Below are positions 1-64,000 of a stretch of DNA of 64,000 nucleotides, one piece after another (position 1 is the stretch's first letter; each line of letters begins with the position of its first letter). The translations under genes were made by a program, and so were the position numbers. Below the pieces are notes generated by a model that searched no databases, had not been told where the DNA came from, and saw only the letters and a list, made by a program, of their open reading frames with translations. The stretch is from Strigamia acuminata (lineage: Eukaryota): NCBI GenBank assembly GCA_949358305.1, contig OX442314.1, positions 186,001 through 250,000 of the forward strand. Direction: 5' to 3'.

Positions 1-713
1 TGACATGTGATCAGAGGTGACTTGTTCTGTCAAGACACTTTGAACAGAGAGAATAATTTTCGCCTTCGACTAGTCAACATCTCCTGTCTTAACTAGGAAG
101 ATTTCCAAGTGCGATTTATGTTGCGTCTCAACGCATACGGTCATTATGCAGCCCGAATTCTCATGGTTGGCTATCTAACCACTACATTTATTATTTGCCC
201 ATTATTTGCGTACAAATTACTGGAAAAACGGCGTATTCGACGGTCTTAATTCGTCAATACATTTTATGCCACGACTGTGACTTCCTCCTCAGCCTAGACA
301 TTTTGAACTCATACTCGTCTCAATTGCGTATTCATTTCATTATCGACGGTTCGACGACGTTGTCTGCGGTTTGGTACCTGTTTGCGCGTTCACCCAACGT
401 TTGCGCGTGTTCAGGAGAAGAAACATACTCTTCGTAAGTACGCCTAGCATGTGACGACATTTTCCCTAGTGAAGAGCGATATTTTGGTCTTAATTCGAAA
501 TATCAACGTTCGCCATTTTGTACGGCGCCCGAATTGAATCCTGCACCCATATAAAACAGATTTCACGAATAGACGCTGTCTTAACCTAGCTACCACCCCC
601 GGCAAAGTTTTAAGAGTTGCAGCGCCTGCGAACCTAAATTTTCTGGTTATCACAATCCCTGGAAATTCTTAAATTTCCGAAACCATTGTTAAAAAGTCGA
701 CTACGACGTGACA

Positions 714-890
714 AGTTGATCAACGACTTTGGACCCTGAAGGAGTGGGCAACCTATGCTCAAATTTTTTATTTTTTTTTCAAAAAAACTTAGAAAATTTT
801 GAAAAAAAATTTAGAAAAATTTACAACAAAGCGATCTTAGGCCAAGAAAGGACAAGAAAGGACAAGAAAGGACAAAAAAGGACACAGATG
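714..890 (+). repeat. Short diverged direct copy of the putative Polinton left terminus
   Basis: AGTTGATCAACGACTTTGGACCCTGAAGGAGTGGG...TACAACAAAGCGATCTTAGG is repeated at 1838-1986; followed by only ~4 units of the AGGACAAGAA array. Confidence 0.75.
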
Positions 891-1039
891 GATTTCAGGA
901 GCATAAAAAAAAATGATGCTTATCCTTCAATTTTTTTTTCACAAATGAAGAGATATTTAATTGCGTGATGTTATAAGGTACCAAACCGGTTCAAACTGGT
1001 TTCTAATTGAATTTTCTTAAAGGTCACATCACGGGTATA

Positions 1040-1808
1040 CAGGGTGTCTCGCCGAACACCTACCAGGTGAATTATTTCATAATCATGTTAAATCAAAAAA
1101 ACTTTTGATTATGAATTGAAGTAAATGACATGTGACGAATTCAATGAAACATGTTAAATTCATGTGACATTGTTGCATCACTGTTTTGCAACTTGTAACT
1201 TTTAAACCAACAATGGTACGCAAAAAATGTCAATTGCAAAGTTGTAGAGAACCATCTAATTAGTCTAGAACTGTTCTTAAAAAAATTATCTCTTACTGAA
1301 AAGTTTTGAGAAAAAAAGGTTTGAAATGTTAGTTTACTCAGCTTTATAACCTAAAACTATCATGTGGAATGTATTCCCAAAATAAATTATTTTCTTTCTT
1401 TTGTGTTTCCTCTCTATTACTTACAAGTATGACCCAATAAAGTGTCCTAATTGAGGATTAGCTTGGTTGCCCCAATAGTTTTAGGTTACAAAGCTGAGTT
1501 ACAAAGCTGAGTAGACCAATGTTTCAAACCTTTTTTTCTCAAAACTTTTCAGTAAAAGATTATTTTTTTAAGAACAGTTCTAGACTAATTAGATGGTTCT
1601 CTACAACTTTGCAATTGACATTTTTTGCGTAGCATTGTTGGTTTAAAAGTTACGAGTTGCAAAACAGTGATGCAACAATGTCACATGAATTTAACATGTT
1701 TCATTGAATTCGTCACATGTCATTTACTTCAATTCATAATCAAACGTTTTTTTGAATTAACATGATTATGAAATAATTCACCTGGTAGGTGTTCGGCGAG
1801 ACACCCTG
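1040..1808. mobile_element. Non-autonomous Tc1/mariner-type MITE with long (~320 bp) terminal inverted repeats
   Basis: Begins CAGGGTGTCTCGCCGAACACC and ends GGTGTTCGGCGAGACACCCTG; TA on both sides (1038-1039, 1809-1810); arms are reverse complements; no ORF. Confidence 0.85.
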
Positions 1809-1980
1809 TATAAGGAGTGACAAATCAGAATTTTTTCAGTTGATCAACGACTTTGGACCCTGAAGGAGTGGGTAACCTATGCTCAAATTTTCAGAATTTT
1901 CAAAAAAAAAAACTTAAAAAAATTTTGAAAAAAAAAAAATTTTGAAAAAAAAACTTTGAAAAATTTACAACAAAGCGATC

Positions 1981-2420
1981 TTAGGACAAGATAGGACAAG
2001 ACAGGACAAGATAGGACAAGAAAAGGCAAGATAGGACAAGACAGGACAAGAAAAGGCAAGATAGGACAAGATAGGACAAGACAGGACAAGACAGGACAAG
2101 AAAAAGCAAGATAGGACAAGACAGGACAAGAAAAGGCAAGACAGGACAAGACGGGACAAGAAAAGGCAAGATAGGACAAGACAGGACAAGAAAAGGCAAG
2201 ATAGGACAAGACAGGACAAGAAAAGGCAAGATAGGACAAGATAGGACAAGACAGGACAAGACAGGACAAGAAAAAGCAAGATAGGACAAGACAGGACAAG
2301 AAAAGGCAAGACAGGACAAGACGGGACAAGAAAAGGCAAGACAGGACAAGACGGGACAAGAAAAGGCAAGATAGGACAAGACGGAACAAGACAGGACAAG
2401 AAAAGACAAGATAGGACAAG
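1981..2420 (+). repeat. Tandem array of ~44 variant 10-bp units (ATAGGACAAG/ACAGGACAAG/AAAAGGCAAG/ACGGGACAAG) in the putative Polinton terminal region
   Basis: Directly visible 10-bp periodicity; purine-rich + strand. Confidence 0.95.
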
Positions 2421-2737
2421 ATTTTCAAGGTAAGCAAGAGTCAGAAGTGACTGAAGTGACGGAACTAATGATGTCGGCCAGCTGATGGTACGGCTGACTT
2501 AGCTCTGGCATTCAGCTGATGTGAGTTAATTGAGCGGTTGCTGATTTGTGGCTGCTGCTGGTTGAATTGTCTGCGCCCACGGGCCAAATGACTAAAAGGG
2601 TGGTTTGTTGTTTGTTTGTTTGATCAGTCAGGCTATCCAAGTCGGCCAGTGAATGGCTCGGCGGGCTTAGCTCTGGCATCATGCTTAGTGTTTGTTTAAT
2701 TTTTTTTTATTTCTTAAATTATTTTTATATAAAAAAA

Positions 2738-5700
2738 ATGAAATCCATTTAGATTCATTCAGTGCTCAGGATGAATAGATACAAAGTCAAGAAATGCGTA
2801 GAGTTTTTAAAAGGAAAAAGAGAAAATGGACATTTATCTAAGGATTTCAAGTTAAAGATCAAGTTAGAACAACTCTTGGCAAAATGCCGAGAATATGATG
2901 ATTTTGTGAACATCGAGCCTCGGCCGTATTATCTTTATAAAAATATCTTTGACGGACAAGTGCTTGACTACTTTGTCGAATTCGACGAAAGGATTTTTGA
3001 CATAGAAGACGTGATGAAAGACGCCACTCCAAATATCCGTGCATTGGCAGCAGAAGTTGCAGCCAGCATGAATTCGTGCAAAGTGAGCGTTATGATGCTA
3101 TTGAGATATCGGCATTCCCTGAAGACGTCGACTGATCAACATCATTGGTACCGGGCCGATCCGTTCGTGATGCATTCGGACGATGTTGACCACATTCTGG
3201 ATTCAGCTGCGAAACAACTGGCCATACAAAATGCCGAATTTGTCGAAACTCACGACTATTTATATTACCTTTGTGTGAACGAGATTAAAATTGGTTTTGC
3301 TGCTTTACACCAGAAAGGTGGATGGTACAAAGATGTTCCGTCATTTCCGTTGAGTTTGAACAACGATTTGCCAGCCGTCATTCGCAATAAGAAAGCGGTG
3401 TTAACATTTAAAATTGAGTTGCAAAAGTCCTTTGTTTGGGCTGTTCTTGCATCTATACATCCTGTAGCCAATAATGCCGAACGCATATCTAATTATTTGA
3501 AGTATGAGAACGAATTGAACTTACAAGGCTTTGAATTTCTGTTGACTTACAGAAACGTAGAAAAATTCCAGTCGCAGAATCCAGATATCGAAGTGACTAT
3601 TTATTTTTGGGTCAGCAATTGTGTGCAAAGATATTTGACTGTACACAGAAACAGGAAACATCACGTCGATCTATTCTTCTACGGTAACAACTGCTACGGA
3701 CTTGTGAGGAATCTAAAACGTTTGCTCGGTTATTTTCCATGTCACTACTGCGATAACCAATTCAAGAGCATTGTGGGCAGAGACAAACACCTGACAGTAT
3801 TCCACGCCGTTCCCGAAGAAGAAGAATCATCCTATCAGGAACTGGATGAACATCTGCGCAGTAAAAAGGCCGTCATAAATGTCCAGAACTCTGATCAAAA
3901 AAGTTTTTTGTGGTCCGTATTGGCTGCCTTGTATCCGGCGCCCGACCATGTTAGCAGAGTGGGTTATTACGTACAGTTTATGGACAAACTCAATCTCAAA
4001 GGGCTAGTTTTTCCCGTGGGGCCGAAAGGAGTGCTTACATTCGAAAGACGAAATGTAAGTTTGAACATTAATGTATTTGAGTTGCTGCCCACGTCACGGA
4101 TTGTTCCGATAAAAGTGGATATTCAGACGAACCGCCTTACCACTATTAATCTACTGAAGAAACAAAATCATTACATGTGGATCAAGGATTTCTCACGACT
4201 CATGAGCGTCGGTGATGGCAACAAGCGGTATTATTGCATGAACTGTATGAATGGGTATTCCAGCGCCAAAGTGCTCGTTAAACATAAACATTACTGCGGA
4301 AAAAACACTCCTTCCGCCACTAAATGTCCTAAAGAAGGAACAATCTGTACGTTCAAGAGTGAGAAAAAAAAATATCCTATACCGTACGTTTGCTACGCTG
4401 ATTTTGAGGCATTCTTAGTGCCTGATGTGGAGACCGAACCCACTTTACATTCGGACACCATTAATTCTCACGTTCCATGTGGTTATTCTTTTAAAGTGGT
4501 GTGCACGGAGAACGAAGCTTATTCCAGACCGTTACAGCTGTACAGAGGTCCGGATGCCGTCGATCATTTTTTGCAATCGTTGCGTGCAGAAATTAAAGCC
4601 GTGGTTTGTCAATTTTCTCAATTGGAAACACAATTTGATACCAAAATGATGACTCCGCTTCAATGGAACGAGTATAGAAATGCAACAACGTGTTTCTTAT
4701 GCGGTGGCGAGTTCTCCGAAGATGAAGGTTGGACTAAAGTCTTGGATCACAACCATTTCACCGGAAGGTTTCGCGGAGCTGCACACGGCAAATGTAACCT
4801 TAACTACCATTGGCGGAGATCTGTGCCGGTAGTTTTCCACAATGGAAAAAGGTATAATTTTCATTTGATATTTTCACATTTGACCGTCGAGACAGAAAAA
4901 GTGACCGTCATTGCCGAAAACTCGGAACTATACAAATCATTCACGCTGAGAATCAATACCAGCGATGATCCAAAAGTGCCCCGTTACGTAACGTTAAAGT
5001 TTTTGGATAGTTTCCAATTTCTCGCGAGCAGTTTATCCAATTTGGCAAAAAAATTAGAGAAGTCACAGTTTGTTGTCTTTCGAAGCGAGTTTAAGGGCGA
5101 GGAAATTGATTTTCTGTTGAGGAAAGGAGTATACCCTTACAGATATATGACCGGTTGGTCAAAATTTCAAGAAGATAAACTTCCGCCGATAGAAGAATTT
5201 GAGAACATATCCGCTGACGAATACCAATATGCTCAGTTAGTTTGGAAAACGTTGGGAATTAAAGACATGGGCGAATATCACGATTTATATCTGAAGACTG
5301 ATACTCTGTTGTTGGCGGATATATTCGAGCAGTTTAGGAAAATGTGTTTGAATCACTACAAGCTGGACCCCTGTCATTATATCACGTTTCCGAGTCTGTC
5401 TTGGGACGCAGCACTGCTCATCACCAAAGTTAAATTGGAGCTTCTGTCTGATCCAGATATGTACGTTTGTCGAACAAGGAATAAGAGGCGGTGTTGCCAC
5501 AATCAGTCAACGCTATGCCAAAGCTAATAACCCTCTTCTGGCATCAGGATACGATTGTGAGAAACCAGAGAGTTACATTGTCTATTTGGATGCGAATTCC
5601 ATGTATTCCTGGGCAATGAGCAAACCGTTACCCGTTGGCAACTTTGCCTTCGACGATAATTTAGCCGAATGGACGCAAGAAAGGATTTTGAAAATGGGAG

Positions 5701-6782
5701 AGAACGATACGATGGGATGCATCTTGGAAGTGGATTTGGGATATCCGCAAGAACTGCACTTGACCCACAATTGTCTGCCTTTGGCTCCGGAAATGATACG
5801 TTCAGCGGACGACATTTGCCCCAGATTAATCCCGCATTTGCAAGGTCGTTGTAATTACATTCTGCATTACAGAGCTCTGCAATTGTACTTGTCCTTGGGC
5901 ATGACGTTGATGAAAATAAAAGGAGTGCTGACGTTTGAGCAAAAACCATGGCTGGCCAAGTATATCGAACTGAATATTGAGAAACGGAAGTCCGCTACCA
6001 GTGATTTTGAGCAGGAATTGACGAAATTAGCTAACAATTCGGTATTTGGAAAAACTCTGCAAGACGTGAGAAAATATAGACAATTTTATCTGGTGAATAA
6101 TCAGAAAGACTTTGATAAACACCTCAACTACGCCGGTTTCAAAGGATATAAAGCTTTTACTAGTGGTCTGATGTTGGTTGAACGTCGAAAGCTGGAATTG
6201 ACGTTAGACAAACCTATTTACAGCGGTTTAACTATCCTGGACTTGTCTAAATGCTTGCTATATGACTTTCATTACAACGTCATGAAAAAAAAATTCTCAG
6301 ACAAGCTGAGATTGCTGATGACGGATACGGATAGTCTGATGTATGAAATAGAAGCTCCTTCGGTCTACTCGTTCTTTAGAGAAGAAATACCAGAAGTGAT
6401 GGATCTGTCTAATTACGACCCACCCGATGGCAGAAACAGGCGTGTCATAGGATGCTTTAAAGACGAGACTGCCGGCGAGCCGATAGAAGAGTTTGTAGGG
6501 CTAAGAGCCAAATGTTACGCTTATAACGTGAACGGAAAAACGAGCATGCGGTGTAAAGGCATAAAGAAGGCCGTTGTGGAGCAAGAGCTGGACTTGGAGG
6601 CGTACAAGAAGATATTGTTCGGAGAACGGGAGGCCCACAGATTGAAATTTGAAACGATCAAATCAAAACTGCACGAACTCACAACGGTCAAGGTGGACAA
6701 ATTGGCATTGTCGGCGAAAGACAAGAAGCGAGTGATATTAGAAGATTGTATTCATACCAAGGCTTATGGTTATGTTGATTAA
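2738..6782 (+). pseudogene. Protein-primed family B DNA polymerase (pPolB) with a duplicated N-terminal module and an endonuclease VII-like insert; frameshifted
   Basis: ExoI YADFEA, DHNHFTGRFRGAAHGKCNL, LLRKGVYPY, YLDANSMY, KLANNSVFGK, MTDTDS, EFVGLRAKCY. A frameshift at ~5465 (DPDMY/FVEQGIRGG) joins ORFs 2762-5527 and 5586-6782. In-frame upstream ATG at 2738 is followed by TAG at 2750. Confidence 0.93.
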
Positions 6783-6786
6783 AATT

Positions 6787-8709
6787 TTAATTATTAAATA
6801 AATTAAAGTGAATAAATACTTGATACGTTCCTGGTATTTTACCAACTTCCTCAGCTTGCCCTAAAACTTTGAGCATTTCTTTAGCTTTTATTTCTACCGG
6901 AGGATCGCAAACAAAATTCTGGAGTATCTTACTTTCTTCGAGGACAATGTCAGCAATCTCAACATAGTCAGGTAAGCCATCCACCAAAGTCAAATAACCA
7001 ATTGTTATGTTTCTAATGCCAACTTCTGAATATACTTCAGCTGAATGCATGTTGTGCAACATAATATCTATTTTTGTAATTTCACATCTTCTAAATGTTG
7101 TAAAAACTGATGTTTCTTTATCATCATAAGAAAACCGTACATTTCCATCTTCACTGGGTGGTAGATAATTTTCAAATTTCACAATATATTTATCAACTTG
7201 TATAACTTCTTTAAATACAACATTTATAATGTCTTCTATTTCGGCTTTATTTTTATCTATGTCTGCTCTAATTTGCTCAGTGCCTTCTTTTTGTATTGTC
7301 TGTTTGATGTGTTCTATTTTTGCATTCATTTCAGCCTTATGTGCTTCTAGCATTGCTTTAATTTGCTCATCATCATCCTGTAAACCCTGTTTGATCTGCT
7401 CTATTTTTGCAACTATTTCAGCCTTATATAGATCTAGCATTGCTTTAATTTGCTCATCATCCTCTAAACTCTGTTTGATGGATTCTATTTCTGCAGCCAT
7501 TTCAGCCTTATATTTATCTAGCATTGCTTTAATTTGCCCATCATCTTGTAAACTCTGCTTGATGCGCTCTATTTCTGCAGCCATTACTAGCATTGCTTTA
7601 ATTTTCACATCATACTGTAAACTCTGTTTGATGTGCTCTATTTCTTCAGCCATTTCAGCCTTAAATGCTTCTAGCATTGCTTTAATTTGCTCATTGTCCT
7701 GTAAACTCTGTTTGATGTCCTCTATTTCTGCAGTCATTTCAAACTTATATGCTTCTAGCATTGCTTTAATTTGCTCATTGTTCTGTAAACTATATTTGAT
7801 GGTTTCTATTTTTATAGCCATTTCAGTCTTAAGTGCAACTAGCATTGCTTTAATTTGCCCATCATCCTGAAAACTCTGTTTGATGAATTCTATTTTTGCA
7901 ATCATTTCAGCCTCATGTGCATCTAGCATTGCTTTAACTTGCTCATCATCTTGTAAACTCTGTTTGTTGCGCTCTATTTCTGCAACCATTTCAGCCTTAT
8001 ATGCATCTAGCATTGCTTTAATTTGCTCATCATCCTGTAAACTCTGTTTGTTGCGCTCTATTTCTGCACTCATTTCAGCCTTATGTGCATCTAACATTGC
8101 TTTAATTTGCTCATCATCCTGTAAACTCTGTTTGATGCGTTCTATTTCTGCAACCATTTCAGCCTTATGGGCATCTAGCATTGCTTTAATTTGCTCATCA
8201 TCCTGTAAACTCTGTTTGATCTGCTCTATTTCTGCAGTCATTTCAGCCTTATGTACATCTATGCTCGCTTTAACTCGCTCATCGTCTTGTAAACTCTGTT
8301 TGATGCGTTCTATTTCTGCAGTCATTTCAGCCTTTATTTGTCCATCATCCTGTAAACTCTGTTTGATGTGCTCTATTTCCACAGCCATTTCTGCCTTATG
8401 TGCATCTATGTTTGCTTTAACTCGGACATCGTCCTGTAAACTTTGTTTAATATGGTCGTCGACTCGAGATTTCATATCTTCCATAAGCACAGCAGAACCT
8501 GCAGCTGCCGGGTTTGGTATTCCAACGTTAAAATCTTTTTTTAGTTGTGCGATTTCGTTTCTGTGGCCAAACACCATTCGCCTAACCTGTTCGTGTTCAT
8601 CATCCGTTAAATTACTTCCGTCTCGTTTGGCAATTTTTCGTGGGGTCAATCCAAATCTGTGCACTGGATTTAAGTAGAAGTCGTCTCTCGCCTTATTAAC
8701 GCTCCCCAT
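6787..8709 (-). CDS. Polinton protein with ~14 tandem 28-aa coiled-coil repeats and a non-repetitive C-terminal domain (function unknown; possible fibre)
   Basis: Open 640-codon frame from ATG 8709 (MGSVNK); repeat IKQSLQDDEQIKAMLDAHKAEMxAEIER (84 bp) at ~7250-8450. Confidence 0.8.
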   Translation of the reverse strand: MGSVNKARDDFYLNPVHRFGLTPRKIAKRDGSNLTDDEHEQVRRMVFGHRNEIAQLKKDFNVGIPNPAAAGSAVLMEDMKSRVDDHIKQSLQDDVRVKANIDAHKAEMAVEIEHIKQSLQDDGQIKAEMTAEIERIKQSLQDDERVKASIDVHKAEMTAEIEQIKQSLQDDEQIKAMLDAHKAEMVAEIERIKQSLQDDEQIKAMLDAHKAEMSAEIERNKQSLQDDEQIKAMLDAYKAEMVAEIERNKQSLQDDEQVKAMLDAHEAEMIAKIEFIKQSFQDDGQIKAMLVALKTEMAIKIETIKYSLQNNEQIKAMLEAYKFEMTAEIEDIKQSLQDNEQIKAMLEAFKAEMAEEIEHIKQSLQYDVKIKAMLVMAAEIERIKQSLQDDGQIKAMLDKYKAEMAAEIESIKQSLEDDEQIKAMLDLYKAEIVAKIEQIKQGLQDDDEQIKAMLEAHKAEMNAKIEHIKQTIQKEGTEQIRADIDKNKAEIEDIINVVFKEVIQVDKYIVKFENYLPPSEDGNVRFSYDDKETSVFTTFRRCEITKIDIMLHNMHSAEVYSEVGIRNITIGYLTLVDGLPDYVEIADIVLEESKILQNFVCDPPVEIKAKEMLKVLGQAEEVGKIPGTYQVFIHFNLFNN

Positions 8710-9047
8710 TTTTTTAATACGAATAAACACAAATGTCCGCACGTGACTTCGTCAAACGATTGATATTGATAAACGTTATATTTTATATTGTTTCCCAGGT
8801 AATGGTACAATTCAATAGGAGGCGGAAGATCGCCGAAACTATTGAAGTATAATTTATCTCGCTTATTTTTAGCGTACGCCACCCAATGGCTACCACTTTG
8901 CAGATGCTTATTCAAATTAACAATCCCGCATTCGAAGGGTCTGGCTTTGACGGGCAATGTGTCTCTGGAGAACACGCCTCTGAAGAATGGAATATTCATT
9001 TGTCTAGCCAATTTGCCCAATTGCAGGGAATCCAGTGGTTGAATCAT
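8670..9047 (-). CDS. Adenain-like cysteine maturation protease (Polinton PRO)
   Basis: FRGVFSRD, IVNL...GSHWVAY, YFNSFG, YQ...TCGHLCL; ATG at 9047 overlaps the upstream TGA (ATGA). Confidence 0.88.
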   Translation of the reverse strand: MIQPLDSLQLGKLARQMNIPFFRGVFSRDTLPVKARPFECGIVNLNKHLQSGSHWVAYAKNKRDKLYFNSFGDLPPPIELYHYLGNNIKYNVYQYQSFDEVTCGHLCLFVLKKWGALIRRETTST

Positions 9048-9524
9048 TGCCCCATCTTTCCCGCCGCCGACGAGCCGTACGGTTTCAAGTAGAAACCTTT
9101 TCCAGTTTTGCGTATCCGTAATTTTTTTTTTTAACGACTGTCGTAGACCTTTGCCTTCAGTGGCTAAATTGTGGCGCTTGGCTTCATCGACCATTTCCTT
9201 ATTTGTTTTCGCCGAGTCTACGGCTTTAGCGATCCCTGCCGCACCCCCAGCCAGTCCTCCCAATGCCCCCAATAATGGAAGCAGTAATGGAAAGAATCCA
9301 CCAGTTTGTCTAACCTGTTTCGTAGGTATGCTTAGAGTCATTCCTTTCTTTTTAGAACCGGCCTTTTTTATCTTATTTATCTGTCTATCAGTAAGAGACA
9401 AGCCATGATTGCCGTTAAGTTGTTTATACTTCAATCTTAAATGTAGGGGTATCTTTTTTTTCATGGATTTGGATACCTTTCGTTGCTGATTGGGGGTTAA
9501 CGCTACCTTATGTATTTTATACAT
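9044..9524 (-). CDS. Basic core/membrane-active virion protein with GGF(F/L)P hydrophobic segment (adenovirus pX/pVI-like motif), frameshifted in an A11 run
   Basis: Lys-rich N-terminus, QTGGFFPLLLPLLGALGGLAGGAAGIAKAV; removing one A from the run at 9122-9132 restores ...KTGKGFYLKPY...GQ* ending at 9044. Confidence 0.7.
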
Positions 9525-9543
9525 CTCTTATTTTTTTATAACT

Positions 9544-10384
9544 TTAATATAACACTTCGATTTTGCCTTTGTCCAATTTCATATTCATCAATCTGTCGCC
9601 TATTATCAAAGCGTAGGCTTTAGTATTGGCCGGGACTGCCGTTTCAAATTTCATTTTTATTTGCACGTCGATTATGCCGGTTTTCAGCCTCTCGCTCTGT
9701 TTCGAGCAATCGATCACGATCAGCGGGTAAAGTTTCGCATAATCCCACGCGTTGAACATTATATCGGATGCGCCGTAATAATCTTTCCTGAATTGGATGC
9801 ACGATCCAGAAACCTACTGAAATTGCTATTTTCAAAGTTCTCGTTCGAGTCTAGATAGGGATACCGCTCGGAGTTCAGGTACGCGTGAACTTCGTTGACT
9901 TTAACGGTGTCGAATACTGCCGTATTTTTGGTTTGGTAGTTTCTTTTATCGGTCTGAAATCCGACAATGATGTACCGCGGTTTTTCGGAAGTGCTGGTGG
10001 TTACCACTCGCCAGGCATGCTCCGTGGTTTGCGGCAAGTCCGACATTTCGAACGACCAATGACGAAACGCTAAGGGAATATTCACGCCTTTATCCATGGC
10101 TGTGAGAAGTCGACTCTTTTGCACGTCGGATGGAATAACGTGCGGCATCAACCAGTACAGTTGTTGGAGAACTATTTTACCTCCGGGTATGGCTTGTGCG
10201 GCTCCAGCCACGGTTTTGGACGCGGCTTTAAAAATGGCATCATCGTTGTGCGTTCTCATCAAAGTTAATACTTGTTTCGCGCCGTAAATGACTTTGTTAT
10301 AGTCTTCGAAAAAACCCATCAGATGGGTCAGTGGCACTAACAACGAAAAGGTACCGTGCTTTTTTGGCAACAAGTTGTATAACC
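9544..10384 (-). pseudogene. Polinton major capsid protein (double jelly-roll), C-terminal part
   Basis: VPLTHLMGFFEDYNKVI, EKPRYIIVGFQT, YLNSERYPY, PLIVIDCSKQSERLK; frameshift at ~9800; cut at 10384 by an LTR element. Confidence 0.88.
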
Positions 10385-12899
10385 TGTTGGTCAAAAATAG
10401 CCCAAAGTGTGTCGATGTGATATAGGATCACATTTGATCTTTTGTTTATTAATTATCCAAGTGTATTTGTTGTGATAATTCAATTCTCGACTTCATTTAT
10501 GATTATTTATATATTTACCTCGTTTTGTGTACTTAAGCATGGAGTACCATGCATTCTCTAGTTTTTTTGTTTAAGTAACGCCTAATTCCGACACCAGGTG
10601 TCATCCTTGTACTTTTCACCATCCAAGATGGCCGCGCACACGGTTTGGTGCTTGTCTGTTTCTCTCCACCTGGAAAATGGACATTTATGTAAGATTTCCT
10701 TATGTTTTATTTATTTATTTATTTATTTATTTGATCGCACTCCAAAGGAGTAAAAAGAAATGAGACACAAGTATGATACAATGATACAATGATTATTGAA
10801 CCGATAATAAGTGACGATGTAGGCGCCGATGGAAATGGCGGCAATGAGACGCACACATAGCTGACGAACATTCAAGGGCAGAGGAACGAAGCTCGATGGG
10901 GAGATTGTTCCAAGACGAGAAACAACGAAATGGGTACGATTTCGACAAATATGCAGTGATATGCGTGGCAGGTTCAAACATGTGTCTACGAGTGGTGCGA
11001 ACGAAGGCCTCCGGGTGGTATTGGTTGGTGATGAAATGCGCGGGATGAGCAGGGTCGCGGAGAGCATCACACAATGATGACAAATCAAAGAGGAGCAGTA
11101 GGTTGACCAATGACAATATCTTATGTTTTCTGCAGTGCGGTGTGATGTGGTCGTACCTCGGGATTTTAAAGGCGAAACGAAGCACGAGGTTATATGCAGT
11201 AATGAGGGGAATTTTAAATCTATGAGGGGACGAATTCCAAATCGGGGAAGCATACGTGATTTTAGGATGAATTTTGGTTTTAATATATGTTGACAATTCA
11301 GGCTGGGACAAAACTCGACGAAGTTTGTTAACAATGAAGCCTGACCGGGAGAGGAATTTTGTAAGGAGAGATATGTGTGGGGCAAATGTCAAGTGGGGGT
11401 CTAAGGTAAGACCAAGAATGGAAACCGAGTCGGTGGGGTTGGAGGACCGAGCATTAGGAACTCGTTTGAAAGTGACAATATTGGTTTTAGAGGGGTTGAG
11501 GCACATATCATGAGACGTATACCAGTCAGTTAGAATGGAGATGTCGGCTGAAAAGAGGTCGGAGGAAACAATATTAAGGTTTGATGGAGTCGTGCGGGAT
11601 AGAAAATTGTCATCAACGAACGAACGAATGCTGGAAGTCAGTGGAAGATCCAGAACAGGATTGGAGACAATGTTGTACAGCAAAGGTCCGAGCACAGAGC
11701 CTTGGGTCACACCACGGGTAGAAGGAAAAACAGTCTTTTTGGGGTCGGAGGCAATTTGGCATGACCGGTTGGAGAGGTACGACGAAAACAGTGACAGCGG
11801 GATAGGACCAATGGAGAGCTTTTCCAACGAAGAGAGGGTATGGGAGTGAGACGGGGTATCAAAAGCCTTGGATACATCAGTTTTCGCGATGTGAACATGA
11901 CGATGGGAGTCACAGCCACGAACGATTTCGAAGTAAAGAGTAAAGATGAGCTTCAGGGCGCTCGAACCGGGACGGGAACCATACTGATTAGGGGAAGAAT
12001 TTTTGGTGATGGTAGGGCGGATTTGAAGGAGGATACAACGATCAGCTAATTTTGATAAGGGAGGGAGAGAAGAAATAGGGCGAAAGTTAGAGATGAGGGA
12101 TTTATCACCACCTTTGTAAAGAGGAGTGATGACGGACTGTTTCCAGGCAGTGGGGTAGGTGGATGAGTCAATGATAGTATTGAAAATGTTGGTGAGGGGA
12201 AGGAGAATCGATGGCAACAGGTGTTTGATAGCAATACCAGGAATGCCGTCAGCAGAGAACTTCGATGTGAGGTTAGTATTCAGGGCAGCAAAGGCAATGT
12301 CAGCTGGAGTTACATACTTAAAGGAATTAAATGACGGTAATAAACACGGGGTTGGAGAAAAGGAAGGTGGAAAGTTAGGGATGGTAGTGTTGAGAGGGTT
12401 GTCGAGGAACTTAGCATACAACTCATAGATATTAGGGGAGTCGGGAAGACATGTAGTGGACGTCCTAGGTTTAACAAGGCGCCAAAAATTTTTTGAAGCC
12501 ATGACTAGTTGACGTTTATTACGCCGTACCATAGCCTTGAAGTGGCGACAGGCAATTTTGTGATCCGTGATGCAACCAGACTTACGACGGAGGAAGAGCA
12601 TAGTTTTGGTTTTTTGAAGAGTAGAAAGTTCAGCAGTCCACCAAGGTTTAGGGCGTTTGCGAGATAGGGAGGACGGGGATGCGTGTTTCAATAACAATTT
12701 ACGAATTTGGGTGCAAAAGAAAGAAACTTTGAAGTCAATGTCAGTCGAAGCGGTAAGAGGCTGCCGGGGTGCCGTTCCAACGGCGAATCGTCCAAGGGCG
12801 AATCTGGCCATTCGGACGAAAGGCGAATTTTGACTTTATTCTGTCCAAAGCAGTCCCAATGGCAAATTTCTCCCAATTCGCCATTGGGACTGCTTTTGG

Positions 12900-13292
12900 A
12901 CCTTTCTAATGGCGAATTGGTAACCGATTCGCCATTGGAAACGCAGAAACGTTTCCAATGGCGAATATGTGCGTGTTGAAATTCGCCGTTGGAAACGCAA
13001 AAACGTGTCTAATGGCGAATAGGTGTAGATTGAAATTCGCCGTTGGAAACGCAAAAACGTTTTCAATGGCGAATACGTGTAGGTTGAAATTCGCCGTTGG
13101 AAACGCAAAAACGTTCCCAATGGCGAATACGTGTAGATTGAAATTCGCCGTTGGAAACGCAAAAACGTTTCCAATGGCGAATACGTGTAGGTTGAAATTC
13201 GCCGTTGGAAACGCAAAAACGTTTCCAATGGCGAATACGTGTAGGTTGAAATTTGCCATTGGAAAGGGTTTTGCGTTTCCAACGGCGAATTG
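12900..13292 (+). repeat. 54-bp hairpin-unit tandem array, left arm of the foldback element
   Basis: Unit AAATTCGCCGTTGGAAACGCAAAAACGTTTCCAATGGCGAATACGTGTAGGTTG. Confidence 0.92.
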
Positions 13293-16200
13293 AAATTGAA
13301 CGCGCCTAGTGTGTATTTAAAGTGCTTGTGAGTCTCGAGCGAACGATTTGGTTTGTTTAATTCAAAGTGACCTTTATTTGTAACTCTAACTGGACGGAAT
13401 TTCGTTGAAATTTAGCAAATTCCGATGAGATTTTGCAATTTTTGAAAATTTTGGTGATTTCCGATGAACTTTACCGATTTTCGATGAAATTTCGTGATTT
13501 TCATCGAAAACTATTCGGAAAACGCGAATTTTTATACAAATTCATTCAAAAATCACTAAATTTCATCGAAAACTATTTAAAGAATGCTGTTTTTTAAGTG
13601 TTTTAAATGTTTGTGAACTTGCAAGGTGAAGGATCACTAAAATAGGTGGGTTCATTGGATGAAAATGACCAATTTCAAGTGTATTTGGTTCATTTCTATG
13701 TCAAATTGTATATAAACTCAGGTGAAATCGATTGGTTAATATACACATGATGTTTTTATAGTTAAAACAGGACCACAAATATTGAAGTTATTGAGAAAAG
13801 TTTTGGACGGAATTTCGTTGAAATTTAGCAAATTCCGATGAGATTTTGCAATTTTTGAAAATTTTGGTGATTTCCGATGAACTTTACCGATTTTCAATAA
13901 AATTTCGTGATTTTTTCAAAGATTAAACGTTTTCATCATGTTTTTAAGAAAAGAACAAATAAACAAATCAATCAATCAATCAATATCAAACAACATCTAA
14001 CAACATTGATAAAATTAACGCTATATTGGAAGAGTTATTCTGATTTTGATCAATTGATTGATTGTGTTGTTATTAGGAGGGAAAAATAAGGCACGAGTAG
14101 CTGCATTCAAAAATTAAAATATTTTGTGGTTTACTTCAATTAAAAAAAAGTGACATCATCTCCAGTCCTATTTATTAAATTAAACTATATTAATAATTTA
14201 TTCATAACTGTAAGTATATATTTATTATAATTATTTAAAAAAATCAAAATTTAAACTTAAAATACACTTAAACTAAAATTGTATTTTTAGTTTTGAATGC
14301 AGCTACTGAATCTCATGTGCAGTATATTACTTTTTACTACAAAGGGGTGGCCAACAACGGCTTGGGGCATTTTCCACATGTCCACTAACGAGGTCACAAA
14401 AGCAAGGTTTGATTTAGCAACAAAAATTATATTTTAACTGATTGTTGATTTGTTTATTCATTTTTGTTGTTTTTTTCTTATTAATATTCCGAAAACATTT
14501 AACACTTCCAAGAAACAATTAAAACATTAATTATTCTTTTTTTTGAAAACTTATATTTTAAAGTCTAAAAATATATCTTTTTGTTTCATTTCTTCTGGTA
14601 GAAGTTACTGGTGCTATCCTCTTGGTTATCCCTCCCCACCCCAACCTAGGGTCAATTTTGACCTCCAAAAGTATTTTTATTTTTTTTTCTCAAAAACTAT
14701 TGGAATTTTTATTCTGAAATTTCATGTATTTTCATTTAACATCATAACAAACAATAAAAAAATTAATAGATTTAAAAATCGCAATAATGGAAGCAGAAAT
14801 GCAAACTAAAAAATGCTCTTTTCTATCTCGAAATGAGATTTGTCTCATTCGACTGGAAATCAAAATCTCCACCTGCCTGCGTATTTTACTTTTCGATTTG
14901 GTCAAGAAAAAGTACCATTACGATCCACCAAAGTCGGTGACCACATGGCAAATTTGGTGGGAAATTTGAAAAAGACTGATTTTTAAAACTCAACAATTTT
15001 AATGTTTAAATAAGATTTCCTAAGTGTAATTTGCTGCTGAAAACGATGGCGTCGTTAGTTTTTTAATTAAATGTAGTTAAAAGGGAGAAAACAGCAAATT
15101 ACGGCAAAATAATAAGTAAACCGGAGCTCCACCTGGCGGAAGCCGTGACCGAAACGTAATGTAATGTAATGAAAATGGACAACTGGGTGGAAAATTTTAA
15201 AAAAATATATTTTAAAAAACTAACCGAAATAAAAAATTTCTCTCATAGCTTTGAAATAGCCTTAAAAACGGTTATGTACCGGTTTTAAATGAATAACTTA
15301 CGTGATATTGTTTAAAACCACTGTTGAAATTCGAACCGAGCAGTAATTGTTCCGCCATTACGATTTTCCAAAGTTTATAGATACCGCCACTATGTGACAT
15401 TATTTTTACGTCATCAACGACAAACAAGAACAGAAATTCCAACACCGATTTGCGATTTCACCATGGTTTTTAGTGAAAATTACCCGAAAAATAGAAAATC
15501 ACAGCAAATAATCCAAAATACCAGCAACCAAAATTTAAAAAAAATTACCCGAAAAATAGAAAATCACAGCAAATAATCCAAAATACCAGCAACCAAAAAT
15601 TTAAAAAAAATTAAAAAAAAAAAATAGCTGAAAATTATCAAAATAACCTAAAGTAACACCAAATAACAACAAAAAATTACCGAAAATAACAGAAAATAAC
15701 AGAAAATCATCAAAAATTACCAAAAAAAATAGGAAAGAACAGCAAATAATAGAAAAAAAATTGACGGTTTTAGGATTTAGTGTATTATTTTGGCGGTGAT
15801 AAGTTGGCAGTAAACAAGTAAACATTTGTAATGCAGGGAAGCATTACATATTAGGTTTCTAAACCCCTTCTACACTTTTCTTTGATCATTTCGGTTATTT
15901 TTTTAAAATATTTTTTTTTAAAATTTTCCACCCAGTTGTCCATTTTCATTACATTACATTACGTTTCGGTCACGGCTTCCGCCAGGTGGCGCTCCGGTTT
16001 ACTTATTATTTTGCCGTAATTTGCTGTTTTCTCCCTTTTAACTAAATTTAATTAAAAAACTAACGACGCCATCGTTTTTAGCGCCAAATTACACTTAGGA
16101 AATCTTATTTAAACATTAAAATTGTTTAGTTTTAAAAATCAGTCTTTTTCAAATTTCCCACCAAATTTGCCATGTGGTCACCGACTTTGGTGGATCATAA

Positions 16201-17691
16201 TGGTACTTTTTCTTGACCAAATCGAAAACTAAAATACGCAGGCAGGTGGAGATTTTGATTTCCAGTCGAATGAGACTGGTTTAAAAATTTACAAATCTCA
16301 TTTCGAGATAGAAAAGAGCATTTTTTGGTTTGCATTTCTGCTTCCATTATTGCGATTTTTAAATCTATTAATTTTTTTATTGTTTGTTATGATGTTAAAT
16401 GAAAATACATGAAATTTCAGAATAAAAATTCCAATAGTTTTTGAGAAAAAAAAATAAAAACACTTTTGGAGGTCAAAATTGACCCTAGGTTGGGGTGGGG
16501 AGGGATAACCAATAGGATAGTGGAGTGTTCCGCTCATTTTTATTCCTCCACATCTGTGTATGAAGTAGTCACCCCCCTCTGGGTGACTTGACCCTCCTTG
16601 TTTTAAGAGAGTAATAAAAGACTCTAGTTGTTCTTAGTTGTTCCTCACCAACTCAATGGCTGCCATCTTTTGACATTTCAACAAATGCATATAACACATC
16701 ACAAAACCACCGAAGGGACACATTAGATAGCATCAGTAAGTTCTACCAGAAGAAATGAAACAAAAAGATATATTTTTAGACTTTAAAATATAAGTTTTCA
16801 AAAAAAAGAATAATTAATGTTTTAATTGTTTCTTGGAAGTGTTAAATGTTTTCGGAATATTAATAAGAAAAAAACAACAAAAATGAATAAACAAATCAAC
16901 AATCAGTTAAAATATAATTTTTGTTGCTAAATCAAACCTTGCTTCTGTGACCTCGTTAGTGGACATGTGGAAAATGCCCCAAGCCGTTGTTGGCCACCCC
17001 TTTGTAGTAAAAAGTGATATAAATAAAAACACACTGCACATGAGATTCAGTAGCTGCATTCAAAACTAAAAATACAATTTTAGTTTAAGTGTATTTTAAG
17101 TTTAAATTTTGATTTTTTTAAATAATTATAATAAATATATACTTACAGTTTTGAATAAATTATTAATATAGTTTAATTTAATAAATAGGACTGGAGATGA
17201 TGTCACTTTTTTTTTAATTGAAATAAACCACAAAATATTTTAATTTTTGAATGCAGCTACTCGTGCCTTATTTTTCCCTCCTAATAACAACACGATCAAT
17301 CAATTGATCAAAATCAGAATAACTCTTCCAATATGGCGTTAATTTTATCAATGTTGTTAGATAGAATAAAATGAAATGATTGGTTACAAGAATTGGCGGA
17401 ATTATTTTGATATTGATTGATTGATTGATTTGTTTATTTGTTCTTTTCTTAAAAACATGATGAAAATGTTTAATCTTTGAAAAAATCACGAAATTTCATC
17501 GAAAATCTGTAAGTTCATCGGAAATCACCAAAATTTACAAAAAAATTGCAAAATCTCATCGGAATTTGCTAAATTTCAACGAAATTCCGTCCAGTTAGAG
17601 TTACAAATAAAGATCACTTTGAATTAAACAAACCAAATCGTTCGCTCGAGACTCACAAGCACTTTAAATACACACTAGGCGCGTTCAATTT

Positions 17692-18340
17692 CAATTCGCC
17701 GTTAGAAACGCAAAACCCTTTCCAATGGCAAATTTCAACCTAAACATATTCGCCATTGGAAACGTTTTTGCGTTTCCAACGACGAATTTCAACCTACACG
17801 TATTCGCCATTGGGAACGTTTTTGCGTTTCCAACGGCGAATTTCAACCTACACGTATTCGCCATTGGAAACGATTTTGCGTTTCCAATGGCGAATTTCAA
17901 CCTACACGTATTCGCCATTGGGAACGTTTTTGCGTTTCCAACGGCGAATTTCAACCTACACGTATTCGCCATTGGAAACGTTTTTGCGTTTCCAACGGCG
18001 AATTTCAACCTACCGTACACGTATTCGCCATTGGGAACGTTTTTGCGTTTCCAACGGCGAATTTCAACCTACACGTATTCGCCATTGGAAACGTTTTTGC
18101 GTTTCCAACGGCGAATTTCAACCTACCGTACACGTATTCGCCATTGGGAACGTTTTTGCGTTTCCAACGGCGAATTTCAACCTACACGTATTCGCCATTG
18201 GAAACGTTTTTGCGTTTCCAACGGCGAATTTCAACCTACACGTATTCGCCATTGGAAACGTTTTTGCGTTTCCAACGGCGAATTTCAACCTACACGTATT
18301 CGCCATTGGAAACGTTTTTGCGTTTCCAATGGCGAATTTT
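17692..18340 (-). repeat. 54-bp hairpin-unit tandem array, right arm (inverted, more copies)
   Basis: Reverse complement of the 12900-13292 unit; two units carry a 4-bp CCGT insertion. Confidence 0.92.
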
Positions 18341-19291
18341 ATATTTCAAACAAATTTTCCACATTCGCCCTTGGAACAGGAAAATATGTTTCCAATGGCA
18401 AATAGCAGAAATGGCACTCAAAAAACGTTTCCAATGGCGAATTTTATTAAATTCGCCATTGGAAACGTCAAAATAGGTTTCCAACGGCGAATTTTAGAAA
18501 TTCGCCCTTACGCGATTCGCCGTTGGAACGGGTACCCAATCAATTAAAGACAATTGAGATCGAATTAACTCCCAGTTACATTTATTAAAAGCATACATGG
18601 GGGTACGGAGAGGTGGGGGAGGGGTGGGGGGTTTAGGAATGGACAATGATAGCAGGACGACTTTGTGGTCGAGCATATCAAGATCGAACAAGGTACACGA
18701 GGTCATGACTAAATGGTTGGAGATAAAAATTTGGTCAATTAAAGTGGCAGTAGTGTTGCAAACACGAGTGGGTTTGGAGATTGTGGGAGACAAGTCAGCA
18801 CTAGCCATGAATCTAACAACGTCGTCATTGGACAAATTAACAAGAAAGTTGTGGTTAAAGTCACCAGCAACGATAGTAGAAAGGTTTGGGGAAAAGTGTT
18901 CGGTGAAAATGTCAAAAATGTGAGAAAGCGGCCAAGAAGAAGTACGATACAGTATAATTATCTGGGTAACGAAGCTCGAAGAAGACAAGACACCGAACAG
19001 AAATTCGGCACCATCAGACTCAAATGAAATTTGGGAGGTAAAAGTGTAAAAGTCTCTAAAAAACAATTAGTAAAGTTTTATTATTTTAGAGTGTTTGTTT
19101 ACACTTTACAGCACCTTAAGTGCTATTGTCATTACATTCAGCGCATATAAGCGGCATTTGGCCGCGCGCTTTTGGTCCCGGCAATTTGTAGCATCGTCGC
19201 TACGTCCGTGTCAGCGACACGGCGCCCGCGCACGTTTCCACGCTTCGGTTTGCACCGAATTTTGCGCTGCTCTCCTCTGCTGCCCTTCAAT

Positions 19292-19309
19292 TGGTAGCAG
19301 AGGATGGTT
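19292..19309 (+). promoter_or_regulatory. Primer-binding site of Copia 1 complementary to the 3' end of initiator tRNA-Met
   Basis: TGGTAGCAGAGGATGGTT, 2 nt after the LTR end. Confidence 0.88.
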
Positions 19310-20216
19310 TAGCTATTCTTTTGCCACTAATTTTCGCCGAAAATTCAGCGAATTTTCGCGAATTTCGCGGCGAATTTTTCGTTTTAGGTTTACGTCGATT
19401 TCCGGCCCGATTTCCGTGAGAAGAACGTCGCCGCTACGTTACCGACGTTCCAGAGCAGTCTGTGCTGTTTTCCACGCGATCCTGCATTTAATTTCGACCA
19501 TAATTCCGCGGTCTCGCGAATTTTGAGTCGAATTTTTTATTTATTTTCAGTTTTTGTCGATTTGCGACACGACAACGCTAAAATAGCGTCTTTTCATCGA
19601 GAAACGAGACGATTCTCGCTGTGTCATACCCCGGCGTATGCACAGTATCGACGATCTGATTTATTACGACGAATTTTTGGCGTATTTTCGTGAAGAGCCT
19701 CATTTAATGAGAAGAATTTGGATTTTCGAATCCAAATTAGCGCTTTTAACGGGTTTTTCGAGAAAACCCGCTCGTGCCTTTATCACGAGCTCGCGTGACG
19801 TTACGCGAGAGATTCATCAACTTTTCTCCTTCCCTGTCGTGAAACTTTGTTATTTTAAGATATTATTTAAGGCTTTTGGTTGGTTCCCTATTAGAATCGG
19901 TGCAGCCCTTCGGACAAGTCTGTCCAAGCTGCATTTGTATTCTAGAGTGAGGCTGAGCCCTGCGCCACCTAGTATTCCCGCGATCCCAGGCGATCTCAAA
20001 GGACACTAGGGGGACACTCACTCTAGGTTATCAGCTGATTGTAGCATCGGCTTCCAATTTGTGGTTTTCCGCCTCGAAAGTGCTTGTGCTTCGGTTAGTG
20101 TTTGTGATCGTGACGTCGGATTGTGTAGTGCTACGAGTGTCTTCTACTACGCCCGTACCACTCTCTACGCCTTTGTGTTTTCGCGGTGTGCAAGGTCGAA
20201 GGATTTTCACGCCAGG

Positions 20217-23200
20217 ATGCAGAAATCCGGCTACGCGGAACCAACGGCTGGGAAATGTCCGATGCTAGGAATAAACAATTACGAACAATGGCGTCGTTCC
20301 ATGTGCATGCTCTTAAAGTCAGAAGGCCTTTGGAGACATGTCACCGAAGAAAAGGAGGCCGAATATTTATTGACATTAACCCCGAAAGAGACTGAGAAAT
20401 ATAAACTGAAGAAAGACAAGGCGTTGGGACACATTTATTGTTACGTGAGCGAAGCAAAACGCTCCACACTGGACAACGCCAATACCCCGAAAGAAGCTTG
20501 GGACATTTTGTCGAAAATCTTCGCTCCCAGTTCTCTGGCTCGTCAAGCAGCCATGAGATGGCAATTTCTGGGATTACACCTCGAGCCAAACGAGGATATG
20601 GTCGATTTCGTGAGTCGCGTTAATCTGCACGTACGCCAACTACGAGACATGGAAGAAGAAGTGTCGGAGAAGCATCACGCTTACCAATACTTACATCGTC
20701 TACCTCCGGAATATGCGCAAGCCACGTTTGCGATATACAATTGGCCCGTGGCAAATTTTACACCGGACAAAGTATCCGAACAGCTCATATCCGAATACCT
20801 TCGCCTCAAATCCGTAGGACTACATAACGTGTCGGCGTCAGCTCACGCGGCTAATCAAAATCCGCAACAATCTCGCCAAGGTTCTCGTCCGCGTCGTCCA
20901 TTATCGCAGGTCAAATGCTTTAACTGTGACGAAATGGGTCACTATGCGAATAAGTGCCCATATCCTAAACGCGACAACCGGAATCAACAACCGACAGCTT
21001 CTTTCCAACGCTCTCGCAGCAAGAGCAAGAAGCGTGGCAAGAACTCGGCTCCCAAACCCGAGGACAATCGCCCGAGAGGAAGTTCTCATCCGGTTCGCAA
21101 CGCAGTGTTTTTCGTGAACGCTCCGCCGATGATTGAACGTCCCGTTGCCCATCTGATGCAGTCACATGAATGGATAGTCGACTGCGGCGCCACTGACCAT
21201 GTTTCCCACGTACGGTCGTGGTTTTCTGATTTCTCAGACATCGTCCCTTTTGACATCGAGTTGGGACAAGGGAAATCACAAGTGACTGGCCGAGGAAATG
21301 TCCTATTGCAGACTCGTGTGGACAATTCTCACTGCAATGTGACATTAACGAATGTGCTTTATGCACCCAATTTCGAGGCAAATCTAATCTCCGTCTCGAG
21401 GATCGACAAGACTAGTCACCATATCCACACCTATAACGGGGAGATCAACATTTATAAATCGAACATTGCTGAAACAATTCTCAGAGCAAAGGAGAAGGGA
21501 GGATTGTATTACCTGGATGGGTTGTGTACAAATCCAACGGTTGCCACTACGTCTTCACAGATAATCCAACAACCGCCAGTACAGACATTTGTTACGACGG
21601 AAGTTGACTTCGTGAATATTCCAAAGGCGAAGAAGCAGAAGGCTATGCAACGAAACATCACGGATTTTAGGATTCAAATGCCGCCATTGCCTGCGACTGA
21701 GGTGCCAACGTCAATTTCGGTTGCCACTAATCCTTTACCCGTGCCACAATCCTTGCCCATCCACATCAACCCTCCAATCCAATCCTACGCCAACGCAATC
21801 CAGCACATTCCATCTAGTCCTCCACCTGTTACATTTCCTCTTCCTATCCAATCCGCTGGTAACCCTTCTCAATCACAAAAGAAGGTTATTCCAAATCCTG
21901 TTCAAACGCCAAAGAAAACCCTTGCCAATCCTGCCTCCGTAAAAGACGCAACTGGTTTGTGGCATAGTCGCCTAGGACATTTGCACACCAATGCGATGCG
22001 ATTGTTGGCGAACAACGACCAGGTATATGGACTCGAACCCGCGGAAGTATCACAGGAACTGGCGTGCAATGATTGCCGACTTGCAAAGTCCATAAGGGCT
22101 TCTCACAAGCCTGATCTGCATCCTTCAACTTCAAAGCCACTTGATCTCCTGCACATGGATGTCTGGGGGCCAAATCCGGTTCCTTCATTTGGTGGCGCAC
22201 GATTCGTTTTTACGGTTATTGATGACGCGACGCGATATACGTGGATCACCCCTTTAGCCCAGAAATCCCAAGTCTTCTCATGTTTTAAGGACTTCGTCGC
22301 CCGAGTCGAGTGTGTTGCAAACACACGCGTGAAAGCCATTCGATCTGATAGGGGCGGCGAATTCATGTCCAACGATTTTCTGCAATATCTAAAGGAGAGA
22401 GGGATCCAGGGTCAGCGGACTAACCCTTCGAGCCCTCAAATGAACGGCACAGCCGAAAGGATCAACCGAACGATGGCTGACCATCTCCGGGCTGTTCTTG
22501 AAGAAACCAAACTTCCTGCCGGTTTATGGGCCGAAATCGCTGTCAATTTCGCATACATCAAGAACCGCAGTCCACATTCTCGTTTGAACAATCAAGTCCC
22601 ATATATCCTTTGGCGCCAGCGTGCTCTTTCGTTACGTCATCTGAGGAAAGTTGGATCCAAGTGCTGGGTGCACTTTACTGCACCGGGACGCAAAAAGCTT
22701 GATCCCCGTGCTTGGGAAGGTTTCCTTGTGGGATACGCCACTGGCACACGTGGTTATCGAGTGTGGAACCCTATAGACAATAGCGTAACGGAATCAATCC
22801 ATGTACGCATTGATGAACATCAGTCATATCGGAAGTCGCTTAAAACGCGGAATGGTCATCGCCAAGAGACATTCACAGAACCCGAAGTTGGTCAACAACA
22901 ACAACAGAGAGTGTAGTTTGACGACACCGTTTATTTGGATTGGCCGAAAGTCGAATCTGATGATGATTCATCGAGTGACGATGATGACGATGATGATAAC
23001 GGGAATGGATCCGTTTCGAAATCGATATCGATTCCCTGTGTTCACCTTTCCCCGTTGAGAACGCCTGAACGTCAATTAATAGAGGCGTGTGCGCTGGCAT
23101 TACCAGATTCAGCGAGTATGGGACGATCAATATCGTATCCCATTCTTTATCAAGAGGAAGGCCAAGACACTGATGAAGATGTTGAACAGATCGGCGAAGA

Positions 23201-25229
23201 GGCAATCCAACCGGATATGCTTGAGCAATCTCAATCTCAGCATGTCTCAGCAGAATCGCAAGCAAGTTCTCCCGGTCTTTCACCACCTGGTTCACCTCTA
23301 CGTTTTGTAACTACACGTAGGAGAATCGGCCAGGATATTTTGCACCACACGATGCCTATCTTCGACCAAGGTGCAATGTCTCCATTACCCCAAGGTGCAA
23401 CGTTTGTCGAAGCACCCTCGGTCGGCAGAACATCTTTCTACTGGCGTTATATCGGTGGTGACACCATTTTCCGTCGATGGGTCCGCGAAGAACATTTACG
23501 GAAGGATCAGCGGCCCGGTTGTATCGATACCGATGTTTACTACTTTCCGGAACCGAATCTACGACTTAGATCCAGAAAGGAGGTCGAAGAGTTTTGTACC
23601 ATGAACGACCTTCCATACGATTCGGAACTTTTCTTCTTCGGAAGCATAGAACATACCATCCCTACGATCCCAGCAGTGCGACATGTTGTTCACCTCTGCC
23701 GAACCGAACCGTCTTCTTATGCGGAAATTCCGAAATTTCAGGACGCTCCGAAATGGCGTGAGGCCATCGATGAAGAATTGGGGATTTTTAAGGAAAGGCA
23801 GATTTATCAGGAAGTTCCAAGGCCACCCAATACTACAGTTTTAGGCTGTAAATGGATCTTCAAACTGAAGACGGATCTAAGCGGCGAAATAACTCGTTAT
23901 CGTGCTCGACTCGTCGCACAAGGCTTTCGCCAAACCATCGGGGTTGATTACGACGAGGTTTTTAGTCCGGTCGTGAACTTCGTTTTAATCCGACTATTCT
24001 TCTGTCTTCTTGTCGTTCTCAGAGGATGGAAGGATGCTCACCTCGACGTCAAAAGTGCATACCTGTATGGGGACCTGAAGCACAAGGTATACATGCGCAT
24101 CCCCGCAGGTGCAACTTGTTCAAATCCCGAAAATGTCTGGCTGCTTGTTAAATCCCTCTACGGACTTCACCAATCAGGGAGGGAATGGTACGAAAAGTTG
24201 GATGGAACGCTTCGAGCCCTCGGTTTTCGGAAGATGCCCGCGTGCAATTGTGTGTACATTTACGGCAATTGCGCCGTCATGCTAGTTTACGTGGACGACA
24301 TCGTACTGTTCTACGCTTCCGACACCGTGTTAACCCGAATCATCCGGCTTATCTCGTCCAAGTTCGACATAGTTAATCTTGGTCCCATCACGAGGCTATT
24401 GGGCGTCGAGTTCATCCGAGACGCTGGGCGAACCTTCATCACGCAACGCGCCTACATTACCAAGCTCGTTAAGAAGTTCGAGGTCTCTATCAATCGCCTC
24501 GTGAAGGTTCCCGTCACACCCGGGACGACGCTCGTGAAGGGGTCTACCGAAAATCTACCGGACTTTCCTTACCGATCTCTCATCGGTTCGCTCCTGTTTC
24601 TTGCTTCGAGAACTCGCCCCGACATCTTATTTTCGGTCATTTCGCTGAGTCAGTTCAATACGTGTTACGACGAAACCCACATCCGAGCCCTGCTCCAAGT
24701 CCTACAATACGTGGCCAATACCATCGACTATCGTATTGAACTTTCCGGCTGTAATTCTAGCCAATTGTGGGCTTGTACGGATGCTTCGTGGGCAAGCGAC
24801 TTGGCAACGTCCTTAAGTTTCGGCGGATTCGTAACCTTCATCGGAAATGTGCCAATTGGCTGGTCGTGCCGAAAACAATCAACGGTCGCATGTTCAACCA
24901 TGGAAGCTGAATTCATCGCCCTGGTTGAGTGCGTTAAAGAAACATTCTGGCTCGACAACATTTTCACCGAGTTCCCGATCTTGAACAGAATATCTCGTCC
25001 TATCATCTATTCCGACGCCCTCGCAGCCATCCAGTTTACTTCGAATGACGTGGAGAATTCCAAGACTAAGCATATCCGCGTCAAATATCATTGGCTACGA
25101 GAGTGGTATACGGCGGGATGTTTCAGTTTACACAAAGTTTCCGGTGAACAAAACATTGCGGACATTTTTACCAAATGGCTCAGTTCTGAGCGTTTGCGAT
25201 CGTTAATCTCTAAGATCTTCCGACTTTGA
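20217..25229 (+). pseudogene. Copia 1 gag-pol (Gag, CCHC knuckle, protease, integrase, MBD, RT, RNase H) with one in-frame TAG at 22914-22916
   Basis: CFNCDEMGHYANKC, WIVDCGAT, LWHSRLGH...CNDC, HMDVWGP, RSDRGGEF, AERINRT, RYRARLVAQG, YVDD, TDASW; ORFs 20061 and 22935 are in the same frame. Confidence 0.93.
23466..23645 (+). other. Methyl-CpG-binding domain (MBD) within Copia 1 pol
   Basis: WVREEHLRKDQRPGCIDTDVYYFPEPNLRLRSRKEVEEFC...LFFF matches the MBD pattern W.R...R........DVYY..P...RS. Confidence 0.82.
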
Positions 25230-25449
25230 ACTTTCACCGTGACTTTCTCGTGACACTCTTAAGTTATTACCCGACATTGAGGATCATCGAGTTCCAGTGG
25301 GAATTTTCGGGCTTTCGTAGCGTTCTTCAATAACAGTACCCGGCTCGATGATTCGACTTTATTATTTTCCTTTTTCAATCTCATGTACACTGTAATTCCA
25401 GTATCCGATTGTTATTTTCCCCGATCCTATTTCCATCGAAAGGGGGAAT

Positions 25450-25994
25450 TGTTGGTCAAAAATAGCCCAAAGTGTGTCGATGTGATATAGGATCACATTT
25501 GATCTTTTGTTTATTAATTATCCAAGTGTATTTGTTGTGATAATTCAATTCTCGACTTCATTTATGATTATTTATATATTTACCTCGTTTTGTGTACTTA
25601 AGCATGGAGTACCATGCATTCTCTAGTTTTTTTGTTTAAGTAACGCCTAATTCCGACACCAGGTGTCATCCTTGTACTTTTCACCATCCAAGATGGCCGC
25701 GCACACGGTTTGGTGCTTGTCTGTTTCTCTCCACCTGGAAAATGGACATTTATGTAAGATTTCCTTATGTTTTAGTAAAGTTTTATTATTTTAGAGTGTT
25801 TGTTTACACTTTACAGCACCTTAAGTGCTATTGTCATTACATTCAGCGCATATAAGCGGCATTTGGCCGCGCGCTTTTGGTCCCGGCAATTTGTAGCATC
25901 GTCGCTACGTCCGTGTCAGCGACACGGCGCCCGCGCACGTTTCCACGCTTCGGTTTGCACCGAATTTTGCGCTGCTCTCCTCTGCTGCCCTTCA
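25450..25994 (+). repeat. 3' LTR of Copia 1 (545 bp)
   Basis: TGTTGG...TTCA preceded by PPT; no mismatch with the 5' LTR pieces seen by eye. Confidence 0.95.
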
Positions 25995-26480
25995 TAACCT
26001 GCGCCGTTCGGCGAATCCGGGATTGTCGACGTCCACCGATTTGCCGGACTTGTGGTCGGGTAACCAGCCCATATTTTCGATCGCGTTTTGGTGTTTGTGA
26101 TACGTCAAAGCGCCTTTCATAGTGGTGGCATAGCCCGGATAATTAATCTCGTCTATTAGTTTATCTCCGATGTGATATTTCAGGTTGCTGAAGAGAAAAG
26201 GCATGAAATTATTCACTAGCGTTGCCGCATCGTCGGTGTCTTTTCCCTCCGACGCATATTCCGTCCCATCATCTTTTGTCAACTGTCCCATTATGCATAC
26301 GTAACTTTTATGGGGATGTGTCCAGATATCTTCGTTCTGTATGATTAGTCTAATTTCAGAGTTCACGTTATTCAAATTTGTCCCAATAATCGGGTGATAC
26401 TCGTGGTATCTGTAAGCATTTACTGATTCGTCGATGACGAACGGTTGTTCGACGTCTAAATAATTTTCGGCGACTTGCAT
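25995..26480 (-). pseudogene. Polinton major capsid protein, N-terminal part
   Basis: DESVNAYRYHEYHP, IRLIIQNEDIWTHPHKSY, LVNNFMPFLF, PGYATTMKG; joins across the TSD in frame (ERRRL|YNLLPK). Confidence 0.88.
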
Positions 26481-26528
26481 GGTTGCTATTTTTTAATTAC
26501 GTAATATTAATATTATATATATTTTTTT

Positions 26529-26684
26529 TTAAAAAGAGTTTATGTAATCTCGATTATCGGCACGAAGCGAAGCTACTTTCATTTCCACATTGCCACCGCC
26601 TCTCATAGCTGGTTCTATTGTAGGGTTCTCTTTTGCGACGACATAATGCGTCGTAATATTTTTTTTCTTAAATATAATCGGCAT
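26529..26684 (-). CDS. Small (51 aa) Polinton ORF with adenain-type cleavage motif MRGG/G
   Basis: MPIIFKKKNITTHYVVAKENPTIEPAMRGGGNVEMKVASLRADNRDYINSF*; fills the gap between penton and MCP; preceded by TAAAAAAATAAC. Confidence 0.55.
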   Translation of the reverse strand: MPIIFKKKNITTHYVVAKENPTIEPAMRGGGNVEMKVASLRADNRDYINSF

Positions 26685-26693
26685 GTTATTTTT

Positions 26694-27416
26694 TTAAACG
26701 GACGTTTTTCTTCTCAAATGAAACCGCGCGGTAAAAATTTCCCCTCTCAGATCGATGGGTTTACTATCTTGATCGGTCAACCATATCCTGACTTCGTGAA
26801 TTTTGGATTGATTTTTTACCGGCAAGTACAGTATATTATGTGGCATTTCGACTATTTTGAAACCGGCCGGAACGTTCGGAAAAAACGCGTAAATAATCGG
26901 AGATGCTTCACCATTCAAGTATGAATCGGTAATTAAATCGCAATGCACCAGGATGGTGTTTATGTGAAAAATGTTAACGGGATTGACTGACTCGCTGGTT
27001 CCAGACGTATATTCGCGGTTTTCAAATCCGAATAAATGAGCCATGTTATTCTCGTGCCTGAAATCAACGGCATATTCCATTTGACTTATCATCAACGTCG
27101 TGGATAAAGTGTTAATATTCTCTTTTATGTCGATGAACGGAAGGTCATTTTTTTGGTCCCAATGACCTTTCAGTTTCATCGGGCAATATATAATGTCGAC
27201 GAGTTCGTAACTACCGGGAGGGAAAGTAATGATTTGCGATGTTTTCGTTTTGTCGATCGAATACACGAATACGTTGTTATCCTCGGTGATATTTGGCATC
27301 GAATTAAAAGTCTCTAGGCTCACTAATCCCAATTCAAATTCATCCTCGCCCAGTAATAAAGGCGATGAGAATGTGGTGAGAAAATCGGTCTTTGTGCTAC
27401 TCAATACAATCGACAT
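26694..27416 (-). CDS. Polinton minor capsid protein (penton, single jelly-roll)
   Basis: FELGLVSLETFNSMPNI, FPPGSYEL, ILVHCDLITDSYLNG, FFPNVPAGFKIVE, LTDQDSKPIDLRGE. Confidence 0.85.
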   Translation of the reverse strand: MSIVLSSTKTDFLTTFSSPLLLGEDEFELGLVSLETFNSMPNITEDNNVFVYSIDKTKTSQIITFPPGSYELVDIIYCPMKLKGHWDQKNDLPFIDIKENINTLSTTLMISQMEYAVDFRHENNMAHLFGFENREYTSGTSESVNPVNIFHINTILVHCDLITDSYLNGEASPIIYAFFPNVPAGFKIVEMPHNILYLPVKNQSKIHEVRIWLTDQDSKPIDLRGEIFTARFHLRRKTSV

Positions 27417-27431
27417 GTCATTCGTGTTTTT

Positions 27432-28754
27432 TTAATTCGCGAGAATTTTCTTACGCATGTTCTCAAACTTGGTTTTGTCGAGGACTCTTTCCTCTTTCAG
27501 TTCCATTAGTATTTCTACAATTTCATTGTCGTGAGCAGGGCCGTTTCTACCTATGAGGCGAAGAGGCGGCCGCCAGGTGGCCATGCCTTGGTAAAGTTAC
27601 TTACCACGGCATGGCCACCTGGCGGCCGCCTCTTCGCCTCATAGGTAGAAACGGCCCTGGTCGTGAGACAGGTTTCCGGCATCCCGTGATGCGTGCAACA
27701 AACGCAGTCTGTCTATTAATTCGTCTGGGTTGTTGTAATACTTGTAGTCTACGGTTAGGTGCGGACGAAACGTTTTTTTAATACCTTTGCCAGCTTGGGG
27801 TGTCTTCTTGCCAGCTTGGGGCGTCTTCTTGCCAGCTTGGGGTGTCTTCTGCTCAGCTAGATGTACTTTGTACTGCTCCCAAATTGGTTAAACCACTTTC
27901 AAGTACTTTTCTCCTTTACTAGCTTTGGGCAGATTAGTTGATGGATCATTATTTCTATACATTGCTTTACTATTGACTAGTATCAAGGCATAATTGTTTA
28001 TTGCATCGACATTGGCATATGGATTCTTTGGAGGAGCTTTATTTACGAGTAATTCTATTAAGTCGTCACTCACTTCGTACTTTTTATTTTTTACAACAAC
28101 GTGGCCCGGGATAAATGTAATCTCTTCGGCTCCTATTTTAAACTTTGAGTCATTTGTGTCAAATCTGATTCCAAACACAGTGTCTATATTAGGTGCACTT
28201 TCGGCATAATGTTTTAAGAAACCTAGGTATTCCGCGGTTAGGTTTTTTTCATCTTTCATTTTTAATTCGAGGCTTCTTCGTACGTCTGCGTGATATTTTG
28301 TATTTTGATCTATAGGCTCCTCCTCTTCATCATCATCATCATCATCGAGATTCGACTCTGCCACACTTCGAAATGAAACATCTTCCTCCTCCTTGTTCAT
28401 GTACGAGTTGTCAAACACTGGTTGGGGAGTTCTAAGTTGACTCGAGGACAAGCTTCGGCGTCCGAACTGTCTTTTAATGGATGCATTTTCCCAATTTATG
28501 ACTGGTGAATCTATATCCGGTTCGTATTTTATCTTCTTAACGTGAGTGGAAGGTGACGGTTTGAAAGACATGGGTTGGGGTGAAGATACTTGCTGCTGCT
28601 GCGGCAGACTATGCAATGCGGCAGTTACCGGTTTGAAGAATGCACCGAGCGCTTCATCTTCGGATCCTCTGTTTAACTTATCTTGCAGAAACTTTTTTTT
28701 CAAGCTCTGTTTTAATTTCTCGTAATTTCAAAGCTGCTGTTTATTCATGTTCAT
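27432..28754 (-). pseudogene. Conserved Polinton hypothetical protein with C-terminal PDELIDRLRLL..S..AGN..H.NEI motif; disrupted
   Basis: In-frame stops at 28728-28730 and 27888-27890, MITE at 27536-27659; FFKPVT, IDTVFGIR, three KTPQAGK 21-bp repeats. Confidence 0.75.
27536..27659. mobile_element. 124-bp hAT-type MITE, near-perfect hairpin
   Basis: CAGGGCCG...CGGCCCTG termini; 8-bp TSD GTCGTGAG (27528-27535, 27660-27667). Confidence 0.9.
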
Positions 28755-29418
28755 TTTTTAAAAATGGGTAAAATTTATTTTTATATCTCCCGCTCGACAT
28801 AGACTTGGTCTTGTCGATCGTGAGAAAGCCGAACGTATCATCGTCCCAACATGATTTACACATGTCTCTGAAACAAACGTACGTCATGTCCGTTCCAACA
28901 TGGTTGTCAAAAACGTGTTTCATGTTTCTTTCGTCTTGTCTGAACATGATTATTAAATTGGCGTTGTCTCTTATCACCTGTTTTGGGATTCGGGAATAAG
29001 TCTGACACAAGTAAAAAGAATCCACGTTACTATGTCGGCCCTGGGCAAAATATTTCTCAATATTATGTTGCTTGTCGGTCATCACATCGTCAAACACAAA
29101 AATAGACTTGTTCACGGATTTATCAAAAAGTTGTTCGGGAGTCGGCACATCTTCGTTGCTCGGGAAGAAATGAGCTACCTGTTCGCCCAATTCCGATTCT
29201 AGATCCTCGAACAACTCTCTTAACCGCTCGTATTTTGGTTGAAATAAAGTTTTAGAAAACACCATCAGCTTGTCAAACCGTAACCAGTGCAGGAAGTTTA
29301 GCAACAGATTCGTTTTCCCACATTCGGCCGGGCCACACATGATGCATCTTATGTTTTTTGACAAAATCGACTTATCACATTTATCCAAACGCCCCGTGTC
29401 AAAATTTATGACATTCAT
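28741..29418 (-). CDS. A32/FtsK-like genome packaging ATPase
   Basis: Walker A GPAECGKT, Walker B FVFDD, QGRH...LCQTYSRIPK..IRDN. Confidence 0.92.
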   Translation of the reverse strand: MNVINFDTGRLDKCDKSILSKNIRCIMCGPAECGKTNLLLNFLHWLRFDKLMVFSKTLFQPKYERLRELFEDLESELGEQVAHFFPSNEDVPTPEQLFDKSVNKSIFVFDDVMTDKQHNIEKYFAQGRHSNVDSFYLCQTYSRIPKQVIRDNANLIIMFRQDERNMKHVFDNHVGTDMTYVCFRDMCKSCWDDDTFGFLTIDKTKSMSSGRYKNKFYPFLKNEHE

Positions 29419-29453
29419 TTTTTATATTCCCGTAATAAAAAAAGAAGACAAAC

Positions 29454-29968
29454 ATGTTTTGCGTTAAATGCAAAAAGTCTACTCCTACCGGCACGTTGGA
29501 AATGGGTGTCACTAAGAATAAGAGAGCCTACAAAAGAGGTAAATGCTCCAAATGTGGGACCTTAAAATATCAGTTCATTAAAAAAAAAAATCTCCAGCAA
29601 CCGGCAAAGGACTCTTTAATAAACTAATCAATAAACTACCGGTAGAAGTGCATATCCCCGGGTACAACTATTGCGGCCCGGGCACAAAATTGGATAAACG
29701 TTTAGCTAGAGGTGATAAAGGCATAAACCCATTGGATGAAGCGTGCAAGCTGCACGACATTGCTTACATAAATGAGAACTTAGAAGCCAGACACGAAGCA
29801 GACAGAAAGTTGGTCGAAGCGTGTGTTTTAATCATCACCGATCCAACAGTCAGTTCAAGCACAAAATTAGTTGCCAAAGCAATCAAAGCAACGTTCAATA
29901 CCAAACTTAAACTGGGAATGGGACTAAAAAAAAAAAAAAATGCCCGACATAGAACAACTGGTATCTGA
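29454..29968 (+). pseudogene. Zn-ribbon (CxxC...CxxCG) plus parvovirus-type phospholipase A2 domain protein, frameshifted in an A11 run
   Basis: MFCVKC...GKCSKCGT; adding one A at 29580-29590 gives ...TGKGLFNKLINKLPVEVHIPGYNYCGPGTKL...LDEACKLHDIAY. Confidence 0.8.
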
Positions 29969-30634
29969 ATTACATAAGCCGGCACGTAGGCATTACGTTA
30001 GACGTCCGGTCGTATCTTTTGCAATCAACGACTTATGGCAGATCGATTTAGTCGAATTGATACCTTTTTCCCATGTAAACAAAGGTTATAAATACTTATT
30101 AACGGTTATAGATGCGTTCTCTAAATATGCGTATGCGGTTCCCATCAAATCAAAGACTGGCAAAGACGTAACCGCCGCATTTGAAAAGGTGCTTGTCAAA
30201 GCGGGGAATAAGGGGCCGGTCAACATGGCATCCGATTGGGGAAAAGAATTCTACAATTCCCATTTCAAGGCACTTGTCAAAAAGTTCAACATCAACCATT
30301 TTTCCACACACTCGCCGCTGAAAGCGAGCATGGTCGGACGGTTCAACCGTACACTCAAAGAGCGCATGTACAGACATTTTACTTTGAAAGGTTCAAGGAA
30401 TTGGATTACTGTCTTACCTCAATTGTTGACCCGTTACAACTCTTCGGTTCATAGAACGACCAACATGAAGCCCAAAGACGTGGCTCCTGAACATGAAAAG
30501 GCGCTCAGACTAAAATTACTTCCCGAACCGGCAACGTCCAAGCCTAAATTCAAAGTGGGCGACCGAGTGCGTATTTCCAAATCCAAATCCATATTTGACA
30601 AAGGGTTTTTGCAAAATTGGAGTAATGAAATCTT
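29940..30634 (+). pseudogene. Polinton retroviral-like integrase, N-terminal part
   Basis: ELHKPARR, WQIDLV, LTVIDAFSKY, SDWGKEF, KASMVGRFNRTLK (catalytic E appears as G); cut by an LTR element. Confidence 0.9.
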
Positions 30635-32226
30635 TGTTGGGTTGGCGTTTTGCTGTTTGTCCCCTTCACGCGCGTGTGTTGTTAAATGCACCTTTCTGGT
30701 TTAGTGCATTTGATGTGCCGTTGTTTATTGACCCGTGCATGAGATCGGTCAATCTAGTGTTTATATAATGCGTATTATATTGCTGCGACCGATCGTTTAT
30801 TTGCAATGGCACATCTCCTATCGTCGCCTGCTCAAAAGAGCAGTTATTGTTTACACTGTTCTGGTTGAGTTATCTTTTAGTTTTGTCATTCTGTAAAGAA
30901 TGAATCAATGTGTTAAAGCATTGATTTGTTCTGTCATTTCATTGTGCTTGAAATCGAGGGCGATTAGCCTCGAACAAGGTTTTATGTTTACACATACTTT
31001 TGTAATAAAAGATGGCGGACGCGTGTCCGATTTATCCGCCCAGCCAAAATGATGTTTCGAGTTATTTAGACAGCGCACAGGCCATCACAACTCTTCAAAG
31101 TGGTAGCAGAGGATAAAAACGATCTGGCAACGACGTTTTTGGAGAAGAAACGGCCATTTTGCGACTACGAGAAGTCGCCGAGTGTGCGCCCGCCCAGCTC
31201 GTCGTAAAAACGAGTTTTCGGTGCGGATTTCAACGCAGAATCGTCGTGACAACGTGTGCGGACGATTCCTCGACACCAGCGGATCGTTTGGATACGTTTT
31301 TGGTTCGGAAATTTATGTTTTTCGTCGCCTCGACGTCGTGCAAATAAACGACGGTCGAGATTTGTGTTTCGAGAATTTCTACGTGTGTGTGCGACGAGAA
31401 TCACTTCGTGGGAATTTTCATCAGTGTTGTGTGCACAAATAAGCACACAACAAGGATACAAACGACGGTAGGACATTATTTTGTCGATTTTCGTGCGAAA
31501 TAAGCACGTTTGGACGTCGTCATCGAAGATTTTCGCGACGGCGGCCATTTTCTTTTTGGATCAATCGTCGCGACCGACGATTTTTGCAACACGCAGAGAA
31601 GTCTGCGGCCACCGAGAAGTCCTGCACACGTTAAGCGTGTGTGCAGGCATTATTTTCCGTGATTTGAACCCCGGAGTTCATCTCACGAAGGCGCGGACGA
31701 GCGCGGCGTTGATTTTCCCGCAATCGCACGGAAGTGTGCACGCGGACGGCACGACAGCCCATTTTCCGTGCGTACGACGACGTGGGAGCAACGTTTCGTC
31801 CTCGAAGGACGTTATTGCGACGCTTTGCACCCGCAATTCGTTGCAACTTTATCATCTTAACACCGAAAAAGTGTATTTTTTGATTTATTTATTATCTCGT
31901 GAAACTTTGTTATATATTAAGGTTTTTGTTGTGGGATATTTAGCATATTCTCCACTCTTCGGGCAGTCGCCCACGTGGAGTCTCATTTTCAATTGCGGCT
32001 GTCTCGTGGCAAGCCAGTCGTCCCGCGGGCACTAGGTGACTCGGTCGGAAGCTGGTAGAGTACCCAATTGAAGTATTTTCTCCTTCTTAAAAGGATTGAC
32101 CCCCGGGAAGTGTGTATTGCTCTCCTTGCCTTTTGGGGGCTATTTGTACATCCGTGCGACGAATTTACGTGATTTGTGTGTTTTGTGCTTCAGTTCTTCA
32201 CTGAATTTCGTCGCAAATTTTTCGAC

Positions 32227-35200
32227 ATGGCGTCGTACGACCGCCATGATGATTATAAAGATGTGAAAAAGTTGTACGGAACCAACTACCCGACTTGGAG
32301 CGTCCAAGTACAGCTCCTTCTCCAATCGTACGGAGTGTGGGGCCATGTGACCGGCAAGACGAAAGAGCCGCCGGCCGGATCACCGTTTCGAGAGACAAGG
32401 GATTTTGAGAAAGGCGAGGAAAGGGCTCGCTCCACCATTTGTCTGGCGTGCGGCGAGGCCCAACAGGTTGTGGCTGTCGCCCACGCTACTGCGAAGGAGG
32501 TGTGGGAGGCACTGAAAGCTGCCTACCAGCCCACCACACGGGCGCGTAAAGCCCGTCTCCGCCGGGAATTTTTGGACATGCGGTTGCATGAAAACGAAGA
32601 GATGTTTGTTTTCACCGCACGAGTTGACCGAAAGGTCGTGCAACTTGCCGACGTTAAGATTAAAATTACGGACGAGTTTCACGCCTTTCAATACCTCGAC
32701 CTGTTGCCACCCCAATACGAACCGGTCAAGCAGACGGTTTATCACTGGGGTGACGCAGAGTTTACGGCAGCAGCGGTCAAGGAACGCCTGGTAGGCGAAT
32801 ACAACCGCTTACATGTAACGACCGACGAGTTTGGCGTGCCTTCCAAGACGCCATTGGAGAACACTGGCGCTTTCTTTAACCAAGGCGGAAGACAACGCGG
32901 ACGTGGCGGAAATGCGCCCAGCGGCCCACGCATCTGTTTCACTTGCGGTGGGACGGGCCACTTCGCCCGTGAATGCCGCACTCCGCCGAAACAGCAATTC
33001 CAAGCAAAAGGAAACCAAACTGGACAATTCAGAGGCAATCCTCGGGGCAAGGGACGTGGACGAGGCCAGCAAAAGGCCGCTGTCACACAGGCTGACATAT
33101 TCAGTGACTCTCCAGTTTCATATTACTCAGCAGCAGTTTGGCTTCAGCAGCAACCCCCTGTGCCGGCTTCCCACGTGTCTCACGCGAATTATGATTCGCA
33201 ATGGTACGTCGACACAGGAGCGACGGACCATTTCTTCTTCAATAAAGACTGGTTCTCCGACTTCAAGCCATTAACTGGCCATGTGCAACAGGGAGAAGGA
33301 AAGTCAAGAATCGAAGGGATAGGAAATATAACATTGACATCAGTTTACGGAACTCGCACCCGTGCACTTACATTGCAAAATGTATTTTATGCACCCAACT
33401 TTAGGAAGAACTTGATTTCGTTGGGTCGCACGGATGAAGCTGGGGCAACGACCATGATTAAAAATGGCAAAATGGTTATTTATAACGACAAAATTGATGA
33501 CCCTTCCATCACTGCGGAACGCACGAGTGATCGGATGTACAAGGTCAATTGTCGTATTTCTCATGTGAACACTGCCGCATTACCTGCGCAACAGGCTGCG
33601 ACAGTGTCTTCTAGTCCGCTCATAAAGGGCGATGAAGTTGTAAATTCAATACTAACATACCCTAGTTTTAAGGACGCATTAACCCAAAATTCGAGTGAGT
33701 CAGGGAAACCTGCACCAGCGATTAAGGGGCAAGCGAATGTTGCGAATAACGCGCCTGCGAACGTTACGGACAATGCGCAAGCGAATGTTTTGAATAAAAT
33801 TAAGACAAAGACTGCCAATGCCTCCAAACAGGCAAGTTCAATTGTGCAGAACAAGGCAGAGAATGGGAATAATTCTATCAATGGGGTTAAAACTTTTGAC
33901 AAGAAAGATAAGGCTCAAACGATGGACATTTGGCACTCCCGCTTAGGGCATTTAAATGCAAAAGGAATTGCGGGTTTAGAAAAGTCAACTGATGTTTTTG
34001 GGCTGAAACTCTCGAATAAGGAGTTGTCGACGTGTGACTCTTGCGCCAGGGCGAAGAGCACACGTGCTAGTTTTCCCCCAATAATTGGAATTACTACGAA
34101 AGGTATTCTGGAAATAGTGCACTTAGACGTGTGGGGCCCCGCTCCAGTTCAAACATTGGGTGGGGCGTACTATTATCTCATTCTCATCGATGATTTTTCC
34201 CGCTTTATGTGGATAATTATCATGAAACGGAAAAGTGACGTTTTGGGACATTTTAAGCGGTGGCTACTTGAAGTTGAGCGAACAACCTCTAAGAAGGTAA
34301 AGGCCATAAAAACTGATAATGGAGGGGAGTTTATATCCAGACAATGGGACAATTATGTGGCGACAATTGGGCTTAAATGTATGAGAACGAATGCGTACAG
34401 CCCAGAAATGAATTCGGTCGCCGAACGGGCGAACCGTACCATTCTTAATGGTACTCGGGCACTTCTTTTTGAGAATAAATTCCCCCCCCACTTTATGGGC
34501 AGAGCTTGCCGTTTCAGTTGTATATCTGAAAAACCGTTTTCCACATACGGGAATTGGTGGGAAAACACCTTATTCTGTGTTTTATAATAAGAAATTGTCT
34601 CTTCGCCATGTCAAGTGCATTGGCTCATTAACTTATGTCCATATCCCATCTCAGACTCGGGGTGGGAAATTACAAGACAGGGCATGGGCTGGGGCATTAA
34701 TTGGATACGCCGCTTCTACACGCGGCTATAGAATTTGGGATCCGAATAAAAATCAGGTGTTTTTGTCTAAACACGTCAAAATTTTTGAAAACAATTTCTG
34801 GTTTGAATTAGGGACGGCCACGTCGCCTGAATTTGGGGATGACTTTGATACGTCAAGTTCGGACTCGTTTAATGGGTCATTTTCTGACGACGACAGTGTT
34901 GCTGGCGACCCAATAATTCAGAAAGCTCCGGAGATTCCGGAACCCCCTCCTGCGATACAGGAAGTTCCACAACCTGCTCCGCAGCAAAAAGTGAAACCCG
35001 CATTGCCCACGACCCCAAAGCCTGCTTTTAGACCTGAATTGAGGCCAGTCGCTAAACAGGCAGCTCAGCAACCCCCACTTATGCCCGTTGAGGGGAACCC
35101 TATTCTTGGGGATAGAGATACAGGGGATGAGCCTGTTGAAGAAATTGGTGGGGCGAAGGGGGATGATGGGAATTACTCCAACGACTATCCTGATGATGGG

Positions 35201-37034
35201 GAACCTGAAATTCCCCCTGGGATCCAAACACGACGTTGATCACGATCAAAGAAAAAGAAAGGGAACGTGATGTCACACCCAGAATTACTGCCGTTAAATA
35301 TGGCGAAATGGGAACGACGCGCATCCGTCCGCAAAGACGGAGCGACGGCGGGACAAATAGATGTTGTTTACATCACGCCCTTAAAGGATAAGATAAGAAG
35401 TCGAGTTGATATCGCACGGTGGTGCGATGAAGAAGGGTACGCATATGATGCGACCTTATTTGACTTTAAGACATTAGAGGGGGACGGTGAACCGTTAGGG
35501 TTTGCAGGTTTCTGCGCCGTCGAGCCAGAAACCTACGAAGAAGCCATGTACCACATCAAGCGCCCTGATTGGATTAAAGCTATGAGGGAAGAAATTGATG
35601 TGTTTGATGAAAGAACGGTTTACAAGGAAGTTGACAAAACAACTTTAGACGAGGGTACGACTCTCTTGGGATCGAAATGGATATATAAAATGAAGCGCGA
35701 CCACACAGGGCTTTAAGCAAAAGCCCGGAGTTGACTTTACGGAGGTGTTCTCCCCCGTCGTCAACTTCGTGCTAGTAATAGTGTTCTTTTGCACTTTGGT
35801 AATACTCAAGGGATGGCGGGACTTACACTTGGATATCAAGGCCGCGTACCTTTACGGGGACCTAGATACGGTACAGTACATGGAGATCCCCAAGGGATAT
35901 CGTACCGCCCATAATCAGCATAAATGCTGGATGCTTTTAAAAGCACTTTATGGATTACACCAGTCCGGTCGTATGTGGTACCAGGTTCTCCACATACGGC
36001 TACTTGAATTGGGCTTTCAACCGTTGCTGGGTTTAAACTGTGTCTATGCCCTAGACAACGATGCAATAGTCATCTTTTACGTGGACGATATCGTGCTGTT
36101 TTCCAAGGATGACTATGTGGAACAATGCGTTTTAAAGTGGTTACGGGAATCGTTTGAAGTAGTGAGTCTGGGACCCGTAACTTTACTTTTAGGAATTGAG
36201 TTTGATAGGTCCGGGGGCATGATTAAAATCCACCAACGGAAATATATTGAAAAGCTTTGTAAAGCGTACGGGATTGACTCGTGCCATCGAGTGAAAGTTC
36301 CAGTAACCCCGGAAACCATGATTCAAAGTGTAAGAACCGGGGAAAAAGTCGATACTTCATTCCCGTACAGATCTCTGGTCGGAAGTCTATTGTTCATCGC
36401 CAGCCGAACCAGACCCGACATACTGTTTTCAGTAATAGTGCTTTCCCAGTATAACGAGACACATTCGACGCGCCATGTCAATATGTTACTGCAGGTCCTA
36501 CGATATTTGGCCACCACGTCGAATTATTCGATTAACTTGTCGAACTGTAAAAACGAGGATTTGACAGTTTACACCGACGCGTCGTTTGCCCTAGATCAAG
36601 ACAGACGACGAAGCTTTGGGGGACATATTGTCTATATGGGTGGCATTCCCATCTCGTGGAATTGCCACAAACAATCGATGACCTCCCTGTCGATCATGGA
36701 GAGCGAATTTCTCGCCGTGGTCGATGGGGTGAAAGAAGTTATTTGGCTCGAGCGCCTTTACGACGCGAAAATAATGTTTTGTCTCGAGCGAAATACGCCC
36801 TGTGTTTTTGCGGATAGCCAGCCGGCTATCCAATACTGTAAGAATAGGATTGAGAACAGGGCGAATAAACATATAGACGTGAAGCTTCACTTCGTTAGAG
36901 ATTGGTTCGAGAAAGGAACGTTTTTGATCGAGCATGTTTCCGGCGAATTAAATGTCGCCGATATTCTAACGAAGTGGTTAGCTAAATCCAGACTGAACGC
37001 CCTATGCGAATATATCTTTGTGGTCGACAAATAG
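32227..37034 (+). pseudogene. Copia 2 gag-pol with a frameshift (~34485), in-frame TGA (35237) and a small RT deletion (~35708)
   Basis: CFTCGGTGHFAREC, WYVDTGAT, WHSRLGH, HLDVWGP, KTDNGGEF, YVDD, YTDASF. Confidence 0.92.
35285..35470 (+). other. Methyl-CpG-binding domain (MBD) within Copia 2 pol
   Basis: LP...KWERRASVRKDGATAGQIDVVYITPLKDKIRSRVDIARWC...LFDF closely follows MeCP2/MBD spacing. Confidence 0.87.
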
Positions 37035-37514
37035 CTAAACAAAGGGGGATTTGTTGGGTTGGCGTTTTGCTGTTTGTCCCCTTCACGCGCGTGTGTTGTT
37101 AAATGCACCTTTCTGGTTTAGTGCATTTGATGTGCCGTTGTTTATTGACCCGTGCATGAGATCGGTCAATCTAGTGTTTATATAATGCGTATTATATTGC
37201 TGCGACCGATCGTTTATTTGCAATGGCACATCTCCTATCGTCGCCTGCTCAAAAGAGCAGTTATTGTTTACACTGTTCTGGTTGAGTTATCTTTTAGTTT
37301 TGTCATTCTGTAAAGAATGAATCAATGTGTTAAAGCATTGATTTGTTCTGTCATTTCATTGTGCTTGAAATCGAGGGCGATTAGCCTCGAACAAGGTTTT
37401 ATGTTTACACATACTTTTGTAATAAAAGATGGCGGACGCGTGTCCGATTTATCCGCCCAGCCAAAATGATGTTTCGAGTTATTTAGACAGCGCACAGGCC
37501 ATCACAACTCTTCA

Positions 37515-37778
37515 ATCTTTACAATTGATAGAGTAGACACGACGTATGAACCTCCAATTTTCAAATTGAAAGACAGTCTGGGAGAATCGATCGAAGGTTC
37601 CTTTTACCGTGAAGAACTGCAAAAGACCAAAACCGGGGTAGATGATCCCTACTTGATCGAGAAAGTCATTAGAAAAAAGAAAAACAGCGATGGCAGTTTC
37701 AAATACCTAGTGAAATGGGTCGGCTACGATCAGAAGCACAACTCATGGGTGGATGAACTCGTGGATATTAAAAAATGA
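37515..37778 (+). pseudogene. Polinton integrase C-terminal part with chromodomain
   Basis: Rejoins as NWSNEIFTIDRV; IEGSFYREELQK; YLIEKVIRK...YLVKWVGY...HNSWV. Confidence 0.9.
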
Positions 37779-37955
37779 ATAACGTGGAAATTTACAACTG
37801 GGCGAAGAATAAACTACGTATTGCCCATTTCAACAACGTGTTGCCCATCGATTGCCTGAAACCGCTCGCGAATCACCGGGGCAAGAATGAAAGCTTTGTC
37901 ATCAATTTAGACCCATCGATGGGTGGCGGTACCCATTGGGTAAGCTTGTATCACG
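37775..37955 (+). pseudogene. Second adenain-like protease, truncated
   Basis: MNNVEI...FVINLDPSMGGGTHWVSLY, then abrupt switch to Copia leader-like sequence. Confidence 0.72.
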
Positions 37956-40739
37956 ATCGTTTAGTAACGTCTCGACGACGTTATCGACGGTATTTCGACT
38001 GTGAAGAGCCACAGATTAAACCCCGGTGTTCACTGTGAAGGCGCGGACGTGCGCGTTACGTTTTTGCCCACGTTGACACGGAGGCGTGCACGTGGAAGGC
38101 ACGACAGCGCCCTTTCCGTGCTCATTCACCGTTGGAGCAGCAGTTCAACGCTGAAAACAACGCGGAAAACATCTTCACATCGCTTAAAAAGTGTATTTGG
38201 GTCGAAATTATTTGTCAATAGTTGATAAGTTTTTGTTTGGGCAAGTTAGATTATTCTGCACTCTTCGAGCATTCGCTCACGTGCAGTCTTATTCCGGTCT
38301 GGGCTTGTCCGTGGTACAAGGTAGTCGTCCCGCGCCACCAGGTTGGCGGTCGGAAGCTATCAGGACGACCAGATTCGGGTTTTAATCTCTCTTAAAGAGA
38401 TTTCCCCGGGAAGTAGCGCATTTTTCGCCTTATATTTTGTGGGAAAAGTGTTTTTTCAAAGTGACAAAGTGTCTACTAATTTGTGCTACGGCATTATTGT
38501 GGAAAGAGCCACATTTTGCAACAAATAGTGATTTTTTGTGTGGAAAAATTGTGTTAAGTGCTGCAACAATGTCTTTAAAAGACAGTGGAAGATTGTTCCA
38601 AACCCGAGGACGATTGCCGGGTTTCAAAGCCAATTTGGACAATTGGCATGTTGCACATGTGCGCCAGGAGCGACAACGGGTCAAAGGACAGCTCCCTGAC
38701 CCATCGTATCATGATAATGATACAAATGTACGAAGAAATCGTGTAATTTGGAATCGCAATGTGGATAAGATCCACGTGTTTGGCGGTGAAGCCAATGAGT
38801 GCAATGTCAACAAGGACATTTATGGCGCAAGGGATTGGCAACGCCAAAGGATTTTGCGACATTCTAAGAATGGACATGGCAATTTGGGTTTTTGCACGGC
38901 ATTAAATGCCACGAACGGACTTTATTGCGGGAACACACTGGAATCTTCGACACAGACGTGTGTCACCTGTTGTTTTAATTGTGGCGGAGTGGGTCATCTC
39001 GCCAGGGATTGTCCTTCGGTTTGGAAACAAGGAAATCTCACCTCATCCAGGATGTGGCAATTAACACAGGCTCGTACAAGGTTTTGCAGTGAAAGGAACT
39101 GTTCCGACATGCACACAAGCAGAGGAGGTGTGCAGTCATGCAACAATAAAGACAAGGAGAATTTTAAAAATTCTACAACCAAGGAAGATAATATGTTTGA
39201 AAATATTATTTGGCATTGTGATAGCCAGGTCTCCAATCATGTGGCATCTTGTGAAAAGTGGTTTTGCAATTTTAGGCCTTTAAATAAATTTGAAAATGAT
39301 TTAGAAATCATGGGGATTGGTGATGTCAGACTGTTCTCTTTAAATGGGAATCAGAAAACAAATTTATTCTTAAGGGATGTTTGGTTTGTGCCCAAAAGTG
39401 GGAGAAATTTGATTTCATTGGGAAAATTAGATCAAATTGGCCTAACCACTAATAGGGGGTTTCATTATATGAATGATTTTGCAATTTTGTGATTTTGCAT
39501 TAATCACAAAATCATTATTTTTTGATGCCTCCAAAAATGAGTTTACATTGAATTAACCCAGTCAATTTTGCAATTGTGTGATCTGGACAATTTTGTGATT
39601 TTTGAGTATTGTCATGTGATATCTGTTCTACCAATCACATTCACATTCACTAAAGCACAAAAGAGTGAAAACACAAAATCCCAAAAACATCTAAAAGGTA
39701 GTTTTTGCGATTTTGATAAGAAGTGATTTTGAGGCTTGTGAAACTCAAAACAAAATGGAGGCATCCAAGCTCTATCTAAGTGGCCAACTTGTATCCTTGT
39801 ATATCATCAAAATGCTGATGCATCCATGACTGTATAACAGCTAGGAAACTCAATACTTCGATTCGGGTAAAAAAAAGTACCGATTCAGGGCGATTCAGGG
39901 CGATTTTAGCGGGTGCCCGAATGGAAATTCAGGCGGAAATGTTCGTCGCGTATCGTTTTTTATTGTTTTCTATGTCAAGATAAGCTCGGAAAATTATGGA
40001 ACCAAGCTCATTTTGAAGAGGAGACAATTCTGCACAAGCCTGTATTTTTTATTTTTTGATTCGGGCGAGGAAAAGTGCCGATTCGGGCCATCTTAGCGGG
40101 GGACCGAATGGGAAAATTTGGAAATTTGGTGCAGAATTTGGATTCGAGATTCGACCATGACAAAACCAAAAATTCGTAAAATTAACCGAATGAAATGTTT
40201 AAAACAGGTTTCCAGAGAAGAAAATTCCGCTGAAAACGATGGTACAGATAACTTTTTGATCGGAATAACCGTTGACTTTAAATTTTGGAAAAAACGATCT
40301 TTTTTGGGTTGATTTATAAGAAAAAGTTGGAAAAAGTGGTTGAATAATAAAGGAGGACAAAATAGCAGGTTGCAGTGGTTTGGGCCAAAATTGAATTGGC
40401 TGGATTAACGTTGGGTTTAGGTTAACTTTTGGGTTTGATTGTGTTTGGGTATTGGCCAGATTGGCATTGGTTTTGGTTTGGTGTGGTTTGGGTTTGGGTT
40501 GCATTATTATGGGTTTGGTTTAGTTTTGCAAAAATTTATTTTATTTTTGGTTGTATACATTTGTCTGATCTATGACTTTGGCTTTGTGGGTGAACAGCTA
40601 GTATTTATTAAAATGCACCTTATTAAAAAATATTTTGTTCCATCACACAAATAAGAACTAGTTTTTTTGCATCACATTTTAAAATTGGTTGGATATAACT
40701 ATAACCTAATATGGTGGATAGGAAGTCACGTGACTATTT

Positions 40740-43700
40740 TGTTAGTAGTATTTCGTTTACAATGAGTTGTTTTTATGAATGGTTACGTAGTAAGTAACCA
40801 TGAAAGAATTGTATTATATGAGCAACAATAAATTGACATGTGTGATTGTTATGATGTGATGAATGGAATGATGTACGAGTGAATTCTCTTCAAAATTAAC
40901 GAAATTGTCCCAACATGGGTTATGGGCCCCAGCTACGAGAAAAATGCCAGCTGGATGGCAAAAGAGTGGATGAATCGATTCGAGTGTTGAATTAGGCGGT
41001 GTTTCTTGTGGTTTTTTGGACTATTTGTACGTAAGAGTCGCGACATTCGGAAATGGCGACTAAGAGCGATGTGCAGTCGGTAACGTACGTTGAAAAATTG
41101 AACGGTAAGAACTACCCATCGTGGGAGTATCGTGTGAGAACGTTGCTGAGAGCCAAGGACGTCTGGACGGTAATTAAAGATGATTTGCCAATCAAGACTT
41201 TGGGCGAGAGTGATGTAGACTTTAAAACGAGGCAAGACAAGTGGAATACAAGCGACGTAGAGGCATTGAATTTAATTCTTCAGACGATAGATTCGACACA
41301 ATTACGACACGTGTTAAATAAGGACACAGCCAAGGAGGCCTGGCTGGCATTGAAGACTGAAAACCAGGGCGATTTGGCGGAACTTAAAGTACAAAAGAGA
41401 GTTGAATTGGGACACACGGTGATGAAACAAAGTGAGACAGTAGCCACATACCTGGATAGAATGATCTCCATTCGGGAGGAATTAAGTTCAATTGGGGTCG
41501 TTATTGAAGAGCAAGAATTGTGTGCGCACATCTTGCGTGGCTTAAGTGCGGAATACGCAAATGTGATCACAAGTTGTGATGTTGCTGGGACGAGCACGAT
41601 GAAACTACTCACTCTACGCCGTGCATTATTAGCCGCAGAAACTCGTAAGAATAGTGTTGAAGTGACCACTGATACCCGTATAGAGAGCGCCACCTGGATG
41701 AGGGGCGCAAATAGAGGAAGTGGCCGACGGCCAATGGGCACTGCAGGGGGAAGCCGGGGATCTGCAAGCAGGGGTGGACCAAAATGCTGGAACTGTGGAC
41801 GCATTGGCCACCGATACGCAGAATGCCGACAACCTGTGGACCCGGCGGCTGCAGCTGACTTTCGGGGACGTGGTCGTGGTAGAGGACGGGGCTTTAATCG
41901 AGGATTTGGACGAGCGCGCAATCAGAGTGCAAACATGGCAGCACAAGAGTCGAGAAGGGTCAGTGAGAATGTACCTGACCTTGATTATGTTGTCGATTAC
42001 GCGATGTCCACTGGAGCGGTTAGACCTGAGTGGAACTTGAATGTCTGGTTTATGGACTCAGGTGCCTCGTCCCACATGGCCAACAACCCTAGTTGTTTTA
42101 ATCATTTGACCTTGAGTCGCGGCAAAGATATTTTTCTAGCCGATGGACGTAAGGTGCACTCGACCGGGTATGGTTCAGTATTGCTGACCACTAGAGTGGG
42201 CAGCGAGACAAGGCGAATACGATTAGATAATGTAAACCTCGTGCCTTCATTGAAGACCAACCTATTATCGGTTGGAAGGATAATAGATTTGGGATTTATC
42301 GTATGCTTTGGTGACGGAATTTGCGAGGTCAAAACGTCAGATGGGACCAAAGTATTTCAGGCGCGAAAAATTAATGGTTTGTTTCAAGTGGAGACTACCT
42401 CGAATGACATTGATAGCTCACCAAGAATGAACATCGGGATGTCATCATTGGCCCACCCCCACGAACCGGACCAGCGAGCGAGTCGATTATCGATGGAGAT
42501 GTGGCACCGACGATTGGCTCATTTAGGCTATCGGTCATTGAGGGAGCTTTGGACCAGAAATATGGTGAAGGGATTGCATTTAAAGGATGCGAAGATTCCG
42601 AAAATATGCGACAAGTGTGCAATGGCCAAGAAAATCAGGGCACCATTCAAGCCGACGAATTATATTTCGGCAACAAAACCATTTGAGATGTTGCACGTTG
42701 ATTTATGTGGCCCCTTCCGAAATGTATCGACATTGGGGAGTAAATATATATTTACTATTGTCGACGATTTTTCGAGAGCAATTTTCACGAGATTTCTGAA
42801 GGAGAAATCACAAACAGTAGGTGAATTTGAAAGTTTTTTGACAATGTTTGAAAATAAGTTTGGAAGTAAACTCAAGCGGTTGCGAAGCGATAATGGGACC
42901 GAGTTTCTAAACGAGAGATTTAAAAATTTGTTGACGAAGCGTGGCGTTCACCACCAATTAACAGTCCCATGGAGCCCCTCCCAAAATGGCGTCGCTGAGA
43001 GGGCCAACCGGAAGTTACTGGACGCGGCAAGGACCCTCCTGTTGGATTCGGGATTACCGATGCAGTTTTGGCAGGACGCGGTCGAAACAGCGGGCTATGC
43101 GTGCAACAGATCGAAGATGCGGAGATTCAACGTGGAGACACCAATTGAACGTCTAACAGGACACAAGCCAGATGTTAGCAATATGAGGATCTTCGGATGT
43201 GTAGCCTATACTTGGATCCCCAAACAAAACCGTTACAAGTTGGAACCAACAGCACGTAAAGCCATCTTTATGGGATATCCGTTCCAATCGGCGGGATGGA
43301 AATTTTATGACCCAGTTAAAAAGAAATATTTCGTCGCAAGGGACGTGAAGTTTGATGAGGAATTAAAGGGATCGACATTACTTCCAAAGTTAGAGCAACC
43401 GCAATCTTCAGATGAACGAATATTGGATGAAGCGGAGCCAAACGGAACAATGCAAGTTCCGGTAATTCACGATGAGGTTCCGATTCAACAAGAATACAGG
43501 ATGCCCAACAGGGCTGGTCAAGTGGGTCCTGAGAGGCGCTATCCGTTGAGGATCAGGAGACCCCCAGATCGATATGTCCCTTATGACCCCGGCCAAAGAC
43601 CAAGACGTGGACAGAATAGGGTAGTCAGACCGGATGCTGACGTTTCGAACTTGATAAATGAGGAGGATGTACCTGACGCTAAACGCATAACGATACCAAA

Positions 43701-45469
43701 GACATATAAACAGGCAATGGAATCTGCCCAGTCAGTACAGTGGCAAGAGGCGATGCAGAAAGAGATACAATCTCATACACAACAGGACACGTGGAAGTTG
43801 GTAGATCGACCCAAAGATGCAAAAGTGGTTGGATCGCGGTGGATTTATTCACTAAAAACCAACCAACAAGGACAAGTAATACGTTACAAAGCGCGTTTGG
43901 TGGCCCAGGGGTACAATATTTATAAAGGCGTTGACTATGATGAATCTTTCTCTCCTGTAGTCAGACTCGCTACAATAAGGATTCTGATGGCACTAGCAGT
44001 GATGTATCATTTCCGGATTAAACACCATGACGTGGAGACTGCTTATTTGCATGCCAAGTTGGGCCAGACGGTCTACATGGAATTGCCAAAGGGAATGGAA
44101 GTTCCGGGCGACAAGGTTTGCCTATTACAAAAGGCAATTTATGGCTTACCACAAGCAGGCCGTGCCTGGCACAAAACATTGGAAGCTGAGCTTTTAAAAG
44201 TTGGATTTGTCAAGCACCCCACGGAACAGTGTGTTTATATCTACAGGCGTGGAAAGTCTACGATAATTATGGCGACATATGTTGACGATTTGTTGACCTT
44301 GGATGACAACAGCGAGCTATTAGATCATTTGATGGCAAGAATTCGGCGTTGTATCAAGGTGATAGATTTGGGCGAGATAAAGAGTTTATTGGGCATAAGG
44401 ATAAAACAAGATTGGCACAAAAATCAAATCACCTTGGATCAGTCAAAGTATATTCTTGAATTGGCATCCAAATTTGGATTAGAGCAGGCAAGGATTGTGA
44501 AAGTTCCTATGGAAGTTTCACAAAAATTGGATGCGCCGGATTACCCATTGGGTCCATCAGCAGGTGACAAGCCGTATAGAGAATTGATTGGCGCGTTACT
44601 TTACCTTGCTCAGGGTACGCGCCCAGACATCGCATTTCCTGTGTCTTTCCTCTCACAGTGGCTGAATGACCCGAAGGAAGCCCATTGGATAGCGGCCAAG
44701 AGAATCCTGCGTTACTTGATTGGGACGGTGAACTACAGTTTGAGATACACAAGTTCCAGTTCAGACTTGATTGGGTATACTGACTCATCCTGGAACGCAT
44801 GTAATGCCGACGCAAAATCATTTGCGGGATTCATAACTACTTTGAATGGAACAGCGATCACATGGCAAGCGAAGAAGCAGAGTTTGATCAGCTTGTCGTC
44901 TTGTGAAGCGGAATTTTCGGGTCTGGTGGAGGTCGCTAAGGAAGTGAAATGGGTCAAAAATGTTCTTGAAGATCTGAGATTGACAACTGATAAGGGACCG
45001 ATAGTAATTTTCTGCGACAACCAGCCAGCAATTGACTTGACCAAGAACCCGTGTTATCACGCAAGAACGAAACACTTTAATAGGAGAGTAGCTTTTATTA
45101 GGCAAGATGTTGAAGAAGGAATTTACAGTGTGATGTATTTGTCAACCGATCAAATGCTCGCGGATATGATGACCAAGGCTGTCTCTGAAACGAAATTGAA
45201 GCAAGCGTGTGAAGCAATTGGATTAGTGAACATTTCGAATGAAAATTAATTGTAAACTTTATATGCATGTATTAAGAATTTAATATGGGCGAGTGTTAGT
45301 AGTATTTCGTTTACAATGAGTTGTTTTTATGAATGGTTACGTAGTAAGTAACCATGAAAGAATTGTATTATATGAGCAACAATAAATTGACATGTGTGAT
45401 TGTTATGATGTGATGAATGGAATGATGTACGAGTGAATTCTCTTCAAAATTAACGAAATTGTCCCAACA
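40740..45469 (+). mobile_element. Copia LTR retrotransposon 3, apparently intact, no MBD
   Basis: 176-bp LTRs 40740-40915 and 45294-45469; TSD TATTT; half-tRNA-iMet-type PBS GGTTATGGGCCC; empty site visible in copy B at ~47016. Confidence 0.95.
41053..45249 (+). CDS. Copia 3 gag-pol polyprotein (1398 aa, uninterrupted)
   Basis: CWNCGRIGHRYAEC, WFMDSGASSH, WHRRLAH, HVDLCGP, RSDNGTEF, QNGVAER, YKARLVAQG, YVDD, YTDSSW. Confidence 0.95.
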   Translation: MATKSDVQSVTYVEKLNGKNYPSWEYRVRTLLRAKDVWTVIKDDLPIKTLGESDVDFKTRQDKWNTSDVEALNLILQTIDSTQLRHVLNKDTAKEAWLALKTENQGDLAELKVQKRVELGHTVMKQSETVATYLDRMISIREELSSIGVVIEEQELCAHILRGLSAEYANVITSCDVAGTSTMKLLTLRRALLAAETRKNSVEVTTDTRIESATWMRGANRGSGRRPMGTAGGSRGSASRGGPKCWNCGRIGHRYAECRQPVDPAAAADFRGRGRGRGRGFNRGFGRARNQSANMAAQESRRVSENVPDLDYVVDYAMSTGAVRPEWNLNVWFMDSGASSHMANNPSCFNHLTLSRGKDIFLADGRKVHSTGYGSVLLTTRVGSETRRIRLDNVNLVPSLKTNLLSVGRIIDLGFIVCFGDGICEVKTSDGTKVFQARKINGLFQVETTSNDIDSSPRMNIGMSSLAHPHEPDQRASRLSMEMWHRRLAHLGYRSLRELWTRNMVKGLHLKDAKIPKICDKCAMAKKIRAPFKPTNYISATKPFEMLHVDLCGPFRNVSTLGSKYIFTIVDDFSRAIFTRFLKEKSQTVGEFESFLTMFENKFGSKLKRLRSDNGTEFLNERFKNLLTKRGVHHQLTVPWSPSQNGVAERANRKLLDAARTLLLDSGLPMQFWQDAVETAGYACNRSKMRRFNVETPIERLTGHKPDVSNMRIFGCVAYTWIPKQNRYKLEPTARKAIFMGYPFQSAGWKFYDPVKKKYFVARDVKFDEELKGSTLLPKLEQPQSSDERILDEAEPNGTMQVPVIHDEVPIQQEYRMPNRAGQVGPERRYPLRIRRPPDRYVPYDPGQRPRRGQNRVVRPDADVSNLINEEDVPDAKRITIPKTYKQAMESAQSVQWQEAMQKEIQSHTQQDTWKLVDRPKDAKVVGSRWIYSLKTNQQGQVIRYKARLVAQGYNIYKGVDYDESFSPVVRLATIRILMALAVMYHFRIKHHDVETAYLHAKLGQTVYMELPKGMEVPGDKVCLLQKAIYGLPQAGRAWHKTLEAELLKVGFVKHPTEQCVYIYRRGKSTIIMATYVDDLLTLDDNSELLDHLMARIRRCIKVIDLGEIKSLLGIRIKQDWHKNQITLDQSKYILELASKFGLEQARIVKVPMEVSQKLDAPDYPLGPSAGDKPYRELIGALLYLAQGTRPDIAFPVSFLSQWLNDPKEAHWIAAKRILRYLIGTVNYSLRYTSSSSDLIGYTDSSWNACNADAKSFAGFITTLNGTAITWQAKKQSLISLSSCEAEFSGLVEVAKEVKWVKNVLEDLRLTTDKGPIVIFCDNQPAIDLTKNPCYHARTKHFNRRVAFIRQDVEEGIYSVMYLSTDQMLADMMTKAVSETKLKQACEAIGLVNISNEN

Positions 45470-45733
45470 TATTTAAATAATTGCAAAATTGCAAAATTAT
45501 GAGATTGTTTTTGAAACTAATTATTAATCACAATTTGTGATGGCCACTTGGATTGAGTTTGGCTGCTGCCATTTTTGCCAAAATAGCAAAACTACCTTTG
45601 ATTTTGTGATTGTGTATTTTTTCTGTTTTGTGTTTTTGCAATTATGCACATGATTGGTGGAACTGATATCATGTGACAAATCCAAAAGTGCAAAATTGCT
45701 AAAGTTGCAAAATTACAAAATTGCTTAATTAAT

Positions 45734-47289
45734 AGGGGGTTTCATTATATGAATGATTTTTCAATTTTGTGATTTTGCATTAATCACAAAATCATTATTT
45801 TTTGATGCCTCCAAAAATGAGTTTACATTGAATTAACCCAGTCAATTTTGCAATTGTGTGATCTGGACAATTTTGTGATTTTTGAGTATTGTCATGTGAT
45901 ATCTGTTCTACCAATCACATTCACATTCACTAAAGCACAAAAGAGTAAAAACACAAAATCCCAAAAACATCTAAAAGGTAGTTTTTGTGATTTTGATAAG
46001 AAGTGATTTTGAGGCTTGTGAAACTCAAAACAAAATGGAGGCATTCAAGCTCTATCTAAGTGGCCAACTTGTATCCTTGTATATCATCAAAATGCTGATG
46101 CATCCATGACTGTATAACAGCTAGGAAACTCAATACTTCGATTCGGGTAAAAAAAAGTACCGATTCAGGGCGATTCAGGGCGATTTTAGCGGGTGCCCGA
46201 ATGGAAATTCAGGCGGAAATGTTCGTCGCGTATCGTTTTTTATTGTTTTCTATGTCAAGATGAGCTCGGAAAATTATGGAACCAAGCTCATTTTGAAGAG
46301 GAGACAATTCTGCACAAGCCTGTATTTTTTATTTTTTGATTCGGGCGAGGAAAAGTGCCGATTCGGGCCATCTTAGCGGGGGACCGAATGGAAAAATTTG
46401 GAAATTTGGTGCAGAATTTGGATTCGAGATTCGACCATGACAAAACCAAAAATTCGTAAAATTAACCGAATGAAATGTTTAAAACAGGTTTCCAGAGAAG
46501 AAAATCCCGCTGAAAACGATGGTACAGATAACTTTTTGATCGGATTAACCGTTGACTTTAAATTTTGGAAAAAACGATCTTTTTTGGGTTGATTTATAAG
46601 AAAAAGTTGGAAAAAGTGGTTGAATAATAAAGGAGGACAAAAAAGCAGGTTGCAGTGGTTTGGGCCAAAATTGAATTGGCTGGATTGGCGTTGGGTTTAG
46701 GTTAACTTTTGGGTTTGATTGTGTTTGGGTATTGGCCAGATTGGCATTGGTTTTGGTTTGGTGTGGTTTGGGTTTGGGTTGCATTATTATGGGTTTGGTT
46801 TAGTTTTGCAAAAATTTATTTTATGATTTGGTTGTATACATTTGTCTGATCTATGGCTTTGGCTTTGTGGGTGAACAGCTAGTATTTATTAAAATGCACC
46901 TTATTAAAAAATATTTTGTTCCATCACACAAATAAGAACTAGTTTTTTTGCATCACATTTTAAAATTGGTTGGATATAACTATAACCTAATATGGTGGAT
47001 AGGAAGTCACGTGACTATTTAAATAATTGCAAAATTGCAAAATTATGAGATTGTTTTTGAAACTAATTATTAATCACAATTTGTGATGGCCACTTGGATT
47101 GAGTTTGGCTGCTGCCATTTTTGCCAAAATAGCAAAACTACCTTTGATTTTGTGATTGTGTATTTTTTCTGTTTTGTGTTTTTGCAATTATGCACATGAT
47201 TGGTGGAACTGATATCACGTGACAAATCCAAAAGTGCAAAATTGCTAAAGTTGCAAAATTACAAAATTGCTTAATTAATGAAACCCCCT
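45734..47289. mobile_element. TIR element copy B (1556 bp), near-identical direct copy of A, inserted in A's right TIR
   Basis: Starts AGGGGGTTTCA, ends TGAAACCCCCT; flanks AAT/ATT; the last 10 bp of A follow it. Confidence 0.82.
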
Positions 47290-48729
47290 ATTGAAACCCC
47301 CTAATATTGCACATGGGAGACTGGCTGTTTACAAAAATAAAATCAGCAAACCATTTCTGGTGGCACAACGGAATGAGAATAATGAGTTCACGGTTAATTG
47401 TTGCACCATGGTTTCAAATGTGAGTGCAACCGTACCCTTTGTAACAAAGCATGCGGTTGACACAGCTGATTTGAATTCTGATTTTGACGTGAATGTATCG
47501 CTATTAACTCATTTTATTATTAAGAGCGCACTAACTCACAAACCAAATAGTTTGGCTAAAGCGATTGGAGATTCAATCAGGGCAATTTGTGAGACACATA
47601 GGTGTAATGTGGAAAAAACTGCGAATAGCGACGTGCTAAGCGCGATCAATGAAAATCAGAATTGCGAGATGGTTGATTCGAATGGGGTTTCGAATGCCAT
47701 TGAGAATTTGAGTGAGATCTCAATCAATAATGGACAACGTGGGAAAACTCAACATAGACACGAGAGTTCTGAGTGTTTGGACAAGGTTCAAATTAAAAGT
47801 AGCAATCCCCTTAATTCTGATATGGGAAATCGGAAACGTTTTTCAAGGAAGACTAAAAAGTCTACGGATCCTGCAGAGTTGGGCAGGGTCACAATTACTG
47901 ACAATGAGGGGGAGAAGTCATATAGCATGACTAGGATTGCCAGCAATTGAATTAATTGAATGGGTTGAAATTGCCGAATGTATCGGGATCGAGATTACAG
48001 GAATAGAATCCACAACTTGCGAACCGATTTCTGATGGCAGCATTCTAGATACTGCATTTGAAAAGAATTTGATCAATGAGGGGGAAGACCAGGAAGGAAA
48101 TTCTGATAGGTATTTTATTCATAATTGGGATTGTGATACCTTATGATTGGAATTTAGGAAGCGGAATGATCGGTTTGTGATTGGCAACCAGACCATCACG
48201 TGGGATGATGAGTATGTTAAATGATAGAACTTTTCTCACGTGTATTTCTTTTCCGTTTAAGATTTAGAATCTGTTTTTTCAAATGATTGGACAGAGGGGG
48301 AATGTTAAGAATCAATGTGTCCAACTTTTTGAGCTATGTGTTTTGCCTCTTAGTTCATCATTAATGTTATCTAACTGTATGGCTCCAATGGAGCTCTGTA
48401 TATATTTATTGTAATGATTTGTTCTTTTGATTCTGTTATGTTATATGATTTGCTAGAATCAGGTTTATGTAAGCAAGATTTGTTCTGTACCTTTTATGGA
48501 GTGAAGTGACTCTATCTGTCAACTGCTAATAAAGTGGCAGCCATCTTTTTATGGTTTGTTTGCCAAAGTGCAAATCATGTCTCCTGCTTTATCAACACTC
48601 ACCCAACACACATTAGAACTCAACAAAGAATATAAGAGGCGGCACTCTCTGCTTTTTTTGGCAACTAGGTCACGTGATGCTATTTTCTAGTTTACAGCAC
48701 GTGAAAGCATTGAAAAATATTTCAGAAAG

Positions 48730-48854
48730 ATGACAACTCAAATGAAAGCTAATAATAAAAACAATGGACATTATTGCAGTGCCAATAACTGTAAAAAGTG
48801 TAAAAGTACACATCCTACGTTATCATTTTTTCGTTTTCCAAAGGAAGAAGCCAG
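48730..48854 (+). pseudogene. First exon of a THAP zinc-finger protein (host gene or DNA-transposon remnant)
   Basis: MTTQ...YCSANNCKKC...LSFFRFPKEEAR followed by a GT donor; no second exon recognised. Confidence 0.6.
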
Positions 48855-49381
48855 GTACAGGTATATTTAAAAAATGAAAACATGTCTGTTCTTTTTTCTT
48901 TTTTTTCCAGATTTTAGTTTTCGTATTGATTTTTTTAATTGTTATTGTTATTAAATTTTTATTTTTACCTGTATTTGTTAATGATTGTTTAATTTTATCT
49001 GTAAATGTGGAGTTTGTTTAATTTTTTGACAGCCGTTTTACTTCAACGGCAAAAATGTGATTTTTTTTTTTAATTGTTGGATACTCTATGGTTTCGACGG
49101 TTTGAAGGAAAAGTGGGGAAATTGAAATAAAAAGAGGAGAGAAAATCTGTTATTAAGTTGAAATGCGATTTGGAAAAAGGAGAGAGAGATGAGAGAGGAA
49201 AGGACACGAGCTTACGTACTTTTGTGCGGAGGAAAAAGCAAGAAAATTAATTTAAGTGTGGTGGTCAATGAGTCCAAATTTTAATTTGGAATTTTTGTTT
49301 CGAGTTTGTGGCCACAAGTTGAAAGTGAGTGGACAAAAAGTACTAAATACACACAAAATAATGCATTTTTAATTAAAATAA

Positions 49382-49809
49382 TGGTACAGCGACTATTCAT
49401 CGCATCCTTTCTCATCGCGCGACCATTCATCGCGGCCAAGTCATCGCGCGGCCAAGTAATCGCGCGACCAAGTAATCGCGCGACCAAGTAATCGCGCGGC
49501 CAAGTCATCGCGCGGCCAAGTCATCACATTAAAAAAACCAGTTAAGGTGCGGTTTGCGGGGGGTCAAGGGGGGCGCTAGCCCCCCCTTGTTAGAAAAAAA
49601 AGAAAAAAAACCAAGAACACGCGAAAAAAAGAAATGCCGGCCAAGTCATCGCATGAAAAGTAATCGCGCGGCCGATCAGGGCAACAATTGGCCGCGCGAT
49701 TACTTGGTCACGCGATTACTTGGTCATGCGATGACTTGGCCGCGCGATGACTTGGCCGCGATGAATGGTCGCGCGATGAGATGTCGCGCGATGAATAGTC
49801 GTGGATTCC
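49382..49809. mobile_element. MITE with TIRs built from ~16-bp tandem units (ATCGCGCGGCCAAGT)
   Basis: CGACTATTCATCGC at the left end, GCGATGAATAGTCG at the right end; inverted repeat arrays. Confidence 0.8.
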
Positions 49810-49984
49810 ATTTTCTAAAAAATGCTTTATTGGATAAAAAAAAATCATTTTGTACATGAGAAATTTGTATGCACACTAATTATAAAATCCAAAAAACACG
49901 CACATACAACATGCCATTTGTGTGTGCAACATTGTTTTAAAAAATTGTTTTAATTCTACTAATTAAATGTCTCTATCCGCACAG

Positions 49985-51900
49985 AATCTGACAAGATTAG
50001 CACTACCACGGGGATGTACAGTGTCAACTAATGCTTGCAAAAGAATGTGACAGACTTTGCCAAAACTAAGGAGGCTCGATATTTTTAACATCATCGTTGA
50101 ACACGAGGCGGCGACATACATCGCTCGGCTGCTACTCGTTGAGCTTGATGCCTATGGAACCAAAGAAGATTTTGTGCGAAACTTATGCAGAGAAGACGGC
50201 ACAATCAGGCAAACGTTGCAAAAGTTCCGTTTAATAAGCTATAGTTTTTCAATTCCATGCCTCTGTTTGATATTGAACACGATGAAATTCATCGAATTCT
50301 TGGACACTGGCGGTTCCAGGTGCTCAAAGGGCTATGGCCGATCGACGCGCCACCGCAGCAATACAATCTGACAATGTTGGTGTTGGAGGGCAGGAGCATT
50401 GTGGAAGAGATGCAAATTGCCGTGCTCACATGTCCGAAAGTTTACAAAATTCTCATCACTCCATTTACTTTCACAATAAAAATGCTGCTCACACTGACGA
50501 AATTCCAGCAGTTGAGCACGTTGTACTTGGACCTGCGTGACGACTCGGAGTCGGACGTGAAAATGGAGGAAAGATACGATCAGTTTGATCGAGTGAGTTT
50601 GCGCCATTCGCGGTTTGATAATTTGGTGCAACTTTTGCTGTACAATGACAAGGATCGTTGGACTAGCTCTGGGTATTTGTTCGAGTTGTTGGGCATGTGT
50701 CCCTAACTGGCAAAACTCTCTTTTTTGGCTTGTCCCAGCTTCAGTAACAAAACTGCGCGCGAGTTAGCCGCCATGCCCATGATGGCGAAGAAACTCGAAG
50801 TTTTGGAATTTCGAGAATGCGATTTGTTGGGACCGTCTGGGATTAAAGATCTGTTAAAAATCGATTCTCTGGTGGAGTTGAGAGTGAATTTGCGAGTAGA
50901 TGAGATACGAAGACAACATTTTGACGTTGGTGCCTTGCAGCTAATGGCTTTAAAACACGGAGTGAACTTCGAGCTACAATTACAACACTTGTTCGATGAG
51001 ACGATGGAAATGGAATTCGATTTTCTAGACCCGCGCGATGACATGCTTGAAGATGATTCCGGCAATGAAAGCGACTAACGAGTTGTCAGTGGCTGCATGA
51101 CTGCATTAATTGGATTTGTTTGTATTCAAAAATAAATAAATAAATAAATAAGTGTCATATGTAGATCCGGAACAAAACTTTTTTATGAATTTTGTCCGAA
51201 ATTAAGCAGAAATCAATATTCAATATCAAAATAGCGGAGGAAAATGATGCTTTTGATCGAGTTTGTTTGCGAGATTTGCGGTTTGATAACTTGGTCGAAT
51301 TTACCCTGTACGATCAAAACGATTGTTGGGTAAGCTCTGGCTATTTGTTCGAGGTGTTAAACATGTGTCATTGCTCCGGCTTCAGTAACAAAATTGCGCA
51401 CGAGTTGGCCGACTTGATGGCCCGGCGGGATTACGTGTATTTCCCGGTGACTCGTGTCGCTGTGAATTTCTTACTCCGTTAGTTGCGCTTTCGACCCGGA
51501 ATTGCCAGTCCAGCCCTGACAAGCAAATTTAAATGTTTGGATATTGTTGAATGCAACTTGTTGGGGCTGTCGGGGATTGAGGATCTGGTAAAAATCGATT
51601 CTCTGAAGGTGTTAGATGTGAGTTTGCGAATTAATGAGGTGAGAAGACGACGTTTTGACGTTGGTGCCATGAAGCGAATGGCTGAAAAACACGGTGTGGA
51701 TAAGAAACTACAATCTTTTCCCTGGCACGATCGAGGACGAGAACTGACCGTGTCTACATTAAATCGATTTTTTTTTGTATTTGAACAAGTTTCACATGTC
51801 GATCTGGAACGCACCTTTTTGTGTGAATTTTGCTTGAAATCAACAGTTTTGATGCAGAAATAAATTTTTACCATATTAATTTTCAATAGATGGAACTTTG
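49985..51900 (+). pseudogene. Two degenerate tandem paralogs of an unknown host protein (LRR-like spacing)
   Basis: FDRV.LR..RFDNLV...LY...D.W.SSGYLFE.L.MC and C.LLG.SGI.DL.KIDSL...RR..FDVGA occur twice (50580-50960, 51250-51700) with stops and insertions. Confidence 0.5.
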
Positions 51901-52214
51901 AAGAAGAGTTTGTATTTATTCGACAGATGGAGCCACTGTGGCAAATCTGGTGGCAGTTTCAACAAGGTTTCAATGGGAAAACCATAGAGTAAAGAATGTA
52001 TACTTTACTCTATGGTTAAGAATGTATTCTTTACTCTATGGTTTTACACATGGGAGACATCGGCGCCACCAATCCCCGCTCTCTTTCAATTCCGCCAATC
52101 CTGTCCCTCCATGTACTTTCACCATCAGACGGCGCGAAATTCAATTTTGCCATTTGTCTTGCATGTTTTTTATTGCTGTACTGATTGAATACGACTATTC
52201 AAGGAAGGATCCAT

Positions 52215-52665
52215 TTTTGGATTACATTTTCGATTTTTGGATTACATTTTTGATTTTTTGATTAAATTTTTCATTTTTTGATTAAATTTTCCATTTTTTG
52301 ATTAAATTTTCCATTTTTTGATTAAATTTTCCATTTATTGATTAAATTTTCCATTTTTTGATTAAATTTTCCATTTTTTGATTAAATTTTCCATTTTTTG
52401 ATTAAATTTTCCATTTTTTGATTAAATTTTCCATTTTTTGATTAAATTTTCCATTTTTTGATTAAATTTTCCATTTTTTGATTAAATTTTCCATTTTTTG
52501 ATTAAATTTTCCATTTTTTGATTAAATTTTCCATTTTTTGATTAAATTTTCCATTTTTTGATTAAATTTTCCATTTTTTGATTAAATTTTCCATTTTTTG
52601 ATTAAATTTTCCATTTTTTGATTAAATTTTCCATTTTTTGATTAAATTTTCCATTTTTTGATTAC
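52215..52665 (+). repeat. 20-bp minisatellite (ATTAAATTTTCCATTTTTTG)n, ~20 near-perfect copies
   Basis: Direct 20-bp periodicity. Confidence 0.95.
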
Positions 52666-53272
52666 ATAAAACGAGCATTAGAAACCGCGCCATGTGTTTT
52701 CTGTTTTGCAATATAATTGCTACAACTGCGCCAACTAGCGACAAATTATGACATCAGTGCCTGTTATGATTCAGTTAATAATAATCATTAATCCTAATAA
52801 ACATGTAAATGATCGCATATTTTTATTGTGAAAACTGAAATAATATATTATACAATGTATTGACAACTAACAATATATGCAAAAATGTAAAAAGACAATA
52901 TTGATAGAACACCAGCAATTCAAAAAGAACATTAAGAAGAGAGTAGAAGAGACATGAAGAACATTTGGAGAAAAGCGAAATTATTATCGTACGAGTTGTA
53001 ACTTTGACTAACTGACGCCTGGAGATTAAAAGCAACAGTTACTGTATCTATTGAAATCAATTCGTATGTTATTACAGGAGAAGGAGATCTCACAGTGTCA
53101 ACTCCTCAAACATGGCAGAGGATTCCGACGTCCGTATATTAACCCAAAAAGGGCTGGAATTCACCTGGGATCTTTACCGGGTAAAGTGACAACCCACGAA
53201 GAGTGTGTAAAACCCATAAATAAATCTACTAGTTCTCTTTTGTTTTACTTTTTCGGCAAAGTGTAGCTGGAA

Positions 53273-54037
53273 ATGTTGACAATTTATTTTTCAGTCCACT
53301 CAGCGATGACTCTAGCTGGCGCCAAAGAAAACACTGCAAAACAGATGAAAGATGTGCTCAAGTTGGGATCATCATTCGCCACCGATTCAGCCATTCACGA
53401 AGCATTCCACCAAATTCTTGATTCTCTTCTGGACACGCAGGATTCTGCCATCAAATTACACATTGCTAATCGCATGTACGTCCCCAGCAGTGCAAACATT
53501 TTGGCACACTTCAGAGGCGTGTTGGAAGAACATTACAATACTTCATCGACTGTCGTTGATTTCGCTTCGGACGCTGAAAAAATTCGATTCGAGATTAATA
53601 AGTGGGTGGAAGAAGAAACCCAAACGAAAATCAAAGATTTGATTTAACCACTGATTCCACCAATACTGGATGATCTTACACGTTTGGTTTTGGTGAACGC
53701 GATTTACTTTAAAGGCAATTGGCAGGAGCAATTTGAACCTGATCAGACGAAAGCTCATAATTTTTACCTAGATGTTAACGAGGCAGTAATGACGGATTTC
53801 ATACACATAACGTCTTACTTTAGATACAGGGAGGACGATACTCGAGACTGTAGAATAATCGAATTACCATATTTGGGAGAAACCTTTAGCATGTTAGTTA
53901 TCCTTCCATATGGCATTAATGGGTTAAAGGCATTGGAAGAAACGCTTACCGGTTTAGAATTGGAAAGTTTAATACATTATAGGGCCTATACCAAAGTAAA
54001 TTTGACATTACAGTATTTCATTTGTCAAGAGCTTTAA
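53273..54037 (+). pseudogene. Serpin pseudogene fragment
   Basis: MTLAGAKENTAKQM, IANRMYV, VDF, INKWVEEETQTKIKDLI*, LVNAIYFKGNW, IIELPY, FSMLVILP; in-frame TAA at 53645; lacks hinge/RCL. Confidence 0.85.
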
Positions 54038-54879
54038 GTTTTGCCTCATTTACATTTATTTTACACCATTTTGTGACATGATTGATCTAAAAAAAATGTG
54101 CAGCTATTGTAGAAGAGCCTTGTGCTCTGTTTTTGCATTTTAAGTGCTTGTTGGGCTGCAATTTAAATGATTTTAATTTTTTGTTATCGTTGTCACACGT
54201 CTGATGAATGTGATGTGAATCTGTGCAATTTCTTCTTTGCTTTCTTCTCTCTTTTAAGTTTTGCAGCAGTTTTGTTAGTAAAGATGTAGTAAATGAAGCA
54301 GTCCATCCACATATCGTTTTACATTTGACTTTATTTGATTTTATTCGAGAACAAAGTCGTTGTCGGAGTAGAAGATGTCCGAGTTAGCGTCGCTGTAGTC
54401 GGATTCGGAATCGTCGACGCGACACGAGGCGTACGAAACATTCTCGTCCGAGCGACACAAACTTTGCTCGTCACTACAAGTACATTCGCTACATTCGCTA
54501 CATTCGCATTCTGTTGAATCGATGCACGAGTTCCACGCGTCGGATGAAACTTCGCTCTAAAAGTCTTCTACTTCTTCTTCTTCTTGTTCTGCAGAAATCA
54601 AATTCAATTGATAAGATATGAAGTGCTAACCTTGTAAATAATTATAAAGTCAAATTCCAAATCGAGTTCACGGTCATTTATTATGAATTTAAAATAAAAG
54701 TGATAACCAAAATAGAATCTGTTTCTGTACACGACGACCAATCAATCAATCAATCCATCGATTTCAAACAACAAACAATGAAGAATGTTTGTGTTCACAA
54801 CGTCCTTGGATGCCAAAGACAAAAATGAATTACGACGACGACGACGAATTTCCGTCGACGGCATTGGTGGCGACCCATT

Positions 54880-62181
<7,302 letters not shown>

Positions 62182-62347
62182 CAACAAGAGAGAAAACAAA
62201 TTACGTCCGCCATTTTATTCCCAATTTTTCCAATCACCTGTTGATTTTAGTGTTTGAAAATCGCACATCAGTCGAGATAATATAACTAACGATCTCCTTA
62301 TACAGCAATAATAACATTTGGTGTTAATCTCAAAGTCATTTATTTCT

Positions 62348-64000
62348 TCATTTATTTATTACATTTTGCCGAGAATATTCCCACACAAGCAGCGCTCCGC
62401 ACACGTGCACGTTGAGGGAGCGAACGACTCCTCGCTGCGGTATTTGCACGCACGCGTCCAACATTTGAATCAACGAGACCGGAATTCCTTCTTTCTCGTT
62501 GCCCAACAGCAGAAGGCACTTTTCAGGAAATTTGTATTCATCCACTCGAACGCTGTCGGCGGTCTGTTCGGCGCCGATCAGGACGTACCCTTGGTTCCTC
62601 TTGCTCGTCAAATATTCCTTGAGTTGGAAAGGCTTCACCTCGCACATGGCCACCCATTTCTCGGCAGAAACGCTCAAATTCTGGAACTGTTTGTCCTGGA
62701 TGCATTTCATGTTGGCCACCACGTACTCCTTCGCCCCGAAGATTTCGCAGCTCCTGCACAGACCTGCACGACACAAATTCATTTCATTAGTTTGATTAAT
62801 TCCATAAATTCCATTAATTCCATTTCACCTCCCAAGTTGGGAATTCTGTCGATGAGTGACGCGACCACGATCAATTCGCCGTTTGACGCGCGTTTGCACG
62901 GTGTCATTTTCTTCTGCACGTTCCCGTTTTCCACATTTTCTTCAACTTCAACCTCGACTTGCACGTTTTCTTCTGCAATTCAAATTATTCATTTCCCACG
63001 TTTATTAAAAATGCCAGTACTGACCCGTTTGAAACGCACTCAATTCTTCGTCGCCACTAAACGTGCGAATAAACGAGTTTTCTTCGCTACGAAATTTCGT
63101 AAAAACGTGCGCCGGGATCCACTCGTAATCGGAGACGTCCGTCAACCTCAGAATGTCGTGAAAAATTGTCTAGAAAATAATGAATGAAAATTATTTACTT
63201 ATTTAATTTCTTGATGCCATTGATTGATTTCTAAATCTCACCTGCAAGGAGTAATGTTTGCGAGCATCGAACGCCTTGAAATAGTAATTATCGAAAATTT
63301 TCTGCGTGCAACGCGCCGAATTGCCACCTCGATACGAAAACGTCAAACTGGATTCGACCGGACCGTACATGTCGAGGGCATTTTTCAAATCGTTCGATTC
63401 GCAAATCAGCCACAATTTGTGAAAAACCACCTGCAAGATTTATAAGATTTATAAGATTTATAGACAAATATGTAAAAACTCGTCAACTTGACTTGTGCAG
63501 TGACTCTGGTGTTGAAGTTTTGCGCCATGCACCAGGGAAGGACGCAGCGGAAAGCGGCGAGCACGAATTCTTCTTGTTGCTGTAGCGGTTCCAGCAGTTT
63601 GCCCACGTGGTAGATTATTCCCAGAAACGAACCGATGCTTCCGACTCGGATTCCTGCCGCCTGCAATCAATCCAATTCAATCAAATTATCACAAGTTTCA
63701 ACTTTTTCTTCTGCTACTTTTTCAATTTCGTCCCACAACTCGTCTCTCAAGGTCGCGAATCGAAGCAAAATCCTGACGGCCAGCCATTCCTGCATCACTC
63801 GGATGGACAATTGGGAGCCTTCCTCTACGAGCTGGCCGTAAACATTCTTCAGAACGCCAGTTAACGCTTCCTCGATAATAAAAACAATTCAAAACATTAG
63901 TTAATTTAGACATTATTGATATCCTTCGATTTACTTGAGCGCAAAGTGGTTCCAGGACGAGGATCGTCTGCCAAACTCGATTTTTCTTTAAATGGATCAA
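62348..64000 (-). CDS. TARBP1: 3' exons of TARBP1/Trm3 tRNA Gm18 2'-O-methyltransferase (SpoU family); gene continues beyond the window
   Basis: [66 protein letters not shown]; short GT-AG introns. Confidence 0.88.

What the first reader, a model, noticed from the sequence alone, without database searches (positions are those of the whole stretch)
2726..37780. Nearly every Polinton gene is preceded by a T-A(6-15) motif resembling poxvirus post-replicative initiators
Seen in sequence, coding-strand context of starts: PolB TAAAAAAAATG (2730); repeat protein TTAAAAAAATG (8709); GGF protein TATAAAAAAATAAGAGATG (9524); MCP TAAAAAATAGCAACCATG; small ORF TAAAAAAATAACATG; penton TAAAAAAACACGAATGACATG; hypothetical TAAAAAATG (28754); ATPase TATAAAAAATG; Zn-ribbon TAAAAAAAGAAGACAAACATG; integrase T-A15-TG; protease 2 TTAAAAAATG. 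That is 11 of 12 starts; the exception (protease 1) has a TTA11 run ~75 bp upstream. Genes abut or overlap, and the divergent ATPase/Zn-ribbon starts are only 35 bp apart, leaving little intergenic room for Pol II promoters. Established: poxvirus intermediate/late promoters use TAAA(T), and RNA polymerase slippage there adds 5' poly(A) leaders; yeast linear plasmids behave similarly. Inference: this element may be transcribed by a helper (entomopox-like) RNA polymerase, i.e. be a virophage-like endogenous virus of an animal.
Basis: partly seen in the sequence, partly recalled or inferred. Interest (0 to 1): 0.85.

Follow-up and report, generated by a model that had tools for sequence, protein, structure and literature searches.

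The report
Polinton with helper-virus-style gene starts
A decayed virus-like jumping element (Polinton) in an animal genome has a T followed by six or more A's just before ten of its twelve gene starts, where many of its relatives have ordinary host promoters, which suggests, untested, that these genes are likely read by the RNA polymerase of a larger helper virus.

Summary
The motif is real.

Two corrections. The long PolB frame starts at 2771, so there the run is better read as a host TATA box with a correctly spaced Inr. The A11 run "upstream of protease 1" is coding sequence; that protease is likely made by a -1 frameshift (slippery site in 26 of 32 relatives).

Only 10 of 116 starts in other Polintons carry T+A5; 28 of 53 ATPase genes carry a TATA box at Pol II distance instead. 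A separate lineage (L089/L070/L092) has the run at 12 of 14 starts.

The layout (AT-rich core, spacer, TAAA at the start) fits cytoplasmic large-DNA-virus initiators, closest to vaccinia intermediate promoters. The late TAAAT is absent, the closest capsid relative lacks the run, and no helper or RNA was found. Helper-polymerase reading: about 0.45. "Entomopox" is unsupported. The scan noted a similar element in another genome (e1-8580207).

The parts
2726..2763 (+). PolB upstream region: TATA box (2726/2728) running into the A8 run, with Inr-like TCATT/TCAGT 29-33 nt downstream; likely host Pol II promoter
   Evidence: pairs (-45,-14), (-45,-10), (-43,-14), (-43,-10) relative to ATG 2771; relatives' spacing peaks at 32-33
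2771..6782 (+). protein-primed PolB, broken by a frame change near 5460-5530; two tandem vOTU-like repeats in the N-region
   Evidence: (PF03175 1.3e-9)
6787..8709 (-). 640-aa coiled-coil repeat protein (84-bp array), likely fibre-like
   Evidence: no family assigned
8709..8716 (-). T-A7 motif overlapping the ATG of the coiled-coil gene
8670..9524 (-). pX-like (GGF) protein and protease 1, one open frame in this copy; the A11 run at 9122-9133 is coding; G_GGA_AAG slippery-type heptamer and overlapping stop/start before protease 1 (ATG 9047)
   Evidence: (PF05829, PF00770 weak)
9531..9538 (-). T-A7 motif before pX/GGF (ATG 9524)
9544..10384 (-). major capsid protein, 3' part (frame-disrupted near 9760-9800)
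   Evidence: PF21738 8e-38
10385..25994 (+). Copia LTR retrotransposon inserted in the MCP gene (5-bp target duplication), itself holding a LINE and a long inverted-repeat DNA element
25995..26480 (-). major capsid protein, 5' part
26489..26495 (-). T-A6 motif before MCP (ATG 26480); a TATA-like word also lies 26 nt upstream of the T
26526..26684 (-). 51-aa small ORF between penton and MCP
26689..26696 (-). T-A7 motif before the small ORF; includes the penton stop codon
26694..27416 (-). minor capsid (penton) protein, 240 aa
   Evidence: homology to relatives' pentons; no Pfam hit
27427..27434 (-). T-A7 motif before penton; includes the upstream gene's stop codon
27432..28754 (-). conserved hypothetical protein, disrupted (stop near 28730, frame change near 27780, MITE)
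27536..27659 (.). 124-bp hairpin MITE with 8-bp target duplication; absent from other copies
   Evidence: joint 27527-27660
28754..28760 (-). T-A6 motif overlapping the ATG of the hypothetical gene, inside ATPase coding sequence; TATA-like word 25 nt upstream of the T
28741..29418 (-). A32-like packaging ATPase, 225 aa, intact
   Evidence: (PF04665 5.8e-7)
29418..29443 (.). divergent unit: T-A6 (- strand, 29418-29424) for ATPase and T-A7 (+ strand, 29436-29443) for Zn-ribbon; each run is the T-tract upstream of the other
29454..29940 (+). Zn-ribbon (DUF5679) plus PLA2-like domain, out of frame with each other at the A11 run near 29580 in this copy; one frame in L016
   Evidence: (PF18930 4.9e-8; PF08398 5.8e-13)
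29925..29940 (+). T-A15 motif overlapping the integrase ATG
29940..37778 (+). rve integrase with C-terminal chromodomain, split by a Copia element (30635-37514, 5-bp target duplication)
   Evidence: PF00665 3.6e-14; PF00385 1.7e-9
37769..37775 (+). T-A6 motif overlapping the ATG of protease 2, inside the integrase end
37775..37984 (+). second adenain-like protease, cut off near 37985 by retroelement-like sequence; no further Polinton sequence in the window

Best explanation
The T-A6+ run sits at ten gene starts of this Polinton and is likely the transcription initiator of one compact promoter per gene, predicted to be read by the RNA polymerase of a co-infecting cytoplasmic large DNA virus rather than by host Pol II. 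Shown: the run, an AT-rich block 9-20 nt upstream of it, the lack of TATA/Inr pairs at these genes, and such pairs in relatives. Inferred: transcription starts at the first A's and slips there to give short, possibly poly(A)-led 5' UTRs, as at vaccinia intermediate and yeast linear-plasmid initiators. PolB likely keeps a host Pol II promoter, which would give a two-stage programme: host-driven replication, helper-driven virion and integrase genes. Protease 1 likely needs no promoter because it is translated off the pX mRNA. The helper is not identified; a poxvirus is one candidate among several. This copy is broken by insertions.
For: Start specificity: 11 of 12 (10 of 12 clean) against 2 of 256. 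Present at the two divergent starts, which have no upstream co-directional gene; only A4 at the two convergent gene ends. Contrast with relatives: T+A5 at 10 of 116 reliable starts, and 0/5, 1/4, 1/5, 0/5 in the most AT-rich ones (L054, L065, L045, L056; 67-73% AT). 28 of 53 relatives' ATPase genes have TATA at -75..-28 (shuffle mean 4.3, max 11 of 1000), TATA-to-Inr spacing peaks at 32-33, and L023 PolB has a GT-AG intron; in the window only PolB has a TATA/Inr pair. The run is too close to the ATG (-6 to -18) to be a TBP box for its own gene. Bipartite layout: AT 0.80 at -20..-9 against 0.56 at 40 other T+A4 sites (p 4e-4), and 0.73 against 0.56 for the 7 sites that lie in or abut upstream coding sequence (p 0.02); this fits the vaccinia intermediate description (PMC11980589, passages) and the TAAAN/TAAAA slippage initiator of yeast elements (PMC6211774, passages). 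Recurrence in a second lineage: L089/L070/L092, 12 of 14 starts. No TBP, TFIIB or RNA-polymerase Pfam hit among the element's ORFs or those scanned from L089, L016, L070, L092, L014. Precedent: promoter sharing in mavirus/EMALE and PgVV (PMC8547959; 10.1101/2022.07.28.501842; passages) and PLVs in entomopoxvirus occlusion bodies (PMC11296320).
Against: No transcript data and no helper virus. Poxvirus late TAAAT at 0 of 11 sites. The element's own ATPase clade mostly lacks the strict run: L016 2 of 5, L015 0 of 2, L014 0 of 2, L051 0 of 3, L078 0 of 4 valid starts, and L078 is the sister in the MCP-piece tree (support 99) and penton tree (92); the motif-bearing elements do not form one clade. 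T+A5 is not depleted inside coding sequence (14 seen, 10.1 expected), nor is the poxvirus early terminator T5NT (2 against 3.7, p 0.22). MCP and the hypothetical gene have a TATA-like word 25-26 nt before the T, which fits Pol II initiation inside the A-run. 5 of 11 sites read AATAAA or ATTAAA and several contain the upstream stop codon. 25 of 53 relatives' ATPases also lack a TATA, so its absence is weak evidence alone. The right end of the element is missing, so an element-encoded factor cannot be excluded.
Confidence: 0.45

Rival explanations
1. The run is a translation signal. Host Pol II makes a few long mRNAs (one leftward block, one rightward block), and an A-rich tract before each AUG lets ribosomes start or re-start at internal genes.
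For: Genes are packed in two co-directional blocks with overlapping stop/start codons. The run ends at or within 11 nt of the AUG. Polintons already use translational tricks at the pX/protease junction. Poly(A) before an AUG is said to regulate initiation (PMC6211774, passage citing its refs 57-58).
Against: Does not explain the invariant T before the run, the AT-rich block at -20..-9, or the run at the first genes of both blocks (ATPase, Zn). No TATA/Inr pair was found to drive either block. Equally packed relatives lack the run.
Confidence: 0.2
2. The run is an initiator for host Pol II at unusual core promoters, possibly steered by an element-encoded or other viral TBP-like factor, as noted for other Polintons in earlier findings of this scan.
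For: PolB has a host-type promoter. MCP and the hypothetical gene have TATA-like words 25-26 nt upstream of the T. The element keeps an integrase with chromodomain and sits in nuclear DNA in many copies. T-A is a pyrimidine-purine start.
Against: 8 of the 10 clean sites have no TATA at that distance and no shared box was seen 20-40 nt upstream. No TBP/TFIIB hit in the sequence at hand, though the element and the loci are incomplete.
Confidence: 0.2
3. The run is a by-product of gene packing: the upstream gene's stop codon and poly(A) signal (AATAAA/ATTAAA), or Lys codons, overlapping an A-rich arthropod start context.
For: 5 of 11 sites contain A[AT]TAAA; the small-ORF and penton sites contain the upstream stop; both convergent ends read ATTAAAA; A-runs coding Lys are common in the element.
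Against: PolB, ATPase and Zn have no upstream co-directional gene. 6 of 11 hexamers are not poly(A) signals. In other Polintons T+A5 lies near the stop in only 9 of about 150 gene ends.
Confidence: 0.12
4. Chance or AT bias.
For: Four of the sites lie in AT-rich spacers.
Against: 0 of 20,000 composition-matched shuffles reach 11 of 12; more AT-rich relatives lack it.
Confidence: 0.02

Closest known systems
Animal Mavericks/Polintons (Alpha 'adintoviruses'; PMC8502044, passages)
   Same: pPolB of PF03175 type with OTU-like N-region, rve integrase with chromodomain, A32/FtsK ATPase, double jelly-roll MCP, penton, adenain, PLA2 and pX-like genes.
   Different: Start-proximal T-A6+ runs instead of the TATA+Inr promoters seen in many relatives; two proteases; duplicated vOTU-like domain. 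No passage on promoters was seen in that paper.
Vaccinia intermediate/late promoters (PMC11980589, passages)
   Same: TAAA at or just before the ATG, AT-rich block 15-19 nt upstream, T frequent at -10/-11 (6 and 8 of 11).
   Different: No TAAAT at any of the 11 sites; templated A-run of 6-15 instead of 3; closer to the intermediate class than the late one.
Yeast pGKL linear-plasmid initiator TAAAN (PMC6211774, passages)
   Same: TAAAA initiator; pPolB-bearing linear element; slippage there gives poly(A) leaders.
   Different: pGKL encodes its own RNA polymerase and has an upstream conserved box; an ATNTGA match (consensus recalled) lies upstream at only 1 of 11 sites and no polymerase gene was found here.
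ASFV initiators TA(+1)NA / TA(+1)TA (PMC7163114, passages)
   Same: T-A start, short AT-rich 5' UTR (late median 9 nt), AT-rich motif 4-12 nt upstream; 3 of 11 window sites and several L089-clade sites read TATAAAA.
   Different: Most window sites read ATT/TTT-A6, not TATA; ASFV leaders are AU repeats.
Mavirus/EMALE and PgVV helper-dependent elements (PMC8547959; 10.1101/2022.07.28.501842; passages)
   Same: Integrated capsid-encoding elements without their own RNA polymerase and with one shared motif before genes.
   Different: There the motif was matched to a known helper's promoter in protists or algae; here the host is an animal, the MCP is Maverick-type and no helper is known.
Entomopoxvirus-associated PLVs AHEV_PLV1/2, CBEV_PLV1 (PMC11296320; parts 2-3 of the text, passages, supplement part 1)
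   Same: Adenain, PLA2-like, pX/mu-like and A32 genes; arthropod setting; proposed poxvirus parasites.
   Different: They lack an rve integrase and have highly diverged capsids. The main text has 0 occurrences of 'promoter', 'motif' or 'transcription'. Their DNA was not held, so their upstream regions were not tested.

Membership tests
Maverick/Polinton | protein-primed PolB | tested here: met
   PF03175 1.3e-9; frame-broken
Maverick/Polinton | rve integrase | tested here: met
   PF00665 3.6e-14, chromodomain
Maverick/Polinton | capsid module: DJR MCP, penton, ATPase, protease | tested here: met
Maverick/Polinton | terminal inverted repeats and target duplication | tested here: inconclusive
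   the left-end region 2381-2740 has no inverted partner in the window; the right end lies beyond further insertions or is lost
Poxvirus late promoter | TAAAT(G) initiator | tested here: not met
   0 of 11 sites
Poxvirus intermediate promoter | TAAA near the start with an AT-rich upstream core | tested here: met
   11 of 11 TAAA; AT 0.80 against 0.56 at -20..-9; a low-information consensus, so meeting it does not prove identity
Poxvirus intermediate/late promoter | [quoted passage not shown] | not testable with these tools
   no RNA holder listed
Virophage-like (helper-dependent) element | no own RNA polymerase | tested here: inconclusive
   none among the ORFs present; element incomplete
Virophage-like (helper-dependent) element | motif shared with an identified helper virus; co-occurrence with it | not testable with these tools
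   no genome held; pattern scan uninformative
Host Pol II TATA+Inr promoter | TATA box 26-35 nt before an Inr, upstream of the ATG | tested here: not met
   met for PolB (2771) only; no pair at the 11 other gene starts
Entomopoxvirus-associated PLVs (AHEV/CBEV) | diverged MCP lineages, no rve integrase | tested here: not met
   this element has an rve integrase and a Maverick-type MCP piece 34-40% identical to ordinary relatives

The most novel reading that the evidence does not exclude
Animal Mavericks split into two lifestyles that can be read from their promoters. Most are autonomous nuclear viruses with TATA+Inr promoters, but at least two lineages have switched their virion and integrase genes to pox-like initiators and live as integrated virophages of cytoplasmic large DNA viruses of arthropods, keeping a host promoter only for the polymerase. 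They would be a heritable, helper-triggered antiviral in an animal.
Probability: 0.3. Interest if true: 0.88.

Novelty: new variant of a known kind. Interest (0 to 1): 0.6.

Why it matters
How animal Polintons are transcribed, and whether any depend on a helper virus, was not addressed in the papers I found. This element and its relatives give a sequence-level split (host TATA+Inr against a start-proximal T-A run) that short reporter constructs and 5'-end mapping can test directly. If the helper reading holds, endogenous virophage-type elements, so far shown in protists and algae, extend to animals, and the motif becomes a marker for unknown large DNA viruses of their hosts.

Tried and rejected
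Own genome not held, so host genes could not be used as a control; only the four retroelement starts in the window served.

No RNA holder listed; this says nothing on expression. Whether other copies share the stop after the PolB ATG at 2738 remains open: I have no read data for that stretch.

Searches for more motif-bearing members gave little. Viral-contig scans with the ATPase alone, A2 and A3 found nothing. The L089 MCP gave one unrelated hit. Genome contigs gave 4 weak prokaryotic hits. The PLA2 scan gave 7 loci, 3 of them contigs already held.

A DNA-pattern scan for the L070-type divergent motif gave 43 AT-rich matches, none with a downstream ORF of 60 aa or more and none with Polinton homology: uninformative.

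Tests for depletion of T5NT, T-runs, AATAAA or splice donors in coding sequence showed no difference between motif-bearing and other elements. Mimivirus early AAAATTGA was at 0 of 11 sites, baculovirus-type TAAG at 2, poxvirus early TGAAA upstream at 1 (these consensus words are recalled, except AAAATTGA, seen later).

The Atlas search of the coiled-coil protein gave only weak hits. The representative search and the second Atlas search did not complete. The ATPase tree is the quick version; the careful search did not finish.

Literature: 10 searches listed no paper describing such a motif in animal Polintons. Subscription journals are mostly not held, bioRxiv supplements are closed, and I saw only part 1 of 72 of the PMC11296320 supplement. 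I ran no paper search on the frameshift site.


Full report
WHAT IS THERE. Window 2430-37985 holds one decayed Maverick/Polinton: pPolB on +; coiled-coil protein, protease 1, pX-like GGF protein, MCP, small ORF, penton, hypothetical and ATPase on -; Zn-ribbon/PLA2, integrase-chromodomain and protease 2 on +. It is split by Copia elements in the MCP gene (10385-25994) and the integrase gene (30635-37514), by a hairpin MITE, and is cut off near 37985; no further Polinton sequence lies in the window. Four runs of one organism hold many related copies (1160, 486, 203 and 9 contigs laid at 80% identity or more). The host is an animal, likely an arthropod: serpin, dynein and SpoU fragments, and a Copia with a methyl-CpG-binding domain, a type I recall from centipedes and spiders.

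THE OBSERVATION. All quoted contexts are present. Shuffles of the same upstream windows average 1.1 and never reached 11 in 20,000. None of the 4 retroelement starts has it. Eight more T+A6 runs lie away from starts.

TWO CORRECTIONS. First, PolB. The ATG at 2738 opens only four codons; the long frame starts at 2771. Relative to 2771 the run is a TATA box with Inr-like words 29-33 nt downstream (two at 33 or more), the only such pair among the element's genes. Whether the stop is shared by other copies is open. Second, protease 1. The A11 run at 9133 is inside the pX/protease frame. In 26 of 32 relatives an in-frame X XXY YYZ heptamer precedes the protease, which lies in the -1 frame, against 3 of 128 control junctions; the control is lenient, because those junctions often have no overlapping gene. 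The window has G_GGA_AAG and an overlapping stop/start there. The exception is therefore likely a gene that needs no promoter. L070 and L089 lack the slippery site; L070 has the run before its protease.

RELATIVES. An ATPase alignment fetched 93 loci in 70 clusters. I kept starts only where the alignment began near the N-terminus. Outside the two groups below, T+A5 is at 10 of 116 starts (all ATGs: 347 of 10,897), and the most AT-rich elements score 0/5, 1/4, 1/5 and 0/5. Instead, 28 of 53 ATPase genes with 100 nt of upstream sequence have a TATA box at -75..-28 (shuffle mean 4.3, maximum 11), with TATA-to-Inr spacing peaking at 32-33 nt, and L023 PolB has a GT-AG intron. Many Mavericks therefore look Pol II-transcribed, and this one differs. 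A second group, L089/L070/L092, has the run at 12 of 14 starts that I picked from ORF lists (all ATGs in those loci: 21 of 287). It is a separate long-branch clade in the quick ATPase tree. The window's own ATPase clade (support 99) is mixed: L016 2 of 5; L015 0 of 2, with a TTTATTTAAATAAA palindrome between divergent starts; L014 0 of 2; L051 0 of 3; L078 0 of 4 (a fifth position was mis-set and dropped). L078 is the sister in the MCP-piece and penton trees. The trait is thus patchy, gained twice or lost, which neither proves nor excludes a helper switch.

ANATOMY OF THE MOTIF. W-W-T-A6+, then 0-11 nt, then ATG. Positions -20..-9 are AT-rich (0.80 against 0.56 at 40 other T+A4 sites, p 4e-4; 0.73 for the 7 sites in or abutting upstream coding sequence, p 0.02); -8..-4 are not (0.47). 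At the divergent pair each run is the other's upstream T-tract. The run is too near the ATG to be a TBP box for its own gene. This resembles vaccinia intermediate promoters (TAAA plus an upstream AT core; PMC11980589, passages), the yeast TAAAA slippage initiator (PMC6211774, passages) and ASFV's short AT-rich starts (PMC7163114, passages). It fails the poxvirus late test: TAAAT at 0 of 11. These consensuses carry little information, so the resemblance does not name the helper.

AGAINST. No RNA, no helper. No depletion of the run or of T5NT in coding sequence. TATA-like words lie 25-26 nt before the T at MCP and the hypothetical gene; five sites double as A[AT]TAAA; both convergent ends read ATTAAAA. 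Tight spacing is no argument: L078's divergent starts touch without the motif. Earlier notes of this scan report Polintons with their own TBP/TFIIB. I found no such Pfam hit here or in the ORFs scanned from five relatives, but all are incomplete, and a TBP box would sit about 30 nt upstream, not at the start.

VERDICT. A real, lineage-restricted signal at gene starts. Most likely a per-gene initiator for a helper virus's polymerase (0.45; a poxvirus in particular perhaps half of that), with a host promoter kept at PolB. Rivals: translation signal on polycistronic mRNA (0.2), unusual Pol II initiator (0.2), packing by-product (0.12). The element is a member of the Maverick/Polinton family. It is not a member of the described entomopoxvirus-associated PLV lineages (PMC11296320; parts 2-3, passages and supplement part 1 seen; no promoter analysis in the main text). 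Ten literature searches listed no description of this motif in animal Polintons. The scan noted a similar case in another genome (e1-8580207); that note is unchecked, is not independent support, and its claim of a polymerase subunit has no counterpart here. Other papers seen as passages: PMC8502044, PMC8547959, PMC11071308, PMC8363768, 10.1101/2022.07.28.501842, 10.64898/2026.10.13.758929, 10.1101/2025.04.19.649669.

Noticed in passing
window 9047-9070 (-) and the pX/PLA2X-protease junction of 32 relatives (e.g. L041, L045, L054, L056, L065, L078, L079): A conserved slippery heptamer (A_AAA_AAC or A_AAA_AAA) in frame at the end of the pX/PLA2X gene with the protease in the -1 frame: 26 of 32 clusters against 3 of 128 control junctions. 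Likely a family-wide programmed -1 frameshift giving a pX-protease fusion; not mentioned in PMC8502044; no paper search made. May deserve its own follow-up.
   Followed up: partly
relatives' ATPase genes, e.g. L009, L011, L025, L029, L053, L071, L099: Canonical TATA + TCAGT-type Inr promoters at 32-33 nt spacing in many animal Mavericks: sequence evidence for gene-by-gene host Pol II transcription.
   Followed up: yes
window 3340-4290 (+): The pPolB N-region has two tandem vOTU-like repeats (27% identical, E 2.5e-17); both lack the catalytic cysteine that 6 of 6 distinct relatives keep.
   Followed up: partly
window 35270-35713 (+); similar stretch by eye near 23480-23640: Copia retrotransposon carrying a methyl-CpG-binding domain between integrase and RT (PF01429, 1.8e-9); the Copia at 10385-25994 has a similar stretch without a Pfam hit.
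   Followed up: partly
window 8670-9050 (-) and 37775-37984 (+): The element has two adenain-like protease genes, one in each transcription block.
   Followed up: no
window 12920-18400: Long inverted-repeat DNA element with 54-bp subterminal repeats and nested inverted arms, inserted in a LINE inside the Copia.
   Followed up: no
window 27536-27659: 124-bp near-perfect hairpin MITE with CAGGG ends and an 8-bp target duplication; empty sites seen in other copies.
   Followed up: partly
L015 168-201: Divergent Zn/ATPase starts in a 52% GC element separated only by a palindrome, TTTATTTAAATAAA, which gives TAAAT on both strands 12-18 nt before each ATG; closer to the poxvirus late word than the window's motif.
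   Followed up: no
L089 4011-4024: The convergent ATPase and integrase ends overlap in a 14-nt palindrome, with no AATAAA within 80 nt of either stop.
   Followed up: no
window 54900-62250: Several 91-97% identical duplicated fragments of a dynein heavy chain gene interleaved with A-rich 10-mer repeats.
   Followed up: no
window 1036-1812: 315-bp inverted-repeat element between two copies of a repeat that precedes the 10-bp satellite at 1980-2420.
   Followed up: no
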